In this document: positions 1 to 64,000 of the stretch, piece after piece
Position numbering within the stretch: the first letter of the stretch is position 1
Layout: every line of letters begins with the position of its first letter
Virus record (IMG/VR): IMGVR_UViG_3300035670_009001
DNA: 64,000 bases
DNA from: an uncultured virus (IMG/VR IMGVR_UViG_3300035670_009001)
Lineage: Duplodnaviria > Heunggongvirae > Uroviricota > Caudoviricetes
Reading direction: 5' to 3' (one strand)
The notes under the pieces: model-generated
What the model was told of the DNA's origin: nothing
Database searches by the model: none
The model's input: only the letters and a program-made list of their open reading frames with translations
Position numbers and translations under genes: made by a program

Positions 1-39
1 GTATATTATTGCCTTGAAATTCCTCTGAATCCAATTCAT
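1..39 (-). CDS. 5' end of a CDS running off the window (MNWIQRNFKAIIY...)
   Basis: ATG at 39-37 overlaps the TGA of the 36..323 gene (ATGA coupling); frame open to the window edge. Confidence 0.55.
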   Translation of the reverse strand, partial: MNWIQRNFKAIIY

Positions 40-323
40 TTTCTCTGTGTCTTAAGTTTTTTTATCTCTTCTTCGATTTCAGTTTGTCTTCTAACATCAA
101 ATAATTTTCTATCAGTAGCCTGAATCATCCTTTTTTCCGCTTCTAATCCTGAAATTTGTAATTCAATATTTAATTCTTGTTTGGTATATGTTGAGTCTTT
201 GATTGCGGTAATCTCTTGTCTTACTTTGGTTAACTCTCTTGAATCACCACAGGACTTGAATAATGTGAGCAAGGTGATTACCAAAACGATTATAACAAAG
301 TTGTTTTCAATAAATTTTTTCAT
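36..323 (-). CDS. small membrane-anchored coiled-coil protein
   Basis: N-terminal hydrophobic stretch FVIIVLVITLLTLF followed by KSC and a charged helical tail. Confidence 0.6.
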   Translation of the reverse strand: MKKFIENNFVIIVLVITLLTLFKSCGDSRELTKVRQEITAIKDSTYTKQELNIELQISGLEAEKRMIQATDRKLFDVRRQTEIEEEIKKLKTQRK

Positions 324-353
324 AACAATTTTATTTTGATTTATCCTTAAAAT

Positions 354-387
354 ATAAAAGGTGTATTAAATAAATACACCCTTTATT
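354..387 (-). terminator. imperfect hairpin downstream of the sigma factor gene
   Basis: aaaaggtgtatt...aatacacccttt inverted repeat just after the sigma stop codon. Confidence 0.5.
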
Positions 388-392
388 ACATT

Positions 393-1190
393 TTACAAAT
401 AGTCGAATAGAATACCCGTTTCATTTCGTAACTTCCTCAAAGCCTTTTCTTTGATTTGTCTAACCCTTTCTTTGGTCAAATCAAAGTCAGTTCCGATGTC
501 CTCAAGAGTTCTCGTTGAACCCGATAACCCAAAATAATCTTCAATAATAACCTTTTCTCTCTCGTCCAAAACATTCAACATATTCAACAGTTTTTCCTTC
601 AAAGTATCTTCTGTAGATAAATTTTTGTCCGCCAAGTCAGCATTTGGGTTAGATAAAATATCCAATAATGTATCACCTTCTTCATTAAGTGGATTGTCCA
701 AGTTAATGGTATAAGGTAGATTCACCATCTTTTCAGGTAATTCAACACCAGCCTTTTCAAGTTCTTTCTTAGCCTTGTGTAGTTCTTGAACTACATTGAC
801 TGGAAGACGAATGGTTCTTGCATTCTCATTCAAAGATTGCAAGATGGATTGTCTAACCCACCATACCGCATAAGAAATGAATCTTAGTCTTTTGGTCCAA
901 TCAAAGTTTTCAATCGCTTTCATCAATCCAAGATTACCTTCAGCAATCAAGTCACACAAATCCAAACCCTGATTTTGATATTGTTTCGACACCGTGATGA
1001 CAAAACGCAAGTTGCCTTCCAATAATTCTTTTTGGATTTCCTTCTTTTCTTCTTCAGTAATAAACCCTGATAACATTCTTTCTGCGAGTTCACGCTCCCT
1101 CTCGGGAGTCATAACCCTGATCTTTCTAATGTCTTTTAGATAATGACTTATCTCTTCTTGGTTAATTGGAATTGAAGATTTCTCTTTCAT
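393..1190 (-). CDS. phage-encoded sigma-70 family (RpoD/SigA-like) RNA polymerase sigma factor
   Basis: region 1.2 YLKDIRK, region 2 NLRFVITV..DLIAEGNLGL..RFISYAVWWVRQSI, region 4 TLEDIG..LTKERVRQIKEKALRKLR. Confidence 0.95.
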   Translation of the reverse strand: MKEKSSIPINQEEISHYLKDIRKIRVMTPERERELAERMLSGFITEEEKKEIQKELLEGNLRFVITVSKQYQNQGLDLCDLIAEGNLGLMKAIENFDWTKRLRFISYAVWWVRQSILQSLNENARTIRLPVNVVQELHKAKKELEKAGVELPEKMVNLPYTINLDNPLNEEGDTLLDILSNPNADLADKNLSTEDTLKEKLLNMLNVLDEREKVIIEDYFGLSGSTRTLEDIGTDFDLTKERVRQIKEKALRKLRNETGILFDYL

Positions 1191-1191
1191 A

Positions 1192-1764
1192 TTAGTTATT
1201 ACTGTAGTTTTGAAGTAGAGTTAATTCGTGTTTAGTAAGTGAGTCCATTCCTAAGACATTAATCTTATCCAAGATGGAATCCAAAGTTGTTTTAGTTGCT
1301 GGAGTGCCCATCCATTGTGAAATCTTAGACTTAATTTCTGAATGTAATTCGTTTGGAAGAATCATTTCATTTGAAAAACTGATGTCGATATCATCCTCAT
1401 CATAGTCATCATACAAATCAGTATTCTCAACAACACCTTTCATGTCGATTGAATAGTCATTATTCTGACCAGGATTATCTAAATCAAATAAATGTCCAGA
1501 TTTTTCGTAAGGGACATGAACTGACACTTTGTCAGATACTTCTGTCAAAATTAGTATTTCACTATCAACATGGATAAGTCTAGTGATATATTCAAAGATT
1601 TCGTCTTTGGGAACATCTGTTGCGAAGTACATCATTATAATTCCTCCTCCGAACTGATACTTCATGTTTGGTGAATCCACCAATGGTGCGACTGACATTA
1701 CCAGTTGATTACAACTTTCGTCTGTAATAAAATTTCCAATGACTGTGGCTAAGTAGTTTTTCAT
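1192..1764 (-). CDS. hypothetical protein with a C-terminal LDxILDKI..G..SLT..E motif (DUF6576-like)
   Basis: C-terminal TLDSILDKINVLGMDSLTKHE; acidic linker. Confidence 0.55.
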   Translation of the reverse strand: MKNYLATVIGNFITDESCNQLVMSVAPLVDSPNMKYQFGGGIIMMYFATDVPKDEIFEYITRLIHVDSEILILTEVSDKVSVHVPYEKSGHLFDLDNPGQNNDYSIDMKGVVENTDLYDDYDEDDIDISFSNEMILPNELHSEIKSKISQWMGTPATKTTLDSILDKINVLGMDSLTKHELTLLQNYSNN

Positions 1765-1780
1765 ATTTTATGTTTAATTT

Positions 1781-2281
1781 TTACAAAGATACTGATTTAA
1801 TATTACTTACAAAATAAACTCTTCCTTTAGTTCCCGAATGTTGCTCGTACCACTTACCCTCTTTATCTTGCCAAACATATGGATTGGTTGGGTCGACTTG
1901 CCATCTATACTGTGAATAGAAATCAAAATCTTTCTTCAATAGATTGGATTTGTGTGAGTCATGGAACTTTATATCTCCCCACCAATCAGGATAGGTTACT
2001 GGTTCATCAATATCCTCCTTATCCATAGTGTTCCTGAACCCACGACTAACCCACTCATCAATACTTGCGTTCAAGTACACTTTCAAAAGTGGGACGTGAT
2101 TCCTCCACATAACAGAGCATGGATGGTTTACCCACCCTTTGTAGGGGGTACCATCCAACTTTAATCTGCCAGTGATTGCACTGATAATTTGATAGGTTTC
2201 AACTCGTTGTTTACCGAGTCTCTTGTTGTCAAGGACTCTCATTGATTCAGTAATGTCTGAGTAAGGTAGGAATGTTTGCAT
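1781..2281 (-). CDS. pyrimidine dimer DNA glycosylase / MSMEG_6728-like protein
   Basis: MQTFLPY..LDNKRLGKQRVE, HP...MW, and H.SH.SNLL.KD motifs. Confidence 0.85.
   Translation of the reverse strand: MQTFLPYSDITESMRVLDNKRLGKQRVETYQIISAITGRLKLDGTPYKGWVNHPCSVMWRNHVPLLKVYLNASIDEWVSRGFRNTMDKEDIDEPVTYPDWWGDIKFHDSHKSNLLKKDFDFYSQYRWQVDPTNPYVWQDKEGKWYEQHSGTKGRVYFVSNIKSVSL
1784..1813 (-). promoter_or_regulatory. Bacteroidota-type primary sigma promoter (-33 TTTG, -7 TATCTTTG)
   Basis: caaagata at 1784-1791 and caaa at 1810-1813; 18 nt spacer. Confidence 0.65.
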
Positions 2282-2285
2282 AGAA

Positions 2286-2316
2286 CAAATGTACTAGATA
2301 AATTCGTAATTACAAA
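2286..2316 (-). promoter_or_regulatory. Bacteroidota-type promoter (-7 TACATTTG), probably giving a leaderless mRNA
   Basis: caaatgta at 2286-2293 and caaa at 2313-2316; 19 nt spacer; ATG 4 nt downstream. Confidence 0.75.
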
Positions 2317-2332
2317 AACAATTTTTGTAATT
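2308..2332. repeat. perfect 11-bp inverted repeat (terminator or operator) overlapping the -33 box
   Basis: aattacaaaaa-caa-tttttgtaatt. Confidence 0.6.
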
Positions 2333-2335
2333 GAA

Positions 2336-2809
2336 TTAAGATAACATCAGATCCGACAAACCATTTATTTGAATCTTACAAGCAAGATAACTTTCGTAAT
2401 TCAAATATGTTGGGTTTTGCTTAGCAACTACCGTAACCTTACTATGCTCCTCCTTAGATAGTTTGACAGTTGAACAATACTTTTTCAAAATCGAAATGAA
2501 TTTTTCCACAGTCATATTCTCATCTCTATCCAACTCAGAGAAAATAAATTTCATTGCTTTACTCCTCTGAATGTAGTGATCGTCCACAAGTTGAGTCAAA
2601 GGTAAATCTTTTGCATCCTCAGACATGAGTCCAGTTCTGAAAAATTTACAATTGGTGATATCCCAAACTGGATTCCTGTTTCTAACAAAAAACTGTTTGG
2701 ACTTGGTTTCATCGTCCTTGAGACTTCTGTATCTTGGTAACAACGCTTTGAAGTCCTCCAAAGTTTCCTCGATGTTGGACAACTGATTTTTATTTAATTT
2801 TGCTCTCAT
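2336..2809 (-). CDS. hypothetical protein
   Basis: 157 aa ORF with its own promoter; no confident motif. Confidence 0.6.
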   Translation of the reverse strand: MRAKLNKNQLSNIEETLEDFKALLPRYRSLKDDETKSKQFFVRNRNPVWDITNCKFFRTGLMSEDAKDLPLTQLVDDHYIQRSKAMKFIFSELDRDENMTVEKFISILKKYCSTVKLSKEEHSKVTVVAKQNPTYLNYESYLACKIQINGLSDLMLS

Positions 2810-2813
2810 AAAA

Positions 2814-2843
2814 CAAAGGTATATGAATTATTTGTATTTCAAA
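2814..2843 (-). promoter_or_regulatory. Bacteroidota-type promoter (-7 TACCTTTG)
   Basis: caaaggta at 2814-2821 and caaa at 2840-2843; ATG 4 nt downstream. Confidence 0.75.
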
Positions 2844-2845
2844 AA

Positions 2846-5245
2846 CTATTTCAATAAAAATCCAAGTTCGTAGACCATTGGTCTCATCTTTTCTTCAAGA
2901 ACCTTGTACTTGTCTCTGAACTCTTTGAATTGCTCAGGATAGTATTCTTTCCAAAGTAATTTAAGTTGTGCATAACCTGCGTCCCAACTATTCAAATGGT
3001 TTGTATCGTCAGCAAAGTTTCTTCTCATTCCAAACGACAATCTTACTAAATTGGTTCCACAATCCAAAACATTTTTTGCTTCTTCAGATAATTGGTCATA
3101 GATTCTTTGTTCACCGAACAACAAATTGTAAACGTAACGGTCTGAATCAGTTCTCGCATCGTTATACAACTCGGTGTAGTTGTTGGTATTTGCCAAGTTA
3201 ATCATTTCTTCTTTTGACATCCAAAAGAATTGGTTTTTTATATCCCAAAGTTGGTCCTTATAAGTTATTTGACGAAGACTTGATTGTTCCGATGATCCAT
3301 TGAACAGTGATAAAATTGTCGAATCATTTTGGAAATCTCTCGTGATTACATTCGGACTTAAATATTCATCTTTTTCATTCAACCAATTCGAGGATATTAA
3401 TTTTCTTACCGCAAAATGAACAACAACTTTATTAAAATTTTCTTTTGTGATTGATATACCATTTTTTGCAGAAAACGCAGAGGAAAATAGAGCATTCATA
3501 GTTCCATTCGATTGAGGGATGTTTTGTGATGCAAGTGCGTATCCTAATGAATTTTTTGCTAATCTTCCGTATCCTTTTGGTTTTACTAATAATGCAGATG
3601 AAACCTGAGGTGCGTCATAAGTTTTAATCCCTTTCAAACTGTCTTTTAACCACCGATTTAATGGGAGTTGCTCATCAACATTATAGAAAGTTTTAACTCC
3701 GTTTTCATGAATTTTATAGTTTTTCAATTCCAAAATTGTAAAATCAAAATTTGGTTCTACATCGTTTATTTCACTTCGTTTCCAAATACTGAAAGTCAAA
3801 GGCCAACTTTTTACTCCCTCAAAGTCTTTAGCGTTCATAACAAACCCATAGGAGTACGTAAATTTATTCAAAATTTTTCTCCTAAATTCTTTGTAAACTT
3901 GACCTGTCATGAATGTAGGTTTTGAAAACATACAAATATGAATGTTCTCGAATTCTGATAATCTATAAAAAAATTGAGCATATAATTGGGAAGCACTTCT
4001 ATCAAGTTTATCCTGATTCATTTTCTTATTAATTTCAGTTGTCGCAACCCCTTTTTTACTTTTTCCCTGAGTCATATCTGATGAGGTTGCATAAGGAGGA
4101 TTCATTAAAACAATAATTTGTTTACCACTCTCTATTGCAGTTTTTAGTCCTTGCGGTAAGAAATCGTAATCATCGTTAAGAAAATCGAATTGAAATTTCT
4201 TCTTTGCCTCTGGGTTGTACCCCATCTGTTCTGCAGTTTGTATGTCACTGTAATTCAAAGTGGAAACATAAAGTTCTTTGAACTTATAATCACGTGTCAA
4301 ATTACCGGTACCCCAAGCAGGATCCCAAACCACATATTTTTCCTTCCAATCTCCTCCAAAGACTGATGTAATATATTCATGCGCCTTATCTACCCAAATA
4401 GTCGGTGTAAAGAATTCACCTTGTTTACGACGAGTAACATCCTGAACCAGTCGGTCAACAACCGCAGTTAAATGTTCTCTTTGTTTTGGTGTATATTCAC
4501 GAGAGAAGTGTGAGAAAAACGAAGTAAACGCTTCTCTACTCTTAAGATTTACTTCATTAAATGCTTTAGTAACCACTGTTTTCCTTCGAGTTACAGGATG
4601 AAGATAATTTTCATCAGGGTTTACTAATAATTGGACAAACAAATTTGCCATTTGATTTGTATCCAACTTATGTTTTCCAATAACCTTCTCTTCGAAATGT
4701 TTGAAAACCTCGGTCACATTGTGAGGAGTAATAGGAATCAGTCTTTTTACCCCATCGGTCAGGTCTTTAATTTTATCGACACAATCAGCAATATCTACTA
4801 TACTGAATACGTGTGGATTGATTCTAATATCTTCGATCAATAAAGTGAAAAGTTCAATATTCGTATGAGCATTTGATGGTGCAATATCCCAATTGAAATC
4901 CATACCCAAATAATTAAAGATGTCATTGGTGTGAATTGCAAAGCATTCGTTTCTATCCGCAACCAATATAACTGATGGCAATAACTTACCTGAAAGTTCA
5001 AATTTCTTGATATAGTATATTGCTTGGCATAATACTTTAACTTGGTTAACCTTAGAAGTTAAATCTAAGTCAAATTTGAACTCGCAAAGAAGTCTCACGT
5101 TGTGTTTTTTGGATTCGCCGTACCCATCACACCCAAGAGGTGAGTTGAATTCAATGTCCCCAAATTTTTTGGTCAACAGTTGACGGTAAAAGTGTTCTAC
5201 GTCTTTTTCGTTTAGGAAGGATGTAAGTGTGGAGTTTGTCATCAT
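2846..5245 (-). CDS. amino (N6-adenine) DNA methyltransferase with an N-terminal PD-(D/E)XK-like domain (Type IIG-like restriction-modification fusion)
   Basis: GEFFTP, VWDPAWGTGNL (motif I), NPPY (motif IV); N-terminal E..V..CDG...CEFK nuclease-like pattern. Confidence 0.8.
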   Translation of the reverse strand: MMTNSTLTSFLNEKDVEHFYRQLLTKKFGDIEFNSPLGCDGYGESKKHNVRLLCEFKFDLDLTSKVNQVKVLCQAIYYIKKFELSGKLLPSVILVADRNECFAIHTNDIFNYLGMDFNWDIAPSNAHTNIELFTLLIEDIRINPHVFSIVDIADCVDKIKDLTDGVKRLIPITPHNVTEVFKHFEEKVIGKHKLDTNQMANLFVQLLVNPDENYLHPVTRRKTVVTKAFNEVNLKSREAFTSFFSHFSREYTPKQREHLTAVVDRLVQDVTRRKQGEFFTPTIWVDKAHEYITSVFGGDWKEKYVVWDPAWGTGNLTRDYKFKELYVSTLNYSDIQTAEQMGYNPEAKKKFQFDFLNDDYDFLPQGLKTAIESGKQIIVLMNPPYATSSDMTQGKSKKGVATTEINKKMNQDKLDRSASQLYAQFFYRLSEFENIHICMFSKPTFMTGQVYKEFRRKILNKFTYSYGFVMNAKDFEGVKSWPLTFSIWKRSEINDVEPNFDFTILELKNYKIHENGVKTFYNVDEQLPLNRWLKDSLKGIKTYDAPQVSSALLVKPKGYGRLAKNSLGYALASQNIPQSNGTMNALFSSAFSAKNGISITKENFNKVVVHFAVRKLISSNWLNEKDEYLSPNVITRDFQNDSTILSLFNGSSEQSSLRQITYKDQLWDIKNQFFWMSKEEMINLANTNNYTELYNDARTDSDRYVYNLLFGEQRIYDQLSEEAKNVLDCGTNLVRLSFGMRRNFADDTNHLNSWDAGYAQLKLLWKEYYPEQFKEFRDKYKVLEEKMRPMVYELGFLLK

Positions 5246-5249
5246 GATA

Positions 5250-5279
5250 CAAATATAATTATAATTAAATTACAACAAA
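5250..5279 (-). promoter_or_regulatory. Bacteroidota-type promoter (-7 TATATTTG)
   Basis: caaatata at 5250-5257 and caaa at 5276-5279; ATG 4 nt downstream. Confidence 0.75.
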
Positions 5280-5303
5280 AAAAATCTCACAATTATTGTG
5301 AGA
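5277..5303 (-). terminator. intrinsic terminator at the end of the Rad50/SbcC gene
   Basis: tctcacaa-tta-ttgtgaga hairpin followed on the - strand by T8. Confidence 0.65.
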
Positions 5304-7674
5304 CTTTTGAAATATTATCAACCTTATTTATCCTGACCACGTTGTTGGACCAGTTATTTACAAGTGGATTGTGAGTAATCACAAATATCTTTTCGAAGTA
5401 ATCTCTCATCTTGGTAAAGAATTCCCCAACCATTTCAAGATTATCATTAGATATTTTTCCGAACACTTCGTCCCACACAATTATGTTTGGTTTTGGAAGT
5501 GAACAAACTTTTGATAACACCGCTCTCAATGCCATCGCAGCAATGGTTCTTTCATAACCCGACCCTGATACCATTAGTTTCTCAACACCTGTGGAGTTAT
5601 CAATCATGATAAACTCAACCTCATTCTTGTCATTGATACGAATTTCCAAACTGAAGTACGCTGAGTCCTGAAGTAATCTCTGAAGTTCAGAGTTAATCAA
5701 TGGCATCATTGTCTTCATAATCATTTTGGTGATTCCATTCTTACCATAAATTTCAACGTAGATTTTATAAATCTTCTCACGTTCAAATTCCTCTGCAATC
5801 TTAAGAATGATGTCGTTGTTCTTCTCGATTCTTACCTCCAAAGATTCTATTCGTGTTGAATTTGTGGTCTGAGTTCTTTCATAACCCCGCTTTTCATTGA
5901 TAAGTTCATCAATACGCAAACCAGCCTTAACTAACTGAGCATCAATCTCATTATTTTTCTTAATCTTGTCTTGGACTTCCTCATACCTTCTGAGTTTATC
6001 TTTAATTTGAGTCAATTTGAGTTCAGTGGATTCCAAAGATAATTCATACTTCTCCTTGATAAGTTTGTTTCTTTCATATTCATCAAAATCTTTCTTCAGT
6101 TGAACATAAGATTGTTCTTTCTTTTCGTAGTCAGCGATTTCTTCTTTGAAATCATTCACAAGTCTTTTGAATGAATCGAGTTGTTTGATTTTCTCGTTGG
6201 TCAATTTAGCCTCCATCAATTTGATACCGCAGTGTTCACATTGAATACCGTCACCATATTTTTCAATAAGGTCTTGGATTTCCTCAACTTTGTTCTCACA
6301 AGTAACCAGTTCGGCAAATCTTGATTTGATTACCTCTTTTACATTATCATGTTTATCTTCATGATAAAACTCTTTTGGTTCAACAATTTTGATTTCGTTG
6401 ATTTGTCTTGTGGTTTTATCTTTGGACTCTTCGAGGTCAGAGATTTCTGATTGAAGTTTAATTGGGTTCAGAGTAATCAATTCCTTATCCAAATCCATGA
6501 ATTTAGATTTGAGGAGATTGTCCTTATAATCCTGTCCCTTCTGAAGTCTTGCGTCCACGTCTGAGATGTTTTTGGACATCTCCTTAATCTCATCCTTCAT
6601 TTTTATTATCTCCTCACCAGAGTTAATATTATCCTGTTTCAGAGACTCTGTGTTATAGACATTGGACACCATTCCTTTGGAAAACTCAGAATAAATTTCT
6701 TTACCAGTTTCTTCTTTTTTCTTTAGGAATTCTAACCCAAGGAATCTACTCAAGACCTGTCCTCTTGCAGTTGGTTTCGCCTCCAACAAGTCCTCAAGAT
6801 TGGATGCAGTCGTAACAATAGTCATCAAGAAATCCTCCATACTTCCAATGGACTTCTTCATGAAGTTTTCAGTCTCCCTTCTTTGTTCCCCTGTGAAATT
6901 CTGTAGTTGTCCGTCAGCAAGTTTTTTGAAGAACTCCAATTCAGTTTTGATATTCCATTCACCAGCCTTGGACTTCTTTCTTTCTATTTGACGCAAGATA
7001 ACATAGTCTTCACCATCAATGGTGATATCACCTTGAACACTAACTTTGTTAACATCGGTGAACCTATTGAAGATTTCTTCAGCCTTCTGAGTTTTGGTTG
7101 TTGTATTGAAGAATAAAAACAATAGAAGGTCAACGGTTAATACCGTCTTCCCTCCAAAGTTTGGTGGATCTGATTCAACTACCGTAATCCCATTACACTT
7201 TTCAAAATCAATTACCTGATTCTGTCCGTAGGAAAGGAAATTACTGAATTCAATCTTCTTGATGTACCATCGTTTGAATGGAGTAACCTCAACCTCGTTC
7301 GCCAACATTCGGTTTTCAACCGCAAGGTCGATGTTCATAAGTTGGTCGAAATATTGGTCTTGACCTTTGGATTCCAAATAACTTTTCACCAACTCCTTTT
7401 GATAATTTTTATCCATGATGTTTACTGAAACATCGATTGTCTGCATGGATTCATCATCAGAAGTTTTTACTTTGGTAATTACATTAATGTTTGTTGAAGA
7501 ATACTTTTTCATAAAGTACTGCTTCACCGACTTAATTCGTTCCTGAGTAAAGTTTTCTGGTGTGTCTTCCCAAATTACCTGTATATAAGGATTTTCCAAA
7601 ATAGACGTATCTATATTATTTGGCATATTCGTGTAGTTGTAAGTTGGATATGGATTAAACAAATCCCATTTCAT
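5293..7674 (-). CDS. Rad50/SbcC (T4 gp46-like) recombination ATPase
   Basis: IKKIEFSNFLSYG, Walker A NFGGKT, coiled coil with CEHC zinc hook, signature SGYE, Walker B IVWDE, ITH. Confidence 0.92.
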   Translation of the reverse strand: MKWDLFNPYPTYNYTNMPNNIDTSILENPYIQVIWEDTPENFTQERIKSVKQYFMKKYSSTNINVITKVKTSDDESMQTIDVSVNIMDKNYQKELVKSYLESKGQDQYFDQLMNIDLAVENRMLANEVEVTPFKRWYIKKIEFSNFLSYGQNQVIDFEKCNGITVVESDPPNFGGKTVLTVDLLLFLFFNTTTKTQKAEEIFNRFTDVNKVSVQGDITIDGEDYVILRQIERKKSKAGEWNIKTELEFFKKLADGQLQNFTGEQRRETENFMKKSIGSMEDFLMTIVTTASNLEDLLEAKPTARGQVLSRFLGLEFLKKKEETGKEIYSEFSKGMVSNVYNTESLKQDNINSGEEIIKMKDEIKEMSKNISDVDARLQKGQDYKDNLLKSKFMDLDKELITLNPIKLQSEISDLEESKDKTTRQINEIKIVEPKEFYHEDKHDNVKEVIKSRFAELVTCENKVEEIQDLIEKYGDGIQCEHCGIKLMEAKLTNEKIKQLDSFKRLVNDFKEEIADYEKKEQSYVQLKKDFDEYERNKLIKEKYELSLESTELKLTQIKDKLRRYEEVQDKIKKNNEIDAQLVKAGLRIDELINEKRGYERTQTTNSTRIESLEVRIEKNNDIILKIAEEFEREKIYKIYVEIYGKNGITKMIMKTMMPLINSELQRLLQDSAYFSLEIRINDKNEVEFIMIDNSTGVEKLMVSGSGYERTIAAMALRAVLSKVCSLPKPNIIVWDEVFGKISNDNLEMVGEFFTKMRDYFEKIFVITHNPLVNNWSNNVVRINKVDNISKVSQ

Positions 7675-7677
7675 TTT

Positions 7678-7866
7678 TTATTGTTGTGTTTCAGAAGTCC
7701 CGTTTTGTTCCGACTCTTGTTTTTTCTTGAATTCCTCCATCTGAAGTTTCATTGTTTCATTGAACAACTTCTGTATTGCGGATTGTTGCGTCTGAATAGT
7801 TTTATTCCTATTTTCAACTCTTTTTCTGTGGGCTTTAGCCCCACCCCTTACTTTAGATTTACCCAT
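7678..7866 (-). CDS. small basic hypothetical protein
   Basis: 62 aa ORF filling the gap in a co-oriented operon. Confidence 0.6.
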   Translation of the reverse strand: MGKSKVRGGAKAHRKRVENRNKTIQTQQSAIQKLFNETMKLQMEEFKKKQESEQNGTSETQQ

Positions 7867-7883
7867 TTGTTTTGTTATTTAAT

Positions 7884-8234
7884 TTATTCTGATTTTGGTC
7901 GATTAACTTCAAACCATTCTATAATTGCATTTATTGCCCATACCGCACCTGAGGCAAACATTCCATCAAAAAACCAAGAATACCATATCGATTCCTCAAG
8001 GAATATATTCCAAGGAGAATATACAAAAATTCCAAGAAAGAATCCAACCCAAGTGGATGTACACATCATACATCTTAGCATGTCAGATAAGAATACCCAA
8101 AATCCATTTAAAAAAGATTCTTTATTATCCGCCCATTTGTTTATCGTATTTCTTGGTTTATTGAAAATGCTACCATAGACGAGGATGTTGCTCATACCAT
8201 AAGCCATTATCATCCATATTAATATTTGTACCAT
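7884..8234 (-). CDS. membrane protein, DUF1360-like
   Basis: several hydrophobic segments and CMMCTSTWVG (CxxC..W) motif. Confidence 0.6.
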   Translation of the reverse strand: MVQILIWMIMAYGMSNILVYGSIFNKPRNTINKWADNKESFLNGFWVFLSDMLRCMMCTSTWVGFFLGIFVYSPWNIFLEESIWYSWFFDGMFASGAVWAINAIIEWFEVNRPKSE

Positions 8235-8239
8235 AATTT

Positions 8240-9049
8240 TTATTTATATAATTTATCATCTAAGTTCGAACCTCTCAGGAACATCGCCTTCTTTTCTTCT
8301 TGAAATTTTTGGATATCTTGAATGGTTTGTTCGTACTCTCTAATTTTTTTATCTTTTTCGATATTATCTTGTTTGAGTTTTTGAACTGTGGATTGAAGTG
8401 CCTCCAACTTTGGTTTCAAACTACTGTCACCATCCTGTTCAATAACTATTTCCTTTATCACTTCGACCTCTCGAATAATCTCTTTGACCTCAGGTTCCTT
8501 TGTTTCGAGTTGTTGTATTTTCAACAACAATTCCTTTTTCTCATTGTGGAAAATATTTTCTAATTCTTGTGTTTTGGTGGAAAATATTTGTCTTTGTTCT
8601 TCGAATTCTTGTTCTTTTTGGAAAATTTTTGAGTTTATTTCCTCTTGGTCCGTAACATATACAATCTTCTCCACAGGGACTTCTTTGATAGCCACGATGT
8701 ATTCTATTTCGGCAACCTCTTTAATTACCTCAACAGGTTTTTCAACTTCAACGTATTCTATTTTGACAACCTCTTTAATTACCTCAACAGGTTTTTCAAC
8801 TTCAACGTATTCTATTTTGATAACCTCTTTGATTACTTCAACAGGAATCTCCACCCGTTTTTCAACAATAACCTCTTTTTCCACCTGTTTTTCGCGAATC
8901 CCACCCGTATTTAACAATCCATACCTCTCAATGTTAAATCCTTCAAGGTAAGATTTCTTAATCACCTCACTAATTCTCAAGTCATTCATATTACAATATG
9001 ATATGAGATCTTTGTTTTCAGTGAAAGAAAGGTTTAGTTTATATTCCAT
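8240..9049 (-). CDS. coiled-coil protein with EV/EK-rich repeats
   Basis: repeats of IEYVEVEKPVEVIKEV. Confidence 0.75.
   Translation of the reverse strand: MEYKLNLSFTENKDLISYCNMNDLRISEVIKKSYLEGFNIERYGLLNTGGIREKQVEKEVIVEKRVEIPVEVIKEVIKIEYVEVEKPVEVIKEVVKIEYVEVEKPVEVIKEVAEIEYIVAIKEVPVEKIVYVTDQEEINSKIFQKEQEFEEQRQIFSTKTQELENIFHNEKKELLLKIQQLETKEPEVKEIIREVEVIKEIVIEQDGDSSLKPKLEALQSTVQKLKQDNIEKDKKIREYEQTIQDIQKFQEEKKAMFLRGSNLDDKLYK
8700..8830. repeat. 54-nt tandem repeat (about 2.4 copies), 18-codon unit
   Basis: tattctattt(c/t)g(g/a)caacctctttaattacctcaacaggtttttcaacttcaacg at 8700 and 8754, partial copy at 8808. Confidence 0.9.
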
Positions 9050-9829
9050 TTAGTAATTTACAAGTTTCTCAGTCCCTTCAACCAAATTATCAATTGAGTT
9101 TATATAGAATGATAGGAAAGGCTTTGGGTTTGGTAAATCAACAAAATCGTATTGGTCTTTATCAATATCATAAACCCCATATCCATGCTTGGATACTTTT
9201 TCTCCAAAGTTTTGTTGGATAGTAGAACCAACCATATACGCTTTCTTACCACCAGGAATGTCAAACACTTGTCGTTTGTGAATATCCCCACAAAGTACTA
9301 AGTCGCATCCTTTGAATTTACTCACATCGAATCCATCTTCAAACTTATAACCAATGTCGGTGTATAACCCAGTAATTGGTCCGTGAAACAATCCAATGTT
9401 TTTATTCTTAGACTTCTGAATGTCAGGTTGAATGTTGTGTTCCATCAAAGAATAGACACACCAGTTAATGTTCTCATCTTCATACACCCCACGATTTTTA
9501 TAGTAAACTATGTTATCATTCTTCAATGAATCGATAATCGGAGTCAGAGCATCCAAACGAGTATTGTTGTTCTCAAGAAAGTCATGGTTACCAATAATTA
9601 CAATAGTCTTTGTAATTTTTGCACACTCAGTTAATATCCAAGCAACAAACTCCACCAGCTCTGGTGTCATCTGATTTTTGGAATGAACCAAATCTCCTGT
9701 GAAAACTATTCTATCAGGCTGTAATGTTCTCCATTCTTTCAACGCAGACTCAAGGATTCCACGATACAAATCATGGTCCTTGAATAGTCTTATGTGTAAG
9801 TCAGAAAAATGAACTAATCTATTAATCAT
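9050..9829 (-). CDS. Mre11/SbcD (T4 gp47-like) metallophosphoesterase nuclease
   Basis: SDLH, TGDLVH, GNHD, FHG, GDIH motifs; close to the Rad50 gene. Confidence 0.92.
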   Translation of the reverse strand: MINRLVHFSDLHIRLFKDHDLYRGILESALKEWRTLQPDRIVFTGDLVHSKNQMTPELVEFVAWILTECAKITKTIVIIGNHDFLENNNTRLDALTPIIDSLKNDNIVYYKNRGVYEDENINWCVYSLMEHNIQPDIQKSKNKNIGLFHGPITGLYTDIGYKFEDGFDVSKFKGCDLVLCGDIHKRQVFDIPGGKKAYMVGSTIQQNFGEKVSKHGYGVYDIDKDQYDFVDLPNPKPFLSFYINSIDNLVEGTEKLVNY

Positions 9830-10058
9830 TAATAATAACTTTCGGTTCTTCTTCGAAGGGATTGAACCCTTTGTTTATGTGTCCACAAGAATCACACTTG
9901 TAGATTGGAAATGGTACAGTTGTGTCTTCGGATGAACCAGTCATCAACTTTGGAACTAACTTCAGATAAGTAACTTCTCTGAAATAAACTCCACCACAAT
10001 TATCGCACTTGATGGTCGGTACGTCTCTTAAATTAATTTTAGGCTTTTCTAGCTCCAT
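9822..10058 (-). CDS. small zinc-ribbon protein
   Basis: CDNC...CDSCGH. Confidence 0.75.
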   Translation of the reverse strand: MELEKPKINLRDVPTIKCDNCGGVYFREVTYLKLVPKLMTGSSEDTTVPFPIYKCDSCGHINKGFNPFEEEPKVIIND

Positions 10059-10920
10059 ATTTTGTATTGTTTAATGTTTCTATAAATGATTCTACTTTTG
10101 TTTGTGCCTTCTTAATATAAGATAAATCTCCACCTTCATCAAGTTTAGACAAGTGTAACTCGAACTTGGTAAAATCAAGTTTACCGATTGTATTAACAAA
10201 TGAGTTAACGAAATCTCTACTCAATTTAGCCTCCCTAGTCTTGATAAAGTGAAATCTAAAGGTTGTAAAGATTTGAAATAACTTTTCAATATCCCACTCA
10301 CTTGCAATTAAATGACTCTCATGCGCATACTTATCTTTCACATCATATATCTTAATACTTTCGTTCAATCCTCCTTGAGCAAACTCAAGGTACAAAGCAA
10401 CTTTCCTATAGTTTTCATTCTTGGTTTCTGTCTTATCAATTAGGTACGCAAGAAATCCGTCTCGAGTATAGTTCTTGAAAATTGATTCGTTGTTTTTAGT
10501 TGTAGTACACCATTTTGTGTTCGCTCCATACTTCATGGAACCTTTATGGGTTTTGGGTTGGAGTAAAATAAACTCTTCAGTCTCAAGGATAACATTGATG
10601 TGGTCTTCCTTTACAAAATATTTTTCTTCTCTCGCTTGTTCCGCATTTTCAATAACATCAATTAACTTTTGATAATTACCATATTCTTTGGAATAAATGT
10701 CTTTGTTACTAATGTATGGTAGTAACTCATTAAACTTAATGACATGTTTAATGATGGTACCAGTCGTTCTGTAATGCCCACCGAGTTTCCTATCCTCCCA
10801 AGTCTTCAACATGAAATCTAAATACTTTTTTGTGGGTGTAGTATCCCCTTCAACAAATTTGGTGAAACTTGCCGTGGAAACCTCAGGATATTTCTTTTTC
10901 AAATCATCTACCTTTGACAT
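10039..10920 (-). CDS. hypothetical phage protein with a YG..TKWCTT motif (start probably ATG 10920 rather than GTG 10947)
   Basis: long ORF; the GTG at 10947 lies inside a promoter-like -7 element. Confidence 0.65.
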   Translation of the reverse strand: MSKVDDLKKKYPEVSTASFTKFVEGDTTPTKKYLDFMLKTWEDRKLGGHYRTTGTIIKHVIKFNELLPYISNKDIYSKEYGNYQKLIDVIENAEQAREEKYFVKEDHINVILETEEFILLQPKTHKGSMKYGANTKWCTTTKNNESIFKNYTRDGFLAYLIDKTETKNENYRKVALYLEFAQGGLNESIKIYDVKDKYAHESHLIASEWDIEKLFQIFTTFRFHFIKTREAKLSRDFVNSFVNTIGKLDFTKFELHLSKLDEGGDLSYIKKAQTKVESFIETLNNTKYGARKA

Positions 10921-10946
10921 ATCGACTTTACAATTAATGTTAGACA

Positions 10947-10977
10947 CAATACTACGAAAAATTTTTTACTTATCAAA
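10947..10977 (-). promoter_or_regulatory. Bacteroidota-type promoter variant (-7 TAGTATTG)
   Basis: caatacta at 10947-10954 and caaa at 10974-10977; 19 nt spacer. Confidence 0.55.
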
Positions 10978-11002
10978 AAAATAACCACCCTTCGGTGGTT
11001 AT
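10975..11002 (-). terminator. intrinsic terminator
   Basis: ataaccacc-cttc-ggtggttat hairpin followed on the - strand by a T-tract. Confidence 0.8.
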
Positions 11003-11844
11003 TTCTTTAGATACTTTTTCATATCCATTCCCATAATGATATCGATTACTTCTTGGGGAACTTTATATTCATCATACATCGAATCTTCTTTCAAATGGGA
11101 GATTACACATCCATACAACTTAAGATTTTCATATTTGGTTCCCTGTAACATTTTTACAAGCAATTTACCATAGAAAGGTAATTGAAGATAGTAGTGTCCT
11201 AATGCAGTATTTGGATACTTTTGGAATGGTTCATACATCCTATCAGTATATTTCGTTTCAACAAAGTTTTTTGATTTGTTGGTTTTCCAATCAGTTATCA
11301 CCAATCCGAACTCAGTTTTCTCTCGGTTAGGGATAATCCAAACTTTATCTGGTTGCCCAACATACCCTAATTCAGGATCTCCCAAAACCATTTCAGTATC
11401 AAGAAGAACCGCTCCTCTCTCTTCCATCAGTTTGATGTATTGTTCCCCCGCCTTAATCATCGCATCACCCTTAATAAGTTGGGATGGGTCACAAGTAAAA
11501 ATAGGTTGTCTTACTTCTTTGTAGTTTCCGTTTCTCTCGATGGTTTTTTTCTCCAATATAAAGTGAACACGAGACCCCATGTTCGTGGAATAGTCACCTG
11601 CGGCTGCCCACTCTTCTTTTAATCTCTCCGCCTCCTCAGGGTCTCCACCAGACTTCTTCAACGCCGCCTCATCGGTAGGAAACTCCCGATAGAACTTTTT
11701 TAGTATTTTGGATACTGAAGGGTAATCTTGTTTCCCTCCCATAGTGTAAATGTGATTGTCTTCTTCAAAGACCAATCCCAAACTTTTTTGTCTCTCAGCG
11801 ATGATTTCTCGAATCTCTGAGGTAACTGATTTCAAATCTATCAT
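10999..11844 (-). CDS. PD-(D/E)XK exonuclease (RecB/Cas4-like)
   Basis: H.Y....PSVS, G..VH, E.....GQPD...DWKT, Y.LQL.FY motifs. Confidence 0.85.
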   Translation of the reverse strand: MIDLKSVTSEIREIIAERQKSLGLVFEEDNHIYTMGGKQDYPSVSKILKKFYREFPTDEAALKKSGGDPEEAERLKEEWAAAGDYSTNMGSRVHFILEKKTIERNGNYKEVRQPIFTCDPSQLIKGDAMIKAGEQYIKLMEERGAVLLDTEMVLGDPELGYVGQPDKVWIIPNREKTEFGLVITDWKTNKSKNFVETKYTDRMYEPFQKYPNTALGHYYLQLPFYGKLLVKMLQGTKYENLKLYGCVISHLKEDSMYDEYKVPQEVIDIIMGMDMKKYLKK

Positions 11845-11845
11845 T

Positions 11846-12760
11846 CTATCTTATTTCGTAATAATACTCGTCAATTTGCCCACGTAGGTCACAAACGTCC
11901 TTATCGACCGGCAATTTAACTATTTTAATTTTATTATACAACCTTCCACCATTTAATTCATGATAGACTTTGAGTCCATCTTGAAACGCGTCACCATCAC
12001 AACATATGATGACGTTCCCATTGGCGTTGTTATAGATTGTTGTGAATATTAAATCACTCATCTTCTTCCCCAACATCACAATAGAGTTAGGTAGAAAGAA
12101 AGAGTCAAATACACCTTCACACATATACACATCCTTATCCCAATCTATCAAACTTTCGTTGAATATGATTTCGTCTTTCGGAACGGAAGGGTTTTTGTAC
12201 TTCATTTTCTTTGGTACCCAAGATCTGGCGGTAAAATAGTTCAACACTCCTTCCTTATTGAAGGAGGGTACAATAATTCTGTAGGCAAAGTCTCCACTCA
12301 CCGTATAACCTATCTTGAACCTCTCAATCATTTCATCAGTGATACCTCTTGTTTGGAGGTATCTGTATGCTTCCATGTGTGGAATGAATCTTGGGTTGGA
12401 ATCTTGAAAGGTGGTATAACCTTCAGGGAGTCTGAGTTTGGGTCGTTTGATATCCTCTTGCTTGAGTTCCTCAGGTTTAATTAAGTTGTAAACTTTTTTC
12501 TGACCTTTGGTCGCATACTGGTCAAATAGTTTTCCCAACGGTCCGTGAGTTCCGTGAGTCTCACCACAGGACCAACACTTATAAACGTGTTTACCATAGT
12601 TAATTTCCAAGTTGCCTTTACCATCACCACCATCCAAACCTTTTTCTTCAGCACAGACAGGACAGTCAAAAGATATTTGACCTTTTGATTCGTAGTGTTG
12701 GTGGAAGTCCCCCAAAAACTCCGTGAGTAATTCAACTAATACGTCAACCTCGTCTGTCAT
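11846..12760 (-). CDS. DNA primase (zinc finger + TOPRIM)
   Basis: CPVC...CWSCG, YL..RGI, KYKNP, EGVFDS, DGD, KDV. Confidence 0.9.
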   Translation of the reverse strand: MTDEVDVLVELLTEFLGDFHQHYESKGQISFDCPVCAEEKGLDGGDGKGNLEINYGKHVYKCWSCGETHGTHGPLGKLFDQYATKGQKKVYNLIKPEELKQEDIKRPKLRLPEGYTTFQDSNPRFIPHMEAYRYLQTRGITDEMIERFKIGYTVSGDFAYRIIVPSFNKEGVLNYFTARSWVPKKMKYKNPSVPKDEIIFNESLIDWDKDVYMCEGVFDSFFLPNSIVMLGKKMSDLIFTTIYNNANGNVIICCDGDAFQDGLKVYHELNGGRLYNKIKIVKLPVDKDVCDLRGQIDEYYYEIR

Positions 12761-12764
12761 TATA

Positions 12765-12772
12765 CAAATATA
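12765..12772 (-). promoter_or_regulatory. -7 element TATATTTG 4 nt upstream of the primase ATG
   Basis: caaatata; no clear -33 TTTG. Confidence 0.5.
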
Positions 12773-12777
12773 ATCAA

Positions 12778-12945
12778 TTATTCCTCATTATCATCAGGAT
12801 AGGGATTCAATCCGACAATGTTTTTCCTCCACCACTTCATAACAGGGTGAGTTTCATCAAGATACCTCTCAATAAAATAATAAGCAATCGTGAATACGGT
12901 TGTTATAGTCAAACAAACGAAATAAAATAGAATCAACCAATCCAT
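12778..12945 (-). CDS. small membrane protein, 55 aa (MDWLILFYFVCLTITTVFTIAYYFIERYLDETHPVMKWWRKNIVGLNPYPDDNEE), not in the ORF track
   Basis: translated by hand; fills the gap and overlaps the stop of 12933..13298; one transmembrane segment. Confidence 0.65.
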   Translation of the reverse strand: MDWLILFYFVCLTITTVFTIAYYFIERYLDETHPVMKWWRKNIVGLNPYPDDNEE

Positions 12946-13298
12946 TTTACAGTTTTTATATCTGCGGCGTAGTTTAATTGAACACTAAAAATCGACAGGT
13001 GTGACTGTAAGTGACTGATAAAGAATTTTCGTAAAACTCTGTTGAGTTTTACTTTGGAAATATTTTTCATGTCTTTGGTAATCCTTTGATGGTCGAGCCA
13101 CATTAGACCACCTCCGTATCTAACATGAATTTTACCCACAAAAGTAATATCAACTTCTTCTTGATAGTCATACTGACGATAGTGAGTAATCTGAATGGTG
13201 CCTTCGATATTATCATCCTTGATATTCAAAGTTCCGTACTTTTTGACAACTCGTCTGAGCGCCTTTGCTTCGGGGGTTTTTGTCACGTATCCTTTCAT
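12933..13298 (-). CDS. hypothetical protein
   Basis: 121 aa ORF preceded by a promoter-like motif. Confidence 0.6.
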   Translation of the reverse strand: MKGYVTKTPEAKALRRVVKKYGTLNIKDDNIEGTIQITHYRQYDYQEEVDITFVGKIHVRYGGGLMWLDHQRITKDMKNISKVKLNRVLRKFFISHLQSHLSIFSVQLNYAADIKTVKWIG

Positions 13299-13302
13299 AA
13301 AG

Positions 13303-13334
13303 CTAAGATACTATAAAAAAATTAACCTACCAAA
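13303..13334 (-). promoter_or_regulatory. Bacteroidota-type promoter variant (-7 TATCTTAG)
   Basis: ctaagata at 13303-13310 and caaa at 13331-13334; ATG 4 nt downstream. Confidence 0.55.
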
Positions 13335-13929
13335 TTTCTTTCATCTTCATATAACCAAGTGCAGCGCAATATGCATCCGTTTGGTCATAATTTTCTTTTT
13401 TGAGAGTATTGTTCTTTGTGTATTGCCAAGTAATTTGTGGTTCCCTCTTTGCAACTAAATCCCAAATAACTACTTTCTTGTCAATATCTTTTGGCATCCC
13501 ACCGAATAAAACATATTTGTCTTTATCGTTTGGTTGAACTAAATGAGGGAATGCGAATTTTCGTGAGTTGTACGTTGAAATAAATTCAGGAACCACCCCC
13601 AATACGTCATAAACTTCTTTACATATTAATGTATTGAATCTCATCAAAGTACTAACCGTATAAACGTTATTTGAGTTTAACAAAGGCTCTTCAATGACAA
13701 CGTACTGAATACCAAGTTCTTTGTAGGATAATAATTTTTCTCTGAAGATTTGTGCCTTAAGTAGCAATTCTTCAATCTTATTTTCTACCTTTGGTTTTGG
13801 AACTGGTGAAATGTGAGTTAATTCTAATAAATTTCCAGTACCGATGTCGAATAAAGACCATCCTATCGTTTTGGTCGACACATCAAGCCCAAGTACTTTG
13901 GGCGAATCTTTCCTAATGTTTTTTGACAT
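13327..13929 (-). CDS. RuvC-like Holliday junction resolvase (RNase H fold)
   Basis: VLGLDVSTKTIGW, VVIEEP, D..DAY acidic motifs. Confidence 0.8.
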   Translation of the reverse strand: MSKNIRKDSPKVLGLDVSTKTIGWSLFDIGTGNLLELTHISPVPKPKVENKIEELLLKAQIFREKLLSYKELGIQYVVIEEPLLNSNNVYTVSTLMRFNTLICKEVYDVLGVVPEFISTYNSRKFAFPHLVQPNDKDKYVLFGGMPKDIDKKVVIWDLVAKREPQITWQYTKNNTLKKENYDQTDAYCAALGYMKMKEIW

Positions 13930-13931
13930 AA

Positions 13932-16118
13932 TTAAAAATCTAACTTCACTACAAATTGTTGTATACCCTGTCGTAATTCGGGAGATTGTAGCTTAGATAT
14001 AACAATAAGATCTTTATTCTGATCGTAAAGTCCTATTTCAGTAATATATGATTTTGTCCCTTGTTTCCATGTAGGGTTGGAAGTATTTGTAAATTGATTT
14101 CTATTCAAGTTTATCAAATATTTCATTTCATAAATGGTCGCTGAAATGTCAGTCTCAAAGTTTCCATAGAAATAATACTCATCACCAAAGTTCAGCAAAT
14201 CAGGCTCTCCGTTTAATGGAATTTCTAAATAATTTTGTAGTTGGTATGCCGCCGCGTTATTATAATCATCAGGCCCTATTTGGAATGTTGTTCCTGTCAA
14301 AGATGTTTGAGTAATGTATCCATTGGATAACGTCATCGCAGAGGTTACGTCAATCTGTCTCCAAGCAGTTGGTGAAGGTCTTGTATCACCTGTTACCATT
14401 TGGCAAATAATCTTCATGGAGGTGGCGGTGTATCCTGTAAATTCATTAACTCCTAAGAATCCAAACTCCCCACCAAATCTTACCGCGACGTTTTGAGTGT
14501 TTGCTGTAACCGAACTCGTTGGTTGTACAACAGAATAATAGTTACAGTGAAGGGAACTTGTAACGCCAGTTTGTGATTCAAACAAATAGCTCACCCAAAA
14601 TCTTTGTTCCGGATTTGTCATTAGTCCAGTTGAATTATTACCAGTATCGCAAATATTTGGAGTTAATAAACTTAACTTAGGCGCGGGTAACGTAAAGTTT
14701 CTATTCGACTTGTACGATAGTGCCGCAATTACTTCTTCATCATCAACCACAATAATTTCTTGGTCAGGGAATACTTTACCAATTCTATTCAAATTACCAT
14801 TACTGTCCGCATTGGTGTCCCATAAATGATAGTATCTAATACCTGGATCATTCATGTCGGTATTTTTAGTTGACTTAATGTAAAATGGTTTGCACAAGTC
14901 ATACCCTGGAGGGTCGATAAAGAAAGTTTGTCCGATGGTAGTTCCTGTTGATTTATGCCACATCAATGTTGGCATGTTCAATTTGAAATGTCTCGCTAAT
15001 CCGATGTCATCTGTTGGATTCTGAGGGTCGAATGGTTGTGTCGCAAATTTTTCACCATAAACATGGTCGATATCTTGGTTGGTATAATGAATAATCGCAA
15101 TAGCTTTTTGGTCCTGAGGTTTTACCACAATTTTTTCGTCGAACGAATTATAATAGAATACTTCACTTGTGTCAGTTTGTCCTGATGGTTCGTTGTATCC
15201 TAAATATTCTTTAGTACCTATATATGATACTGACCCGAACTTAGTATAATCTTCGTATGTACTACTGAATAGACCTGCCGGGCTTTCTGTCCAAGGAATA
15301 TTCATATTCCAAATAAGAGTGTTCTCTCGATTACTAACATCACAAGGGGACTCGAAATTGATGGTGTCTGTTTGCCAGTACGGTGCTGGTGTAACAAAAT
15401 CATACAACTCTGTCATTCCTGATGGATAAACATATAGTCTTGCAAAATTAGTTTGTATAGGTAAGTTGTCGAACGTAGGTAATGCTCGGTCTAATGTTAA
15501 GGTGAATGTACTTCCAGTCGTTCCCGTAACAGGACTCATATTTTGAATCTTATAAGTTAGAATTTGATTCGTAGTAAAATCTCCGCATCCACCATTTCCG
15601 TCATAAACTATGGTAACAAAATCATTGATAGATGGTGTCCCTGATGTCAAACAACTTGTTGGTGAACTATCGAACTCAATTTCCATTGAAGTTTGTCCCG
15701 ATAAAGTTGACATGTCGACCCAATAACTTGTAGTCATTGTGTAAGCAGTACTTGTCTGTATTTGAGTAGTACCAGTCGTGAAGAATCCTTTGGCCCCCGC
15801 AGAATTATAAACCTGCGTAAAGTTACTATCCATAAAAGGTATTCCATAAGTATTACCAACAGAACCTTGTACATAGTATGGATACTTTATATTTTGTTTG
15901 TTTGATTGTGGTGAACCTGTATCATTTTGAGCGTTAAACGCTGGCATCAAAATATTATTATTAGTCTGATTATAGTTCGGTACTGCGGTATAAGTCACTT
16001 CACTATCTCCGATTTGAAAATAGGAAATATTGAAGTTCCCTTGAGAAAGGTTTCTACGTCCAACATCAGTAAGTCGGGTGTTAATAAGTCCTGCAGTATT
16101 TTTAATAATATAAGCCAT
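13932..16118 (-). CDS. probable virion structural protein (tail/baseplate-associated)
   Basis: N-terminal LTDVGR....G.F.I.YF..GD and C-terminal YITEIGLYD...LI.ISKL..P resemble phage tail-collar/baseplate modules. Confidence 0.6.
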   Translation of the reverse strand: MAYIIKNTAGLINTRLTDVGRRNLSQGNFNISYFQIGDSEVTYTAVPNYNQTNNNILMPAFNAQNDTGSPQSNKQNIKYPYYVQGSVGNTYGIPFMDSNFTQVYNSAGAKGFFTTGTTQIQTSTAYTMTTSYWVDMSTLSGQTSMEIEFDSSPTSCLTSGTPSINDFVTIVYDGNGGCGDFTTNQILTYKIQNMSPVTGTTGSTFTLTLDRALPTFDNLPIQTNFARLYVYPSGMTELYDFVTPAPYWQTDTINFESPCDVSNRENTLIWNMNIPWTESPAGLFSSTYEDYTKFGSVSYIGTKEYLGYNEPSGQTDTSEVFYYNSFDEKIVVKPQDQKAIAIIHYTNQDIDHVYGEKFATQPFDPQNPTDDIGLARHFKLNMPTLMWHKSTGTTIGQTFFIDPPGYDLCKPFYIKSTKNTDMNDPGIRYYHLWDTNADSNGNLNRIGKVFPDQEIIVVDDEEVIAALSYKSNRNFTLPAPKLSLLTPNICDTGNNSTGLMTNPEQRFWVSYLFESQTGVTSSLHCNYYSVVQPTSSVTANTQNVAVRFGGEFGFLGVNEFTGYTATSMKIICQMVTGDTRPSPTAWRQIDVTSAMTLSNGYITQTSLTGTTFQIGPDDYNNAAAYQLQNYLEIPLNGEPDLLNFGDEYYFYGNFETDISATIYEMKYLINLNRNQFTNTSNPTWKQGTKSYITEIGLYDQNKDLIVISKLQSPELRQGIQQFVVKLDF

Positions 16119-16122
16119 TGTC

Positions 16123-16130
16123 TATAAATA
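16123..16130 (-). promoter_or_regulatory. TATTTATA motif (putative late promoter)
   Basis: 4 nt upstream of the ATG of the structural gene. Confidence 0.45.
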
Positions 16131-16144
16131 GTTGTTCTGTTTTT

Positions 16145-18643
16145 TTATACTATGGGTCCGAAGTCACAATTTACCACAACGGTGATACAAGTGACATTAG
16201 TTGGGTTATTTGCATCTCTCAAACCAAAATAAACCGTACCATTCGGTACGTAGAGATAATCTTTAGAGGTTCCATTAATAAAATTAAACGCTCCGTTTAA
16301 TGCTTCATTACAAGTTAAATAATAAGTGTCCGTCATGTCATACTGACCTGAACCACCGGCAATACCTGTAATAAATACAGAGTTAATGCCTCCGAACCCA
16401 CAAAGTACATTAGATGTCGCAACCAATGGTTTGGATGGTACATTACCTGTTGAACTAAAGTTCACACTATTACTATTAATAGTATTTGATGTTGTGTCAG
16501 AAATCACCGCACAACATCTACATCCATTAATACTTGCTTGAGTAAACTGAGCATTTATTTGTTGTTGAAGATTAGTTATACAGTTACTTTGATATCCAGT
16601 TTGTCCACTTGTAATTGACAATACAGATGTACTGGTTATTAGTACTGGAGAATTCTGTCCAATTTGTAGTTGGTAAGTATCCGCTTCGGTTACCGCAGTG
16701 AATGTTTCAGGACTACAATTTGGCCTTCCACCAGTTTGAACTATTGTCTGAGTCGTTGTTGGAGTTTTGGTAACACCATTCTCAGTTATAGAGAACGTAT
16801 CAGTAATTAGTCCTGTACCAGGCCCATTATAAGTTTTTATTGACGATATTGTTAAATTAAATGGTATTGTAATTCCTGGAGGTAATGGCGGAGTACTTAC
16901 AACTTGATAATATGTCGTGCGAGAATTGTAATTACTCAAAGAAATAGTTTGAGTGGCTAAAGTATTAGCACTCAAGGATAATTGATAAGTCACAGGTTGT
17001 TCGTCAAATGCAACTGTAATAGTTTCAATATCAGTATTTCCAGCAGAGTCTCTCACAGTAATCGTATATGTTCCGGCGCACAAGTCTTCAAAAACATTTG
17101 TCGATTGATAAGTAGAACCTCCATTAATTGAGTATAGATAAGGAGGATATCCATATTGAGAGTTAACTGTTATATCACCATCACAATTAGCGGTACTATC
17201 ACATGAGTTATTGTTCACCGACAAACTCACTTGCAGTGGAATTACAGGAGGGCAAACACCTTGAGTCATGGTTACACTATACATATTTACTCCACCTGCG
17301 ATAATCCATCCTGAAAGTGGAACTGAAGCTGAAGATGTGCTAATGAATATCCCTCCTCCAATAGGATTAAACGGTATCGTCGGATTAGATCCAGTAATTT
17401 CCCATCTTCCGATTGTAGAGTTCCAAACAATATTGTATTGTCCATCTACAGTTGTCCAAGTTGTTCTACCGTTTCTTAATCCATTACAGTTAAATTGTAG
17501 TGGACCATAAGCGGTTGAAGTTCCAATCGCAATCAAGCACAATTGAGGACAAACACCTGATGGAGTAACTGTCGGAGTTGCAGTTGGACTCGGAGTAATA
17601 GTTTGTGTCGGAGGGAATAGACTACAAACAGTAGTTGCAGTGTAATCTCCGTAGTAGTCAACAACGGTAACTTGATAATTCCCTTGAGGTATCCCTACCA
17701 AAGTTTGCGTTCTTTGTCCTCCATCCCAAAAAATAGAATAAGGACTTGTCCCTCCAGTGATCTTCAAAGATAAAATACCGTCCAAAGAGGTAGAGGAACT
17801 TGGAACTGATACTGGAAAACAACTTACTCCCATATCAAACAGAGTAAATACATCACAATTATTTCGTAATGAAAAAACTTGACTGTTAGTTGGTGTTTGG
17901 GTTGGAGTTCTAGTGACAACGGGGGTCGATGAACTAGTCGGGGTTATAGTGGGAGTAATGGTGTTCGTAGGAGTCGTGGTAGGTGTTTGAGTTGGGGTTG
18001 GTGTTGGGCAACTTACCGAAGAAGTCACATTCAACTTTACGACTCCATTAGATGGCTTAGTATAATCCATTGTGATGGACAATCCACTTTCAGTCCCTTG
18101 TTGGAATACTCCGCAACAATCCGTATAAAAATATGTACTACCTGGATTTACGGATGTGAATGCTTGCCCACAGAGAATTGGAGTTTGTGATGGTGTGGCA
18201 TTCGGAGTTCGAGTTTGGGTAGGTGTTGCGGTTGGTGAGGATGTGATAGTTGGAGTAGGCCTCGGGGTTCGAGTTGGTGTAACAGATGGGGTTTGAGTTG
18301 GAGTATTTGACGGAGTTTGTGTTGGAGTTGAAGAGGGTTCAGGTGAAACTGCCGGATAACAATCAGAATTTTCAGTACAAGGATTTTCAGTATCTATTGT
18401 TATAATACCTTCGGGTAAAAATATATCACCAAAAAAACCATATTTGAAATTTGGAGTGTTTCCCAAGAAAGAACATACATAAAATACTAAAGACCCGCCA
18501 GATACTATACTAGGCAGTATTCCTGTATTAGCATTTTGTTCATTACCATTACAATCGGTATAAACAATATATAGTTGTTCTCCTCCACTCGTTAATAACT
18601 CGAAGGGTACTTCAATATAGACACAGGTACAGGGTGATGACAT
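16145..18643 (-). CDS. Thr/Pro-rich, Cys-rich probable virion fibre/decoration protein with SprB-like beta repeats
   Basis: TPTQTP tracts; ITGGTSPYSIFW..G.Y.VTV.D and GYPPYLYSINGG..L.AGTY.ITVRD repeats; no signal peptide. Confidence 0.65.
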   Translation of the reverse strand: MSSPCTCVYIEVPFELLTSGGEQLYIVYTDCNGNEQNANTGILPSIVSGGSLVFYVCSFLGNTPNFKYGFFGDIFLPEGIITIDTENPCTENSDCYPAVSPEPSSTPTQTPSNTPTQTPSVTPTRTPRPTPTITSSPTATPTQTRTPNATPSQTPILCGQAFTSVNPGSTYFYTDCCGVFQQGTESGLSITMDYTKPSNGVVKLNVTSSVSCPTPTPTQTPTTTPTNTITPTITPTSSSTPVVTRTPTQTPTNSQVFSLRNNCDVFTLFDMGVSCFPVSVPSSSTSLDGILSLKITGGTSPYSIFWDGGQRTQTLVGIPQGNYQVTVVDYYGDYTATTVCSLFPPTQTITPSPTATPTVTPSGVCPQLCLIAIGTSTAYGPLQFNCNGLRNGRTTWTTVDGQYNIVWNSTIGRWEITGSNPTIPFNPIGGGIFISTSSASVPLSGWIIAGGVNMYSVTMTQGVCPPVIPLQVSLSVNNNSCDSTANCDGDITVNSQYGYPPYLYSINGGSTYQSTNVFEDLCAGTYTITVRDSAGNTDIETITVAFDEQPVTYQLSLSANTLATQTISLSNYNSRTTYYQVVSTPPLPPGITIPFNLTISSIKTYNGPGTGLITDTFSITENGVTKTPTTTQTIVQTGGRPNCSPETFTAVTEADTYQLQIGQNSPVLITSTSVLSITSGQTGYQSNCITNLQQQINAQFTQASINGCRCCAVISDTTSNTINSNSVNFSSTGNVPSKPLVATSNVLCGFGGINSVFITGIAGGSGQYDMTDTYYLTCNEALNGAFNFINGTSKDYLYVPNGTVYFGLRDANNPTNVTCITVVVNCDFGPIV

Positions 18644-18705
18644 CTTTAATTTTAGTATATCTTATAATTATAACAATCGAGAATATTTTGTATATATATT
18701 TGAAT

Positions 18706-19353
18706 TTATGGACAGGTTACAAAATCAATTATAGTCCCCGTTGTGTCAACTTGGACTGCGTAATCATTTCCTCCGAAAGTGAATTTTGTGTAATTATTGT
18801 TCCCATTGTATGGATTAAATAAAGCACCACCAAATGCAGTTTGGAATATTTTTACACCAATTACAGGCATCGTATCAGCTTCATTAATGTAGGTGTAATA
18901 ATACAAAAATGTATAAGAGTCACTACACACTAAATCGGAAGTTGGGAATGTATTTTGACCTCTTTGATGAAGCGAGAATGCTGGTGTAACTGAAGGTGTT
19001 GGAGTGAAAGTTGGAGTAGTGGTTGGAGTGTTTGTGACCGTAGGGGTTACACTTAAAGTAGAAATTGGAGTTTTAGTTGGGGTGGGCGTATTGGTTGGTG
19101 TCTTAGTTACCGTAGGTGTTACATTTGAGGTTGGTGTTGGAGTTATGTAAATTATTTCTCCGTCAATACAATTATTATTATCTTCTATTTTTATAACAAT
19201 ATCTGTCTCATCATATGGTGGTGGGACAGTGAAGGTGTAAGGAAAAACTGAAACAGTTGCTACAGAAACACAATCACCACTCGAAGAATTACAATAGAAT
19301 ACCTCGACTGGTGTATTAGCGGTGACCGAATTTATGGTTACTTGTTGACTCAT
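18706..19353 (-). CDS. Thr/Pro-rich probable virion protein
   Basis: N-terminal module shared with 19366..20778, followed by a TPT tract. Confidence 0.6.
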   Translation of the reverse strand: MSQQVTINSVTANTPVEVFYCNSSSGDCVSVATVSVFPYTFTVPPPYDETDIVIKIEDNNNCIDGEIIYITPTPTSNVTPTVTKTPTNTPTPTKTPISTLSVTPTVTNTPTTTPTFTPTPSVTPAFSLHQRGQNTFPTSDLVCSDSYTFLYYYTYINEADTMPVIGVKIFQTAFGGALFNPYNGNNNYTKFTFGGNDYAVQVDTTGTIIDFVTCP

Positions 19354-19365
19354 ATCTATGGAATT

Positions 19366-20778
19366 TTAGGTTGAACTTGGTGTTGGTGTTATAGTCGGCG
19401 TAATAGTTGGTGTCGGTGTCGGCAACAAACAATTCATCAGTGTTCCAAAAGGATTCAAAAATGCAATATCATTCACCTCATATCCATTATATTCACTAAA
19501 TTCACCGAATACAACGTGTACGCCATTTCTCAAAATAATTCCAGTGTTAAAAGTGTTTGCCGAAAAAACTAAACCAGTACCGTAATTGAATGACTCATCA
19601 ACACTACCATCCGAATTTAATTGTATTAGTCCCTCAGCTGAAATTGAATTGTAAGTATCAAAGTCACCTATCACAAAATATTTATCTGAGTATTTAATAA
19701 CCGTCGTTGCATATGATAATCCGCTAAATCGATAAAAACCTGTGTTTGAATCAAAAGTATTATCAATCGATCCATCACTATTCAATCTCACAATCTTTCC
19801 AGCTGTTTGTCCATCATATTCAAAAAATGCACCGACAACTACTAATTTATTACCATCTAATAATCCTGAGGATGCCACTCCATTAAATCCACTGCCGCTA
19901 TTAAATGAATTATCAATAGACCCGTCGTCATTCAATCTAATGATTCTACTGTGTGAATTTCCATCGAATAGTGTAAATCCTCCCAATATTATTATTTTAC
20001 CATCTGATTGTAATAGAATATCATATACAGTATTATTGAATCCAGTACCGATTGTGAATGAGTTATCTACACTTCCATCACTATTTAACCTTATCAAATC
20101 TTTGTAAGGAATTCCGTTGTACTGTGTGAATGCACCACCAACTAATATTTTACCATCAGTCTGAACTTTGATAACATAAACCACTCCATCAAATCCAGTT
20201 CCAGTATCGAAAGTATTATCAAAAGTCCCATCATTATTTAGTCTGGCAATTTTTTCAGTTGGTGTACCATCGTAAAAACTAAACAATCCTCCTAATAATA
20301 TTTTTCCGTCACTTTGTAATTCTACATCGAAAACAACATTATCAAATCCTGTTCCGACATTAAATGTCTCGTCAATGCTAGCATCACTATTTACTCTGAC
20401 AATTCTATTGAACGGAAGTCCACTGTATGTTGTAAATTCCCCTACAAAAATAATTTTATCATCTTGGTCTTCGATAGCCGCCTCAGCTTGATTATTGAAT
20501 CCACCGTTGAAACTATAACAATAATTCCAAGGTGTTGGTGTCGGTGTAACAAAGAAACTTACCGAACTTGTACCAGAAATTATACAGTCATTTGCGTCAA
20601 TTGCCTTTATCATATAATTCGCAGATGTGTCATTAGGGGCTGGTATATCAAACACATATGGAAATGATGAATCCGTTATTGTTGATATATAAAAGCAACC
20701 CGATCCATCTACCTGACAAACATAAATGTCATACGGAGTTTGTCCTGAAATATCGTTTATTGTTACTTGTACTGCCAT
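19366..20778 (-). CDS. delta-60 (DUF5122-like) beta-propeller repeat protein with TP tracts
   Basis: repeated Q.DGKIL.GG.F..Y.G.....RLN.DGS.D..F..GTGF units. Confidence 0.85.
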   Translation of the reverse strand: MAVQVTINDISGQTPYDIYVCQVDGSGCFYISTITDSSFPYVFDIPAPNDTSANYMIKAIDANDCIISGTSSVSFFVTPTPTPWNYCYSFNGGFNNQAEAAIEDQDDKIIFVGEFTTYSGLPFNRIVRVNSDASIDETFNVGTGFDNVVFDVELQSDGKILLGGLFSFYDGTPTEKIARLNNDGTFDNTFDTGTGFDGVVYVIKVQTDGKILVGGAFTQYNGIPYKDLIRLNSDGSVDNSFTIGTGFNNTVYDILLQSDGKIIILGGFTLFDGNSHSRIIRLNDDGSIDNSFNSGSGFNGVASSGLLDGNKLVVVGAFFEYDGQTAGKIVRLNSDGSIDNTFDSNTGFYRFSGLSYATTVIKYSDKYFVIGDFDTYNSISAEGLIQLNSDGSVDESFNYGTGLVFSANTFNTGIILRNGVHVVFGEFSEYNGYEVNDIAFLNPFGTLMNCLLPTPTPTITPTITPTPSST

Positions 20779-20790
20779 ATCATATTTTTT

Positions 20791-23700
20791 TTAACATTGT
20801 ATTGATGATAAACCGATTACTACTCCTGACCCATTCAAATCCCAATTCGCACCTTGGTGGAATACATATATTTCACTTACCACAGTTATCAATGTGGAGT
20901 CGTCATATAATATACATCCAGGGTTTATTTCGGTGCAATTAGAATATAATGTTTTAGGGTTGATGATTGCATCAGAACAAGCATCTCCCACACTTATATT
21001 ACTAACTCCACTGTTTCCAAATGTACCGATATTGGCCGTCGCACATGTGACACAATCAGTAAAGGTTTGACTTGGAACTCCTGTAAAATAGTTACCTCCA
21101 AAATTAATTGGAGTAACTCTTGGAGGTGAAATGTAGCTACTATTAAATTGTCCAACATAATACCAGCAATTTCCATCGTTGTCTTTGAAGACCTCATTAA
21201 CAGCAATTATGAAAGAAACTGGTTGTGTCTGAATGACTTGAGTTATTGAGCCTCTTCCTCCACCAATTGCGTTACAAGATTGATAAACATACAGGAAATT
21301 AGGTGTTGCTGATGGAGATGCTGTTATAGATGGTGTAGGTGTATTTGTAGCTGTCGGAGTTCTAGTCTGAGTTGGTGTAGGTGGAGGTGTGGTACCATTT
21401 GTCGCAGTTTGTGATGGTGTTGCGGTTTGGGTTGCAGTCACGCTTGGTGTAATACCGGCAGTTGATGTTGGGGTATTTGTTGGTGTTGAAGTTACGGTTG
21501 GTGTTGGAGTTGGTATTGTACTACAGAATTCACAAGAAGAATAAATTTGTACAATGTCCCCAAGATTACTGTTAGATGACAAGTTATTATCGTCTCTTGT
21601 ATATACAACACAACGATTTATACCATTGACTTGAACGAACATGGTCATACCAATCAATACAGGTGTTCCTGCAAATGATAATGAATCATTAGTATAGAAT
21701 TCCTCACCTGTGTTACAATCAGTTAATACTTTTACAGATACACAACTGAAGGTTTGGTCCATTAGCTCGAAAGATACACTACCTCCAATAGATACAGTTC
21801 TCGTTAATGTTACCGAAGGAGTTAAGGTTACAGACGGAGTGGTTGGAGTATAACCACTTAAAATAAAATCTAAACCCAATCCAACACAAACATTTGTAGG
21901 TGTTTGTGATGGTGTTGGAGTAACCCCGATAGAACTAATTGTAAAATTAACATCATCACATGCAATACTTGGAGTTGGAGTTGTTGGTGGAGTGTAAGCA
22001 CAATCAAAATAAGCTTCAAAATCGAACGTAGAACAATCCACTCCAGTTGGTGTCGGTGTCGGACAAATTCCTCCAACAAAATCATTTGCAGATATGTCAG
22101 GACACGCAGAATAACATGGATTAGAACCTCTTAGCAAACAAGCTCCGTCCAAAATATCACTCAGACACCAAAAGTCTCCTGTGTAATAAATTACCGCAGA
22201 AGTTACTCCATCCCCAGAGAAATAATTTCTACCGTTGTGAGTACCAGCCAACTCGTAGTTTCCATTGTAACCTGAAAAAGATGGTAAAGTCGTGTAAAAA
22301 CAAAAATCAGTAAATGCACATGCTGAAGGGGAAGGGGATATTGTTGGAGTTTGTGTCGGCGTAGGTTGCGGTGTATTTGTTGGAGTTGGAGTAGGGACGC
22401 AAAATGTACAATCATCATAATCAGGATCATTGAGGTCTGGTCCTCCTGGTCCTGAAAATTCGACAAAGCTATAACACTCTCCATTATGTAAATACGCGGC
22501 TCCAAAAAACGCAGTATCTTCTCTTACATTCGCATAAAATACACTACCATCGGAACACTTATATAATAGTGCCGCCACATTAGATTCGGTTGGGCATATC
22601 GCATCCGCACATCCCGAAGCAGTCTGTTGGAAAGTATAGACCCCTCCATCATACAGGGGTCCTGTACCTGTGGTATTAACAACAGTTGCACATCCTGAAA
22701 ATTCAGTCCCCCCACTTATATAATAAACCGCCCCCATATTTAGGGTCATCGGTATATCAAAAAACCTAAATATGTTTGAACTGTTAGTACAATCTTGAAA
22801 CTGTACTGTATATCCCGGTGTTTGTGTTGGAGTTGGAGTTTGTGTTGAAGTCGATGTGTTTGTAGGTGTTTGGGTTGAGGTGTTTGTAGGGGTCTGTGTT
22901 GGTGTTGAAGTCGATGTGTTTGTAGGTGTTTGTGTTGGTGTTGAAGTCGATGTGTTTGTAGGTGTTTGGGTCTGTGTAGGTGTTTCAGTTGGGGTCTGTG
23001 TAGGAGTTTGCGTTGTTGTGTTTGTGGGAGTTTGTGTAGGTGTTTCAGTTGGAGTTTGAGTTGGAGTTTCTGTTGGAGTCGCGGTACTTCCGATTGTGGC
23101 AGTCGGAGTCTGAGTTGGAGTTTCTGACGGGGTTTGCGTTGGTGTTTCAGTTGGAGTTGATGTAGGGGTTGGAGTTGGGGTTGGGGTTTCTCCTATTGTA
23201 GGAGTTGGAGTTGGAGTAATTCCTTCAATACATCCACCACTACAGAAACTCTCGTCGACTTGAATTATAGTCAACCCTGGCGTTGCCGAATAGCTTCCTA
23301 TAATCGCACAAAAATAAGCAGCCGGTGCACCAAATGGTACGTTATCAATCGATTGGGGGACATGATTACAATCTGAATATGTTATTGTATTACTCCCCGA
23401 CGGCTCACCTTCATTAGTATATTGGTAACAAACACAATTATCTACAGGTGTCGGAGTTGGTGTACTAGTCAATGTTGGCGATGGTGTCATTACTTCACAA
23501 TCCATTAAATCCGTTATCGAACCTCCAGTAATTTGAATTGTTACACCAATCGAAGTTCCCGAGTCGCTTTTATACCAATTATTCCCTACAACTCCTTGCC
23601 ATACTACGGTATATCCTGAATCACCATAAACAGTACTACCCGAGGTATATGCTTCACTCCAAGTAGATGGTGCAGGAGAACCAGAAAAATATACAGTTGC

Positions 23701-23793
23701 ACCAGTATAGGGAACTGATTCACATGCTAACGTGGACCCACTCCATCCTTCTAAGTCAATGTCTTTGTAAAAAAGTTGTAGAGTACTTGGCAT
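20791..23793 (-). CDS. large mucin-like Thr/Pro-rich, Cys-rich probable virion protein
   Basis: several long TPT[QN]T tracts separating small Cys-containing domains; no signal peptide. Confidence 0.65.
22843..22968. repeat. 30-nt exact repeat, three copies, inside the TPT tract
   Basis: tgttgaagtcgatgtgtttgtaggtgtttg at 22843, 22903 and 22939. Confidence 0.85.
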
Positions 23794-23811
23794 AAAATTT
23801 TTGTCTTACAA

Positions 23812-23899
23812 TATAAATAACCAGATTATTGGTTTTTGTTATTCCCATAATATAGTTTTCCAAAAAAGGAAATAAAGCAAGTTCATGATAATATTTATA
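23812..23899. promoter_or_regulatory. divergent intergenic region with TATTTATA on each outgoing coding strand
   Basis: tataaata at 23812-23819 (TATTTATA on -) and tatttata at 23892-23899 (+). Confidence 0.5.
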
Positions 23900-23904
23900 A
23901 GTGT

Positions 23905-24075
23905 ATGAAACTTATAAAGACAATCGAAAAAATAATTCAAGAAGCAGAGGAACAATATAATTTAGCCTGTGAATCATGTGTACCAGTTGAAGAATTAGAC
24001 CGACTCGAAAAACATTATAAAGATTCACTAAAACTTATGAAGCTATATAAGTCCGAACAACGTTCTAAAAAATAA
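23905..24075 (+). CDS. small protein, 56 aa (MKLIKTIEKIIQEAEEQYNLACESCVPVEELDRLEKHYKDSLKLMKLYKSEQRSKK), not in the ORF track
   Basis: translated by hand; TATTTATA 5 nt upstream. Confidence 0.6.
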   Translation: MKLIKTIEKIIQEAEEQYNLACESCVPVEELDRLEKHYKDSLKLMKLYKSEQRSKK

Positions 24076-24121
24076 CTTTTTTTAATAGATTTTACCTCAT
24101 TCTTTCATATATTTTACCAAT

Positions 24122-25063
24122 ATGAAAGACCCATTATTAGATTTACATCTAAGTCGAGGACTCGGAGACACAATCAGTGCAACACCATCACTTCGAAAAC
24201 TTTTTTATGCCTACGGTAAAAAAATATCAGTATTAACCGAACATACTGAGATTTTCAAAAATAATAAGTATGTCAACAACGTATATAATGTAAATCATAC
24301 CTCCAGAGAAGATCTCTCGGAGAGATATGAACTTTTAGTAAGTTTTGCGCCCAATCTCGAAAATGAATATAAATTGGGATTACGTCATAATGTAATGGAC
24401 ATTAGACAATTCCACGCATCAGGATTAGGTTTCACTCTTTTTCCTGAAGAGTGCGAAACTGATTACGTTCCTGATGAATGGGTTCCGATAGAAAATTTAC
24501 CTGATAAATTCGTTTTGATACATCCAGTTCAAAGTTGGGCGGCAAGAACTTGGTCATCCGAAAAGTGGGAATTATTAACCCGAATGCTAAATGATTCAGG
24601 AATTTCTGTTGTCTCTGTTGGTAAATCATCAAGTGAAGTGGGACATCACATGGTTCAAAAACCAGTTTTTGATTTCCCTATTAAGATGGGATTAAATCTG
24701 ATGAATTCAACGTCTATTTCCCAAACTTGGTGGTTGATTCAAAAAAGTATGGCCTTTGTTACAATGGACTCAGGATTATTACATTTGGCAGGAACTACAG
24801 ATGCAAACATTATACAGTTGGGAGGTTCTGTACATTGGAAACTCAGAGCACCTTATAGACAAGGGCGACAAGATTACAAATATCATTATATTGATGGGGA
24901 TTGTAAAATTGCTTGTGCTTCGGATATGAGATACGGTGTAAAAGAATGGGGTTCAATCAGAGGAATTCCTCCCCTCGTAGGTTGCCTTGAAGGCAAGCAA
25001 GAATTCGTTTGTCACCCAAATGTAAATCAGGTTTATAATAAATTAATTAATTTATCAAAATAA
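24122..25063 (+). CDS. GT9-like (heptosyltransferase-type) glycosyltransferase
   Basis: GLGDTISATP, IHP..SW..RTW, DSGLLHLA; C-terminal Cys cluster. Confidence 0.8.
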   Translation: MKDPLLDLHLSRGLGDTISATPSLRKLFYAYGKKISVLTEHTEIFKNNKYVNNVYNVNHTSREDLSERYELLVSFAPNLENEYKLGLRHNVMDIRQFHASGLGFTLFPEECETDYVPDEWVPIENLPDKFVLIHPVQSWAARTWSSEKWELLTRMLNDSGISVVSVGKSSSEVGHHMVQKPVFDFPIKMGLNLMNSTSISQTWWLIQKSMAFVTMDSGLLHLAGTTDANIIQLGGSVHWKLRAPYRQGRQDYKYHYIDGDCKIACASDMRYGVKEWGSIRGIPPLVGCLEGKQEFVCHPNVNQVYNKLINLSK

Positions 25064-25064
25064 G

Positions 25065-28000
25065 ATGTTAGAAATCACTTCTGAAGTACCAAAAAAATTT
25101 GAGAAGGTATTTGTACTTTATTCGACAGAAAATTACTTCGACATTGTAACCGAATGTGCGAAATCTATTAGAGAGTTCAGTAAATTACCAATAATCATAT
25201 ACCTTATCAACTCCGATAAAAAAATTGAACTCGATAATACAACAACAATAAGATGGGATTGTGACATCGATGGTTTGTCAGATAATTCATATTTGATTGA
25301 TAACAACAATTTTTATATTAATAGAAAAAACCCGGCAATCTACAACATATTAATTCAAAGACCTTTGATAATGAAAGACGTATTATCAAAGTATTCCAAT
25401 ATGGCTTGTTACGTGGATAGTGATTCAGTAGCAACACCATTGGTGGATACCATTTTTTCTTACTTCAAAGAAGATTCTTTCCACCCGTATTTTGTTGAAG
25501 GGATATACGAATTTCTTAAATTCGAAGGACGTGGAGGTGGAGGAGCCTTAGGGGGTGGTTGGTCGGACACATTGGAACATAACGCTTGCGAACTTTTCAA
25601 CGTTGACCAAACGGTTAGGAAATACTATAGACAAACAGGTTATTTTGTTGCAGGTCAAAATAACTTTGACTTTTTAGACGAGTGGTATTGGATGTGTAAT
25701 CATCCTAAAATTATAAAAAATATCGGAAAGTACGCTCCATATGACGAGGAAACAATATCAAACGTTTTATTATGGAAATATAATATCCAAGAAGGGTTAC
25801 CTTATATATATGTTAATGGTTCTGTCGAAACTGTTGATAAAATGTACAACAAGGTTGAATATAAAGGTCCAGGAACTTTTAACTTCGATGGTAACTGGCT
25901 ACGAATACCATATTATAAAGAACATTTATTATTCTTCCATGGAGAAAAAAATCCACAACTTATGAGACAGATGGTTGAAGAAATAAAAAAATATACTTTA
26001 GATTCTAACGTTAGAGAATATCCTAATATTAACCCAAGTAAAAATTGGGGTGACATCATCACTAAATTTATCTTAGAACATTTTTCAGGAATAAAGTTAA
26101 ATGACGAAGATGTTTTTCATTATGACCAATTCGGAAAAATACCTCATAAAAACGGTAAAATTATTGGAGTGGGTAGCATTGCCCGATTCATAAAACCTAA
26201 CGATTATGTTTGGGGGACGGGTTCTATCGATAATGATAGTATTGGACAAATACCAAAAAAAATATATGCGGTACGAGGCCCTAATACAAGAGAAGTTCTC
26301 ATGAGACATGATTGGGAAGTGCCTGAGGTATATGGAGACCCCGCTCTTTTGTTTCCCAAGATTTACAATCCCAAAATAGATAAAAAATATAAATATGGTT
26401 TAGTGCCTCATTATGAACATTACTCAACTAAAGAAGGATTGTTATCCATAAACAGAATTGAGGATTTAGGTATTAAAATAATAAATGTAACATCAGGTAT
26501 TCACGAATTTATAGACCAACTTTTAGAATGTGAAAACATTTTATCATCGAGCTTACATGGACTTATCGCCGCCGACGCATATAGAATACCAAATTATAGA
26601 GTCAACATATCACATGAATTACAAGGAGGAGATTTTAAGTTTCTTGACTATTATTCTTCAGTGAAGAGGAATCACTACCAACCCTTAAATTTATCGTCAC
26701 GAACTGTGATTGAAGAAATAGAAAATTTGAAATTCGGTTTAGGAGATATTTCAATCACAAAAGATTTATTGGAGAATTCTCCTTGGGAAGATCTTGAATG
26801 TGAATATTTCCCTAATCATAAAAAACTCAGAGTGTTATATTTGGCCCCCCACCTGTCCACAGGAGGTATGCCATCTTACCTTCTCAAACGGATTGAAACT
26901 ATTTCACAACACTATCCTTTTGTAGAATTTTTCTTGGCAGAATTCTGTCAATACTCAACATTGTATACAGTCCAACGTGATAGAATAAAAGAAATCATAC
27001 CCGAGGAAAGATTTTGGACAATAAACACATTGGATGACCACGATGTGGAAAACTCAATGAAAGTGATTGATATAATTAAAACTCATTATATTGACATAGT
27101 ACATGTTGATGAAATGATTGAAGGGTTTGATTCATTCAACAAAGTTCCAGATGAATTGAAAAATGCTCTGTATGATAATGATAGAACTTGGAAAGTGGTT
27201 GAAACTTGTCACAACATATGGTTCGATCCAGGTTCATCTAAGCTATTCCATCCAGATGGATATGCATTGTGTACCCCTTACCATTTAGAAACTTTCAAAG
27301 AGATGCCGTCTCATAAAGAAGTTTTTGAATTTCCAATAGAAAACAAATTCAGATCACGTGTGGAACAAGTACGTGCCCAAGAGGAATTAGGTTTGGATAT
27401 TACAAAAGTACATATTATTAACGTTGGTCTTTGGACTTCGGGAAAAAACCAAGGTGAAGGGATTGAAATCGCAAGATATTTCCAAGACCGAAATGTAGAA
27501 TTTCATTTTGTAGGAAACCAAGCATCAAACTTCGAAAGTTATTGGGGTCCACTAATTTCAAATTTACCTTCTAATGTTCGTATTTGGGGAGAAAGAAATG
27601 ATGTTGAAACATTTATGAAAGCGTCTGACATTTTGATGTTCAATTCTACTTGGGAGTGTAATCCTTTAGTTATCAGAGAAGCAGCATCTTTGGGTCTTAA
27701 AATAATTGCAAGAGATTTACCTCAGTATGTTGGTATGTTTAATGGTTTGATTACCCCCTTAGTAGATGATATCACCACAAATGTTACATCACTACGGAGA
27801 TTAATTTCATTAAGTCGGGATTATAAAATCGTAGATGGGATGGCAAAAGATTTTGCGGATAGACATTACAACTTTTATAAATTTCTACAATCTCAAGAAC
27901 CGAGAAAAAAAACCAAAACAACTTCAAAAGTACACATTAAACAATTTTTCATAAACGAACCATTTTTAGAAATTTTGGGACAAAGTGACAGTGTTTATGA

Positions 28001-28994
28001 TGTTAAATTTTTTGATGAACATGGTATTTGTCATTATCACAATAAAATTCAATCTAACCATTGGGTTAAATTGAACCGCAGGTATTTTACAAAGTGGAAT
28101 ACAAAAATTCTTGAAGATGGTGTACTAATATACGATAACACCCTTAATTATACAGGTAAGCGAGTTTTTATAAATTTTGACAGTAGTTCCTTAGGCGACA
28201 CTATATCTTGGATTCCTTATACTTTGGAGTTCAAAAATTATCACCAATGTGATGTAATTGTCTCAACATATTGGAACCATCTTTTCCGTGAATCATACCC
28301 TGAAATTGAATTCGTTGAACCGGGGAGCATTGTGAACAATATATATGGTCAGTACAATATTGGTTGGTATTATGATATTAACAAAGAACCTACATTACCA
28401 AATACTATACCTTTACAACAAGCTGCAACAAACATTTTGGGATTACCATTTAATGAAATTAAACCGAGAATTTCATATAAAATAAATGAAAGACCTTACG
28501 AAGAAAAATATGTGACAATCGCGACTAACTCTACAGCTGGTTGTAAATTTTGGACGAGGGACGGTTGGCAAGAACTTATAAACCATCTTAATTCCTTAGG
28601 ATATAAAGTTATTAACGTGTCAAAAGAAAATAACCCATTCCACAATTGCGAAAAAATAAAAGATACTTCAATGGATTATACTATGAACGTTATTCATCAC
28701 AGCGAATTCTTTATTGGTTTGTCAAGTGGGCTATCTTGGTTATCTTGGGCGATTGGAAAACACGTAGTTATGATAAGTAATTTTACAGAATCTGATCATG
28801 AGTTCACCACCAATTGTACAAGAATCACCAATCCAAATGTTTGTAATGGTTGTTGGAACAACCCAATTCACAAATTTGATAAAGGAGATTGGGATTGGTG
28901 CCCAATTCATAAAGGAACTCCACGTCAATTTGAATGTCATACTTCAATAACCTCCGAAATGGTAATTAACAAAATACAACACTTATTAAAATGA
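25065..28994 (+). CDS. four-domain glycosyltransferase: GT-A (DxD) + polysaccharide pyruvyltransferase + GT4-like + Aah/TibC-like protein O-heptosyltransferase
   Basis: YVDSD; NWGD..VRGP..DPALL..SSLHG; APHLSTGGMP..ECNPLVIREA; SLGDTI.W..FIGLSSGLSWL.W..CNGCWN..FD..DW.WCP.HKGT.RQFEC. Confidence 0.85.
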   Translation: MLEITSEVPKKFEKVFVLYSTENYFDIVTECAKSIREFSKLPIIIYLINSDKKIELDNTTTIRWDCDIDGLSDNSYLIDNNNFYINRKNPAIYNILIQRPLIMKDVLSKYSNMACYVDSDSVATPLVDTIFSYFKEDSFHPYFVEGIYEFLKFEGRGGGGALGGGWSDTLEHNACELFNVDQTVRKYYRQTGYFVAGQNNFDFLDEWYWMCNHPKIIKNIGKYAPYDEETISNVLLWKYNIQEGLPYIYVNGSVETVDKMYNKVEYKGPGTFNFDGNWLRIPYYKEHLLFFHGEKNPQLMRQMVEEIKKYTLDSNVREYPNINPSKNWGDIITKFILEHFSGIKLNDEDVFHYDQFGKIPHKNGKIIGVGSIARFIKPNDYVWGTGSIDNDSIGQIPKKIYAVRGPNTREVLMRHDWEVPEVYGDPALLFPKIYNPKIDKKYKYGLVPHYEHYSTKEGLLSINRIEDLGIKIINVTSGIHEFIDQLLECENILSSSLHGLIAADAYRIPNYRVNISHELQGGDFKFLDYYSSVKRNHYQPLNLSSRTVIEEIENLKFGLGDISITKDLLENSPWEDLECEYFPNHKKLRVLYLAPHLSTGGMPSYLLKRIETISQHYPFVEFFLAEFCQYSTLYTVQRDRIKEIIPEERFWTINTLDDHDVENSMKVIDIIKTHYIDIVHVDEMIEGFDSFNKVPDELKNALYDNDRTWKVVETCHNIWFDPGSSKLFHPDGYALCTPYHLETFKEMPSHKEVFEFPIENKFRSRVEQVRAQEELGLDITKVHIINVGLWTSGKNQGEGIEIARYFQDRNVEFHFVGNQASNFESYWGPLISNLPSNVRIWGERNDVETFMKASDILMFNSTWECNPLVIREAASLGLKIIARDLPQYVGMFNGLITPLVDDITTNVTSLRRLISLSRDYKIVDGMAKDFADRHYNFYKFLQSQEPRKKTKTTSKVHIKQFFINEPFLEILGQSDSVYDVKFFDEHGICHYHNKIQSNHWVKLNRRYFTKWNTKILEDGVLIYDNTLNYTGKRVFINFDSSSLGDTISWIPYTLEFKNYHQCDVIVSTYWNHLFRESYPEIEFVEPGSIVNNIYGQYNIGWYYDINKEPTLPNTIPLQQAATNILGLPFNEIKPRISYKINERPYEEKYVTIATNSTAGCKFWTRDGWQELINHLNSLGYKVINVSKENNPFHNCEKIKDTSMDYTMNVIHHSEFFIGLSSGLSWLSWAIGKHVVMISNFTESDHEFTTNCTRITNPNVCNGCWNNPIHKFDKGDWDWCPIHKGTPRQFECHTSITSEMVINKIQHLLK

Positions 28995-29665
28995 ACTCAG
29001 AAAACTTTATTTGGGAACCTAAATGTTATGATGGTTTTAGAGAAACCGTTGAAAAAGAAATTTTTGTAGATAAAATTTATGAAAGATTTTTTGAGGTTGA
29101 GGAGGGAGACATTGTATTCGATATTGGAGCAAGTTTAGGCCCATTCGCATATTCAATACTACATAAAAACCCTTCTCACGTGTTTGCATTCGAACCAAGT
29201 TATGAAGAATTCAAAACATTAGTTTTGAACACAAGGCATGGTAATGTGACTCAGATAAACAAAGGAATTAGTAGTACTATCGGTGAATTTAATTTCACAG
29301 ATGTTTTTGACACCTCAGGTAATTACAAACTTTATTCAACAACTTTCAATAAAGTAATACAAGATTATAATATCGATAAAATTGATTTTCTAAAAACGGA
29401 TTGTGAAACTGGTGAATATGATATCTTTACACTTGAAAATTTATTTTGGATAAAAAATAATGTTCGAAAAATATCAGGTGAATGGCATTTAAGACAGCCT
29501 TGGATGAAAGAAAAGTTTCGGATATTCCGAGACGTTTATTTAAGAGTTTTCACCAATTTCAAAGTGTTCTCATTTGATGGAGTTGACATTACATGGTCTT
29601 TATGGAATGACAATTTTATCCCATATTATAATGAAGTTATGATTTATATTGATAATAGAAACTAA
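28991..29665 (+). CDS. FkbM family SAM-dependent methyltransferase
   Basis: VFDIGASLG, AFEP, IDFLKTDCE.GE. Confidence 0.85.
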   Translation: MNSENFIWEPKCYDGFRETVEKEIFVDKIYERFFEVEEGDIVFDIGASLGPFAYSILHKNPSHVFAFEPSYEEFKTLVLNTRHGNVTQINKGISSTIGEFNFTDVFDTSGNYKLYSTTFNKVIQDYNIDKIDFLKTDCETGEYDIFTLENLFWIKNNVRKISGEWHLRQPWMKEKFRIFRDVYLRVFTNFKVFSFDGVDITWSLWNDNFIPYYNEVMIYIDNRN

Positions 29666-30471
29666 ATCAAATTATTTGGTAAATAACCTCTGAAATTTGT
29701 GTATAGGTGATTTTTTAACTTTTCAGCATAAATTTTATTGTGTAAAGGTCCAGGATGCATATAATCGACACCATAATCCTCAAATTTACCATATAGTCCA
29801 TCAAACCGATTGAATTCCCCGTATATCAGAGGTATTCCATTCCAACCATTCCACATCCAATTACACTTTTTATATCCCAAAAAATATTTTATCAATAAAT
29901 GATTTTTATACCAATTCATAAAATCTTCGTTATCATTCTGAATTGATGACAAATGGTTTTGTAATTCTTGTCCATCCTCAGTTTCTTTTATATATCCCCA
30001 CTGTGATGCCACCATGAATGGTTCAATACCACCATCCTTAGTATAAAATTCTCTCCTTTGGGGAGAGGTATACATAATCAAAACCAAATCCGGCTTAATC
30101 AAGTCATAATAAGATATCAGACATCTTGATATATAATCATTACTTCTCCCACCCATACCAAAGTTATGATTAACTCCGTTAGGTATTAATTTGGAAAATT
30201 GAGCCGGCCACGTTTCATCATTATTCACTCCAACACCTTCAGTATTGGAATCACCAATACACATTATTTTAAATCCTTCTTTATTTGTTGAGTCTCCTCT
30301 GAAACCGAGCTCATTATAAGTGTACGTACACAAACGGGTTTGGTCTGAACCAGATGTGTCATAAGATCGATTAACTTTTTCCGACAAATTCCATTTATAA
30401 CTTGAAATTTCGAATTCTTCAGGAGTCCAATATTTCAAATTATCAACACAGGGATGATAAGTTTTATTCAT
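29662..30471 (-). CDS. SGNH/GDSL-fold protein (acyltransferase or esterase)
   Basis: YNELGFRG, IGDSNTEG, DYMHPG. Confidence 0.75.
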   Translation of the reverse strand: MNKTYHPCVDNLKYWTPEEFEISSYKWNLSEKVNRSYDTSGSDQTRLCTYTYNELGFRGDSTNKEGFKIMCIGDSNTEGVGVNNDETWPAQFSKLIPNGVNHNFGMGGRSNDYISRCLISYYDLIKPDLVLIMYTSPQRREFYTKDGGIEPFMVASQWGYIKETEDGQELQNHLSSIQNDNEDFMNWYKNHLLIKYFLGYKKCNWMWNGWNGIPLIYGEFNRFDGLYGKFEDYGVDYMHPGPLHNKIYAEKLKNHLYTNFRGYLPNNLI

Positions 30472-30528
30472 AATATTAATTCGGAAAATACATACTTTTC
30501 TACAATCATAATTGGTCTCCTTCGAAAA

Positions 30529-31668
30529 TTAAATAATATTACTTTCAAATCTACGTAAAAAATATTTTTGTATTATTTGTTTATGAGTGTCGAAATTATG
30601 TAAGTTTAATTTATTGTGTTGGCAAATCCTAATAACTGAATCCGAATTATAAGTTTTAGACAATCTTATTCCGGCATCGATTACAGAATCTTCATTTGTA
30701 CAATCATACTTACCAATTACTGATTCAAATACATCAAATCCAAATTCTTTCAATTTATCTAAATGACCTTTAGATGCGAAAATTACAAATGGAACCCCTA
30801 AAAATATAGGTTTGAATGTTTTTTCGGTAAGATGTATTGGTCGATCAAAAGAATTTGACTCCACAATTAAATTAACTTTAGATTCATAATACCATATAGG
30901 ATTAATAGTATATAAAAACTCATCAGCTTTATCTAATTTTGTCCCATACATAACATCGTCTTGCAACTGAAATGAATTGAAACTATTTATGTCAATCTTT
31001 AAGTACTTAACAAATTCATCCTCTTCATAATCTTTCAAATTTATATAATTACAAACCCAAGTCCAATTTGTTTTATCCAATAATCCTCGTTTCCATAACT
31101 TTTTCAAAAAATCAAATTTATGCTTATGAACTCTTCGGTTTAGACAAATAAATTCTTTGGTTGGATTGTTCGTTTTGTATAAATCTAAATCCCCTAAATA
31201 CTTGTTCATTTCGATTGGGGTTGCTGACAAAAAATGTGGAAAATGAATATAATTTATGTGGTGTTTTCCATATTTTGATTTTCCTTGATTTATATTTGAA
31301 TTATTTGTTACCAAATAAAATTTGTTCAAATTAACACCACATTGTCTAATCCGTGTAATAAATTCGACTCTTTCAGAATCGATGAAAAAATTAGATTCGG
31401 TACTATAATCAGCCAAAAAATAAAATCCAAGATTGTTCATTTCTTTGATTAATTCAAAAAATTCAAACTTATTAGTTTTAAATTTAAAATTAATCGTATG
31501 TTCATTTTTTGGTTCCCACAGAAATACTATAATATTTTTTTTTCTCGAGTCAACAATGTCACTATCATACATCTTAAACTGAACTCCGAAATAATATTCC
31601 ATCAGACATTGAACTCCGCTACCCCCTGTTATAGGGTGGTACCAAAAATGTATATCATTTATTACCAT
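30529..31668 (-). CDS. putative glycosyltransferase, GT10-like paralog 1
   Basis: FICLNRR..HK, NLIVES, LTEKTFKPI...PF, LKEFGFD.F. Confidence 0.55.
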   Translation of the reverse strand: MVINDIHFWYHPITGGSGVQCLMEYYFGVQFKMYDSDIVDSRKKNIIVFLWEPKNEHTINFKFKTNKFEFFELIKEMNNLGFYFLADYSTESNFFIDSERVEFITRIRQCGVNLNKFYLVTNNSNINQGKSKYGKHHINYIHFPHFLSATPIEMNKYLGDLDLYKTNNPTKEFICLNRRVHKHKFDFLKKLWKRGLLDKTNWTWVCNYINLKDYEEDEFVKYLKIDINSFNSFQLQDDVMYGTKLDKADEFLYTINPIWYYESKVNLIVESNSFDRPIHLTEKTFKPIFLGVPFVIFASKGHLDKLKEFGFDVFESVIGKYDCTNEDSVIDAGIRLSKTYNSDSVIRICQHNKLNLHNFDTHKQIIQKYFLRRFESNII

Positions 31669-31682
31669 ATAATTAACTCATA

Positions 31683-32249
31683 CTATATAAACGCTTTGTA
31701 TTTTCTATACTTTTCACCATAAGGAAATTTAATTTTATTCAATTCTTCAATACCAATATAATCAATTAATTTTTTGATTCCATCACCATAATATAATTCT
31801 TCATAAGAAATTATGAAGCTACCTTCGACTTTGTACTTTTGAATCTCTTCTTTGATTTCTATTAAATAATCATCTGATTTGTCTAAAAGTAATGATTCAT
31901 CAAAAAAATATTTACCCCCCCATTTTTTGGTGTTAATTGACGTTAACCATGATTCCCTTTGTTCAACATAATTTTCTCTAAATAAAATTATAATCTTTTC
32001 AGAATTCTGAAGTATATTTTTGTAATTTTTATTCGGCTCACAGATTTCTTTAATGACCAAATGTTTTGTTAAATATTTCCACGTATCAAAATTATTGATG
32101 TTATTTATAACCACTTCTTTATCTGAATACTTTTTATATTCAGAATTAGTCGTTGGTTCAAGAAGCGTGGTGCATTCATTATGTTGCCCTAACCAAAACA
32201 ATAAATTAGTACTTCCAGATCTTGGCTCACTCAATATTGTAATAACCAT
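31683..32249 (-). CDS. sulfotransferase-like protein (Stf0/PAPS-binding)
   Basis: PRSGST PAPS loop, L.EP, L.R.N, ISYEEL. Confidence 0.7.
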   Translation of the reverse strand: MVITILSEPRSGSTNLLFWLGQHNECTTLLEPTTNSEYKKYSDKEVVINNINNFDTWKYLTKHLVIKEICEPNKNYKNILQNSEKIIILFRENYVEQRESWLTSINTKKWGGKYFFDESLLLDKSDDYLIEIKEEIQKYKVEGSFIISYEELYYGDGIKKLIDYIGIEELNKIKFPYGEKYRKYKAFI

Positions 32250-32284
32250 ACTAACTCTTCTTTTACCACAATAGGTTTGATTAA

Positions 32285-33367
32285 TTATATTAAAGTTTTT
32301 ATAGGTGTAATAAATTCTTGTAAGTTACCCCAACAATGATTATTTGGTAAGAAAGAATTAACTTCCTTTATAAATTCTTTATACTCCGAATGAGATTCAT
32401 TCCAAATTTGTTCTAATAAAAACTCCTCTTCAGTAAATGTGCCCCAATTAGTAATTTTATTATAGTATATGTCAGCTTTATTTCCGAAAATAGAATACAT
32501 TAAATCGTAAAACAACTTCATTTCTCGGTAATTTTTTTGTTGTACAACAAACGAAGTTTTTACTTTATTAATCCGTGGTATCGTTGAAATGAACCTTAAA
32601 TTGTCCATCAACACATCCCAATTACCATTTATTCTTGTTTTTGTTTCATAAGTTTCTTTTGTTCCCGCATCAATACTAATTTCGCAACTTTTCACATATT
32701 TGTGTATGTTTGGCATAGATTCCCACATTTCTTTATTCCAACGCGTTGCATTGGTGTGTAGGTGAATTGATTTTAGTTTTGGCCATTTAGTTTTATCAAA
32801 ATTCCTTAAAAAATCTCTAAAACCAACTGACACAAATGGGTCTCCACTGCCTGTTATATATAATGTATTAACTTCACTCCCGTATGCGTCTTCAATGTCT
32901 TGTATATCTTGTTTTACTTTTTTAATTTTTTTACTGTCAGCAATAATCATCTCTAACCTACATGAGGGACATTCAAGATTACAACTCCTATCCATAGAAA
33001 ATTGAATTATCTGTGGTGATGTTAATTTCCCTTCTTTATGTTGCTCTATTTTTAATTTTAAATCGGGGGTTAAATCATCTTTATGGTAAATGGGTTTAAT
33101 TCTACCAACATCTCCGAAGGTCTTTAGTTGATGTAAATATGGGCATTGTGTCTTATCACAATATCTATATGAACCATCTAATATACTGTCTCGAATATCG
33201 TTCGCCTCTTCTGAATTCCACGCTTCGTATGGTTTAGTATCTTCAGGTAAAAATTTAGTTAACCATGACGCGCAACATAAAAATCTTCGATGATCATGAA
33301 TTTCTAAAGAAGTAAACGGAACCGCACAAATATAATTTTTCAAATTGGATTTAGAATTCATAGCCAT
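32285..33367 (-). CDS. radical SAM protein with an N-terminal twitch/SPASM-like Cys cluster
   Basis: CNLECPSC, TGSGDP; N-terminal C..PF..CC..W...C...C. Confidence 0.85.
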   Translation of the reverse strand: MAMNSKSNLKNYICAVPFTSLEIHDHRRFLCCASWLTKFLPEDTKPYEAWNSEEANDIRDSILDGSYRYCDKTQCPYLHQLKTFGDVGRIKPIYHKDDLTPDLKLKIEQHKEGKLTSPQIIQFSMDRSCNLECPSCRLEMIIADSKKIKKVKQDIQDIEDAYGSEVNTLYITGSGDPFVSVGFRDFLRNFDKTKWPKLKSIHLHTNATRWNKEMWESMPNIHKYVKSCEISIDAGTKETYETKTRINGNWDVLMDNLRFISTIPRINKVKTSFVVQQKNYREMKLFYDLMYSIFGNKADIYYNKITNWGTFTEEEFLLEQIWNESHSEYKEFIKEVNSFLPNNHCWGNLQEFITPIKTLI

Positions 33368-33386
33368 ATTAAAGATTAATTTAATC

Positions 33387-33878
33387 TCAAATTATTTTTG
33401 ATTTCCCTAAATCACGTTCTCTTATGTAAAATAATCCAGTATATCTAATACCTTTTGTGATAGGTTTAACTTCGTGATATTCTGTAGATTTATAGTGATA
33501 TAAATCCCCAACATCAGCAACGAATAATTTATCATTTAAAAAAAATTCACCACCTTCATAATCATCATTCAATTTTAAATTTATGTTATATACAAAATCT
33601 TTATTAAATTCGGTGTTTGGATTTCTATCAATATGTCTAGGAAAATAATCTCCTACCGAATATCGTATAACACCTAAATTAACATTCAATATAGATAAAC
33701 CAAATTGTTCTTTTCCGTAATTAACTATTTTATTAGAAATATATTCTTCTGGTTGAAATGTGTAAATATGGTAATGTGGTTCAAGCCCGTACAAGTGTGG
33801 CCGTTTCCAATTATTTTGTTCTTCACAAAACTTTATAATATCATTACATTCATTTCTTGTGAATAATTTTTTATGCAT
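33387..33878 (-). CDS. 2OG-Fe(II) oxygenase (prolyl hydroxylase-like)
   Basis: Y..GD.F..HID, LNDDYEGGE, HEV.PI..G.R. Confidence 0.85.
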   Translation of the reverse strand: MHKKLFTRNECNDIIKFCEEQNNWKRPHLYGLEPHYHIYTFQPEEYISNKIVNYGKEQFGLSILNVNLGVIRYSVGDYFPRHIDRNPNTEFNKDFVYNINLKLNDDYEGGEFFLNDKLFVADVGDLYHYKSTEYHEVKPITKGIRYTGLFYIRERDLGKSKII

Positions 33879-33889
33879 GTGCTTACTAT

Positions 33890-34366
33890 TTACATTAATT
33901 TTTTTTCTCTAACTCTTTCGTATGCTAATATCATACCAACTAACCAATCAGATGTCAATATATCCCTCTCGTGAAATATTTTACTTCCTTCGAATATTAC
34001 GCCATCACCTTGTTCTAAAATTATTTCAATTTTTTCACCACCAATCCAAAGATATAAAGGACTTATAGATGAATCGGATTGTTTAATTAAAACACTAATA
34101 ACAAGTTCACATACATCCTTATGTTTATGAAGTTTTTGTCCTTTGAGTGATTTTCTTGTATATCCTAAAATTGTTTTTACTTTTGTTGAATAAAATTCTT
34201 CAACTTCTATTTTTAATTTTTCGGCATATATATCTGATATGTACCATTTATGTACTATATCAGAATCTTTGACTAACCAATCTTTTTTTTTCTCTAATTT
34301 TTCAAATTCAGAAAAAATGAATTCACATTCATCTAATGATAAAGCATTTTTAATTATTTTATACAT
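33890..34366 (-). CDS. 2OG-Fe(II) oxygenase
   Basis: L.KHKD, GDG.IF.G...HER. Confidence 0.75.
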   Translation of the reverse strand: MYKIIKNALSLDECEFIFSEFEKLEKKKDWLVKDSDIVHKWYISDIYAEKLKIEVEEFYSTKVKTILGYTRKSLKGQKLHKHKDVCELVISVLIKQSDSSISPLYLWIGGEKIEIILEQGDGVIFEGSKIFHERDILTSDWLVGMILAYERVREKKLM

Positions 34367-34406
34367 GTTTATATTGTATACTTGTTATCTGATTTGTATT
34401 TTTTTA

Positions 34407-34982
34407 TCAAATAAAATCTTTATCTTCAATTTTAAAATCAACAAAAGGTTCTTGTACGTTAAGTAATGTATGTAATTTTTTATACATATCATAAGAACCT
34501 TTCGGACCTGGATGATCATCTCGTTTTTCTCCAGTACCTTCTTGCCAATTTGTACTAACTTGTATTAATGAAACGAAATCAGGTGTACATCTATGAAAAT
34601 ATTTACTCCAAGTAACAAATACCGGATTATACTCATTTAAAAAAAATTGTAATTTTTTAAAAAACTTTATTTCATTATCTCGTTCACCATTTATCCACCG
34701 ATAATACTCATCGATTTTCAATAAATCCAACCTATTTATTAAATTACCATTTGCATAAAATCGAGTAGGTATTCTACCGGGGTCAGTAAATACAATCAAA
34801 ACTCTATCTCCAACCTCAAAATCAGGTAAATCCCCCAATTGAAATATTATTGAATTATTATCCGCACCACGAACTCCAAGTTTAATAAGTTCGTAATGAT
34901 GTGACATGTAATACGTCCAATGGTATTTTGGAATATCATAATCAACAAATGAATCACCGAAACAAAATAATCTATGTTTCAT
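34407..34982 (-). CDS. SGNH/GDSL-fold protein
   Basis: CFGDSF, G..N, DDHPG. Confidence 0.7.
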   Translation of the reverse strand: MKHRLFCFGDSFVDYDIPKYHWTYYMSHHYELIKLGVRGADNNSIIFQLGDLPDFEVGDRVLIVFTDPGRIPTRFYANGNLINRLDLLKIDEYYRWINGERDNEIKFFKKLQFFLNEYNPVFVTWSKYFHRCTPDFVSLIQVSTNWQEGTGEKRDDHPGPKGSYDMYKKLHTLLNVQEPFVDFKIEDKDFI

Positions 34983-35014
34983 ACCTATTTGTTTTCATTA
35001 TAGACTATTTTGTA

Positions 35015-35167
35015 TTATAAATGTTTTGTAATAAACAATTCAAAAAATTTATTAACTACAAGTTGAACTCTTTCCTTTTCTTCGGAGGTTAGTTGGGATG
35101 TAGTCCTATTATTAACATCATTTAACGCCTTTTTTTTATATAATGGTGGGTGATTAGCTATATCCAT
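35015..35167 (-). CDS. small protein, 50 aa (MDIANHPPLYKKKALNDVNNRTTSQLTSEEKERVQLVVNKFFELFITKHL), not in the ORF track
   Basis: translated by hand; fills the gap directly after the Hint protein gene. Confidence 0.55.
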   Translation of the reverse strand: MDIANHPPLYKKKALNDVNNRTTSQLTSEEKERVQLVVNKFFELFITKHL

Positions 35168-35196
35168 AATTATTTATTTTTTTATTACTGTCGATT

Positions 35197-37482
35197 TTAT
35201 TGAAAAACGGCTTGTCTTTTAAAGGTTTTATTTAGTAATTCATTATCTCCTAATCCAGAAACTATAAAATCCTCAACTATGAAGTTATGCTCACTTTCAA
35301 ATAAAAGATTACCATCTATTTCTAAATTATAAAAATTATCTACATATTGAATACCTAATTCAACTCCATTTGCTTCGCAAATTGGTTTCCATTCCCCGTT
35401 ATCATAGAATGGGTGTATTCTATCAGAAGTCATTCCCTTATATTTTACAACCTCAACAACATCATTTGTAGGGTGTATTAATTTATCAGTTACAACACCT
35501 CTCACATATTTACCATCCTTATAACTTAAAACGTAGTCTCCTACTTTAATATCCGCAATATTTTTGAAACTACCATCTTCCATTTTTACTTTAGTTTCAG
35601 CAGTGAAACAAATAAGAACGGGACGTAAATTGTGTACTAATACATTATTGGCAAAATATGTATGATATTTTTCAATTTCTGATAAGTTATATACGAGAGT
35701 AGATTCTTCTATCACACTCATGTTAACTAATTTAACATCTCCGTTATGTAATTTTACAACATCGCCAATTTCTATTTTTTCTACTTCTATTTTTTTAGTC
35801 GGTTTAGTTCCTTCAAATGAAACATTATTATAGTCTTCTGGCTCACCTGCATAATTGGCCCATCCCTTATTGATAACATAGATTGGGTGGTCCAATGTCG
35901 CCTTCAAATTAGTTCCATCTGAAAATTCATATTGAACAATCTTATCAATTGTTTTAGAAAAAATATTCAAAACTTTACTAACTTTTGATTGATTATTTTT
36001 CAAATCAAATGACATTACATAATCACCGACTAATATATCTTCAATATTTTTTGTAAGTCCGTTTTTTAACAAAATTTGTGTTCCAGCAACAAAACAAGGG
36101 GCATTATGAGAAACTACCGAATTAATTGCGGTAGAACCATTTATAATGTAAGTATCCGCATCCTCGACATCTAATTCAACATAAGTTAAATTATTGTCAG
36201 TGGTCACATAAAAATTTAATTCATCTATATCTATCAAATTACCGTTAATATCATATAAATAATCTGTTTCAGGATCTATAGTATGTATAGTTTTAAATGA
36301 ACCTGTGTCAGAAGTAGAGTTAAAAGTCAAAAATGATTTTCGTATTCCACTGAAAAAGGAATCACTATCCACTTTCAATTCAAACATACTATTGTATTTT
36401 AAATTTTCCAATTTTTTATAAATAACAATTGAGGATGTTAGATATGAACCACTTGGAAATGTGCTAGTTGGGAAACTAAAATTAGTATTTGATTGTTCTT
36501 CAATAGAACGAGATATATAATAAGATTTTACATAATCACCTACAACAAATTCTGATATGGGTTTATATGTATCTTCATCAGTTAATATTTCGTGAGTTGA
36601 TAATATTCCGGCCGAATCATTTTTAAATAAGTTAGTTGTAAATTCATAATAATGATGATCGGCAATTTTATTTGTATATTGATTTTCAACTATTTCTGAA
36701 GTCAAATCTGTTGGTAAATCAAATATTGAGCTAATTCTATAAGTGTGTAAAGTTAGTACGTCCAAATTAGAACCATATACAATACCGAAAAATCTATATG
36801 ATGTAATGTGGTTGTTTCCATCTACATTAGATGAGTGAAAATGGTATTGTTCTATTAATTTATCTTCTGATAAATTTTCAGTAATAAAATTATTCCATCT
36901 GTCTTCATCTGATTCGTTTTCGGTTTGTGAACCTATTTTAAAGAAATCAATTGGATTGTGTACCTCAGATATATCCTTTATGGTCGCGTCTGGTATATTA
37001 TTTGGATTTATCTCTTTTGTAAGGGTGTTTTTTTCACCTAATGATGATGAATGAAAATATCCGACACAATAATCGTTTATAGAATTATCGGTAAATAAAT
37101 TAAAAACATTTAATCTATTTTTACAATATTCACTATCAAACAAAGCAGATTCATCATAAGCCAATCTTAGAATAAATTTACCTTCGGAATCTTGAACTTG
37201 GGTCGGGTATATGGTATCTATGTCTTCCTTGTGTAAGTTTATAAGACTTATTTCAGGTGCCATAGAAGTTGTAAGTTGATTTACAAATTTTTCTTGAAAC
37301 TCGGTTTTATAGATAATATCCAATTCAGAAATATTATTATCTACTAATATTTGTTTAAAATTAGAAAAATCAAAATTAACTAATTCTTGATTTATAAATC
37401 CTGTATCAGTATTCAATTCTAATAATCTCAAATTACCATTTGAGTCCTTGACAAAATCAGCAGAAAATAATGTTCCTTTCAT
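35197..37482 (-). CDS. ATP-grasp-like domain fused to three tandem Hint (intein-like) domains
   Basis: N-terminal SADFVKDSNGNLRLLELNTDTG; Hint1 aa292-460 (G..VGDYV..VSHN), Hint2 aa463-618 (CFVAGT..T.DHP..LVHN), Hint3 aa625-761 (CFTAET..HPF). Confidence 0.8.
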   Translation of the reverse strand: MKGTLFSADFVKDSNGNLRLLELNTDTGFINQELVNFDFSNFKQILVDNNISELDIIYKTEFQEKFVNQLTTSMAPEISLINLHKEDIDTIYPTQVQDSEGKFILRLAYDESALFDSEYCKNRLNVFNLFTDNSINDYCVGYFHSSSLGEKNTLTKEINPNNIPDATIKDISEVHNPIDFFKIGSQTENESDEDRWNNFITENLSEDKLIEQYHFHSSNVDGNNHITSYRFFGIVYGSNLDVLTLHTYRISSIFDLPTDLTSEIVENQYTNKIADHHYYEFTTNLFKNDSAGILSTHEILTDEDTYKPISEFVVGDYVKSYYISRSIEEQSNTNFSFPTSTFPSGSYLTSSIVIYKKLENLKYNSMFELKVDSDSFFSGIRKSFLTFNSTSDTGSFKTIHTIDPETDYLYDINGNLIDIDELNFYVTTDNNLTYVELDVEDADTYIINGSTAINSVVSHNAPCFVAGTQILLKNGLTKNIEDILVGDYVMSFDLKNNQSKVSKVLNIFSKTIDKIVQYEFSDGTNLKATLDHPIYVINKGWANYAGEPEDYNNVSFEGTKPTKKIEVEKIEIGDVVKLHNGDVKLVNMSVIEESTLVYNLSEIEKYHTYFANNVLVHNLRPVLICFTAETKVKMEDGSFKNIADIKVGDYVLSYKDGKYVRGVVTDKLIHPTNDVVEVVKYKGMTSDRIHPFYDNGEWKPICEANGVELGIQYVDNFYNLEIDGNLLFESEHNFIVEDFIVSGLGDNELLNKTFKRQAVFQ

Positions 37483-37501
37483 AATATATTCCTTTTAATT
37501 G

Positions 37502-37508
37502 ATAAATA
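37502..37508 (-). promoter_or_regulatory. TATTTAT motif upstream of the Hint gene
   Basis: ataaata about 20 nt upstream of the ATG. Confidence 0.35.
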
Positions 37509-37525
37509 TCCCAGTAATCATTTCG

Positions 37526-38020
37526 TTATATTATATTAATTTCTCTTTTGATTGAACTTTTACTGATAAAAGATATGAGAGACCATCTTTCTCCCATCGT
37601 AACTTCTTTGACTTCGTGTAGTTTACTTCCATAAAACGAATATATCGAGCCCTTAATTTTTGGCATTACTATTTTTGGATTATAACAAATTAATTCACCA
37701 CCCTCATAGTCATCATTAAGACAAGCTCCAATATTAAATTCGCTTCTTTTATCCACATGAGGTTCAAATTTATTACCTGACTGAACGTTCTGTAAATGTA
37801 TCAGACTTAACGGTTCTATTAATCTAATTTTGGTACTCGATTCTAAATAGTTTGTAAGTCTTTCGAAAATCCATTCTGTATCCTCATCCCTCGTAATATG
37901 CCATGCAAAATAAATCGTTTCATTACTTTGCCACCATTCACTCGAATAATGTTTTTCAAAAATATTAGATAGTGAAATAATTTTTTCACATTCTTCTATC
38001 GTAAATTTTATCTCGTTCAT
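37526..38020 (-). CDS. 2OG-Fe(II) oxygenase
   Basis: F.PHVD, LNDDYEGGE, HEV.EV..GER; paralog of 33387..33878. Confidence 0.85.
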   Translation of the reverse strand: MNEIKFTIEECEKIISLSNIFEKHYSSEWWQSNETIYFAWHITRDEDTEWIFERLTNYLESSTKIRLIEPLSLIHLQNVQSGNKFEPHVDKRSEFNIGACLNDDYEGGELICYNPKIVMPKIKGSIYSFYGSKLHEVKEVTMGERWSLISFISKSSIKREINII

Positions 38021-38053
38021 TCAACTCTATTAGAATTATATCATATAATAAAT

Positions 38054-38170
38054 TCAATGGTTGTAAATAAAAGGGTCTCTTTTCTTTAACTCTTCAATTT
38101 TCTTTTTTAACTCTTTTTTCCTTTTGTGGTCTTTAATTTTTTTCAAAAACCAATTGATAATTTTTTTCAT
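38054..38170 (-). CDS. small Lys-rich protein, 38 aa (MKKIINWFLKKIKDHKRKKELKKKIEELKKRDPFIYNH), not in the ORF track
   Basis: ATG overlaps the carbamoyltransferase stop (ATGA). Confidence 0.65.
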   Translation of the reverse strand: MKKIINWFLKKIKDHKRKKELKKKIEELKKRDPFIYNH

Positions 38171-39837
38171 AGTATTTTATATATTATATAATTATCTAAA
38201 ACTAGTAAGTCTAAATCAGTGTCTTTGAAAGTTTCTATCGCATCAAACGGATTTAGAACCATTGTTTTATCTTTAACATTAAAGGATGTATTCAATATAA
38301 TTGGATATCCACTTAGTTTTTCGAACTCAATTAATAAGTCGTGAATAACAGTATTTTCATATACAGTTTGAATTCTTGAGGTTCCGTCCACGTGAACAAC
38401 TGCCGATAATTTATCAGCGTATTCTTCTCTAACTTTAACAATTTGATTCATGTATGGTACATCATCAATTGCGTAGAAGAACTCATTTTGTTTCTCTTTA
38501 ATAACCATAGGAGCGAAAGGACGAAACCCCTCTCTTTTCTTAATTAGCCTATTAATTCTAGATTTCATATCAGGAACTGTAGGGTCCGCTAAAATAGACC
38601 TGTGTCCTAACGCTCTTGCCCCAAATTCAATTCTATCTCTATACCACCCAACTACTTTACCCTCATGAATTTTGTTCGCGACATATTTTATTAATCTGTT
38701 GTAATCGTGAATTTCAAAAAAATTCAAATTTTTAATGTGCCCCAAATAAAATTCAACATCGTACTCCGGTCCTAAAAAAGGATTTTTAGTTACTCGTTTG
38801 TCTAATTTTTTATTTTGTACAAGGTAATGAATACACGCACCAACACAGGATCCAGCATCAGATGGTGCAACTGGTATCCAAATTTTTTCAAAATCAGAAT
38901 TACTTACTATCTTTCCATTTGCGGTACCATTATATGCCGAACCACCTCCTAAACAAAGATTATTACTACCAAGATTTTTCAAACTTTTGATAATATCGAA
39001 TAAAACTTCTTCGTATCTTAGTTGGACTGAAGCCGCTAAATTTTGATGAATTGTAGTAATTTCTTCTTCAGTTAATCTTGGTGAAATACCTAAATGTTCT
39101 ATCAGTTTTTCGTTGAACATCAATTTTTCTGACTTATCCCAACAAAAAATATTCATATTACAGATTAATTCTCCATCTTTGAATTCTATTAAACTTCTAA
39201 TTTTTTCAATATACTCTTGAGGATCTCCGTATGATGCCAATCCCATTAGTTTGTACTCTCCCTCATTTGGTTTGAATCCCAAATACGAAGTCATTGTAGA
39301 ATAGTAAAGACCCAATGAATGAGGGTATTTCCCCAAATCATGATATTCAATTCCATCATCATCGGCCAAACCAAAAGATAATGTGTCAATTTCACCAACA
39401 CCATCAATAGACAAACAGATTGCCCTTTCAAAATCGGAAGTGAAAAAAGAATAATACTGATGAGCCAAATGGTGTTCGGAGTAAAATACTCTTCCCTTAA
39501 ATGGTCTCAAATGTTTATTTACATCTGAGATATTTTTTAAGATTTTAACTAAAGATTTAAAAGAATATTTTGGCGATGTGAAAAAGTTTTTCTTAATGTT
39601 AGTCAGTACCCTTTTTAGTTTTAGATTGAGGTCTTCATAATAACAAACCATTTCAATATCATCATAAGTTATACTATAATGACTAAAGATGTATTCGATT
39701 GTATTAATTGGAAAAGAACTGTCGTGTTTAATTCCCGTAAATTTTTCCTCTTCGCAAGCGAAAACCAACTCACCATCTTTGAATAAACAGGCAGATGAAT
39801 CATGATAAAATGATGATATTCCGAGTATATACATCAT
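38167..39837 (-). CDS. carbamoyltransferase (NodU/CmcH family)
   Basis: HDSSA..EEK, HH.AH, DGVGE, EYKLMGLA.YG, EFGARALG.RSI, FRPFAP, HVDGTSRIQ, LNTSFN. Confidence 0.95.
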   Translation of the reverse strand: MMYILGISSFYHDSSACLFKDGELVFACEEEKFTGIKHDSSFPINTIEYIFSHYSITYDDIEMVCYYEDLNLKLKRVLTNIKKNFFTSPKYSFKSLVKILKNISDVNKHLRPFKGRVFYSEHHLAHQYYSFFTSDFERAICLSIDGVGEIDTLSFGLADDDGIEYHDLGKYPHSLGLYYSTMTSYLGFKPNEGEYKLMGLASYGDPQEYIEKIRSLIEFKDGELICNMNIFCWDKSEKLMFNEKLIEHLGISPRLTEEEITTIHQNLAASVQLRYEEVLFDIIKSLKNLGSNNLCLGGGSAYNGTANGKIVSNSDFEKIWIPVAPSDAGSCVGACIHYLVQNKKLDKRVTKNPFLGPEYDVEFYLGHIKNLNFFEIHDYNRLIKYVANKIHEGKVVGWYRDRIEFGARALGHRSILADPTVPDMKSRINRLIKKREGFRPFAPMVIKEKQNEFFYAIDDVPYMNQIVKVREEYADKLSAVVHVDGTSRIQTVYENTVIHDLLIEFEKLSGYPIILNTSFNVKDKTMVLNPFDAIETFKDTDLDLLVLDNYIIYKIL

Positions 39838-41570
39838 TGAAAATTTATCAAACTTTGGAAAAAGTTGTGGTCTGTTTTATCATCATACAAACTTGAAACT
39901 ATATCTCTATTATGTTTGAATCTTTTCTTTGCACTTCTATAAAATCCCTGTAACTGATCTTTTTTCTTACTGACTCTCACAATTTCATTAATAACCATTC
40001 TCATCCTTTTTTGTGGATTTGGTTCATTATCATAACTTAAATCAAAGAAATCTTCAAAAAAATCAAATCCATACACTTCTTTTGTTTTTTTAATGTGATG
40101 ATAATTAGCGACAATTAATGGGAACTGTGAGTAATAAAATGGTATTAATGTTTTCTCAGTAATGTGAACCAAATTATCTTTTTCAAATTGAGATTCATTA
40201 ACAATATTAATGTATGAATTTTTGTATGGATTATTTTCAAACATTTGATTCCAATTTTGACCTCCCTCAGGAGTGTCTATATCATAATCCTCAAACTCAC
40301 TTTTTTTAACATCAATATTTTTGAAAAAGTTTAAACTATCTTTTGTTTCCTTAACTAACTCTTCGTCAAATACGTTCAACAAAATATCAGGATTTATATC
40401 TCCATTTTCTAATTTCATTGCCTCAAGTCTATTTCCTCTTAAGAAAGACCAATCGGTTTCATCTAATAAATTATGGTGTTTTAGTGCCGTTAGGATAGCT
40501 AATCTATGCATGGTAAGATTTCTGTTATAGCACATAAACGTTTTTTCTTTTTCCACTTTGAAATGATACCCGTCACAAAAATTTACAATATTTCTTGTAA
40601 CTACTAATGGAAGTCTGTTCGACACATGAACATTTATTTTAGAACTTATTTCTTTTTTCAATTCTGGTAGTAACTGATTACCATTGATAATAAAAACTTG
40701 TTCTGTTGGTATTCCAACCATTTTAAGTTGGTAGTCCGCAATTTTTATAACATATCCCATGTCACATTCATGTTCCGTTACAAAAATAACTTTGAAGTTC
40801 GGATTTTTTTTCAATAACACTTTAATTTCTTCCGATACTGGAATATCTCTATGTTCTAAAATATATTGTGATAAATAATAATTTACATGTACCAAATGAT
40901 AAAAATTTTCATCTTTTTTTTCTGATATTTCAGCAGTTTCACATATTTTATAATTTTCAATTTCATACCATCCAGCGCCCATAAAATCTTCAATCATACG
41001 TGTGTTAGTACTTTCATTCGAATCATCGGCTATGAGATTTAAAACTGTTTTATTATGATACAATTCCGGATACTCATTTATAATATACACCCCAAGATTA
41101 TCTTTTGCAAATTGATAATGTAATTTTACATCCTCTATAGTTTTACAATCGAAAAATTTAATATTTTTACATAAAGATTTAAATTCTTCAATGTAGTTCG
41201 CCTTGTGTTGATGTCCTGGATCTAATGGTATTTCAGAACCTTTACCCACCCTAATTATGATGTGAACCTTTTCACCCGTCATCAATTCATACTTATCGAC
41301 ATGATTTACCAATTGATTTGTTGCCGATATTAAAAAATCCCATCTTGGATAAAACGTAATAACTCTTTTCCCTGTCATCGCCAAACCCAAACTCATACCC
41401 ATTTGTGTTTCTTCCATCACAGGAACCTCAATCATTTTTTCTTTGGGCACATCATCAAGTGTCGTACTCATCGGATTTCCCCTGTAAACTATTTGTTGAC
41501 CAATAAAAACTGTATTATCATCATTAGATAAATCGGTCATAATTTGAGAAAGTGTTTCTTTATATGTCAT
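39834..41570 (-). CDS. fusion of a transketolase/E1-beta pyrimidine-binding domain and GT10-like paralog 2 (start probably ATG 41570)
   Basis: IEVPVMEETQMGMSLGLA..GHQH; C-terminal FMCYNR..HR..NIVNES..ITEKT..PF..YGFDFF. Confidence 0.75.
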   Translation of the reverse strand: MTYKETLSQIMTDLSNDDNTVFIGQQIVYRGNPMSTTLDDVPKEKMIEVPVMEETQMGMSLGLAMTGKRVITFYPRWDFLISATNQLVNHVDKYELMTGEKVHIIIRVGKGSEIPLDPGHQHKANYIEEFKSLCKNIKFFDCKTIEDVKLHYQFAKDNLGVYIINEYPELYHNKTVLNLIADDSNESTNTRMIEDFMGAGWYEIENYKICETAEISEKKDENFYHLVHVNYYLSQYILEHRDIPVSEEIKVLLKKNPNFKVIFVTEHECDMGYVIKIADYQLKMVGIPTEQVFIINGNQLLPELKKEISSKINVHVSNRLPLVVTRNIVNFCDGYHFKVEKEKTFMCYNRNLTMHRLAILTALKHHNLLDETDWSFLRGNRLEAMKLENGDINPDILLNVFDEELVKETKDSLNFFKNIDVKKSEFEDYDIDTPEGGQNWNQMFENNPYKNSYINIVNESQFEKDNLVHITEKTLIPFYYSQFPLIVANYHHIKKTKEVYGFDFFEDFFDLSYDNEPNPQKRMRMVINEIVRVSKKKDQLQGFYRSAKKRFKHNRDIVSSLYDDKTDHNFFQSLINFQ

Positions 41571-41580
41571 ATTATTTAAT

Positions 41581-42213
41581 TTAGAACGCCACCCACTTAC
41601 CAGTCCCATAATGTGGGTACTTTGATTTGTATTCATACCAAATTACATCGTTTGGTATATCTTTTTTTATGTTATTCCATGTTGCCTCTGTTGGAGTATA
41701 AGTCGAAACTCCGTTATCTTCTACCACAAAATAAAGTGGTAAATCAAAGTTTCTTGCATACTTATGTGTTTCATAAAATAACCCACTTTCAAAACTCATA
41801 TCACCAACGAATACCCACACTTTTTCATTTCCACCACTTTGTTTGATACTCATAGCAACACCTAAGGCAATTGATAGGGTTCCTCCAACAATCGCTGAAG
41901 AATAAAACTTATCTTTTGGGCTACAAATTGTAATAGATTTACCTTTCAAAATTTGATTTTCTAACCAATTGGGACAAATACCTTTCACTAAAGCGTGATA
42001 ATGTGATCTCCACGTAGAAAAAACCCAATCAGATAAACCGATTCTTTTGGAGATTTCTATCAAATGTTCTTCATTCCCATTAGACAAATGTACTGGCCCT
42101 CTTATTTTACCACTTTCCCAACTTTCGATTATCTTATTCTCAAAGTGAATAAGTTCTTCTGTATTCCAATTATGTTCCCTGACTATTGGATATTGGTCTA
42201 AATTTTTTATCAT
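41581..42213 (-). CDS. TPP-dependent dehydrogenase E1-alpha-like subunit
   Basis: GPVHLS.GNE, STWRSHYHAL, GD...E.G...E, VVEDN. Confidence 0.85.
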   Translation of the reverse strand: MIKNLDQYPIVREHNWNTEELIHFENKIIESWESGKIRGPVHLSNGNEEHLIEISKRIGLSDWVFSTWRSHYHALVKGICPNWLENQILKGKSITICSPKDKFYSSAIVGGTLSIALGVAMSIKQSGGNEKVWVFVGDMSFESGLFYETHKYARNFDLPLYFVVEDNGVSTYTPTEATWNNIKKDIPNDVIWYEYKSKYPHYGTGKWVAF

Positions 42214-42767
42214 TTGTCTTTCATTTGAAGTATCGGATTATTTGACGGCCATTCTATATTCCACTTTGGGTCGTTCCATTTTGCCACCCCATGGTTTATT
42301 GAATCGACATATCCTCCTTTATAAAACATATTGTAATGAAACACGCAATCAGTTAATGCGTAATGACCGTTCGCAAAACCTGGTGGAACTAAGACTTGGT
42401 CTCTATTTTTTTCTGAAATTAAAAACCAATCCCATTTTCCATAATTAGGTGAATTCTCTCTTATGTCCAACACAACTAAGTATATGTCACCAACTAATGC
42501 TTGTACTAATTTCCATGTTTTGTCATCGTAATGTAAACCTCTTAAAACTCCTTTGTATGATTTTGAAAATCTTCCGTGAATAGATAGTTCATTTTTATCA
42601 TAATGAATTTGACTCATAACAGGATGGTCCTCAGAATGATAAGTTGTAAAAATCTCCCCCCTGAATTCTCTGAATATAGATGGAGTGTATACAGGGACTT
42701 CATAACCAAAAATTTTAGATGGCCTTACATCAAAATCGTTCCATTTTTTTTCATTCATAAATTCCAA
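42210..42767 (-). CDS. rmlC: NDP-4-keto-6-deoxysugar 3,5-epimerase (RmlC family)
   Basis: RG.F, S..GVLRGLH, KLV....G.I..V.LD.R..SP..GKW, VPPGFANG. Confidence 0.85.
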   Translation of the reverse strand: MEFMNEKKWNDFDVRPSKIFGYEVPVYTPSIFREFRGEIFTTYHSEDHPVMSQIHYDKNELSIHGRFSKSYKGVLRGLHYDDKTWKLVQALVGDIYLVVLDIRENSPNYGKWDWFLISEKNRDQVLVPPGFANGHYALTDCVFHYNMFYKGGYVDSINHGVAKWNDPKWNIEWPSNNPILQMKDK

Positions 42768-43498
42768 TATTTTTTTCTAATCTTATAGACATCAAATGGC
42801 TCTCGTTTCATTTGTCCACCTTGTCTAAGGTTTGACCCAATTGTTTTATAGCTCATCACAATTGATCTTCTATAGTTTTCACTATTATTATCCTCGGAAC
42901 CATGAACTAAATAATCGTGAGTAAATAAAACGTCACCAGATTTACATTCGTGATATATTTTTTTGAAATTATGATTTTGTGGCATCACGCATCCCTTACC
43001 TCTTTCATTTTTCCAAAATGTTGGGTTTGTTTTTATTCTTTCCTCATCAATTTCAATGGGTAACATAGGTAAAAAGTGGGACGATTCATATGACCAAAGA
43101 CACCCGTTCGATCGGTCACTATTATCTAAACAAAAAATTACATTTATCGAATTACCCCAGCCAGATTCAGTATAAAAACCATCTTGATGAGCGTCTCTAC
43201 CCATTTCACCAGGTGGTTTAAAATATGCCTGACTTTGTATCCCTTCAATCTTATTGTTTAACATATCCTCAATAATTTCAATTACTTTAGGATGCCCAAA
43301 ATATTTTAAAATTAATTCAGATTCTTTATGGGGGTGTGAATATATACCATATTCACCCCATGACGAATCTTTTTTATTCCTTTGAATTCTTAGATTACTT
43401 AATTCATTATTAATCTCATCAACATCATTTTGTGATAAAATATTATTTACCAAATAACCCTTATATTTCCAATCAAAAATTTCTTTCTCTTTTAACAT
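42755..43498 (-). CDS. phytanoyl-CoA dioxygenase (PhyH) family 2OG oxygenase (start probably ATG 43498)
   Basis: KPPG...HQD, LD.....NGCL....SH, GD.LF.H...VHGS..N.S..R. Confidence 0.85.
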   Translation of the reverse strand: MLKEKEIFDWKYKGYLVNNILSQNDVDEINNELSNLRIQRNKKDSSWGEYGIYSHPHKESELILKYFGHPKVIEIIEDMLNNKIEGIQSQAYFKPPGEMGRDAHQDGFYTESGWGNSINVIFCLDNSDRSNGCLWSYESSHFLPMLPIEIDEERIKTNPTFWKNERGKGCVMPQNHNFKKIYHECKSGDVLFTHDYLVHGSEDNNSENYRRSIVMSYKTIGSNLRQGGQMKREPFDVYKIRKKYWNL

Positions 43499-43508
43499 AA
43501 GATATTTT

Positions 43509-43919
43509 TTATTCCCAACTAATACCCCAATCTTTGAACTCTGAGGCCAAACAATCTGTTTTATAATCTTTTCTACCACCAACAATTTCTTGTATTTTAT
43601 TCTTGGCAGTATTTCTAACACCGTTTAATCCGTGAGTTAATTCCAAATTAATGTCCTCCGTTTTGCCATATTTTCTATAGTTGGACTCGTTGTGCCAAAT
43701 GTGTAAATTAGTTTGAGCTAAAACCACAATCGCTCTTACCGTGTCGGCGTTAATTAACTCATTTGAATTTTTTAATATTAAGTCAATATCATGTTTAATA
43801 TCTCTAATTTCCTGAGCGTATTCTTCTTTATGTTCAGGTATGAATTGCTCTTTTAATTGCGAAATACTCAATCTATCAATCAACTCAGCTAATGTTGGTA
43901 AGTACTTACGTTCTGTCAT
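43509..43919 (-). CDS. hypothetical helical protein (DUF4254-like)
   Basis: ELIDRLSI, N..IWH.E, LN..RN motifs; sits among sugar-pathway genes. Confidence 0.5.
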   Translation of the reverse strand: MTERKYLPTLAELIDRLSISQLKEQFIPEHKEEYAQEIRDIKHDIDLILKNSNELINADTVRAIVVLAQTNLHIWHNESNYRKYGKTEDINLELTHGLNGVRNTAKNKIQEIVGGRKDYKTDCLASEFKDWGISWE

Positions 43920-43921
43920 TT

Positions 43922-44929
43922 TTATCTGTTTAAAAATTTACGACCTTTATTTATTCTTTTTCTCCAATAATCCAAAAGGTCGTCCATTGTCTTATCGAAA
44001 GTTATTTCTGGCTCCCACCCTGTCAATTCTCTAAATTTTGTTGTGTCAGGTATTTGTAAGTCTGCATCTATTGGTCTAAGTCTACTTGAATCTATTACCA
44101 CTTCAATATCTTTTACAGTTGATTTAGACAAAAGATAATTTAAAGTTTCTCCAACTTTACAAGTATATGTTCCTCCAATATTATAATAAGCTCCAGGTGA
44201 TGGATTTATATTTAACAACATCCAATACGCTCTAACAGCGTCTCTAACATCCGCATATGTCCTTAGCGATTCTAAATTACCTACCAAAATTTTTGGCTCT
44301 TGTAAACCATGTTCAATCATCGCAATTTGCTTTGCAAATGTTGATTCATGAAAAACATCTCCTCTTCTTGGCCCAGTGTGGGTAAACATTCTTGTTGTCA
44401 TTACCATCATTTTATATGCCTCTCCATAGTAACGACCAATTAAGTCAGTACCAACTTTAGATATTGCATATGGTGATGCAGGATGTAATGAACATTCTTC
44501 ATTAATTGGTAATTTATCTTTTGTCACCCTACCAAATATTTCACTTGACGCACAGACATGTATCATAGCGTCTTTATGTGGAGATTTCCTAAGAGCTTCT
44601 AATAAATTTGCGGTACCTAATATGTTTGTTTGTAAAGTCTCTAATGGCGAATCAAAACTTGTCTGCGGATACGATTGACCACCCAAGTGAAAAACATAGT
44701 CAGGCTTAGATATTTCTATCGCATTAACGATTGAAGCATAATCATTTAAATCACCATATATTAATTCAATCCTTTCTTTTTTATTAATGACATCTGTCAG
44801 GTGTTCGATATTATCCATAGATTCATTCCATCTACAGAATCCATAGATTTTAATATGAGGTTTTTCTAATAAAAAATCCAACATATGTGAACCAACCATA
44901 CCCAAGACACCTGTTATTAATATATTCAT
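43922..44929 (-). CDS. gmd: GDP-mannose 4,6-dehydratase-like SDR
   Basis: ITG..GMVGSH, PDYVFHL..QS, SSE.FG, SPYAISK, GNL...R...DVRD.V, RP.D. Confidence 0.85.
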   Translation of the reverse strand: MNILITGVLGMVGSHMLDFLLEKPHIKIYGFCRWNESMDNIEHLTDVINKKERIELIYGDLNDYASIVNAIEISKPDYVFHLGGQSYPQTSFDSPLETLQTNILGTANLLEALRKSPHKDAMIHVCASSEIFGRVTKDKLPINEECSLHPASPYAISKVGTDLIGRYYGEAYKMMVMTTRMFTHTGPRRGDVFHESTFAKQIAMIEHGLQEPKILVGNLESLRTYADVRDAVRAYWMLLNINPSPGAYYNIGGTYTCKVGETLNYLLSKSTVKDIEVVIDSSRLRPIDADLQIPDTTKFRELTGWEPEITFDKTMDDLLDYWRKRINKGRKFLNR

Positions 44930-45627
44930 ATCGTAAATTTTTTATACAAGTAATCAGAAAACAAATTATTCATCCTAAAACTCCAATGTATATCATTTTC
45001 TAATCCATATTCACCATTTGATTGATAAAAAACATCCCTATGAGTCTCCCATTCTCCAATATTTTTTGTCAAAACATCTTTATCCTCTATAATATAAGAT
45101 TTAAAATCCATTTTATCCCAAGAAAATACGAACTTTTTACCATTAGTCAAAGTATAAAGTGATTCAATTATTTCAATTTGGTTTAATTGATTTGCATTAG
45201 ACCCATTTATAATTTCTTGAAATTCTAACTTTTTTTCGAATTCTTTCCAACTAAATTCTTTACCGAAAGTTTCAATCTCTGTGTCCTTATTGTTATAGGA
45301 CGAAGTTCCAATAAATCGATTTACATATTTTATATCTCTTTTTTCAAATAATTGATAATCTTTTTCAGATAGAGGTAATCTAGTTCTCTTGAAAAAAGGA
45401 ATACAAATGACTAAATAATCTTCTGAGTTAATAACTGGTAACATTTTAATCCAATTATCGATAATTGTTTGAACATCTCTACTTGGCTGTCCATCACATA
45501 TCAAATTTGTATTTAATTTTTCAGACAATTCATTAGCCCAAAAACATTTATTTTGATTCAATTCTTCCTTCACATAAAAACTATCTCTACAAAAACTATC
45601 TCCAATTACGAATAAATTACTTTTCAT
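44926..45627 (-). CDS. SGNH/GDSL-fold protein (start probably ATG 45627)
   Basis: VIGDSF, DIHWS. Confidence 0.65.
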   Translation of the reverse strand: MKSNLFVIGDSFCRDSFYVKEELNQNKCFWANELSEKLNTNLICDGQPSRDVQTIIDNWIKMLPVINSEDYLVICIPFFKRTRLPLSEKDYQLFEKRDIKYVNRFIGTSSYNNKDTEIETFGKEFSWKEFEKKLEFQEIINGSNANQLNQIEIIESLYTLTNGKKFVFSWDKMDFKSYIIEDKDVLTKNIGEWETHRDVFYQSNGEYGLENDIHWSFRMNNLFSDYLYKKFTI

Positions 45628-46573
45628 TTTTAATATACCATTCAACAGTTTCTTTGATCCCCTCTTCAAAAGTATATTCTGAATCAAATCCTAATTCATT
45701 TTTTATTCTATCTATACTAACTGCCCTAAAAGGTATTGTAGTAGGCTTGGATTCGTCCCACATCACATGAGGAGTTTTGCCCGTGACTTTGAGTATAGTA
45801 CTCAATATTTCACCGATGGTAATTCCACTCCCATATCCTAAATTATATGGACGTAACGATTCCCCCTTTTCTAATATCAAAAGAGCTCCCTTCACTACAT
45901 CTTTAACATATAAAAAATCTCTCACAACTTCAGGACTTCCCCAAGCAATGAAAGGATTTTCGTTACTTAGCACTCTTTTAATTAATGCAGGTACTACGTG
46001 ACATGTCTTTAAATCAAAATTATCATGAGGTCCAAAAATCGCGGTACATCTCGCTAATGCGATTTCTAATCCTGAAAATTTTGACACATGTTCCATTAAT
46101 TTTTCTCGATATCTTCTCATCCAACCATATCCATAATATGACGAATACGGTTCATCAATCCAATATTCATCTTCATAAATTGGTCTTCTAATATCAGGAT
46201 ATCCAGTTGAACTATTTAAATCCAAAAAACGTTTAACCCCATTTATAGCACATGCCTCTAAGACATTCCCTATCAAATTAAGTTGTTTGAGCGATATTTG
46301 CACATCTTTTGGTACTGATGATGGATGAGCGACTTCTCCGGCACAATGAATCACATAGTCCGCCCCTTCAGTTAATTTAATACAATCATCTAATTTCATC
46401 AAATCAACATCATATAAGACATTTAATTTATCATTATCAATTTGTAATGTCCTTTTATGTACGTGTGTCGTCACATTTGCTCCAATTTCAATTAAATGAT
46501 TCAAAAAATGTGTCCCAATGAATCCAGACCCACCAGTAACCACAATTTTTTTATTTTTAAAAAAACTATCCAT
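45617..46573 (-). CDS. NAD-dependent epimerase/reductase (GDP-fucose/colitose synthase-like)
   Basis: TGGSGFIG, FGPHDNF...HVVPALI, WG....RDFLYV.D. Confidence 0.8.
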   Translation of the reverse strand: MDSFFKNKKIVVTGGSGFIGTHFLNHLIEIGANVTTHVHKRTLQIDNDKLNVLYDVDLMKLDDCIKLTEGADYVIHCAGEVAHPSSVPKDVQISLKQLNLIGNVLEACAINGVKRFLDLNSSTGYPDIRRPIYEDEYWIDEPYSSYYGYGWMRRYREKLMEHVSKFSGLEIALARCTAIFGPHDNFDLKTCHVVPALIKRVLSNENPFIAWGSPEVVRDFLYVKDVVKGALLILEKGESLRPYNLGYGSGITIGEILSTILKVTGKTPHVMWDESKPTTIPFRAVSIDRIKNELGFDSEYTFEEGIKETVEWYIKNEK

Positions 46574-47246
46574 AATATTTTTCTAAGTTTGTTTTCGATG
46601 ATCTATCAAAGTGATTGAATATTTTATAAATCGGTTTGTCAAAATTATAATCTGAGGTGTAGTGATAATCCCCAAACTTCGGTTTTGTTTGAAAATAATT
46701 CGAGACTTCAATTATCTTCATTGAATTATTAGGAACAAAATCAATCACTCCACTAAAATTTTTAACGTCATATTTGGTAATAAATTCCAGTAAATCATCC
46801 ATTAAAATATAATGAAAAGTCGAATCCTGAGATAATGTAATTTCCTCACTATTTTTAATCTTTTCAATATGATTTTTTTTCATGGTTGGACCTATCAATG
46901 TTGAACACCTTAAAACTAAATCTTTCGAATCCATCATAGATTCTGAAAATTTTTTAAAAAGAGAGTACGTTGTGTCGTTTTCCTGATAAACATCGACTGA
47001 AGATATATAAATAAATTTTTGATGTTTAATTTCTTTTATTTTTTTTGTAAGGAAAATATTGTCATCTAAATATTTTTTATAATCAGTAATTTTATTTTCC
47101 TTATTAAATGCACAATGTACTATAACATCATAATCGTCATCCTTAACTAAATCAAAATTTTCCCTACTCAAACCTATCGAGTTGGGTACATTTTGAATCA
47201 AAAATTTACCTAATCCACTTTCGCACCCTGTTATTAAAAATTTCAT
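46566..47246 (-). CDS. short NAD(P)-dependent sugar reductase/epimerase
   Basis: ITG..SGLG, YISS.DVY, Y...K. Confidence 0.7.
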   Translation of the reverse strand: MKFLITGCESGLGKFLIQNVPNSIGLSRENFDLVKDDDYDVIVHCAFNKENKITDYKKYLDDNIFLTKKIKEIKHQKFIYISSVDVYQENDTTYSLFKKFSESMMDSKDLVLRCSTLIGPTMKKNHIEKIKNSEEITLSQDSTFHYILMDDLLEFITKYDVKNFSGVIDFVPNNSMKIIEVSNYFQTKPKFGDYHYTSDYNFDKPIYKIFNHFDRSSKTNLEKYYG

Positions 47247-48220
47247 TAATGGTTATCAAACGGATTATATCGTTTATCTAAAATGTCTTTGTTGTTTAGA
47301 AACCACTCTGTAGTTTTTTTAACACCCTCTTCCAATGAAGTATAACTTTTGAATCCATATTTATTCATCTTGTTCATACTCATTAATCTTTTTTTATCTC
47401 CACTCGGTACATCAGTCAACCATTTAACATCAATATCTTTTCCCGAATGTTTGATGACTAATTCAACAAGTTCTTTAATTGTATTACCTTCCCCCGAGCC
47501 TAAATTGACAGGTTCCGTAATTTTATTTTCAACAGTAAAAATCATCCCTTTCGCGACATCTTCAGCATAAATGAAATCTCTAATCGGTGACCCATCTCCA
47601 AATACCTCTAAAACATCGTTCTCCTGAGCTTTACGTATCAATGAAGGGACAACCATCGCATTAGCCGGATTAAAGTTGTCGTACGGTCCATAAACGTTCG
47701 CAGGCCTAACTATAGATATTCTATCCCACCCATACTGTTTTTTGTAGGTTTCAGTTTGTAATTCACCTATTCTTTTAGCCCATCCAGCATAAACGTCATT
47801 CGGAGAAGGAAACGTTCCCCAAACACTTTCCTCATGAAAAATTTCAGATGGGGCATATACCCCCACCGAACTTGTAAACAAATACCATTTGACATCAGAT
47901 TCAAATGCCGCTTGAGTCATGTTTGTATTGAACTGTAGCATCGGGACCATAAAATCGACTGGTTGGTTCATACACATTTGTGGAGAACCCTTTACTCCCG
48001 CTAAATGAAAAACATAATCTTTTCCCTTACAAACTTCTAAACAACTATTAAAATTTCTCAAGTCGGCCTTTACAAAATCGACATTGAAAGGTAAATGTTC
48101 TGGCTCTGTCAAATCCGCGATAGTGACTTTGGCTCCTCTTAATACTAACTTTTTAACTAGTTGTCTTCCAATCATTCCAGCTCCACCAGTTACTAACACT
48201 TTTTGATTATTAAACATCAT
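47246..48220 (-). CDS. NAD-dependent epimerase/reductase (GDP-fucose/colitose synthase-like)
   Basis: TGGAGMIG, VFHLAG, Y.GWAK, RPANVYGP.DNF, GDG...RDFIY. Confidence 0.8.
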   Translation of the reverse strand: MMFNNQKVLVTGGAGMIGRQLVKKLVLRGAKVTIADLTEPEHLPFNVDFVKADLRNFNSCLEVCKGKDYVFHLAGVKGSPQMCMNQPVDFMVPMLQFNTNMTQAAFESDVKWYLFTSSVGVYAPSEIFHEESVWGTFPSPNDVYAGWAKRIGELQTETYKKQYGWDRISIVRPANVYGPYDNFNPANAMVVPSLIRKAQENDVLEVFGDGSPIRDFIYAEDVAKGMIFTVENKITEPVNLGSGEGNTIKELVELVIKHSGKDIDVKWLTDVPSGDKKRLMSMNKMNKYGFKSYTSLEEGVKKTTEWFLNNKDILDKRYNPFDNH

Positions 48221-49397
48221 TCAATTTTTTTACTAAGTTTATAATTTGTTCATCAGTTAAATCCGTATGATTTCCAATATATAACGAATATTTGTGTACA
48301 TAATTTACATTGTCCAATTCTCCAACAATTCGATAATCACATTTCTCTAAATAAGGTTGTAATACTTGATTCCCTCCTCCTGAAGTTCCTAATCTATATT
48401 CAACTCCCTCCAAAAATAAAATGTCACACACACTATCAAAATCATCATTAATGTGAAATCTATCTTTATAATCTTCTTTTATAATTAACGGTAGCGCAAA
48501 ATTGCTGTTTCCTTCTAAATTAAATTCAGTTACAAATTTATTTTTATTTAAATGATTTAACCACACATTTAAATTATGTCTTCTTTTTTCAATATTGTAA
48601 TCAATTCTTTTCATTTGTTCGATACCTAATACAGCATTCATTTCTGTACTCCTCATATTGAAACCCGGCACAACAAAAGTAAAAAGAGGATTTAAATTTG
48701 GATATTCTTTTTGATATTGAATTTGTGTTTCTTTTGAAACTTCTCTAGTCATTCCGTGCGACCTAAATAGTTTCGCCAATTCGTCAATTTTTTCATTGTT
48801 TGTTGATATCATTCCACCTTCAACGGTTGTTATATGATGTCCAAAAAAGTAAGAAAAAATAGAAATATCACCAAATGAACCAACCTTTTTCCCATTGTAA
48901 CACGCACCATGTGCCTCACAACAGTCTTCTATCAAAATAATATTTTTTTCTTTCACAATTTGCAATAATTCATCATCAATCGCATTGAAACCTAAACAAT
49001 GTACAATTACGATTGCTTTAGTATCATCAGTGATAGCTTGTTTGATATTCTCTGTTGTTATTGAAAGATTGTCTAATGAAATGTCTACAAAAACAGGCTT
49101 CATTCCAAGTTGTACTATGGATGAAATATCTGATACCCAACCAAGCGGAGGGACAATGACTTCACCAAGACCTAATAATTCTTTTACTATTGCAATTGAA
49201 ATATAGTTTCCTGAAGATCCAGAATTCACCATGGTGGAATTTCTTACGCCCAACCATTTTGACCAAATTTTTTCAAATTTTTTTACCTTTTCACCATTAG
49301 TTAGTCTTTGATTTGATAGTAAAAACTCACTGAGGGCAACTCTATCTGAAATTGTAATATTGTCATTTATAAGAGGCCATTTATAATTAAAGTTCAT
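48210..49397 (-). CDS. PLP/PMP-dependent NDP-4-keto-6-deoxysugar 3-dehydratase (ColD/RfbH-type member of the DegT family)
   Basis: VNSGSS.N, EDCCE.HG, SYFFGHHITTVEGG with His where aminotransferases have Lys, GFNMR. Confidence 0.8.
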   Translation of the reverse strand: MNFNYKWPLINDNITISDRVALSEFLLSNQRLTNGEKVKKFEKIWSKWLGVRNSTMVNSGSSGNYISIAIVKELLGLGEVIVPPLGWVSDISSIVQLGMKPVFVDISLDNLSITTENIKQAITDDTKAIVIVHCLGFNAIDDELLQIVKEKNIILIEDCCEAHGACYNGKKVGSFGDISIFSYFFGHHITTVEGGMISTNNEKIDELAKLFRSHGMTREVSKETQIQYQKEYPNLNPLFTFVVPGFNMRSTEMNAVLGIEQMKRIDYNIEKRRHNLNVWLNHLNKNKFVTEFNLEGNSNFALPLIIKEDYKDRFHINDDFDSVCDILFLEGVEYRLGTSGGGNQVLQPYLEKCDYRIVGELDNVNYVHKYSLYIGNHTDLTDEQIINLVKKLNDV

Positions 49398-49426
49398 ATT
49401 TACAATATATTAAAAATAATTAGGTT

Positions 49427-50176
49427 TCAAAGGTTATTAATCGATTTATTTAAAATTAAGTCTAATAAATGTGGTGAAATGTTAATGGGATTATGTAATC
49501 CAAATGTATCAGGATGAAATAAAGTTTCAGTACTAAATTTCATTGCGGTTTCAATGTCAGGTAAATTGTATCCATCTAACCATTTAACAAAAAAAATATC
49601 TTCCCACCTTGGCTCGTATTCTTTATGATTTTTAGTTATTTCTAACATAACATCTTTAGTCCTTAATGATAGTCCTCCATTACCTATAAACTTATTTTCT
49701 TTTGGTTTTAACCATGGAGCCCCAATATAGTCATATTTTAGAAATTCATCGATACCGAATCTTAGTAGTAGAGTGTCTAATTGAAATGTTAATATTTTTC
49801 CCCCCTCGACAAGTGTCCAAAAATCATTAGATTTTATATATTGATTATATTCTATTTTATTAAAATCTTTAACTCCCGTATTAACATATTTTACATTCTC
49901 AATGCCTTTTAATATATCATAGATAAACTCTTGATTGTCAATTCCATGAAAAATTTGTAATCCCCATTTTATGTTTGAGTCATTCTCATTTAAAAAATAT
50001 AAATGATTTTTTATTATCGATAACATTTTGGGGTCAATCCTTGGTTCAACTATAACCGCATAGTAATTGGTTTCAGATGGTAACGTCGGATTATACTCAC
50101 CAATTTTTTTTATAAAATCATTCAGATATTTTTCAATTAAATAATGTTGTGTTACCATATTTTTTCTGAAATACAA
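49427..50176 (-). CDS. DUF5672-like putative glycosyltransferase
   Basis: FQ.D, YDYIGAPW, GNGGLSLR, ED.FF, FG.H. Confidence 0.8.
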   Translation of the reverse strand: MYFRKNMVTQHYLIEKYLNDFIKKIGEYNPTLPSETNYYAVIVEPRIDPKMLSIIKNHLYFLNENDSNIKWGLQIFHGIDNQEFIYDILKGIENVKYVNTGVKDFNKIEYNQYIKSNDFWTLVEGGKILTFQLDTLLLRFGIDEFLKYDYIGAPWLKPKENKFIGNGGLSLRTKDVMLEITKNHKEYEPRWEDIFFVKWLDGYNLPDIETAMKFSTETLFHPDTFGLHNPINISPHLLDLILNKSINNL

Positions 50177-50781
50177 TCATATATGTATTGTCCAATTATT
50201 TTGTACCCAAGAAAATTTGGGTGGTAATCCCCTTCGTAAAAATTTTGTTCGTCATTCCACACTAATCTACTATTGTGTTCCCAAACAGATATACCATTAT
50301 TTATCTCATACTCTTTTAATACGTCTGAAACAGTTTTGTCTGGATCTATAAAACAAGATGGTAATCCCTTTATGTCGATTTCTGTCTCATATTTGAACGT
50401 TGGGAAAAATGAATTAAAGTAAAAATGTTTATAATCATTAAGAATATTTTCAATTTTATTATATGCCTCTGTAACCGTATAAGTATCCCCCGTATATCTA
50501 TACGGGTAAGAAAACATAACAATTACAATGTCTGTCTTTTCTATAAAATTATTTTTTATTGCTGATTCAATTTCACGAAAAATGTACTCATTTCCATAAC
50601 CACAAACACCCATATTTACGAATTCAATTTCACCTAATTTATTAGCAACCCATCTTGGCCAAGAATTTTGGTTTCTGAGTTTTTCAATAAAGGTAGGTGC
50701 GTTTGCGGTTTCTTTATATTCAATATTATTCTCAATTCCATGTCCGGCAGTCCAACTATCACCAAAACAAATTAATCTCAT
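50152..50781 (-). CDS. SGNH/GDSL-fold protein
   Basis: CFGDSWT.G, N.G..G.GN, DYHPN..GY. Confidence 0.75.
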   Translation of the reverse strand: MRLICFGDSWTAGHGIENNIEYKETANAPTFIEKLRNQNSWPRWVANKLGEIEFVNMGVCGYGNEYIFREIESAIKNNFIEKTDIVIVMFSYPYRYTGDTYTVTEAYNKIENILNDYKHFYFNSFFPTFKYETEIDIKGLPSCFIDPDKTVSDVLKEYEINNGISVWEHNSRLVWNDEQNFYEGDYHPNFLGYKIIGQYIYDCISEKIW

Positions 50782-52091
50782 GACATTATTGTTTTAAAAA
50801 ATCCATAATCATCATCGTTATTTTTGATTTCACTAATAATTTTTTGATTATTTATTAATCTATGAGTGTTCTGTTTATAAAATTTTATAACGTCTTCTTT
50901 ATTATTTTTTAATCTGACTACTTCATCAATCAACATCGTTATTCTAGTACCTATAGATTTTTCATTATCGTAATCATGATTAATTAAATCATCGTAAAAA
51001 TCAAAACCATATTTATCTTTCATATATTTTATATGATTCTGAGTCGCAACAATTAAAGGTAAGTTATAATAAGCAAATGGTCTAAATGATTTTTCACTAA
51101 CATGGATAACATTAAAATCGTCCCTGAATTGGGACTCCGTCACAATATTCACATATGAATTCATATATGAAAAATTATCTTCAGGTATCAATAATCCACC
51201 TGACTCCATTGCAGCTTCTCCTAATTCAGGAAATTCATTTTTATTAAAAATTATTTCACCATTTTCACTGAAATATTTTTTATTAACCTCATAATCACTT
51301 TCTTTTACTTTTATTGAAAAAAGTTTTTTTATTTCCTGTTCACAATTATTAACGACATCAGTAGGTAAGGCCTCGTTTAACCATACATAATCTTCTACTG
51401 GTCGTATTTGGCCGGTGACTAAGGACCAATTCACGTCATCAATTAAACCTCTTTTATGTAATAATGCTAATGTTGCGTATCGATGTGGTTTTGGCGACTT
51501 ATTATGACATATAAATAATTTACCGGGTTTTTCAGTTATTAGTGGTGGTTTAAAATCGGAAAAAATACTATTACTCGTAATTGGTATTAATTGTAATTGA
51601 TTAAATTGAATATTTCCATTGTACTTTGTATTGTACATTTGGAAGTTTCCATTGTTGTTCAATAACATAAATTGATTATCATTTAATCCATTTTTACTGA
51701 TGTAATCTCTTAATGCCACGTATCCTAATTCATCATCACTCTCATGTTCTGTCAAAAAAACAATTGTGAAATTATTACAACTAATCAAACAATTCAATAC
51801 TTCCTCAGAAAAGGAAAGATTTCTTTCTTTGAACATTTCGTTAATAGATAAAGATGTTTTTATAAAAAAGTAATAATTTAAATCCTTATTCTCGTGCACC
51901 TCTTGTATCTTATGAAATGTTCTTGGAAGGGAGTACCTCTCAAATTTTCCTAAACTATGGTAAAATCTTTCATAAAAATCAAAAAATCCATCTTCGTATC
52001 TAAATCCATCTGATCCAAAAAATTCAGAGCAATTTGGTAATGGTTTATCTCCGTCCCACTTTTCAAAAACAAGTCTAATTTTTTTATTCAT
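50778..52091 (-). CDS. putative glycosyltransferase, GT10-like paralog 3
   Basis: FICHN...K.HR, SYVNIVTES, VSEKSFRPF, YGFDFY. Confidence 0.55.
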   Translation of the reverse strand: MNKKIRLVFEKWDGDKPLPNCSEFFGSDGFRYEDGFFDFYERFYHSLGKFERYSLPRTFHKIQEVHENKDLNYYFFIKTSLSINEMFKERNLSFSEEVLNCLISCNNFTIVFLTEHESDDELGYVALRDYISKNGLNDNQFMLLNNNGNFQMYNTKYNGNIQFNQLQLIPITSNSIFSDFKPPLITEKPGKLFICHNKSPKPHRYATLALLHKRGLIDDVNWSLVTGQIRPVEDYVWLNEALPTDVVNNCEQEIKKLFSIKVKESDYEVNKKYFSENGEIIFNKNEFPELGEAAMESGGLLIPEDNFSYMNSYVNIVTESQFRDDFNVIHVSEKSFRPFAYYNLPLIVATQNHIKYMKDKYGFDFYDDLINHDYDNEKSIGTRITMLIDEVVRLKNNKEDVIKFYKQNTHRLINNQKIISEIKNNDDDYGFFKTIMS

Positions 52092-53316
52092 CGCACATAT
52101 TTTTTATAAAATTTTCGTCGTCTTTACTTTTTAAGATGTTAAATAATTTTATCTTATTTAATTCCATTCTTTCTTTCAAAGACGGGTATATTTTTTTTAT
52201 TTCCTCTTTATTATTGTGTAATCTTTTTATTTCTAATGTCAATTTTTTCATTCTTTTTATATTATCAAATTCATCATCATAATCATGGTTAATAATATCT
52301 GAAAATAAATCAAAATCGTATTTTGTTTTGAGAGATTTTACATGATGATATGTCGCACAAAATATTGGTAATTGATAATAAAAAAACGGTTTCAATGATT
52401 TTTCTGTAATTTGTACCACATCTTCTTCTAAAAATAAAGACTCGGACACTATATTAACATACGAGTTTTCTTGGTCTTTCACAATTTCAGAAATATATCC
52501 AATATATGGTAAATTAGGAGTGTCTTTTTCAAAATCCGCAGTCTTAAATCCGAAATTGTTAAAAAACGAAATATCATTTTTTAATCCGTTGAAATCCTCA
52601 TAGTTCAAAATAAATTTGAATGTTTCATAATTATCAGAAGTGAAATCAATATTACCGTCTCTATAGGACCAATTAACATCATCAATTATTTCTATTTTTT
52701 TTAAGTTGGATAAAAGAATTAGACGATGTAATTTTTTCATATTGTTTAAACAAATAAAAAATTTACCTATTTTATTTGTAATAAAGCTAGTAACTATATT
52801 TTTATTTTGGACTGATGAAACATACCCAATAGGTATTAAAATGTTTGAGTGATACTTTATATTTAAATGATTTTTTTTAACTTGTTTTTCGGTTAAATGA
52901 TTATTATTAATTATATAAAACCTATTTTCGTCAATTTTATTTTTTTCTATGTAATTCTTTATCAACAAAAAATCTTGATTTAAATAACTTTCATGTCCAT
53001 CTAAAAATAAAATATTTAAGTTTTTACATTCATGAAACAATGTTAAGATATCATCTGAAATAATCATTTCGGATGATATCATCATATCAAATGTTATACT
53101 AGTGTGTTCGATTATGTAAAAAAATTTTTTATGTGGGTTTTTTTTTACATCTTCTAATTTAAAATATTTTACATTCAAATCATATGTTTGTGAAATATGT
53201 TCACCAATTCCTAAATTATATTGTGGAAATATTTTGTTTCCGTTTGGTAATGGAACTTCATCATACCAATTATCATATACTAAATTAAGTTCCTTTTTTA
53301 TTTCTTGTATCTCCAT
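52084..53316 (-). CDS. putative glycosyltransferase, GT10-like paralog 4
   Basis: FICLN...K.HR, SYVNIVSES, ITEKSLKPF, YDFDLF. Confidence 0.55.
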   Translation of the reverse strand: MEIQEIKKELNLVYDNWYDEVPLPNGNKIFPQYNLGIGEHISQTYDLNVKYFKLEDVKKNPHKKFFYIIEHTSITFDMMISSEMIISDDILTLFHECKNLNILFLDGHESYLNQDFLLIKNYIEKNKIDENRFYIINNNHLTEKQVKKNHLNIKYHSNILIPIGYVSSVQNKNIVTSFITNKIGKFFICLNNMKKLHRLILLSNLKKIEIIDDVNWSYRDGNIDFTSDNYETFKFILNYEDFNGLKNDISFFNNFGFKTADFEKDTPNLPYIGYISEIVKDQENSYVNIVSESLFLEEDVVQITEKSLKPFFYYQLPIFCATYHHVKSLKTKYDFDLFSDIINHDYDDEFDNIKRMKKLTLEIKRLHNNKEEIKKIYPSLKERMELNKIKLFNILKSKDDENFIKNMCDE

Positions 53317-53336
53317 AACAAATTATTTCAACAGTT

Positions 53337-54671
53337 TTATTTTAATAATTCTATTAATTTATGAAATCCGGCAGGTGGTTTAAACGTAGAATTAAATAAC
53401 AATAATTTTGAATTATATTCTAATGTTGGCCTTAACCACTCAAACCATTGTAGTTTATCAGGATTTGATTTTAATGAATTTATTATCACAGAAATTGCAT
53501 GAAATCTATCATTACTATCAAGATTATCATATGATTCATCTATTAAATCGTGAAAAGTTTTATAACCTAATTTTTTTAATTCTTTTAGAGAACCTTTATT
53601 TCCTAAAACAACAAAGGGATGTTGGCACGCTATCGGCTTGAACACTTTTTCACTTAAAAAAACGGTTTCTTGTTTATCTTCATAATGCGTCTCACTAACG
53701 ATACTAAACCAAGAATCTAATGTTGCCCGTTCATTTAAATTATCCATATAAAATTTGAAAGGCTCAATCTCGTTACTTATCCCATAGGCATAAGTTGGTA
53801 AATCTTTATTTACCCATTCTATTTGCCCTTTCGATAAAAAAGATGAATCAATTATTATTTTTGACTTACTATCAACAGGATTCATACTGATTAACCCATG
53901 TTTAAGTAAATCATATTCTTTTAACTTATGATAAAACCATATCCTATGGCCTCTTGGTTTTTTATTCAAAAAATTAAAAATTTTAATATTATCAAAATTT
54001 TTAATTTTATAATCAAACTGGTCTTGGAAATTTGGAATTTTTTTTAAATTTAATTCTGTTCTATTCCGAACCACCTCTGATATATCAAATTCAAAATGAG
54101 AATAAGGGATTACTTGTATTAACTCTTTTACAGAATTTGTTTTCGCCCAATTTACTAATTTGTCCTCTATGATAGAGTTTCCACTAACATATATAATTTG
54201 TGTTGGAGATATTCTATATTCCAAGCATTTCGAGTGAAAGTAATCAAAAATGAAATATTTAAAATATCCCTCATGAGAAGAATCAAATAATAAAAAGGCT
54301 TTTTTATTTTGTATATCATTCAAATATTTTTCGGATAATTTTGAAAATAAATCAGGTAACTTTCTTTCCTTTTCTGTATTACCATATGCACCTCCAATCC
54401 AATTTTCAGGAGATTGAGTCACTCCAATCGGTATAATATATTTTTCATTTATAATTTTATTAGAATCACATATGTTAATGCAATATTCATTACCAAAGTA
54501 TTCAATTACACCTTCCTTCCCATTTCTTAGCTTAGAATAATATATCTGAAGTTGACGTAACCTATTTACATAAGGAGAAATAGTCACTCTTGAAACTCCA
54601 CTTGTAAGTATTTCGTCTTCATTAAATAAATTTCGTAAATTATCAATGTCCTCAAATACAAAATTTAACAT
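53337..54671 (-). CDS. putative glycosyltransferase, GT10-like paralog 5
   Basis: FLNKKPRGHR, SIVSET, LSEKVFKPI...HPF..LG, LGYKTF. Confidence 0.55.
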   Translation of the reverse strand: MLNFVFEDIDNLRNLFNEDEILTSGVSRVTISPYVNRLRQLQIYYSKLRNGKEGVIEYFGNEYCINICDSNKIINEKYIIPIGVTQSPENWIGGAYGNTEKERKLPDLFSKLSEKYLNDIQNKKAFLLFDSSHEGYFKYFIFDYFHSKCLEYRISPTQIIYVSGNSIIEDKLVNWAKTNSVKELIQVIPYSHFEFDISEVVRNRTELNLKKIPNFQDQFDYKIKNFDNIKIFNFLNKKPRGHRIWFYHKLKEYDLLKHGLISMNPVDSKSKIIIDSSFLSKGQIEWVNKDLPTYAYGISNEIEPFKFYMDNLNERATLDSWFSIVSETHYEDKQETVFLSEKVFKPIACQHPFVVLGNKGSLKELKKLGYKTFHDLIDESYDNLDSNDRFHAISVIINSLKSNPDKLQWFEWLRPTLEYNSKLLLFNSTFKPPAGFHKLIELLK

Positions 54672-54674
54672 TTA

Positions 54675-55847
54675 TCACGTTCTATTTTTAATTCTTGTAT
54701 CTCCGTAATGAATTACTTCAATATCATGATTTTTATATTTTCTCCAAGGGTCTAATACAATAGAATTTTTCGTAAACTTATAATCATGATGTTTACCATA
54801 ATGCCCTAAAAGATATATCGCGTCGATAGGTGATTCTAAATCATACATTACGTTGACTCCCTCTTGTTCAATATAATATCCTACCAATATTGATGATGAA
54901 CCATCAATATAATCAACATTTGGTTTGAATGATTTACCCAAAATAACCACAGGTAAATTATGTTTTACTGAAAGTTGAACCAGTTTTATTGCCATATTTT
55001 TAGCCTGTTTTTCTCTGGCAGTCATAATAGAATCAAACAAATCATAACCCAAATTTAAATTTTCAGCTAAGAATCTTAACGCAATATTATCTCTAGGGTG
55101 GCAACCTCCACCATCTCCCATACCCGCTTTCATATATGCTGGACCCAAGATTCTTTGAGTACTTCGTTCTAATGCTCCAGTAACAACATCCACATTCATG
55201 TTACCGTTTTTTTCCGCAACATCTTGAATCATATTCACTAAAGCCACTTTGGTTGAAATGAATGTATTGTAAAATATTTTTATTCCTTCGGCTTCATCCC
55301 AAGTCCCCACTTCGTATCTAGTCTCGGATTTTACAAACGTTTTATAAAAGTCTATGAGTAATTTAGCGTCTCCAGTTGTGGTGCCATCCTCAGTTCCAAT
55401 AATAACCATTTCAGGATTAACCATGTCCCATTTAACAGTACCCATAGCAATTAGATATGGGTTATATATAAATCTAAAATTACTAAATAAACTAACAAAT
55501 TCTTTTCTAATTGTACCTGGAAGCACAGTAGAAATTAAAACAACTAATTGATTTTTATTTGTAAACTTATTGACCTCTGTTAATACACTCTTTACTATAG
55601 AATAATCAAAATCCTTGTTTTCTAAGTGTGATGTGGGGTATCTACCATCATAATCAACATGATGTGGGGTTGGGACTGCGATAAAGATTAAGTCCCTGCC
55701 TTTACATACATTCTCGATAGAATCGACTATATCAAATTTATCCGTATTAACTTCTTGAATATCGTAACCGATCACGTCATGGTGATATGACATTACTTCC
55801 GCAGCGTCTTTACCTAATTTTCCAACACCAATAAATCCTATTTTCAT
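54675..55847 (-). CDS. UDP-glucose/GDP-mannose 6-dehydrogenase family
   Basis: GVGKLG, IAVPTP, STV.PGT, K.FYN, GGGCHPRD, FKP. Confidence 0.9.
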   Translation of the reverse strand: MKIGFIGVGKLGKDAAEVMSYHHDVIGYDIQEVNTDKFDIVDSIENVCKGRDLIFIAVPTPHHVDYDGRYPTSHLENKDFDYSIVKSVLTEVNKFTNKNQLVVLISTVLPGTIRKEFVSLFSNFRFIYNPYLIAMGTVKWDMVNPEMVIIGTEDGTTTGDAKLLIDFYKTFVKSETRYEVGTWDEAEGIKIFYNTFISTKVALVNMIQDVAEKNGNMNVDVVTGALERSTQRILGPAYMKAGMGDGGGCHPRDNIALRFLAENLNLGYDLFDSIMTAREKQAKNMAIKLVQLSVKHNLPVVILGKSFKPNVDYIDGSSSILVGYYIEQEGVNVMYDLESPIDAIYLLGHYGKHHDYKFTKNSIVLDPWRKYKNHDIEVIHYGDTRIKNRT

Positions 55848-58009
55848 ATTATGCCTAATTTTATTTGATTTAGTAATGATAGTATTTCTTTATAATTATT
55901 CATACTATCCCCATCAAAAGTGTACTTAAATGTAACCATTTGAAGATAATTCACTCTATTATGTTCACAAATTTCGTACATTTCATTTCTAATCTGTTTT
56001 AATTCATCAACCGTCTTATTTTTAAATTTTTCGATTTCAGTTACTATCATCTCTGACCTAATATTTATTTCTTCTTCATTGTCATAACTTTCATCAAACC
56101 ATTTGTCAAAAGTTTTAAACCCAAATTCTTTTAGTTTTTTAAGTACCCCTTTATTACCTAATACCATAAATGGATGACCGAGAGATATAGGTTTCCATAT
56201 TTTTTCAGATAAAAAAAGAGTATACTTATCTGTTAAACTTTCAGTCACAATCGAAATAAATGTATCTTCGTGATCTTGAATAGAAATCTCATTTGCCCAA
56301 TTATATTCTAACCCTCTATCAATTTCAATTGGGGCTCTTTTTTGTAACTCATTGATTGGGTGGTCGTCAGGTAAATTTTGAAAATACTGAAATTGATTCA
56401 AACTCACTTTACCAAAATCTAACAAATTTTTTGATAAAATATTAGATAAAAAATGTATTCTGTGGAATCTCACATTCCTATTGTAAGATAAATACAAAAA
56501 TTTATCGTCTTTTGGATTGAATGGGATTGATTCGGTTCTGTCTCTCATTACGTGATAATTAACCCAATTATCGAAAATTGAAATCGGGACACACTTAAAT
56601 TCCATCCCTTTTCTTTTTGCAATTTCATCGATAATTAAATTACCACTTAATAAGAAAACAAATTTTGGTGGAATATCCAATTCTTTTATCCAAGAATTTA
56701 ATATTTCTAAATCATTATTATTTTCACATCCAATATAACCTTCCAAACCATTTACTAAAACCAATTTACATAATCCTGATTTTATATCATTCATATATTT
56801 TTCTGAAATACACTTGAATCCAATTTTTTCGTTTCTTGTAAAAAAGTTAGGGTCAAAAATATTTATAAGATAAATGTATGTTTTATCATTTATTTTTTCT
56901 TTTTCTCTGAAATCCACAAATTCTTCATAAAAATTTGGAGCCACTTGGTCTTTATATGTACCGTATCCGAAAAGTTTATAGTTACTATTCACATCCATTA
57001 AATTCCACACCCCCCACATTTTGGGAATATCTAGTCTACCTTCTTCTTCCAAATACCAAGTTCTACTCGACCCATTTGGTCTTGGACAACCTAATATCGA
57101 ATCATATTCTTCTAACCCAAAGACAAGTTTTTCTTGAAAGAATATCTCGTATATACCCCTTTCCAATAATTTTGGTGTAAAGTTTAAAATATTTTTTTCT
57201 AACCTATCAAAGTTAACGTAATAAGATCTAAATTCTAAACCATCGTCCACAAAATCCACATCAATTTTTTTATTTATTGATTGTTCAATTTTATTTATTA
57301 ATTGTGCTTTAGTTATATTAAATTTATTGTAACCAACATTTATTACCTTGGTATCTATATTTTCTACACATAACCTGAAAATGATTTCAGCACAGTCTTT
57401 CACATTTAAATTTGGCCGATAAGCTTCTGGTTCATATATTTGAATTTTTTTGTTGTTCTTGACATCGTTCACTATATTATTAATCAACAAATCATCCCTT
57501 TCGATAATTCCCAAACCATATAAAGTCGCCAATCTTACAATTAAATAATTTTTTATGTTCGAGTTCAAAATTTGTTTTTCCCCCTCTATTTTCAATTTAG
57601 AGTACATTGTGGTTGGTATCAATTCAGTGTTTTCGTCAACAACATTATTAGTATTCCCATAAACACTACAACTGCTAAAAAACATTAATTTGTAATTCGG
57701 TGATACCTTACTAATACATCTTAATGTGTGGTCCATTAATAAAATCTCTGAAGTAATATGTAAGTCATCTCTAACTTCACTAAACCTTGGTGATGCCATA
57801 TACAAAACACAATCAATGTTTTGAAATTTATCCAAGTGATTTGTTATATTTGTAAGGTCATCCTTAATATATGTTACATTTTGCCGATTTTCATTCACAT
57901 TCCAATACTTAAACGTATCATAAACTATAACTTCTTGTCCTCTTTCAGAAATTAACTCGGACAATACACTACCGAGATATCCACCACCGCCTAATAATAA
58001 AAATTTCAT
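55844..58009 (-). CDS. fusion of an NAD-dependent epimerase and GT10-like paralog 6
   Basis: GGGGYLGS, SSCSVYG, YSKLK, RLAT.YG; C-terminal YNR..RFHR..SIVTES..LSEKIWKPI..GHPF..FGFKTF. Confidence 0.75.
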   Translation of the reverse strand: MKFLLLGGGGYLGSVLSELISERGQEVIVYDTFKYWNVNENRQNVTYIKDDLTNITNHLDKFQNIDCVLYMASPRFSEVRDDLHITSEILLMDHTLRCISKVSPNYKLMFFSSCSVYGNTNNVVDENTELIPTTMYSKLKIEGEKQILNSNIKNYLIVRLATLYGLGIIERDDLLINNIVNDVKNNKKIQIYEPEAYRPNLNVKDCAEIIFRLCVENIDTKVINVGYNKFNITKAQLINKIEQSINKKIDVDFVDDGLEFRSYYVNFDRLEKNILNFTPKLLERGIYEIFFQEKLVFGLEEYDSILGCPRPNGSSRTWYLEEEGRLDIPKMWGVWNLMDVNSNYKLFGYGTYKDQVAPNFYEEFVDFREKEKINDKTYIYLINIFDPNFFTRNEKIGFKCISEKYMNDIKSGLCKLVLVNGLEGYIGCENNNDLEILNSWIKELDIPPKFVFLLSGNLIIDEIAKRKGMEFKCVPISIFDNWVNYHVMRDRTESIPFNPKDDKFLYLSYNRNVRFHRIHFLSNILSKNLLDFGKVSLNQFQYFQNLPDDHPINELQKRAPIEIDRGLEYNWANEISIQDHEDTFISIVTESLTDKYTLFLSEKIWKPISLGHPFMVLGNKGVLKKLKEFGFKTFDKWFDESYDNEEEINIRSEMIVTEIEKFKNKTVDELKQIRNEMYEICEHNRVNYLQMVTFKYTFDGDSMNNYKEILSLLNQIKLGII

Positions 58010-58010
58010 A

Positions 58011-59021
58011 TCAATCTCTTAATAATTCCGTTGTAACACAGTGAAATGATCCACCCAAAGTTCTAGAGTGTCTTATTTTACAATCCAATGTGTCAATATT
58101 ATGTTTTTTTAATTCTTTTATCAAATCTTTTTGTCTGTTGTCGACAATTACAGTATTTTCATCAACAGATAATAAATTAACACCAATCCAAACAGACGCC
58201 CTTATCGTTTTATGATACCCAATATCAACCATAGGTGGACACCATATTTTATCCCATGATTTCAAAAAATCAGGTATGTTATTTTCATTTACTCTTTCAG
58301 GATTTAACAAACAAAGCCCTTCACGTAATAATGCAATTGTTGAATCTATGTGGATATAAGAATATACGTTTTCGATTGTATGTACCCTATATTCTTTACC
58401 TAGAAAATTTTGTAACCATTTGGCACCCTTTAAATTACCAGTATTAGAAACCAAATACAATATATCATTATTACATCTAAGTATATTAGCTGCATCAAAA
58501 ACAGGCTCATCATTATTCAATGTAATTTTAGTTAAATCATCTCTTTGATACATTGAATCTAACAATCTTGGTTTAGGAGCACTAACCCAATTTGCACCTT
58601 CTTCCATTTTTTTTATAAAAATATCCTTAAAAGAATCGGTTTCAAATTGTCTAGATCTGAGAGACATGGGAGATTCTAAAATATTATTCCCGATTACAGT
58701 TACGGTATCTCGTGGACAAAATGTATAATACTGTGTTGTTTCCCAATAACCATTGGAGACTACTTTTTGTGTATCAATTGGAGATGGTCTGTGTACCTTC
58801 ACCCCAATGTTAGTCAATAAATTAGAAAGATTTTCTAAATCTTCTTGTGTCTCATCATAAACCTGTTTATCCCAAAAACCAATTTCATTTTTTGGTATCT
58901 CAGTTTCAGTCGCATAGTTAATACAGTGTAAATCTTTACCGTGAGTAGGCATGTTGGCATTATCAATTGTACCAACAATTATTTCCTTTAATTTACCCCA
59001 TTCATTATTAACTGAAACCAT
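58011..59021 (-). CDS. amidinotransferase (glycine or inosamine-phosphate amidinotransferase family)
   Basis: NEW..L.E.IVG, CPRD, FDAAN, N..G..WL, HIDST, GGSFHC. Confidence 0.9.
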   Translation of the reverse strand: MVSVNNEWGKLKEIIVGTIDNANMPTHGKDLHCINYATETEIPKNEIGFWDKQVYDETQEDLENLSNLLTNIGVKVHRPSPIDTQKVVSNGYWETTQYYTFCPRDTVTVIGNNILESPMSLRSRQFETDSFKDIFIKKMEEGANWVSAPKPRLLDSMYQRDDLTKITLNNDEPVFDAANILRCNNDILYLVSNTGNLKGAKWLQNFLGKEYRVHTIENVYSYIHIDSTIALLREGLCLLNPERVNENNIPDFLKSWDKIWCPPMVDIGYHKTIRASVWIGVNLLSVDENTVIVDNRQKDLIKELKKHNIDTLDCKIRHSRTLGGSFHCVTTELLRD

Positions 59022-59862
59022 TTGAATTTAACTTTTTAATCAAATATTTTATTACTATATCTTGCGAATCTTTACCATTGTGCCCACAATCTCGGGCTTT
59101 ACTTTGACTATCGTCAATTACATTTATCAAATCAACATTATTAGAAATAAATGATTCTTTATACATCATTTCGAAATCAGTAGAATAACTCCAATGTAGA
59201 ACTTCGACTCCCGCAGATTTCCAAATTGAATCTACGGTCATTGGGTTAAAATTACTATTTTTTATCAATTCTCCGCAATTTTCTAAATAACTATGGTGAT
59301 ACCATTTACCATATTGTAATGGGCTTTCAGGATAATATTCTTCAATTCTAGCTCCCGAAAATGTTTCGAATTCCATCCCATCATATCCATCTGTCTTGAA
59401 TGCATATACTGTTCTGTATGTTGCAGGCCATTGATAAACCACCAGCTTAGGTAATTTTTTTAATTTTAAAATATGGTTAAAAAATAAAATTGTGTTATAC
59501 ATTTGAAAATCAGAACTTGTCCCTCCGGCCCCCAAATTAAAAATATCTAAATCTAAAGACTTAGATAACTTAGTGGACCACATATCGTCATAATGTAACC
59601 CAACTCCTTCAGTATATGAACACCCAAATGTTAATAGATAATCTTCATCTAAATCATCGAATTCTTTTGTCCTGTATCCCCATGAATTGTATTTATATTC
59701 AATTTCATTATCATAATAATACCAATCGGAGCCTTTTTCTTTCTTGTTTTTAAGATAAAGTTCTTCATAATCCGTAGAATGAAAGTATAATTTTTTGTTA
59801 ATTAATCCATAATTTATTATTATAGGGCATTCATTTGTAATTCTGAAAGTTGACATTTCCAA
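59008..59862 (-). CDS. SGNH-like protein
   Basis: YNSWGYR, FGCSYTEG, NLG.GG, RDCGH; start codon uncertain. Confidence 0.65.
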   Translation of the reverse strand: MEMSTFRITNECPIIINYGLINKKLYFHSTDYEELYLKNKKEKGSDWYYYDNEIEYKYNSWGYRTKEFDDLDEDYLLTFGCSYTEGVGLHYDDMWSTKLSKSLDLDIFNLGAGGTSSDFQMYNTILFFNHILKLKKLPKLVVYQWPATYRTVYAFKTDGYDGMEFETFSGARIEEYYPESPLQYGKWYHHSYLENCGELIKNSNFNPMTVDSIWKSAGVEVLHWSYSTDFEMMYKESFISNNVDLINVIDDSQSKARDCGHNGKDSQDIVIKYLIKKLNSNGFS

Positions 59863-61739
59863 TATCTATTTTTTCTCTGATAATGATATGATGTATGATA
59901 AAAAGTTTTTTCGTCAAATTTTACCCCACTATCATAGTGATTCAAATATAACAAAGTTTCTCCTGAATTTAAACAATACTTTAAAGTATCTTTTGAATAC
60001 TTTTTAGTTATAGGATATGAAATTCTATAGTCAAAACACATGTCCATGTTTAATTGGACTACGTCTTCCAAATCCATATTAAACTCTTCATTGACAAATT
60101 TTAAAAATTCTTGACGTAAAGTTTCTCTGTTTTGATGGAAAACAATACTTGTAGCACTTTTGTACTCCCAAAATATGTCATTTTCACCCAATACTTGTCT
60201 ACCCCAAAACCCATTATTATAAAATACAGACTTCAAAGATTCATCCGTTTTTTTTATTTCAGACCCTATCAAAGTTTCGGGATTATTAGTAAAATACCAC
60301 AACATTTTTTCAATTACATCAACATGTTTGTATCCATGTTTATTAAAAAGGTATTCTAAAAGATAATGGCCCCACCCATAGTAATATAAAACAATCAATA
60401 AATGTGAAAATGAATGCCCTTTGAAAACGTCCTCTTCACTTGCAGTGTTTGTTTCCTTAACCCCCCAAGTATGTTCCACAATATAGTTTTCCAAATCCTC
60501 AACACTTAAATAAAACGTATCTAAAGGGACGGTTTCATATTTTAAACCATGTTTTTCCATATACCATGGTTGACCCATAGTGGCATTGTAGGTTAAAACT
60601 AGTGGATGAACCATCAAAAAATCTTTTTGTCCTAAATCAATTAATTTTTGGATTCCAATTTTTAATGTATCATAGGTTTCATTTGGCATTGGCCAAATTA
60701 ATTCACTATAAGTAGAAATATTTTGTTCCCTATATTTTTGTAAATAAGAATATACTTTATCTTGTTTTAAATTAAATCTATTGGTCGCTAGTAATGTATC
60801 AGTGTTGAAACTTTGCATTGCAAACGTAATCCCCTTAAAAAGTCTACTTTTAGCCTCATTGTCCATGACAGCAATTTCATATATTTGTTCAACATTTGAT
60901 TTAGCCCACGTTACATCCCAAAATTTGGGGTATCCTGTCTCTAACTTTTTTTGAATGACGTACCTCGTAATGTCTTTGTCTCTTTCCATCATACCCCAGT
61001 TTGAGTCACAAACACTAACATATTCAATTTTTTTATCGGACATCCAATCTATTTCACTATACACTCTTTCTAAATCAAATGTTTTAATTTTTTGCCAATA
61101 TTCATCACCAATATCACAAAAAGCACATTTATATGGGCACCCTCTCAGGGTTTCATATGTCACCTGCCATATTTGGGGTCCAATCTCTTTTTCAACTTTT
61201 TCAATAATCCAATCATAAAATCCGGAAAGTATTGGGCTTGGTATTATTTCTAAATTATTTAATCTTGATGGTAGATCACATAATTTTCCACTTTTTGGAA
61301 ACACATGTGGTATGTTATCATAATTTTCATTTTTTAGATACCTTTCTAAAATTTCTTTAAATGCAATTTCACCCTCTCCAAGAACCGCGATATCGAACAT
61401 TTCATTTTTCTTAAAGAAGTCCACGTCTCTTTTATCAACATTTGGTCCTCCAGTAATAATTAAACAATTAGGATATTTCTTCTTTATTTCTTTAGATAAT
61501 TCTCGATTGTAATTCCAATTCCATACATAACTACTTAGGGCTACAACATGCGGTTCGAAATCAATACTTTCAACGTATTTTTTTGGTGATTTTTTTTCAA
61601 TGATTACATCCGAAACCCTGAAATTTTTTTTTACCATTTCACTTGTCTGCGCGTACATCCATTGATAACTGATAGCAAGTGGTAAAAAACTATTAGGTCC
61701 GTATTTATCAACGACCTGCACCAATAGTAAATTATTCAT
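59820..61739 (-). CDS. B12-binding radical SAM enzyme
   Basis: PLAI, SSYVWN, GGP, GEGE, ET.RGCPYKCAFC. Confidence 0.9.
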   Translation of the reverse strand: MNNLLLVQVVDKYGPNSFLPLAISYQWMYAQTSEMVKKNFRVSDVIIEKKSPKKYVESIDFEPHVVALSSYVWNWNYNRELSKEIKKKYPNCLIITGGPNVDKRDVDFFKKNEMFDIAVLGEGEIAFKEILERYLKNENYDNIPHVFPKSGKLCDLPSRLNNLEIIPSPILSGFYDWIIEKVEKEIGPQIWQVTYETLRGCPYKCAFCDIGDEYWQKIKTFDLERVYSEIDWMSDKKIEYVSVCDSNWGMMERDKDITRYVIQKKLETGYPKFWDVTWAKSNVEQIYEIAVMDNEAKSRLFKGITFAMQSFNTDTLLATNRFNLKQDKVYSYLQKYREQNISTYSELIWPMPNETYDTLKIGIQKLIDLGQKDFLMVHPLVLTYNATMGQPWYMEKHGLKYETVPLDTFYLSVEDLENYIVEHTWGVKETNTASEEDVFKGHSFSHLLIVLYYYGWGHYLLEYLFNKHGYKHVDVIEKMLWYFTNNPETLIGSEIKKTDESLKSVFYNNGFWGRQVLGENDIFWEYKSATSIVFHQNRETLRQEFLKFVNEEFNMDLEDVVQLNMDMCFDYRISYPITKKYSKDTLKYCLNSGETLLYLNHYDSGVKFDEKTFYHTSYHYQRKNRYWKCQLSELQMNAL

Positions 61740-62418
61740 TTATAAAAACAGTATTCAATCTTAAATCTTTATAACTTTTATGACTGTGGGAGTCATCATT
61801 AATTTCAGATATTTTACTCATAAGAATTAGACCCCTCGCAGCGTCCTCTGGTGTCATATACATGTGCCAACCACAAAATTCAATATCATCATTCATATAG
61901 TTTTTTTCTAAATTACGTCCATCATAACAAGCTTTTTTGAACCATTTATACGCTTCATAATCATCACATAAAATCGCGCCTCCTCTTCCAATCGGTAGTC
62001 TTTTTTTCATTTGAAATGACAATGCTTGAAATCCACCTTGGTACATTCCTTTTGTCCACCTTCCCGCTCCGTCCCAAACGTCAAGCGGGTTTAATTTATA
62101 AACTCCTGACCATTCACTTTCGATGAATTCAAATTCATAACCCGCATGTAAAATTTGCATCGGTACTGATGCATATGTATGATATGGTATTTTTAATTTT
62201 TGTGGTTTATTTATATATTTTAAAATAAGAAAAAGAGCATTACTACAACAATCAACCGCAACCGCGTATTTAGATCCACAAAAATTAGCGATCTTAGATT
62301 CAAAAATAGAAACTATCTCATTTGGATTATTCCAACAATATCCCATTTTTAAAATTTCTTTTAATTCTGGTCTTTCTAGCTCTTCTGGTAATTGCCCTAA
62401 TGGCCACTCTTTGTACAT
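61732..62418 (-). CDS. short DegT/DnrJ-family PLP aminotransferase
   Basis: FE..IA.F.GSKYAVAV, SFQMKK.L.IG.GG.IL. Confidence 0.8.
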   Translation of the reverse strand: MYKEWPLGQLPEELERPELKEILKMGYCWNNPNEIVSIFESKIANFCGSKYAVAVDCCSNALFLILKYINKPQKLKIPYHTYASVPMQILHAGYEFEFIESEWSGVYKLNPLDVWDGAGRWTKGMYQGGFQALSFQMKKRLPIGRGGAILCDDYEAYKWFKKACYDGRNLEKNYMNDDIEFCGWHMYMTPEDAARGLILMSKISEINDDSHSHKSYKDLRLNTVFINE

Positions 62419-62419
62419 T

Positions 62420-63466
62420 TCAAATCATTGTTTCTAATACTTTTAGGTATTTGTCCTTGATTGTTTTTCGCCAATCATCAGTAACGAATACACTTTCTTT
62501 TTTTGTATAATTTTCAGCGAAATTTGACCAAGTCGATGTGGGTACCTTTACCAAAAAAGAAGTATATGATAGTGAAAATAAATCGACTAAATTTTCAATA
62601 ACATTACCGTAAACAAAATCACTTTTTTTGAATCCTGAATTCAAAATATAGTCGTAAACAACATTTAAAATGAAAGTCTTATCTACTAGATTATTTTTAT
62701 ATTTTTTGTAAAAATAATCCATAATTTCATCTGGTACATCCGTACTAATATAAAATTTTTGATTTGGATTTATTTTCAACATATTATCCATAATGTTAAA
62801 ATATAAAATGTCTCTATGAAATGAGTATGTTGAATTTGATTGTTCCGTTATTACTCTTTTAATTAAACTAAATTTATCTCTTTTATTTTCAGGAAGACTA
62901 TTTAAATCATCTGTAGTATATGGTATCCCATTACCTCTTCTTATATGAATACCAACAACATTTTTCATTTCATTAATAATGGACTCTTCAACACTCTTAT
63001 GTTTTAGTTTTATTTTGGACAAAGGCCTTTCTATTTTTTCAAAGTCTTTTTTAGTATATAAATTTGTTAATTCTCTATACCCAAAATTACTATAATAATG
63101 ACCTTTATCTTCGAGTTTAAATTCATTATTTTTAAACATTTTTTCTATGTCATTGGTATATAATGGAGTTGCGGTATTTATCTTTTTATTAATTGTATCG
63201 TACACCGCAATGAATTTTAATTTTTCAACTTCATGTGGGTCTCCCTCAATATTTGTTATTGTTTTTGTTGTTGGTAAATCCAATAATTTATTTTCAGGCC
63301 AATATTTTTCTTCTAATAAAATATAGTATTTAAAATCATTTTTTCGATTGATTTCATACGCCACCTCCCAATGTAATATTCTATTACAGAGTCCCGTATC
63401 TGTTGTAAATCCGTTCCAACCTCCAAATGGCTCTGGCCATCGTAATGTTCTTTCGTATTCCGCCAC
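62420..63466 (-). CDS. fucosyltransferase-like (GT11/NodZ-type) glycosyltransferase
   Basis: GL.NR, VGIHIRRG, FYISTD, DLFSL, STWS. Confidence 0.7.
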   Translation of the reverse strand: MAEYERTLRWPEPFGGWNGFTTDTGLCNRILHWEVAYEINRKNDFKYYILLEEKYWPENKLLDLPTTKTITNIEGDPHEVEKLKFIAVYDTINKKINTATPLYTNDIEKMFKNNEFKLEDKGHYYSNFGYRELTNLYTKKDFEKIERPLSKIKLKHKSVEESIINEMKNVVGIHIRRGNGIPYTTDDLNSLPENKRDKFSLIKRVITEQSNSTYSFHRDILYFNIMDNMLKINPNQKFYISTDVPDEIMDYFYKKYKNNLVDKTFILNVVYDYILNSGFKKSDFVYGNVIENLVDLFSLSYTSFLVKVPTSTWSNFAENYTKKESVFVTDDWRKTIKDKYLKVLETMI

Positions 63467-63470
63467 CTAA

Positions 63471-64000
63471 TTATTTTTTTATAAATTGATTATACTTTTT
63501 CTTTATTTGAGTTTCCCATAATTCATCTACACGGGATGAAAGATTATTTTCTTTCCAATCCGCAAAATCGGACCATGTAGAATGTGGTACTTTGATAAGA
63601 TACCCACAATAAACCAATGAGAATAAATCAGAAACAGTTTGCACAATACTCCCATTTAAAATTTCGTGTTTTCGATAACCCGCATTGTGTAAAAATGTTT
63701 GAACCGTATTGTAAATGTGTAAATTATCTATTAAATTATAACCATATTTTGTTCTATAATATTGCATAATTTCATGAGGTAAATCACTACTAATATAAAA
63801 CTTTTGATTTGGATTTATTTTTAACATATTATCCATGATATCAAAATAAAAACTATCATCATAAAAAAAACAATTATCACAAGTATCAACCGTATATTGA
63901 TTTTTGAATAATCTAACCTTTTCCCTTACCTCTCTTGGAAAAGTTTCATAATTTTTTTCATTCAGGTATATACCATTTCCTCTCCTAATATGTACCCCAA
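63471..64000 (-). CDS. 3' part of a paralogous fucosyltransferase-like gene (extends past the window edge)
   Basis: frame is open upstream of the tracked ATG (GVHIRRGNG...); MDNMLKINPNQKFYIS is shared exactly with 62420..63466. Confidence 0.75.
   Translation of the reverse strand, partial: GVHIRRGNGIYLNEKNYETFPREVREKVRLFKNQYTVDTCDNCFFYDDSFYFDIMDNMLKINPNQKFYISSDLPHEIMQYYRTKYGYNLIDNLHIYNTVQTFLHNAGYRKHEILNGSIVQTVSDLFSLVYCGYLIKVPHSTWSDFADWKENNLSSRVDELWETQIKKKYNQFIKK

Follow-up and report, generated by a model that had tools for sequence, protein, structure and literature searches.

A candidate phage-encoded protein-glycosylation system beside Thr/Pro-rich proteins in an uncultured freshwater jumbo myophage

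The 64,000-nucleotide stretch of viral DNA analysed here (IMGVR_UViG_3300035670_009001; hereafter the window) carries a long array of sugar genes next to a set of Thr/Pro-rich proteins, and the question it raises is what these enzymes glycosylate. The window is part of an uncultured freshwater jumbo myophage lineage of roughly 326 kb, whose host probably belongs to the Bacteroidota; its phage origin, proposed from the sequence alone, was borne out by its relatives, among them a complete syntenic genome (G001; CheckV 100%). The preferred reading, with a probability of roughly 0.55, is that the region encodes a cytoplasmic protein-glycosylation system whose acceptors are phage appendage proteins, and at about the same level it would represent a credible large-scale variant of phage virion glycosylation. 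Since soluble sugar genes and a relative of a protein glycosyltransferase stand beside Thr/Pro proteins, the phage probably sugar-coats its own particle. The ORF map placed four tandem minus-strand ORFs at 16145-23793, with a further conserved gene behind them and a plus-strand glycosyltransferase operon (24122-29665) running the other way:

13932-16118, minus strand: 728-aa conserved protein without assigned function, last gene of the Thr/Pro array
16145-18643, minus strand: 832-aa Cys-rich multidomain protein with Thr/Pro tracts
18706-19353, minus strand: 215-aa protein with an N-terminal domain of ~65 aa, a 58-aa (T-x)n tract and a C-terminal domain
19366-20778, minus strand: 470-aa protein with the shared N-terminal domain, a DUF5122/delta-60 beta-propeller and a C-terminal Thr/Pro tail
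20791-23793, minus strand: 1000-aa protein with eight Thr/Pro tracts (33% of its length) and 4% Cys
23794-24121: divergent intergenic region of 328 bp between the Thr/Pro array and the transferase operon
24122-25063, plus strand: 313-aa GT9-family (heptosyltransferase-like) glycosyltransferase (PF01075, E = 1e-13)
25065-28994, plus strand: 1309-aa multidomain transferase (PF04230, PF13692, PF00534, TIGR04414)
28991-29665, plus strand: FkbM-family methyltransferase (PF05050, TIGR01444), last gene of the operon

The sequence-only reading had described four tandem Thr/Pro-rich proteins without signal peptides, divergent from a glycosyltransferase operon. The divergent layout was confirmed, and neither a hydrophobic N-terminal segment nor a signal peptide was found in any of the four ORFs from hydropathy and inspection of the N-termini; three proved strongly Thr/Pro-rich, the 470-aa ORF being mainly a beta-propeller with short tracts. 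The 832-, 215- and 1000-aa ORFs contain 16-20% T and 9-10% P, with 48, 25 and 118 TP/PT dipeptides and (T-x)n tracts over 15%, 27% and 33% of their length, respectively. The tracts of the 832-aa ORF occupy residues 100-155, 207-255 and 342-364; this protein also showed a weak match to the Ig-like BiPBP_C family (Pfam) and, as a lead only, resembled viral SprB-repeat proteins in the ESM Atlas (score 0.79). Besides its propeller (PF17164, E = 2e-69; TIGR02608), the 470-aa ORF has a short TPTPTP stretch after the N-terminal domain and, by the tract criterion, one 22-residue C-terminal tract (residues 449-470, 5% of its length); the N-terminal domain is common to it and the 215-aa ORF (37% identity, E = 2e-12). 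Degenerate 12/24/36-nt tandem repeats lie at 22842-23188, within the 1000-aa ORF. Matches to PHROGs were restricted to families of unknown function (phrog_15511 and phrog_21885 for the 215-aa protein, phrog_15511 for the 1000-aa protein), and no structural PHROG or Pfam match was found for the Thr/Pro ORFs or the 728-aa protein. The latter has 561 viral relatives, no match in Pfam, PHROG, NCBIfam or PDB and only viral hypothetical clusters as matches in the ESM Atlas; Thr/Pro inserts are present in its distant homologues, and it is a candidate particle protein. Both AF2 models were unusable, with pLDDT values of 50 (the 728-aa protein) and 45. The Thr/Pro and 728-aa proteins would sit on the virion, and the Thr residues of the tracts would be the glycan acceptor sites; Thr/Pro linkers can also be simply flexible spacers.

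The largest enzyme of the operon carries part of the evidence for protein as the acceptor. Its domains were assigned as a pyruvyl-transferase (residues 372-515), a GT4 transferase (about 770-900) and a TibC/Aah-type protein O-heptosyltransferase (976-1306), the N-terminus being unassigned. The last of these scored 281.7 bits with TIGR04414 (E = 8e-84) against a curated equivalog cut-off of 200, followed by 275.8 bits for the orthologue in the complete relative and 253-271 bits for five enzymes from other lineages; it was the only transferase domain to pass a curated equivalog cut-off, and the family concerned glycosylates proteins. Alignment with TibC (4RAP) gave an E value of 6e-52. The LGD motif with the catalytic Asp aligned with L108-G109-D110 of TibC (phmmer, residue numbers counted by hand), and the iron-finger residues Cys339, Cys342, Cys358 and Cys370 were all identical (CxxC...WCP...EC). 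By sequence the domain belongs to the TibC/Aah family. In the published account of TibC, D110A is the catalytically inactive form, and each of the four Cys residues is needed for activity (PMC4358343). The alignment started only at residue 62 in the N-terminal barrel of TibC, and the beta-hairpin thumb region (TibC about 255-285, with Phe265/Val266) contained several gaps and was ~10 residues shorter, which makes a dodecamer doubtful for the phage enzyme. Bacterial autotransporter heptosyltransferases (BAHT; TibC/Aah, TIGR04414, PDB 4RAP/4RB4), which the domain thus resembles in family score, catalytic Asp and iron finger, are described as soluble cytoplasmic enzymes that glycosylate one protein many times over (PMC4358343). 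The phage version differs in being the C-terminal domain of a multi-enzyme protein without an autotransporter substrate; no autotransporter family was found in Pfam scans of the window or of 265 proteins of the complete relative, and the enzyme may work like BAHT on a different kind of protein. With regard to ADP-heptose, the donor in BAHT, the complete relative encodes a split HldE-like pair that is absent from the window; the kinase scored 113.6 bits and the adenylyltransferase 105.8 bits, neither reaching its equivalog cut-off.

From the operon, a minus-strand array of sugar genes extends to the end of the window and runs off it:

29662-38020, minus strand: tailoring block with an SGNH/GDSL-like protein, a twitch radical-SAM enzyme, two PF13640 2OG oxygenases, a Hint/intein-like 761-aa protein and several unknowns
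31683-32249, minus strand: sulfotransferase-like lead within the tailoring block
38167-49397, minus strand: nucleotide-sugar modification block with a carbamoyltransferase, an E1-like TPP enzyme pair, an RmlC-like epimerase, a PhyH dioxygenase, a 4,6-dehydratase, two Fcl-like SDRs and a DegT/RfbH-like PLP enzyme
49427-64000, minus strand: further island genes, with DUF5672, a GDSL-like protein, three unknown ORFs of 410-444 aa, an NDP-sugar dehydrogenase, an SDR fusion, a KedN5-family B12 radical-SAM C-methyltransferase, a DegT-like fragment and unknowns

An island of at least 40 kb with more than 30 sugar genes had been proposed. The length was a fair estimate (39.9 kb in the window), and the block at 49427-64000 is syntenic with positions 1-14852 of G001, where sugar genes go on for ~12 kb beyond the point matching the window end. 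The gene count was too high: among the 37 ORFs in 24122-64000, 18 matched sugar-nucleotide, transferase or tailoring families (14 clearly, 4 weakly), 4 were generic 2OG/PhyH oxygenases or radical-SAM enzymes, and 15 had no informative match or an unrelated one (Hint). The soluble island enzymes would turn host nucleotide-sugars into modified donors, presumably 6-deoxy, amino, C-methyl, carbamoyl and branched sugars; the sugars of the 38167-49397 block cannot be named, because all matches were below the NCBIfam equivalog cut-offs. The carbamoyltransferase, the KedN5-family methyltransferase, the E1-like TPP pair and DegT resemble antibiotic sugar-tailoring enzymes, and the product might be a soluble secondary metabolite bearing sugars, for example an aminoglycoside-like or deoxysugar compound. 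This is very improbable in view of the many transferases, the placement of the island within structural genes in the complete relative and Pfam scans of the window that found no scaffold-forming enzyme (PKS, NRPS, cyclitol synthase). Hypermodification of DNA, with sugars placed on phage DNA bases for restriction evasion, is comparably remote. Phage transferases can glycosylate DNA (cited in PMC12619734), and several DNA methylases are encoded by the complete relative, but its only thymidylate-synthase-fold protein scores above the equivalog cut-off for canonical ThyA (311 bits vs 108), no hydroxymethylase or DNA-glucosyltransferase family was found in Pfam and PHROG scans of that genome, and the scale of the island and its protein-type transferases fit such a role poorly.

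The association of transferases with Thr/Pro ORFs, which the sequence-only reading had proposed to follow across related phages, was maintained in the relatives. Thr/Pro-rich ORFs were present at 74 of the 79 loci around the 728-aa gene. Of 22 close relatives, 16 had the GT9 gene divergent to the Thr/Pro array, and the other 6 had <2 kb on that side. In the more distant relatives (26 in number, 47-57% identity) the gene was abutted by a Thr/Pro ORF in 12 (8 on the same strand just downstream, 4 divergent) and by an ORF carrying the shared N-terminal domain in 3 more. The two thus abut in three different arrangements, and their adjacency survives rearrangement. A second transferase shows the same neighbourhood. 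PF11397, which we take to be the GT60 family, was absent from Pfam scans of the window and was found in the complete relative at 94550-95869, outside the region that the window covers (226 bits against a gathering score of 21), where a second Thr/Pro cluster immediately precedes it. Wherever a related locus offered 3 kb or more of upstream sequence, in all 53 cases, a Thr/Pro ORF lay just before this gene; these loci are not independent because they represent one lineage at 83-100% identity. In bacteria a single GT60-like locus was found (54% identity), and it had no Thr/Pro neighbour. The PF11397 protein of the complete relative had no PDB match. Characterised GT60 enzymes, the protist polypeptide alpha-GlcNAc transferases, are described as initiating O-glycosylation at mucin domains rich in Thr/Ser or at hydroxyproline in the cytosol (PMC8724618), and the position of the phage gene behind Thr/Pro ORFs, together with the PF13640 2OG oxygenases of the island, recalls both the mucin-type initiation and the Skp1-hydroxyproline pathway, with the difference that the gene belongs to the relative's genome and that phage members are known by sequence alone.

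Outside the lineage, the TibC-like enzymes keep other company. Of the 41 such loci that had 4 kb or more of downstream sequence, 32 had a collagen-like ORF within 5 kb, against 0 of 79 control loci around the 728-aa gene, and PHROG annotation gave tail fibres as neighbours in 6 of 7 annotated loci, picked from 80, the seventh lying between capsid and sheath genes. Of 60 TibC-like loci outside the lineage, only 3 contained any Thr/Pro ORF, and these ORFs are small, so the TibC-like enzyme is not generally tied to Thr/Pro tracts; since its neighbours in other lineages are collagen-like rather than Thr/Pro proteins, the acceptor may be fibres in general. Protein glycosylation might accordingly be aimed at collagen-like tail fibres or other particle proteins, with the Thr/Pro tracts as unglycosylated, protease-resistant spacers between binding domains. 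The complete relative does have two collagen-like fibre genes, one at the island border, the other within the second Thr/Pro cluster, and the characterised TibC is described as modifying Ser in folded beta-helix repeats, not Thr-Pro tracts (PMC4358343). This alternative was nevertheless judged unlikely: no collagen-like ORF was found in the window, the GT9 gene adjoins Thr/Pro ORFs in three arrangements, the GT60-type gene follows such ORFs without exception in this lineage and belongs with enzymes reported to begin mucin-type chains (PMC8724618), and the Thr positions of the 215-aa protein's tract were invariant in 15 homologues (44-76% identity) while the residues between them varied.

In the preferred reading, soluble transferases would link glycans straight to phage appendage proteins and lengthen them there, in the cytoplasm and before assembly or lysis, by means of the TibC/Aah-type domain and the GT9 enzyme of the window and the GT60-type polypeptide transferase encoded elsewhere in the relative's genome. 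The likeliest acceptors would be the neighbouring beads-on-a-string proteins with (Thr-x)n tracts, and by analogy collagen-like tail fibres are likely acceptors too; the glycan would then gain methyl, pyruvyl and acyl groups, and possibly sulfate, as decorations. Shielding, adhesion and mimicry are conceivable roles of such a coat. The virion O-glycosylation of mycobacteriophages reportedly involves a few transferase genes only. The likeness lies in phage-encoded transferases acting in the cytoplasm on the phage's own structural proteins, as is proposed here from genes; the phage described here differs in its 40 kb or more of genes for sugar synthesis and tailoring, in the BAHT- and GT60-type enzymes and in having dedicated Thr/Pro-tract proteins. 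Mycobacteriophage capsid and tail-tube subunits are described as glycosylated at their C-termini (Freeman et al. 2023, cited in PMC12619734). Giant viruses (Mimivirus/Megavirinae and chloroviruses) are likewise described as having their own pathways for rare decorated sugars and transferases that act on particle fibrils independently of the host machinery (PMC10117803, PMC8456856, PMC9614988), and in Mimivirus collagen is paired with collagen-modifying enzymes (PMC9546862). Those are eukaryotic viruses, in contrast to the tailed phage studied here, and the likeness drawn here is one of gene roles.

The claim that soluble enzymes glycosylate phage proteins in the cytoplasm is supported in part, by the TibC/Aah domain, the conserved adjacencies, the collagen-like fibres near TibC-like enzymes in other phages and the lack of export genes in the complete relative. 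As had been noted for the window, Pfam scans found no Wzx, Wzy, ABC or initiating-transferase family there, and the enzymes look soluble, no ORF having two or more membrane segments predicted by hydropathy, a crude method. The search for export and lipid-carrier genes was extended beyond the window, as the sequence-only reading had suggested: six-frame searches of G001 detected none of PF02397, PF00953 and, for flippase and polymerase, PF01943 and PF04932, each of which was detected in 10-13 of 14 control genomes (10 and 12 for the initiating phosphoglycosyltransferases PF02397 and PF00953), and 0 of its 382 ORFs had more than 4 membrane segments by the same crude hydropathy method. O-antigen and capsule clusters (Wzx/Wzy- or ABC-dependent) resemble the island as large, variable, low-G+C blocks of nucleotide-sugar and transferase genes, as do the cyanophage 'LPS' gene islands, but the window and the complete relative lack an initiating phosphoglycosyltransferase, flippase, polymerase, chain-length regulator and exporter.

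The enzymes might instead remodel the host envelope, modified nucleotide-sugars and peripheral transferases acting on host lipid-linked intermediates (LPS core, O-antigen, capsule), which is rather unlikely. It would be equally unlikely that host initiating enzymes, flippases and exporters are used, as a phage could do, with the Thr/Pro genes as chance neighbours, and an altered surface of the infected cell, for example for the exclusion of superinfecting phages, is a purpose of similarly low probability. LPS core synthesis is the best-known setting of the GT9, GT25 and HtrL families, and since its enzymes, too, are soluble or peripheral, missing membrane segments are compatible with this alternative as well. 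The best NCBIfam matches of the GT9 protein were indeed LPS heptosyltransferases, all far below the equivalog cut-offs, and GT25 and HtrL/YibB families occur in the complete relative; a huge-phage preprint also counts glycosyltransferases as envelope-associated, by assumption (10.64898/2026.10.24.761521). Against this, just one transferase domain exceeds a curated equivalog cut-off, and its family glycosylates proteins; the complete relative lacks the export and initiating genes named above; and through rearrangements and in other lineages the transferase genes keep beside Thr/Pro ORFs or collagen-like fibres. In the complete relative, whose head module holds a third Thr/Pro ORF, the island of roughly 50 kb has the Thr/Pro array on one side and, on the other, the genes for a 1706-aa collagen-like tail fibre, a SprB/Hoc-like protein and the baseplate; it is co-oriented and contiguous with the fibre and baseplate genes.

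The plus-strand transferase operon and the minus-strand array were found to be arranged as the sequence-only reading had described them, and the following features of the window were considered:

13932-16118, minus strand: 728-aa protein
16145-23793, minus strand: Thr/Pro array, four ORFs of 832, 215, 470 and 1000 aa
24122-25063, plus strand: GT9 gene
25065-28994, plus strand: 1309-aa enzyme
24122-64000: sugar-gene island of 37 ORFs, comprising the plus-strand operon (24122-29665) and the minus-strand array
35197-37482, minus strand: 761-aa protein with two Hint/intein-like modules (residues ~454-582 and 625-746), its N-terminal ~450 residues unassigned

The 1309-aa protein combines several enzymes in one chain: a pyruvyl-transferase domain is followed by a GT4 domain and then by a C-terminal domain, the last of which scored 281.7 bits (curated cut-off 200) against TIGR04414, the NCBIfam family named for TibC/Aah autotransporter O-heptosyltransferases. 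Apart from this TibC-like domain, no transferase domain in the window attained an equivalog threshold. It aligned to residues 62-386 of TibC (4RAP; E = 6e-52), and the equivalent of Asp110 and all four iron-finger cysteines were identical to those of TibC. The TibC thumb region was shorter in the 1309-aa protein, making a dodecameric ring doubtful. The acceptors of TibC-type enzymes are proteins, not lipids. In a published TibC study, the D110A variant was inactive and activity was lost in each iron-finger Cys mutant (PMC4358343). The enzyme is modular: the pyruvyl-transferase domain (window 25991-26821) was absent from the 1210-aa copy (304520-308152) in G001, a complete syntenic relative of the window's phage; that copy begins with a methyltransferase domain, and versions in other lineages ranged from 673 to 1603 aa.

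The four minus-strand Thr/Pro ORFs reported earlier proved to be real, with strong Thr/Pro richness confined to three of them. Their tracts were strictly alternating, with 72-76% of tract Thr followed by Thr at +2 and 0-8% at +1, Pro being the commonest partner, and the coding DNA consisted of degenerate repeats with units of 12, 24 or 36 nt. The array proteins were Cys-rich (2.3-4.0%), and neither signal peptides nor membrane segments were predicted in them. The 215-aa and 470-aa proteins have in common an N-terminal domain of ~65 residues (37% identity, E = 2e-12) and differ at their C-termini, which are a small domain and a DUF5122/delta-60 propeller, respectively. Phage fibres are usually built of a conserved N-terminal module and swappable distal domains, and the two proteins may be read as having such a fibre-like build; the Thr/Pro proteins are beads on a string. 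The tract of the 215-aa protein was compared in 15 homologues (44-76% identity): its Thr positions were invariant and the intervening residues variable. AF2 models of the 215-aa and 728-aa proteins (pLDDT 45 and 50, respectively) were too poor for fold searches. A sub-threshold SprB lead was obtained in the ESM Atlas for the 832-aa protein; the 728-aa protein matched viral hypothetical clusters alone there and nothing in a PDB sequence search. In distant relatives (loci L036-L079), the 728-aa homologue reached 796-872 aa and carried Thr/Pro inserts (25-38 TP/PT dipeptides), which suggests a functional class shared by the 728-aa protein and its Thr/Pro neighbours.

The long ORFs of the window were all closely packed, the G+C content was 24-41% and no tRNA was found within it. 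Cultured phages gave no DNA-level match to positions 1-16000 (megablast) and no match to the 728-aa protein (tblastn). Matches to the SbcC-like protein were confined to huge uncultured phages and, weakly, Bacillus phages, and the 728-aa protein had 561 relatives among viral contigs, several of them on contigs of 317-326 kb. Among those contigs, G001 (326,291 bp, CheckV completeness 100%) was syntenic with the window over 1-47775 (G001 280883-326291) and 47645-63448 (G001 1-14852). The 131 bp at 47645-47775 matched both its first and last bases, and the G001 record is therefore terminally redundant, as a closed circle or a permuted genome. Its structural genes encode a T4-type major head protein, prohead protease, portal, terminase, sheath, tube, baseplate wedges and collagen-like tail fibres, and the window is accordingly taken as part of a jumbo myophage. 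Further genes of this lineage were:

Window 1-13.9 kb: sigma-70 factor, DenV-like glycosylase, SbcCD, exonuclease, primase, RuvC-like resolvase
G001 161112-163598: SusC-like TonB-dependent receptor
G001 135472-136650: OmpA-domain protein
G001 33125-35260: SprB-repeat/Hoc-like protein

The last three hint at a Bacteroidota host for G001. A Bacteroidota host is also predicted for the freshwater 'moraphages', which were described as having DnaJ, a sigma factor and four core groups of glycosyltransferases (PMC12619734). A 799-aa Eco57I-like methylase or restriction-modification protein was located at window 2846-5245 (minus strand), and the segment around it (~2290-5277), with no counterpart in G001, is likely a recent insertion.

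The association of Thr/Pro ORFs with transferase genes was evaluated in homologous loci. Thr/Pro-rich ORFs were present in 74 of the 79 loci around the 728-aa gene, and the GT9 gene faced the array in 16/22 close relatives; in the remaining six, the sequence on the relevant side was shorter than 2 kb. Among distant GT9 relatives (n = 26, 47-57% identity), a Thr/Pro ORF came next on the same strand at ~60 nt or less in eight, was divergent in four and lay ~1-5 kb away in three; an ORF with the shared N-terminal domain adjoined in three more, and none was seen in eight. A second Thr/Pro cluster in G001 (95.9-102.4 kb) encloses a collagen-like fibre gene; next come genes for a PF11397 protein (226 bits), a GT25 protein and an HtrL-like protein. 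PF11397 is equivalent to CAZy GT60. GT60 enzymes are described as initiating mucin-type O-glycans in protists, where the acceptors are Thr/Ser-rich domains, and as modifying cytosolic Skp1 hydroxyproline (PMC8724618). In every one of the 53 related loci whose upstream sequence reached 3 kb or more, a Thr/Pro ORF ended directly upstream of the GT60-type gene, although these enzymes are 83-100% identical and thus represent one lineage, not independent trials; tract lengths there ranged from 10 to 322 dipeptides. The GT60-like protein had no match in a PDB sequence search, and the only relative found in species-representative genomes (54% identity; 6007-7278 of a bacterial MAG contig, L328) had no Thr/Pro-rich neighbour. 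In G001 the island spans ~50 kb (303.6-326.3 kb plus 0-27 kb), with the Thr/Pro array on one side and, on the other, a gene for a collagen-like fibre of 1706 aa and then baseplate genes, all of them co-oriented.

TibC-like domains were found in 83 viral loci. Outside the window lineage, Thr/Pro ORFs occurred in 3 of the 60 loci kept, and those were small. This speaks against a general tie of the TibC-like enzyme to Thr/Pro tracts. At these outside loci, a collagen-like ORF lay within 5 kb in 32 of the 41 loci with at least 4 kb downstream (within 1.5 kb in 22), compared with 0/79 control loci around the 728-aa gene (1.6 Mb). When 7 of 80 TibC-like loci, picked for diversity, were annotated with PHROGs, the neighbours were called tail fibres in six, and the seventh was situated between capsid and sheath genes. 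The cultured Microcystis phage Mel-JY01 (L247) encodes at 4750-8430 a 1226-aa protein with a TibC-like C-terminus (39.5% identity to the window domain), annotated as 'methyltransferase FkbM' and placed directly after a 'structural protein'. Fibre or structural neighbours across lineages thus tie the TibC-like enzyme consistently to particle appendage genes, and its acceptor class, judged from collagen-like or Thr/Pro neighbours, may vary by lineage.

The count of more than 30 sugar genes was not borne out, as sugar-related family matches were obtained for only 18 of the 37 island ORFs; four others belong to generic oxygenase or radical-SAM families, which leaves 15 unexplained. All nucleotide-sugar enzymes fell below NCBIfam equivalog cut-offs, so the island sugars cannot be named. 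The 2OG oxygenase matched PKHD-type hydroxylases only, and weakly, in the PDB, which makes a prolyl-hydroxylase role speculative. The 761-aa Hint protein, conserved in G001 (314056-316311), is a candidate intein-bearing enzyme or autoprocessing protein. A role of these sugar genes in a secondary metabolite lacks a scaffold, no scaffold enzyme having been found in the window. Additional genes were noted in G001:

213614-214754 and 261021-261461: HldE-like split pair (heptose-7-phosphate kinase-like, adenylyltransferase-like) and APS-kinase-like gene, all below equivalog cut-offs
20262-23128 and 113628-114446: animal-type transferase families, two GT7 (beta-4-galactosyltransferase-like) fused to a ConA-like lectin domain, GT10, GT11 (fucosyltransferase) and Anp1/GT62-like

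The HldE-like pair and the APS-kinase-like gene are possible sources of donors for heptosylation and sulfation.

Regarding export, no window ORF had two or more predicted membrane segments and none of the 382 G001 ORFs had more than four. Lipid-carrier or export families were absent from Pfam scans of 265 G001 proteins, and six-frame searches of G001 yielded no Bac_transf, Glycos_transf_4, Wzx-type or Wzy-type match, each family being detected in 10-13 of 14 control genomes. The search for flippase or polymerase genes beyond the window, which could have redirected the system to host polysaccharide, therefore returned none, in the relative G001 rather than in the window's own genome. The main rival explanation is remodelling of the host envelope via host carriers, which is favored by the LPS-core-type families GT9, GT25 and HtrL and by the fact that LPS-core-type enzymes require no membrane segments. 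Glycosylation of DNA is unlikely, since the sole thymidylate-synthase-fold protein of G001 is a canonical ThyA (311 bits vs 108) and no DNA-transferase family appeared in the G001 scans.

The island is best read as a phage-encoded system for cytoplasmic glycosylation of the phage's own particle proteins, with a probability slightly above one half (about 0.55), every catalytic step of which we infer. Host nucleotide-sugars would be altered by a 4,6-dehydratase, Fcl-like reductases, an RmlC-like epimerase, DegT-type PLP enzymes and a dehydrogenase, and likewise by an E1-like TPP pair, a type of enzyme that in some pathways to antibiotic sugars introduces a branch of two carbons. A B12 radical-SAM C-methyltransferase and a carbamoyltransferase would modify them further, and G001 might contribute the sub-cut-off HldE-like pair and APS-kinase-like gene. 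TibC-type and GT9 enzymes, plus the GT60-type enzyme from elsewhere in the genome, would initiate in the cytoplasm on phage appendage proteins; chain extension would fall to G001's GT2, GT4, GT7, GT10, GT11, GT25 and GT62-like enzymes, and decoration of the chains to enzymes of the FkbM, pyruvyl, SGNH and sulfotransferase-like types. A true particle glycocalyx, with about one fifth of the 326-kb genome devoted to a eukaryote-like mucin- or extensin-type O-glycosylation pathway, is a tentative and rather doubtful extension. In it, enzymes of the GT60 and TibC types would start chains on collagen-like fibres and (Thr-x)n stalks, PF13640 oxygenases might hydroxylate prolines, GT7, GT10, GT11, GT25 and GT62-like enzymes would carry out the extension, and methyl, carbamoyl, pyruvyl, acyl and sulfate groups would then be added; the length-variable tracts, along with the mosaic island, would form a fast-evolving virion 'serotype' locus.

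Glycosylation of phage virions (cited in PMC12619734) and of giant-virus fibrils (PMC10117803, PMC8456856) is already known, and no report of phage TibC-type/BAHT or GT60-type virion systems was found among titles and abstracts. If this phage is confirmed to glycosylate its own particle, the ability to devote tens of kb to complex particle glycans would extend to tailed phages, beyond a few mycobacteriophages and the giant viruses of eukaryotes. How phages in lakes adsorb, stay stable, resist grazing and act as antigens would be viewed anew, and many auxiliary genes that are labelled 'LPS' or 'envelope' in large phages would be reassigned to virion modification. TibC-type and GT60-type enzymes, soluble and able to glycosylate proteins in the cytoplasm, would become available for testing and use in E. 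coli, together with matched acceptor tracts. A direct test of the hypothesis is feasible, as the cultured Microcystis phage with its related TibC-like multidomain enzyme offers a possible test system.

Follow-up and report, generated by a model that had tools for sequence, protein, structure and literature searches.

The window, a stretch of 64,000 nucleotides from an uncultured virus (IMGVR_UViG_3300035670_009001), contains a run of genes on the minus strand around a gene for a protein with three Hint modules, which we call the anchor. Most proteins encoded in this run end in a tag of two hydrophobic residues.

29662-30471, minus strand: GDSL/SGNH-like enzyme (PF13472, E 2.7e-5), ending ...LPNNLI; tag codons at 29665-29676
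30529-31668, minus strand: 379-aa enzyme, no Pfam family, ending ...ESNII
31683-32249, minus strand: 188-aa protein, no Pfam match, ending ...YKAFI
32285-33367, minus strand: radical SAM enzyme (Pfam), ending ...IKTLI
33387-33878, minus strand: 2OG-Fe(II) oxygenase (PF13640), ending ...GKSKII
33890-34366, minus strand: 158-aa protein, no Pfam match, ending ...EKKLM
34407-34982, minus strand: 191-aa protein, no Pfam match, ending ...DKDFI
35015-35167, minus strand: 50-aa conserved partner protein, untagged, ending TKHL
35197-37482, minus strand: Hint anchor gene, 761 aa, untagged, ending AVFQ
37526-38020, minus strand: 2OG-Fe(II) oxygenase upstream of the Hint gene (PF13640), ending ...EINII
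38167-39837, minus strand: carbamoyltransferase (Pfam), ending ...YKIL; a borderline tag member

All tails quoted by the sequence-only reading of this DNA were present in the sequence. Four of its family labels found no Pfam match at E<=0.001, namely 'GT10-like' for the 30529 gene, 'sulfotransferase' for 31683, '2OG' for 33890 and 'SGNH' for 34407. The 2OG genes at 33387 and 37526 are paralogues that match PF13640 at E 1e-7, and the 2OG oxygenase signature, an iron triad of H82, D84 and H135 (HxD...H) with the 2OG-binding R145, was invariant in 35 sequences. Looser fits to the tag lie further along the island, where the 55844 gene ends LGII and the 62420 gene ETMI. The former is one of five paralogues of the 30529 gene in the sugar island, the others ending INFQ (39834), TIMS (50778), MCDE (52084) and ELLK (53337). 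Relatives of the carbamoyltransferase end HKIL (5), YKTL (2), EKIN, KKRL and LIYK. Ends in the left-hand (replication) block are TQRK, YSNN, LMLS, FLLK, KVSQ and YEIR.

When ORFs of at least 80 aa were compared, two terminal [LIFMV] residues occurred in 9/10 consecutive genes at 29662-39837 versus 3/45 elsewhere in the window (Fisher 3e-7, with run boundaries picked after the data had been seen). The stricter [LIF]I end was found in 7/11 ORFs in the run, 8/38 in the island and 0/24 in the left block. The 7/11 frequency is well above the chance expectation given by the internal [LIF]I dipeptide frequency in the island (0.019).

The same arrangement recurred in related phages. Across 27 dereplicated related loci, which share ancestry so that p-values overstate their independence, genes at positions +1 to +5 from the Hint gene were tagged in 102/135 cases (23, 18, 23, 20 and 18 of 27 loci at successive positions) and every locus had at least one tagged neighbour. 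Genes at least seven places upstream of the Hint gene were tagged in 12/115 cases, and positions -7 to -9 in 1/59. In a complete 326-kb relative genome, [LI][LI] ends were present on 14/34 island genes versus 15/309 elsewhere (Fisher 1.6e-8). The ends outside that island were about twice as frequent as expected (15/309 versus an internal dipeptide frequency of 0.023), an excess that may reflect either wider use of the tag or a mild background bias. Individual families behaved likewise: the SGNH-like gene at 29662 has orthologues ending NNLI, SSLI or NKLL, the 31683 family was tagged in 20/22 members from related loci, the radical SAM family of 32285 in 15/15 related loci, and the 33890 orthologue in one related locus (L006) ends KKLI. 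The related loci and one whole related genome thus provide independent replication, and the pattern is confirmed as real and as reaching beyond the window.

We next describe the form of the motif. The sequence-only reading had given it as [LIF]-I; the two terminal hydrophobic residues stood, while the sequence is better written [K/N/T]-[K/S/N/T]-[L/I]-[I/L]-COOH, with Leu common as the last residue in relatives, on a variable and flexible tail about 10 residues long. In family-weighted tails the last residue was I (0.55) or L (0.27) and the third-last S (0.25), K (0.25), N (0.13) or T (0.09). When proteins were grouped into families (BLAST E 1e-5, 60% coverage), the split was bimodal: some families were tagged in 52/56, 20/22, 15/15, 14/14, 11/14, 8/10, 8/8, 8/8, 7/7 and 7/7 members, and others in 0/10, 0/10, 0/9, 0/8 and 0/7. 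In total 19 families with at least two members were at least 70% tagged. Carriers included 2OG oxygenases, radical SAM enzymes, SET-like, SGNH and methyltransferase-like proteins and several proteins without a known family. The presence of 2OG, radical SAM and SGNH families (by Pfam) among those at least 70% tagged bears out the earlier proposal that unrelated folds have converged on one signal at the protein level. No common N-terminal motif was found on tagged proteins. Nor did the flavour of the tag evidently differ between phage clades, which would have hinted at a co-evolving reader; LI was dominant everywhere. In the predicted model of the 33387 2OG oxygenase (pLDDT 93), the last strand stops at residue 153 and pLDDT drops below 50 over residues 161-163, and the tail is accordingly modelled as exposed and flexible.

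Several features of the region could nevertheless give rise to such ends by means other than a protein signal, whether through AT-rich codon bias, through a DNA or RNA element lying over the stop codon (a promoter, the translation-initiation region of the next gene or a cassette recombination site) or through common descent of a small number of paralogues. GC content in the region is 28-30%, K, N, I, L and F can be encoded by A and T alone, the 2OG genes at 33387 and 37526 are paralogous, the last codon is ATA in 26 cases versus ATT in 10, and the relative genome has its mild genome-wide excess of Ile/Leu ends. Set against these points, the 22 genes for nucleotide-sugar functions between 38 and 64 kb, which are on the same strand, have 27-31% GC and are tightly packed, carried a two-hydrophobic end in 2/22 only, and AT-rich homologues outside the lineage lacked the tag (untagged 2OG homologue loci include GC 0.23-0.35). 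The tail is thus not a by-product of AT-rich coding, a source of error that the sequence-only reading had itself raised. Codon usage was equally informative. Among 57 distinct 3' ends, Ser at -3 was encoded by AGT (7) and TCT (6), and the stop codons were TAA (33), TGA (18) and TAG (6). Leu in the tags was encoded by TTA, TTG, CTA and CTT, and Ile by ATA, ATT and ATC. Across 215 contexts, the second base alone was fixed in the last two tag codons, and the bases after the stop carried <=0.14 bit each, with no DNA motif. Because both Ser codon families and all three stops are used and no DNA motif follows the stop, selection acts on the protein. The tag was also independent of the distance to the next gene (tagged fraction 0.39-0.58 with the next gene overlapping or 31-80 nt away), and it was present on the 29662 gene, which is convergent with its neighbour and so has no downstream start site behind its stop. 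Together with the 19 tagged families of unrelated folds, these observations largely refute an origin outside the protein, which we regard as highly improbable.

As judged by sequence comparison, the tag is an add-on: among both 2OG oxygenases and radical SAM enzymes, homologues at greater distance stop before it. Distant radical SAM homologues finish at ...NFHHLL, while tagged ones extend with YETEKTLI; 14/25 of the closest radical SAM representatives were tagged, versus 14 of the next 125. In a smaller sample of homologues gathered via a 2OG subfamily alignment, all clusters whose locus includes a Hint gene were tagged (9/9), and clusters without one were tagged in 9/38 cases, by a loose definition only. 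In the stretches examined from two cultured cyanophages, 0/5 annotated 2OG genes were tagged. Megablast of the region against cultured phages gave no match, and neither did tblastn of an 832-aa protein or of the radical SAM enzyme; tblastn of the Hint protein matched 17 cultured phage records, in the Hint part only. A search of representative prokaryote genomes returned a single match, on a contig of 2.8 kb assigned to a Cyanobium MAG.

The tag array invariably adjoins a conserved, virus-only gene pair, encoding the ATP-grasp and three-Hint anchor and a protein of 45-52 aa. The predicted co-occurrence of tag and Hint gene was found in the 27 related loci and in all 9/9 Hint-positive clusters of the 2OG-based sample, although most loci had been found via the Hint gene, so that this co-occurrence is partly built in. 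Over residues 1-283 the anchor adopts an ATP-grasp fold like that of GspS, YgiC and glutathione synthetase, in agreement with the ATP-grasp-like part proposed earlier. Structure matches (VIA-align) were to YgiC (Z 9.3, 205 aligned), glutathione synthetases (8.7-9.1), GspS (8.5) and trypanothione synthetase (7.7), and a Foldseek match was obtained at E 3.4e-5; the ATP-grasp assignment is made from fold alone, at middling Z (7.4-9.3). The best matches are thus carboxylate-amine ligases (GspS, YgiC/YjfC, glutathione and trypanothione synthetases), from which the anchor differs in lacking a sequence-level match, in aligning to residues 94-378 only of YgiC and in being fused to three Hint domains. 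For the ATP-grasp part of the window's anchor, Pfam gave no family at E<=0.1; GSP_synth matched 1/23 members of the anchor family, at E 0.12, and a profile search of PDB sequences with the anchor found the Hint part and no ATP-grasp match. Anchor residues D9, E22 and N24 were invariant in 23 sequences and are candidate counterparts of the GspS metal ligands.

The remainder of the anchor consists of Hint modules. Residues 289-462 form a Hint/BIL-like domain (Z 19.3 to 2lwy, profile E 5e-4 to BIL2 of 6tmm) with Gly at the nucleophile position and with H459-N460 retained. The second and third modules begin at C463 and C625, and Pfam Hint, Vint and Intein_splicing matches cover residues 454-746. 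The partner homologue (45-52 aa) was aligned from 24 related loci, in each of which it lies directly after the Hint gene, and residues Y10, K11, F41 and H49 were invariant.

Tentatively, we propose that the tag is a common handle read by the ligase-Hint/partner module, as a docking element or as a carboxylate substrate. Many unrelated small enzymes have each gained the motif separately, and together they form a variable array of 'tailoring' cassettes in one lineage of large, uncultured phages from aquatic habitats. One shared reader would recognise every cassette enzyme via the tag. We infer both the existence of a single reader and its identity, the co-inherited module being the most likely candidate. 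This module could provide a scaffold on which all the enzymes dock, or its ligase-like domain could use the free carboxylate as a substrate. Consistent with this module as the reader, all 27 loci have a tagged neighbour and the matches of the ATP-grasp domain activate carboxylates. In glutathione synthetase and GspS, this carboxylate belongs to the C-terminal residue of a peptide, and YgiC has peptide-spermidine ligase activity (PMC11762307, PMC12568646). The ligase could instead have a small molecule or the 50-aa partner as its substrate, and co-location would then reflect a shared pathway only. Also counting against the module, two related 2OG clusters (L082/L083 and L086) have RSML or RSIL ends and no Hint gene within their flanks.

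A more specific form of this proposal, which we consider unlikely, is that the virus encodes a system for conjugating protein C-termini, with the tag as its recognition element, and that the enzymes end up covalently tethered, or capped, on a Hint scaffold that processes itself. The GspS/YgiC-like domain would phosphorylate the free Leu-Ile carboxylate on every tagged enzyme and then join it to an amine. This amine might come from a polyamine, from a target protein or from Lys11, which is invariant in the 45-52 aa partner. If true, this would be an ATP-grasp analogue of ubiquitin-like tagging that builds a phage tailoring assembly line.

The tag could alternatively be a docking or sorting label read outside the module by a PDZ-like hub of host or phage, a membrane complex or a clamp-like ring, so that tailoring enzymes are gathered at one site and the Hint gene shares their pathway merely as a neighbour. 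The confinement of the motif to the last four residues of a flexible tail would suit such a hub, as would the solitary RSIL/RSML 2OG enzymes. Class I PDZ ligands have the motif x-[S/T]-x-hydrophobic-COOH. They resemble the phage tag in having, on unrelated carriers, a terminal motif of 3-4 residues that finishes in an aliphatic residue and leaves the carboxylate free, and Ser/Thr is third from the end in about one third of family-weighted tails. The tag differs from them in its fixed second-last residue (Leu/Ile) and in having Lys as often as Ser in third-last place. PDZ_2 (PF13180) and Peptidase_S41 were each found in 0/5 related phage records, a search of two families in phage records only. 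The 326-kb relative has a few K-x-L-I-like ends far from its island, as a label with an outside reader might. The array, however, tracks the position of the Hint gene closely, and we consider an outside hub doubtful. Recruitment to a virion-assembly site, which the sequence-only reading had also suggested, is pointed to by nothing in the analysis.

A role as a degron would make the accessory enzymes short-lived or have them turned over at a set time, the basic-then-aliphatic end being read by an AAA+ or tail-specific protease of the host or, occasionally, the phage. Non-polar C-termini are classic bacterial degradation signals, the tail is exposed in the predicted model, and ClpP is encoded by one relative, although by just 1/5 of the related phage records. 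ClpX recognises C-terminal degrons such as ssrA (...LAA) and MuA (...RRKKAI), which, like the tag, are exposed tails where the C-terminus is aliphatic and comes after basic residues. Known ClpX tags, however, finish in small residues, whereas the phage tag ends in bulky Leu-Ile and is confined to one gene array. Degradation would account neither for this Hint-adjacent restriction nor for the untagged sugar-island paralogues in the same genome, and we judge it improbable.

Comparable labels are known from other systems. In phage T4, gp43, gp33 and gp55 bind the gp45 clamp through C-terminal tails, so that unrelated phage proteins with a common short hydrophobic tail are all held by one hub; the motif there is a different one, and carriers of the phage tag are small-molecule- or protein-modifying enzymes rather than DNA or transcription proteins. 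Encapsulin and microcompartment cargo peptides and PTS1-type tags are terminal tags that bring enzymes to a known shell or receptor. They too are short and sit on unrelated enzymes, but have a longer or different consensus, and no shell or receptor is evident for the phage tag. A full-text literature search found no paper on the tag or on the ATP-grasp-Hint module, and we know of no reader-directed C-terminal label on the accessory, or 'tailoring', enzymes of phages. Clusters of enzymes that modify sugars and amino acids are described in cyanophages (PMC7824862), where a text search for 'C-terminal tail' gave 0 matches.

The drawing of unrelated proteins to one reader by C-terminal labels is a recurring principle, seen in PDZ ligands, clamp-binding tails and cargo tags. 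The anchor family is abundant in aquatic metagenomes, with 840 clusters at E<=0.001, all of them unnamed or called 'intein', so that the viral pathway marked by the tag is widespread as well as uncharacterised. The tag provides a simple sequence rule with which members of this pathway can be listed in any genome, and the tail peptides, used as bait, offer a direct experimental handle on both reader and substrate.

The AT-rich window (GC 27-39%) looks like a piece of a large tailed phage, with the following gene content.

Left 24 kb: sigma-70-like factor, pyrimidine-dimer glycosylase, DnaG-like primase piece, methylase-like protein and large unnamed proteins
29662-38020: Hint-domain gene, 35197-37482 (-), with small enzymes on both flanks
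35015-35167 (-): 50-aa ORF directly 3' of the Hint gene, without a Pfam match
Right 40 kb: nucleotide-sugar and glycan enzymes, nearly all (-)

No tRNA genes were found across the 64-kb window. In the left block, 393-1190, 2846-5245 and 19366-20778, all (-), encode a sigma-70-like factor with regions 1.2, 2 and 4, a 799-aa Eco57I-like methylase and a six-repeat DUF5122 beta-propeller protein. A 1309-aa multi-domain protein with pyruvyl-transferase, GT1 and GT9 (heptosyltransferase-like) parts is encoded at 25065-28994 (+); its C-terminus is QHLLK in the window vs QHLLI in the lineage of the related record L003.

Enzymes around the Hint gene carry a hydrophobic C-terminal tag, [K/N/T]-[K/S/N/T]-[L/I]-[I/L]-COOH. 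The tails quoted in the sequence-only reading (NNLI, SNII, KAFI, KTLI, SKII, KKLM, KDFI) are all present on seven consecutive genes; across the Hint gene from these, the 2OG-Fe(II) oxygenase (2OG) gene ends INII, and the carbamoyltransferase ends YKIL. That reading also held that the left block lacks such ends, and [LIF]I was C-terminal there in 0/24 ORFs, in 8/38 ORFs of the island and in 7/11 ORFs of the tagged run (29662-39837), compared to an internal dipeptide frequency of 0.019 in the island. Two terminal [LIFMV] residues were found in 9/10 ORFs of at least 80 aa in the run vs 3/45 elsewhere (Fisher 3e-7, which flatters the result because the run boundaries were picked after the data had been seen). 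The 22 sugar genes at 38-64 kb serve as the best internal control for composition: they share the strand, GC and tight packing of the run, and only two end in this way. Composition does not explain the tails in the run.

Cultured phages yielded no near match to the window region. In IMG/VR, the radical SAM gene occurs in 8 loci (83-87% identity) and a Hint-protein relative in 44 (33-84% identity), the latter on contigs of up to 326 kb. The tail is kept in these related phages: nearly all Hint-neighbour genes end K-[KST]-[LI]-[IL], families missing from the window included. Dereplication left 27 loci for position counts.

Tagged genes per position, counted from the Hint gene, in 27 loci
Positions +1 to +5: 23, 18, 23, 20 and 18 of 27 (102/135)
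Position -1: 15/27
Positions -7 to -9: 1/59
Position -7 and beyond: 12/115

In a complete 326-kb relative (G001), 14/34 island genes had [LI][LI] ends vs 15/309 elsewhere (Fisher 1.6e-8; such p-values overstate independence, as the loci share kinship). Outside the island the frequency is 4.9%, roughly double the 2.3% found for the dipeptide internally, reflecting either a mild background bias or a few additional tagged genes. Far from the island, at ~214-250 kb of G001 (loci L055-L072), several K-x-L-I-like ends occur on proteins without a Pfam family (DKLI, RNLI, NKLL, LDLI, SNLI).

When 431 neighbouring proteins were clustered into families, tagging was bimodal: families were tagged near-always (52/56, 20/22, 15/15, 14/14, 11/14, 8/10, 8/8, 8/8, 7/7, 7/7) or never (0/10 (PhoH), 0/10, 0/9 (Hsp20), 0/8, 0/7). 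Pfam places the tagged families in 2OG-FeII_Oxy_3, Oxy_5, Radical_SAM, SET, GDSL and class I methyltransferase, with several unmatched, which bears out the claim that the tag sits on unrelated folds. Within families, location rather than ancestry decides tagging. The 30529 family, which has no Pfam match over its shared part, has six (-) paralogues in one island (30529, 39834, 50778, 52084, 53337, 55844); the five in the sugar island end INFQ, TIMS, MCDE, ELLK and LGII, so that hydrophobic ends are limited to the Hint-proximal copy (SNII) and, as a loose fit, 55844 (LGII). Of the SGNH paralogues, 59008 ends NGFS and 50152 ends EKIW.

The 2OG and radical SAM families were also sampled independently of the Hint gene. 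Loci found by 2OG subfamily alignment gave 47 clusters, and the proposed co-occurrence with the ATP-grasp-Hint gene held: 9/9 clusters with the Hint gene in the locus were tagged vs 9/38 without it that had two hydrophobic last residues. Of the latter nine, two lie on truncated contigs from the same lineage, two end RS[MI]L, three have a variant of the usual ...GPPF[KR] end and two are long fusion proteins. Untagged 2OG loci reached GC as low as 23-35%, and in fetched stretches of two cultured cyanophages five annotated 2OG genes end GPELR, GPKLR, PRTL, YNHE and KKIT. The solitary 2OG genes ending RSML or RSIL (L082 7610-8134, L086 9950-10534), whose flanks hold neither an ATP-grasp-Hint gene nor a tag array, may be transferred tagged genes or independent cases. 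Among the best 150 radical SAM cluster representatives, 14 of the closest 25 and 14 of the next 125 were tagged; distant members finish ...NFHHLL, to which tagged members add YETEKTLI. In the model of the window 2OG (mean pLDDT 93) residue 153 closes the last strand, and the final three residues fall below 50, which puts the tag on a free tail.

Motif shape was derived from 19 tagged families (183 proteins) and 36 untagged families (146 proteins), each family weighted equally. The last residue is I (0.55) or L (0.27), the second-last L (0.60) or I (0.26), the third-last K (0.25), S (0.25), N (0.13) or T (0.09) and the fourth-last K (0.31), N (0.12) or T (0.12); further upstream, information drops to the level of untagged families. 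The last two positions are partly set by the definition of "tagged"; the Leu/Ile preference within them is independent of it, as is the signal from the third- and fourth-last residues. A non-protein explanation of the tails is very improbable. The 57 distinct tagged 3' ends encode Ser with AGT (7) and TCT (6), Leu with TTA, TTG, CTA and CTT, and Ile with ATA, ATT and ATC; their stop codons are TAA (33), TGA (18) and TAG (6). Across 215 contexts, the second base was the sole fixed base of the last two codons, and every base 3' of the stop held at most 0.14 bit. The tagged fraction was similar at all distances to the next gene (overlap, 0.39; 0-10 nt, 0.54; 11-30 nt, 0.58; 31-80 nt, 0.44), which speaks against a start-site element overlapping the stop. 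No gene lies downstream of 29662, which converges on the adjacent gene, yet orthologues of 29662 still end NNLI or SSLI. These data point to selection on protein, not DNA.

The Hint protein (761 aa) was modelled over residues 1-462 (pLDDT 81) as two parts, 1-283 and 289-462. The second is an extra Hint/BIL-like domain missed by Pfam (Z 19.3 to 2lwy; profile E 5e-4 to BIL2 of 6tmm), with Gly292 at the nucleophile position and the terminal H459-N460 kept, followed by 'AP' and Cys463 of the next Hint; the third Hint begins at Cys625. The description of this neighbour as ATP-grasp-like stood at the level of fold, residues 1-283 matching one enzyme class throughout with middling Z values (YgiC 9.3, glutathione synthetases 8.7-9.1, GspS 8.5, trypanothione synthetase 7.7, ligase Cp1B 7.4; Foldseek E 3e-5), and not of sequence, where Pfam and PDB profile searches found no family match. 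D9, E22 and N24 are invariant among aligned relatives. In the YgiC/GspS/glutathione synthetase class, a carboxylate is activated and then joined to an amine; glutathione synthetase and GspS use the carboxylate of a peptide's C-terminal residue. Two papers report YgiC as a peptide-spermidine ligase without known physiological substrate (PMC11762307, PMC12568646).

The 50-aa ORF may encode a partner, a carrier or a substrate. Its homologues, of 45-52 aa, lie directly 3' of the Hint gene in all 24 related loci aligned, with invariant Y10, K11, F41 and H49 and the C-terminus ...F..F.AKH[LST]. The Hint-protein family, which has no name, is common, with 840 clusters at E<=0.001. Among representative prokaryote genomes its ATP-grasp-Hint N-part occurs only on a 2.8-kb contig of a Cyanobium MAG (L054), probably phage DNA binned with its host and a weak hint of picocyanobacterial hosts.

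The nearest known kinds of tail are class I PDZ ligands, hub-binding tails of phage replication and transcription proteins, cargo-loading peptides and C-terminal degrons; by general analogy, the tag appears to fit none of them fully. A jumbo phage review reports clusters of sugar- and amino-acid-modifying enzymes in cyanophages (PMC7824862), and a text search of it for C-terminal tails found nothing. Full-text literature searches found no paper on the tag or the ATP-grasp-Hint module. The tag is real and replicated and, as far as searched, new to print.

The terminal motif is selected at the protein level, is appended to many unrelated enzymes, is exposed on what is modelled as a flexible tail, and is confined to the cassette beside the ligase-Hint/partner pair. 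We infer that a single reader recognises all tagged enzymes. A host-protease degron is rather improbable; a ClpP-family protease was found in one of five related records (G001:C1:173934-174461, L073; E 1.5e-56). A reader outside the module is somewhat unlikely, and neither PDZ_2 (0/5) nor S41 (0/5) was found as a candidate phage-encoded reader in those records. The preferred reading, a tentative one, is that the ligase-Hint/partner module itself is the reader. The module would then be a docking scaffold that the tailoring enzymes would bind via their tags, or its ligase may take the free Leu-Ile carboxylate of the tagged enzymes as substrate.

Follow-up and report, generated by a model that had tools for sequence, protein, structure and literature searches.

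The window analysed here, a stretch of 64,000 nucleotides from an uncultured virus (IMGVR_UViG_3300035670_009001), contains an ORF in which a ligase domain is followed by three Hint modules (Table 1). In the translation, Gly292 occupies the Cys1 position of Hint1, which ends in His459-Asn460 and is followed by Ala-Pro and Cys463. Hint2 ends in His617-Asn618 and is followed by LRPVLI and Cys625, and the protein terminates in ...AVFQ. The boundaries that a preliminary description of this DNA had given for the three modules coincide exactly with those in Table 1. Pfam searches with the ORF matched Hint (E = 1.7e-14), Vint (E = 1.1e-13), PT-HINT (E = 4.3e-11), and Intein_splicing (E = 7.5e-9). Judged from the Pfam E-values and the fold matches, the resemblances of the ORF domains exceed chance. 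The models suggest that the ORF encodes an ATP-using amide ligase fused to three intein-like self-cutting domains, of which one is half-disabled and two are intact, probably in a large uncultured phage.

Among 124 close sequences, Gly292, Asn460, Cys463, and His532 were each conserved in 124/124, His617 and Asn618 in 123/124, and His459 in 105/124. These counts bear out the earlier proposal that the three Hints carry a complementary set of catalytic ends, which is conserved.

Table 1. Features of the ligase-Hint ORF and of its neighbours in the window
Feature	Coordinates	Strand	Residues	Basis or remark
Whole ORF: ligase, Hint1, AP, Hint2, LRPVLI, Hint3	35197..37482	-	761 aa	ATG start; stop codon 35197-35199
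Compact circularly permuted ATP-grasp amide-ligase domain (predicted)	36619..37482	-	1-288	AF2, fold matches, and motifs
Order of ligase motifs			9-214	Asp9...Glu22-x-Asn24 hairpin first; Lys169 and LIEQYHF (208-214) after
Hint1, Gly for Cys1, no block-B His, terminal His459-Asn460	36103..36609	-	292-460	Fold model and hhalign
Spacer 1, Ala-Pro	36097..36102	-	461-462	AP 79, SP 41, HP 1 of 121 close homologues
Hint2, type-A BIL-like: Cys463, block-B His532, His617-Asn618, +1 Leu	35629..36096	-	463-618	Pfam Hint and Intein_splicing
Spacer 2, LRPVLI	35611..35628	-	619-624	Varies in close homologues: R, RA, RAPVVS, YRPPAT, others
Hint3, Vint/Hog-like, Cys625, Ser742-Gly743 for His-Asn	35200..35610	-	625-761	Pfam Vint and hhalign
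Partner ORF, ends KHL	35015..35167	-	50 aa	Starts 29 nt past the ligase-Hint stop codon
Tagged blocks overall	upstream 37526..39837; downstream 29662..34982	-
2OG-Fe(II) oxygenase, ends NII	37526-38020	-		Upstream, tagged
Carbamoyltransferase, ends KIL	38167-39837	-		Upstream, tagged
Gene ending in DFI	34407-34982	-		Downstream, tagged
Gene ending in KLM	33890-34366	-		Downstream, tagged
2OG oxygenase, ends KII	33387-33878	-		Downstream, tagged
Radical SAM, ends TLI	32285-33367	-		Downstream, tagged
Family found in 52/80 related loci, ends AFI	31683-32249	-		Downstream, tagged
Gene ending in NII	30529-31668	-		Downstream, tagged
GDSL/DUF6071-like, ends NLI	29662-30471	-		Downstream, tagged

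For the N-terminal domain, the AF2 model had a pLDDT of 96.5. In a VIA structure search against 48,161 chains, the top 11 matches (Z = 9.7-7.3) all belonged to the permuted ATP-grasp clade, comprising YgiC, GspS, trypanothione synthetase, eukaryotic glutathione synthetases, and related ligases. The match to YgiC (7uka) was moderate (Z = 9.7, rmsd 4.0 Å, 205 residues aligned, TM about 0.46); GspS (2io7) matched at Z = 9.2, and Foldseek found YgiC (7uk8) at E = 4.6e-6. In the VIA alignments, clade members aligned starting at model residue 1-3; the unpermuted ATP-grasps (ArgX, LysX, RimK, TTLL, Ddl, and bacterial GshB) aligned only from residue 44-52.

The hhalign comparison of the domain with YgiC was weak (9.7% and 17.3% in two comparisons). 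It paired ADFVKD...LLELNTDT with YgiC LDLAWD...LLENNADT, such that D9, E22, and N24 correspond to YgiC D102, E115, and N117, and, collinear with the structural alignment, Lys169 with the lysine of YgiC VVKP and LIEQYHF with MIVQQFH. Across 111 sequences, down to 17% identity, D9, E22, and D116 were invariant, and N24, K169, and R230 were conserved in at least 90%. By analogy with known ATP-grasp enzymes, we take D9/E22/N24, K169, and the hinge motif to bind metal and ATP, and on this sequence evidence the binding motifs are kept. No family was returned for aa 1-291 by Pfam at E ≤ 1, GSP_synth included, or for the ligase domain by NCBIfam, and GSP_synth (PF03738) found nothing in a 202-kb relative (G001) at E ≤ 10, with the E. 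coli and Caulobacter controls positive. At its front, the domain lacks ~95 residues compared with YgiC. These results uphold the assignment of aa 1-290 to the permuted ATP-grasp enzymes of the glutathionylspermidine-synthase type, since AF2, VIA, and Foldseek agree and the motifs pointed out at that time map onto YgiC.

For Hint1, the Pfam search gave no match. The model, however, superimposed on the BIL of C. thermocellum (2lwy) with a VIA Z of 19.4 and an rmsd of 1.6 Å over 138/138 residues, and on 6tmm with a Z of 18.6; 27 intein, BIL, Hog, and Vint chains matched at Z = 9.9-19.4. The superposition on 2lwy establishes aa 292-460 as a Hint fold, the point for which the preliminary description had called for a fold prediction. 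The gap-free alignment of the starts of Hint1 and Hint2 was likewise reproduced by BLASTP (10/24 identical, E = 0.004), and the full-length profile-profile comparison gave 90.6% (hhalign, E = 1.3e-6). The block-B His is absent from Hint1, where D-x-x-S/F pairs with the Thr-x-x-His of Hint2 in hhalign, and the terminal His-Asn is present in 109/111 representatives of 17-56% identity. These results indicate that Hint1 has lost the N-terminal chemistry and retained the terminal His-Asn, and that it would be able to cut only behind Asn460. In the AF2 model of aa 1-462 (pLDDT 95.0, pTM 0.90), the ligase and Hint1 are predicted to form one rigid body.

For Hint2, the family profile matched BIL2 (6y75) at E = 3.8e-25 and 2lwy at E = 7.2e-24. 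Hint2 has the sequence features of a type-A BIL, namely Cys1, the block-B His, the terminal His-Asn, a non-nucleophile at +1, and a location in a variable region. Among the BIL-type modules of the family, Cys1 was present in 301/301 and 85/87 (386/388) and His-Asn in 298/299. The absence of a Cys, Ser, or Thr at +1, recognized earlier from Ala461 after Hint1 and Leu619 after Hint2, extends to the family, where the residue after His-Asn in 298 modules was K in 142, R in 115, L in 17, Y in 11, F in 9, T in 2, A in 1, and V in 1. In addition, Cys463 is preceded by x-Pro in 121/121 close homologues. A proline at -1 is unfavourable for the N-S acyl shift of inteins, so that Hint2 may react slowly or not at all at its N-terminus.

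Dassa et al. 2004 mention "protein splicing and auto-cleavage" in their title. Type-A BILs are described, in a section of PMC7765530, as cleaving without being able to ligate their flanks and as occurring in variable protein regions. A canonical class 1 intein was rejected for each module, because the +1 residues are Ala461 and Leu619 and Hint3 has no C-flank. An intein in a conserved host site that is restored by splicing was also rejected, since the modules lie consecutively at the C-terminal end with 2 and 6 residues between them. The nearest relative of 127/127 modules was found in another protein, with first modules clustering with first and last with last. The extra Hints thus appear to be positionally old, which speaks for a role of their own that goes beyond the account preferred below.

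For Hint3, the Vint match reached 51.8 bits, where the cut-off is 27. The module aligned with Hint2 at 99.4% (hhalign, E = 2.3e-21), with Ser742-Gly743 in the position of His-Asn, as expected from the earlier statement that it has Cys1 (Cys625) and no terminal Asn. Among 77 sequences, S742 was conserved in 75 and G743 in 74, and the C-terminal extension of 18 residues (744-761) was nearly invariant. Hint3 thereby combines Cys1, the lack of a terminal Asn, and an extra C-terminal region in the manner of the Hog/Vint type. Because it has neither this Asn nor a C-flank, it could not be spliced out.

The spacers vary strongly in the family. Between the His-Asn of Hint1 and the next Cys1 there are 0-12 residues in 111 representatives, conserved only among close relatives, and in 18 of these 111 a Cys follows His-Asn directly. 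Spacer 2 can be as short as one residue (R) or as long as about 11, and among close homologues it repeatedly shows an R/x-Pro motif. Given spacer lengths between 0 and 12 residues, AP and LRPVLI have the look of remnants left at the junctions and not of products. In 150 representatives of the 258 clusters in which the ligase-Hint1 core was found, the tail behind this core consisted of 1-10 residues, a Cys-rich peptide, or 1-3 Hints; 18 of the 150 had a tail and no extra Hint. The short tails of the Hint-free members are Lys/Pro-rich, and the six-Cys tail peptides are Trp-rich. In three distant representatives (P0253, P0254, and P0257), a six-Cys peptide separates Hint1 from a BIL module at precisely this place, so the spacer position is able to hold real cargo. 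In P0254 and P0257, the BIL follows the six-Cys peptide and is itself followed by a terminal KK, and the Hint-free relatives end in ...GG(x)K(x). No core peptide was found behind Asn460 in the present ORF, where nothing but AP, LRPVLI, and two Hints follows.

Directly downstream of the ORF lies a partner ORF of 50 residues, and a homologous ORF of 41-52 residues was found in 81/81 related loci with downstream sequence. The predicted complex of the partner with aa 1-462, run with self-made alignments, had an ipSAE of 0.87 compared to 0.02 for the best control, a mark reached by 116/157 solved complexes and 2/215 mismatched pairs. Three runs had at least 91% of the contacts in common, with a partner pLDDT of at least 86. 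The predicted contacts involve residues 8-33, 114-139, and 221-254 of the ligase and 364-377, 400-404, and 421-432 of Hint1, suggesting that the partner clamps the two domains. The preliminary description mentioned neither this ORF nor the tagged neighbour enzymes.

These neighbours share a hydrophobic C-terminal tag, which was seen in 9/9 flanking enzymes compared to 2/46 other genes of the window. In the relatives, members of four unrelated families carried the tag in 138/138, 69/69, 74/74, and 54/54 cases, compared to 43/237 other ORFs. The present form has no peptide core and yet keeps nine tagged enzymes; the tail is therefore perhaps not their substrate.

The search for relatives of the ORF returned 929 at E ≤ 1e-3, of which the 120 best were listed. 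The ligase-Hint1 core is common, being found in 258 clusters (50% identity) of metagenomic proteins, although none of 50,697 cultured phage records contained it; the family occurs in hundreds of viral contigs of up to about 330 kb. Judged by these homologues, the ORF is the three-Hint form of a large, apparently virus-only "ligase-Hint" family. Six-Cys tails were found in 312 viral-contig relatives, and in 80 six-Cys loci a Trp halogenase gene lies beside in 54 and 2OG oxygenase genes in 71. Several genes of the six-Cys island recur in the window: the radical SAM gene, at 54% identity, the 2OG genes, the gene of DUF6071-like type, and a member of a family found in 52 of the 80 six-Cys loci.

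We infer that the ORF is self-processing, and the steps proposed for it are drawn from residue conservation and models. In the account that we prefer, to which we give about an even chance of being correct, the ORF would be a three-Hint ligase-Hint form with self-processing Hints, spacers that are tail remnants, and a ligase and tagged enzymes acting on one substrate or scaffold. The region behind Asn460 corresponds to the variable tail of the family, here occupied by type-A BIL-like and Vint/Hog-like Hints. Hint1 would cut the chain behind Asn460 through Asn cyclisation, and Hint2 would release itself through a thioester at Pro462-Cys463 and cyclisation of Asn618. Hint3 would make Ile624 a thioester, to be resolved by water or some nucleophile, and AP and LRPVLI would be tail leftovers and no defined products. 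The ligase would join an ATP-activated carboxylate, which is most probably the C-terminus of a peptide or protein that the module produces or holds, to an amine, and the nine tagged enzymes would have a common substrate or dock on one scaffold.

A further-reaching reading, which is possible and which we hold only tentatively, is a virus-only modification platform built on ligase-Hint1 and the 50-residue clamp. At least nine unrelated enzymes, among them 2OG oxygenases, radical SAM, carbamoyltransferase, sulfotransferase-like and, in relatives, Trp halogenase enzymes, would be recruited via the tag and would work on a tail tethered behind Hint1, whose Asn cyclisation would then free the product. 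The ATP-grasp domain would form one amide bond on the product, as ring closure or amine attachment. In the present form, the tail end would be activated without ATP and the thioester of the Hog-like Hint handed to some nucleophile. The phage would thus possess a self-contained, enzyme-fused route for attaching a short modified peptide to a target.

Several other explanations bear on the role of the extra Hints. They may constitute a conjugation device in the manner of Hedgehog and BUBL, in which the Cys1 thioesters transfer the upstream part to a target amine or hydroxyl: Hint3 would transfer ligase-Hint1-AP-(Hint2)-LRPVLI, or the tail alone once Hint1 has cut, to a nucleophile recruited by its 18-residue extension, and the extra Hints would therefore be working modules and not passengers. 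Among solved structures, the best relatives of Hint2 are those of BIL2 from the BUBL1 locus of Tetrahymena (profile E = 3.8e-25), and BIL2, according to a part of PMC8616854, makes an isopeptide at Lys-epsilon and dispenses a ubiquitin-like domain in an ATP-independent manner. This reading is also consistent with the Hog/Vint-like lack of a terminal Asn in Hint3, with its nearly invariant extension, with module positions conserved over long times, and with Lys or Arg after His-Asn in 257/298 modules. However, only 2 and 6 residues, and no cargo domain, precede the thioester-forming Cys residues, 18/150 representatives manage without an extra Hint, neither a target nor a nucleophile can be named, and the Pro at -1 of Cys463 is unfavourable to the acyl shift; we consider the device unlikely. 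The BUBL-type polyprotein as such was rejected: the flanking arrangement is present, but it encloses stretches of 2 and 6 residues instead of a cargo domain. If the extra modules were instead passengers, Hint2, and in relatives the ...HNK-type Hint3 and Hint4, would be intein-like insertions that remove themselves and rejoin their flanks, leaving the tail of the Hint-free relatives and serving no phage function beyond their own removal. Their number (0 to 3 among relatives), their placement right after the His-Asn of Hint1 and just ahead of the terminal Lys, the BIL between the six-Cys peptide and KK in P0254 and P0257 compared to the ...GG(x)K(x) ends, and the likeness of the short Lys/Pro-rich Hint-free tails to AP+R+K would all fit such insertions. 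They are nevertheless quite unlikely to be passengers, because canonical splicing has no +1 nucleophile, type-A BILs cleave without ligating their flanks (as a section of PMC7765530 has it), Hint3 has no Asn or C-flank, no homing endonuclease is present, and the modules are old and position-specific.

The preliminary description itself had proposed a polyprotein that frees the thioester micro-peptides AP~ and LRPVLI~ and a ligase, possibly for conjugation. In this reading, the peptides would be the functional acyl donors, used either by the ligase or in conjugation. Each spacer does have the right arrangement, with His-Asn before and Cys1 after it, x-Pro is fixed after Hint1 (121/121), the R/x-Pro motif recurs in spacer 2, and a six-Cys peptide stands between Hint1 and the BIL in P0253, P0254, and P0257. 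The two peptides did not hold up as products, however, since spacer 1 has 0-12 residues, with nothing to activate in 18 representatives, and spacer 2 varies from a single Arg to about 11, which is not expected of a defined di- or hexapeptide product; Pro at -1 also disfavours the thioester. The position assigned to the micro-peptides proved to be the variable tail of the family, which in relatives holds a six-Cys peptide of about 25-32 residues, and the proposal is now very unlikely. It is more improbable still, to a degree that leaves it hardly credible, that the Hints undergo no processing and serve a phage enzyme only as inert domains for structure or oligomerisation. In the models, Hint1 is packed rigidly on the ligase (pTM 0.90) and contacted by the partner, which suggests at least a structural role for it, but the catalytic residues are near-invariant in divergent sequences (Cys1 in 386/388, His-Asn in 298/299, and that of Hint1 in 109/111).

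Among known systems, Hint2 and Hint1 match the type-A BILs (2lwy and BIL2 of Tetrahymena thermophila BUBL1, 6tmm and 6y75) best in sequence and fold. They share with the phage modules the Hint fold, Cys1, the block-B His, His-Asn, the lack of a C-flanking nucleophile, and the variable region. Unlike them, the phage modules are viral and stand three in a row behind an enzyme, the first without Cys1 and the block-B His and the last without Asn; in BUBL, a ubiquitin-like domain lies between the modules, compared to 2 and 6 residues in the phage. Hedgehog/Hog and Vint proteins resemble Hint3 in Cys1, the lack of a terminal Asn, the C-terminal extension, and an expected thioester resolved by an outside nucleophile. 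Conversely, Hint3 has no signalling or vWA cargo in front of it and is set in a phage, and no likeness to sterol recognition was detected in its 18-residue extension. PT-HINT of polymorphic toxins, a Pfam match to the ORF, is likewise a Hint before a hypervariable C-terminal cargo that it is thought to release, whereas in the phage ORF no toxin, secretion/trafficking domain, or immunity gene was recognised and the N-terminal partner is an ATP-grasp ligase.

The permutation of aa 1-288 is common to YgiC/YjfC (E. coli; annotated peptide--spermidine ligase), GspS, trypanothione synthetase, eukaryotic glutathione synthetase, and Cp1B. These known ligases have 370-600 residues, whereas the phage domain has about 290 and is missing the stretch of ~95 residues found ahead of the hairpin in YgiC; unlike them, it is always fused to a Hint and always adjoins the gene of a 41-52-residue partner. 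The words Hint, intein, and phage are absent from the graspetide survey PMC8939145.

The RiPPs with ATP-dependent amide ligases (graspetides and lasso peptides) share their logic with the relatives, namely a hypervariable Cys/Trp-rich peptide, a tailoring ring (halogenase, 2OG oxygenases, and radical SAM in the relatives), and an ATP-using ligase. The relatives differ in that the peptide is fused behind an enzyme and a self-cutting Hint, with no leader removed by a protease, and in that the tailoring enzymes carry a common C-terminal tag. At the present locus, the tailoring neighbours (2OG oxygenases and radical SAM) are conserved, as shown by synteny across 80 loci, and the core peptide is absent.

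Overall, the single parts, ATP-grasp ligases, BILs, and Hog Hints, are known. Their combination, in which an enzyme permanently fused to a cleavage-only Hint goes together with a tail of hypervariable sequence, a very small clamp subunit, and a tagged tailoring ring, is in none of the family libraries searched, and literature searches found no description of the ligase-Hint family, in agreement with the earlier view that no described system is known to have this design. The three-Hint form offers a test case for whether extra Hints are passengers or working parts. If the proposed chemistry is correct, the family would represent a new viral way of making, releasing, or attaching modified peptides, and its Hint modules, whose flanks are unusual (Pro at -1 and Lys/Arg at +1), could serve protein engineering. 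Engineered cyclisation relies on two-intein and split-intein methods, to which the family would then be a natural counterpart.

Translation of the ligase-Hint ORF reproduced exactly the module boundaries given in the preliminary description: an N-terminal domain (N-domain, the ligase; residues 1 to about 288) is followed by three Hint modules separated only by AP and LRPVLI.

Features of the ligase-Hint ORF, its partner and the related loci (window coordinates, except where a related viral locus, L, is named)
Feature	Position	Strand	Remarks
Ligase-Hint ORF	35197-37482	minus	single ORF, ATG start, 761 aa
Hint1	aa 292-460 = 36103-36609	minus	Gly292 in place of Cys1 (first residue of a Hint); ends His459-Asn460
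Spacer 1	Ala461-Pro462 = 36097-36102	minus	between Asn460 and Cys463
Hint2	aa 463-618 = 35629-36096	minus	Cys463; ends His617-Asn618
Hint3	aa 625-761 = 35200-35610	minus	Cys625, preceded by LRPVLI; C-terminal end ...AVFQ
Partner ORF	35015-35167		50 aa, ends KHL; starts 29 nt past the ligase-Hint stop codon
Zinc-ribbon-like ORF	e.g. L017:1150-1437		95 aa; directly upstream of the ligase-Hint gene; 69/80 six-Cys loci
2OG-Fe(II) oxygenases			71/80 six-Cys loci
Trp halogenase, flavin-dependent	e.g. L043:1446-2687		PF04820, E 1.9e-87; 54/80 six-Cys loci, 2-6 genes upstream
Three nameless families			65/80, 63/80 and 52/80 six-Cys loci
DUF6071			41/80 six-Cys loci
Radical SAM gene			16/80 six-Cys loci

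Pfam matches of the Hint type begin at residue 454 (Hint, E 1.7e-14; PT-HINT, 4.3e-11; Intein_splicing, 7.5e-9), and Vint matches residues 625-746 (E 1.1e-13). The closest solved sequence relatives are the bacterial intein-like (BIL) domain of C. thermocellum (2lwy) and BIL2 of the Tetrahymena BUBL1 locus (6tmm, 6y75). The earlier assignment of residues 292-460 to a Hint fold is borne out: the model of residues 289-460 superimposed on 2lwy over 138/138 residues (Z 19.4, rmsd 1.6 Å), with BIL2 (Z 18.6) and then inteins, Hedgehog and Vint (Z 9.9-18.3) next, and Foldseek matched it to 6y75 at E 6.1e-10. The starts of Hint1 and Hint2 align without gaps (10/24 identical, E 0.004), and comparison of their profiles extends the alignment to the whole module (hhalign 90.6%, E 1.3e-6), an alignment in which Hint1 lacks the block-B His, a further catalytic residue. 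The profiles of Hint2 and Hint3 align at 99.4% (hhalign, E 2.3e-21), with Ser742-Gly743 of Hint3 at the His-Asn position; the 18 residues that follow form a C-terminal extension that is nearly invariant among 77 sequences. Asn751, suggested by a MAFFT column as a concealed terminal Asn of Hint3, was rejected on the basis of this profile alignment. Hint1 also contains an insertion at about residues 335-360 (window 36400-36480) without a counterpart in Hint2; the motif of this insertion, W..G..LPSGS..TSS.V, is retained in the 111-member family consensus.

The N-terminus had been read as a circularly permuted ATP-grasp ligase, and the fold models agree with this reading. For residues 1-462, folded from an alignment of 111 family members, the model reached a pLDDT of 95.0 and a pTM of 0.90, indicating that the N-domain and Hint1 form one rigid body in the model; the N-domain modelled by itself reached a pLDDT of 96.5. 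Among 48,161 chains, YgiC ranked first (Z 9.7, rmsd 4.0 Å, 205 aligned residues), and the other top-11 chains were a glutathione-synthetase-like protein (Z 9.7), GspS (9.2), eukaryotic glutathione synthetases, two putative GspS/GCS proteins, the ligase Cp1B and trypanothione synthetase, down to Z 7.3, with the following row at Z 6.4. Foldseek matched the N-domain to YgiC (7uk8) at E 4.6e-6 and TM 0.46. Unpermuted ATP-grasps (ArgX/LysX, RimK, TTLL, Ddl) match the N-domain model only from residue ~50 onward, as expected of a circular permutation. The match of the predicted fold to the permuted ATP-grasp clade is moderate.

At the sequence level, the likeness to YgiC is weak and collinear. When the N-domain was aligned with E. 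coli YgiC, which is annotated as a peptide--spermidine ligase, hhalign placed ADFVKD...LLELNTDT on LDLAWD...LLENNADT (9.7%). In local mode, residues 4-234 aligned with 96-356 (17.3%), Lys169 with the lysine of VVKP and LIEQYHF with MIVQQFH, against a YgiC profile that is shallow because it was built from relatives at ≥77% identity only. Within the family alignment (111 members, identity down to 17%), D9, E22 and D116 are invariant and N24, K169 and R230 are kept at ≥90%, positions that serve in metal and ATP binding in ATP-grasp enzymes. Neither Pfam GSP_synth nor NCBIfam matched the N-domain, and YgiC is ~95 residues longer at the front, indicating that the N-domain is a divergent member of the fold clade that lies outside the Pfam family. 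GSP_synth likewise gave no match at E≤10 in the genome of a 202-kb relative, whereas E. coli and Caulobacter controls were recovered. In the ESM Atlas, the top clusters for residues 1-291 are nameless (0.91-0.90) and ATP-grasp families follow at 0.88, below the trust line of the tool. A family-profile search of PDB sequences returned nothing for the N-domain or most of Hint1, the best stretches all starting at profile position ≥434.

For the ligase-Hint protein, 929 relatives were found at E≤1e-3; the best 120 of them are 53-90% identical, 684-919 aa long and located on contigs of up to 326 kb. Searching 1.84 billion representatives with the N-domain gave 258 clusters (50% identity), and the N-domain begins at residue 1 in nearly all of the 150 clusters listed. 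One representative, P0198, a repeat protein of 2181 aa whose 17 matched stretches were weak hits added together, was left out of all counts and alignments. The relatives sit on IMG/VR viral contigs, including one 202-kb record rated complete, and the N-domain is absent from 50,697 cultured-phage records, with two insignificant matches (E 0.8 and 1).

The catalytic residues are almost fully conserved. In 124 close sequences, Gly292, Asn460, Cys463 and His532 are each present in 124, and His617 and Asn618 in 123; the His-Asn of Hint1 is kept in 109/111 representatives. For the BIL-type modules of 270 family proteins, Cys1 is found in 301/301 and 85/87 and His-Asn in 298/299, and the residue after His-Asn (+1) is K in 142, R in 115, L in 17, Y in 11, F in 9, T in 2, and A and V in one each. 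These +1 residues, mostly Lys or Arg with two Thr, exclude canonical splicing, as the preliminary description had argued from the need for a +1 Cys, Ser or Thr.

The region after Hint1 is variable. Four types of tail follow its His-Asn in the representatives: 1-10 residues, usually including Lys and Pro; one to three BIL-type Hints after a spacer; a Cys-rich peptide; and such a peptide with a BIL behind it (P0253, P0254, P0257). The distant representatives P0230, P0239 and P0268 have an extra conserved C-terminal region after the Cys-rich stretch, ending ...DYS(K/Q)(L/I)D.... Lys-rich ends are common in the A+T-rich genome of the window, which is relevant to terminal Lys as a possible functional mark of the tails.

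The spacer in front of the extra Hints bears on the proposal that AP and LRPVLI are released as thioester-activated micro-peptides. It varies from 0 to 12 residues, and in 18/111 representatives Cys1 of the next Hint comes immediately after the His-Asn of Hint1, which argues against these peptides as products; the folds and the lack of canonical splicing in the same interpretation hold. Of 121 close homologues, 73 share the layout of the window, and two BILs ending ...HNK occur in 32 and three BILs in 16; spacer 1 is AP in 79, SP in 41 and HP in one, and spacer 2 ranges from R to ~11 residues, from a pattern match that caught flanking residues and shows variation only. Recent tandem duplication of the Hints was rejected, because in a tree of 127 modules the nearest neighbour lies in another protein for 127/127. 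The first module of a protein clusters with modules that are first or single in theirs, and last modules cluster together, indicating that the modules are old and position-specific. Pro precedes Cys1 of the first extra Hint in 121/121 close homologues and in 153/387 modules overall. In intein practice, Pro at -1 disfavours the N-terminal acyl shift and thioester formation. The fixed Pro462 may delay or block the N-terminal reaction of Hint2.

When viral contigs were searched with the Cys-rich subgroup, 312 relatives were obtained, of which 80 loci (L012-L091) were kept. In their tails, His-Asn is followed by 1-3 residues and then a Trp/Tyr-rich six-Cys framework of ~25-32 aa, and the 80 loci are syntenic. 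The zinc-ribbon-like ORF (CxxC...CxxCxC) bears the same C-terminal tag as the enzymes of the window described below, and a 2OG oxygenase takes its place in the window. The window and the six-Cys loci have in common the radical SAM gene (54% identity; 32285-33367), the family found in 52 loci (45%; 31683-32249), a DUF6071-like gene and three 2OG oxygenases. Neither the halogenase nor the zinc-ribbon ORF occurs in the window, nor does the family present in 65 loci. The window's form and the six-Cys forms represent alternative versions of a single island in related phages. The presence of the halogenase in six-Cys loci and its absence from the window suggest that it goes with the Trp-rich tails, and the Trp-rich tail may be the natural substrate of these viral enzymes.

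Directly downstream, an ORF of 41-52 aa homologous to the 50-aa partner follows the ligase-Hint gene in 81/81 related loci with downstream sequence. A complex model of residues 1-462 and the partner, with own alignments supplied, scored 0.87 (best control, 0.02), a mark reached by 116/157 solved complexes and 2/215 mismatched pairs; ≥91% of the contacts were common to three runs, and the partner pLDDT was ≥86. The predicted contacts lie on the ligase (8-33, 114-139, 221-254) and on Hint1 (364-377, 400-404, 421-432), and the model supports binding of the partner to ligase-Hint1. The contacts at 364-377 are near the Hint1 insertion.

Two hydrophobic residues terminate the products of all nine genes flanking the ligase-Hint ORF (29662-34982, 37526-39837; ends NLI, NII, AFI, TLI, KII, KLM, DFI, NII, KIL), a shared C-terminal tag found in only 2/46 other window genes. 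In related loci, six unrelated families carry it in 138/138, 69/69, 74/74, 58/63, 54/54 and 61/64 cases, compared with 0/17 for an unrelated neighbour family and 43/237 for other ORFs. Translational coupling as the source of these ...[LIF][ILM] ends was ruled out by the distances to the next start (11-146 nt) and the mixed stop codons (TAA, TAG and TGA).

The ligase-Hint ORF lies inside a 40-kb sugar-nucleotide/glycan island, 24122-29665 (+) and 39834-63836 (-), in which only 2/27 genes bear the tag. This island encodes a 1309-aa protein with pyruvyl-transferase and three glycosyltransferase domains, a dTDP-sugar epimerase, several NAD epimerases/dehydratases, DegT aminotransferases, a B12-radical SAM enzyme and a UDP-glucose dehydrogenase, and the G+C content falls from ~0.36 at 1-24 kb to ~0.28-0.30 in the island. 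Five large ORFs (215-1000 aa) at 13932-23793 (-), without a family or with DUF5122 beta-propeller repeats only (19366-20778, E 2.2e-69), are probably virion or fibre proteins. The window also contains phage replication genes: an SbcCD-like pair, a primase, a RuvC-like resolvase and a sigma factor. No near-identical DNA to window 30000-45000 was found in the 50,697 cultured-phage records, and the primase is at most ~30% identical to those of cultured phages (SPO1-like, Flavobacterium phages), indicating that the phage lineage is unplaced and uncultured.

Beyond the directly observed architecture, folds, conservation pattern, partner gene and tags, a working of the module can be proposed. The only possible cut in Hint1 would be behind Asn460. 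Hint2 could form a thioester at Pro462-Cys463 and be cut behind Asn618, and Hint3 could form only a thioester at Ile624-Cys625, for water or a nucleophile to resolve. The spacers AP and LRPVLI would be what is left of the variable tail of the family. By analogy with its structural relatives, the ligase probably acts by activating the carboxylate of a peptide or protein. Against this working count the moderate fold match of the ligase, the unfavourable Pro at -1 of Cys463, the age and position-specificity of the extra Hints, and the retention of nine tagged enzymes in a form without a core peptide.

In published work, BIL2 forms a Lys-epsilon isopeptide and dispenses a ubiquitin-like domain without ATP (PMC8616854), and type-A BILs have His-Asn, sit in hypervariable regions and are able to cleave but not to ligate (PMC7765530). 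The preliminary description knew of no system with a ligase and three Hints; no description of the design was found in the accessible portion of the literature on BILs in phages, BUBL, YgiC/YjfC, Hint with ATP-grasp, tandem Hints in bacteriophages, VirX1 and phage RiPPs with ATP-grasp. A search for intein-like domains with glutathionylspermidine synthase, of the same scope, was empty, and the words Hint, intein and phage are absent from the graspetide survey PMC8939145. The virus-only module in which BIL/Hog and permuted ATP-grasp domains are combined does not appear in the literature searched. The components themselves, BIL/Hog autoprocessing domains and a permuted ATP-grasp, are known; here they are joined.
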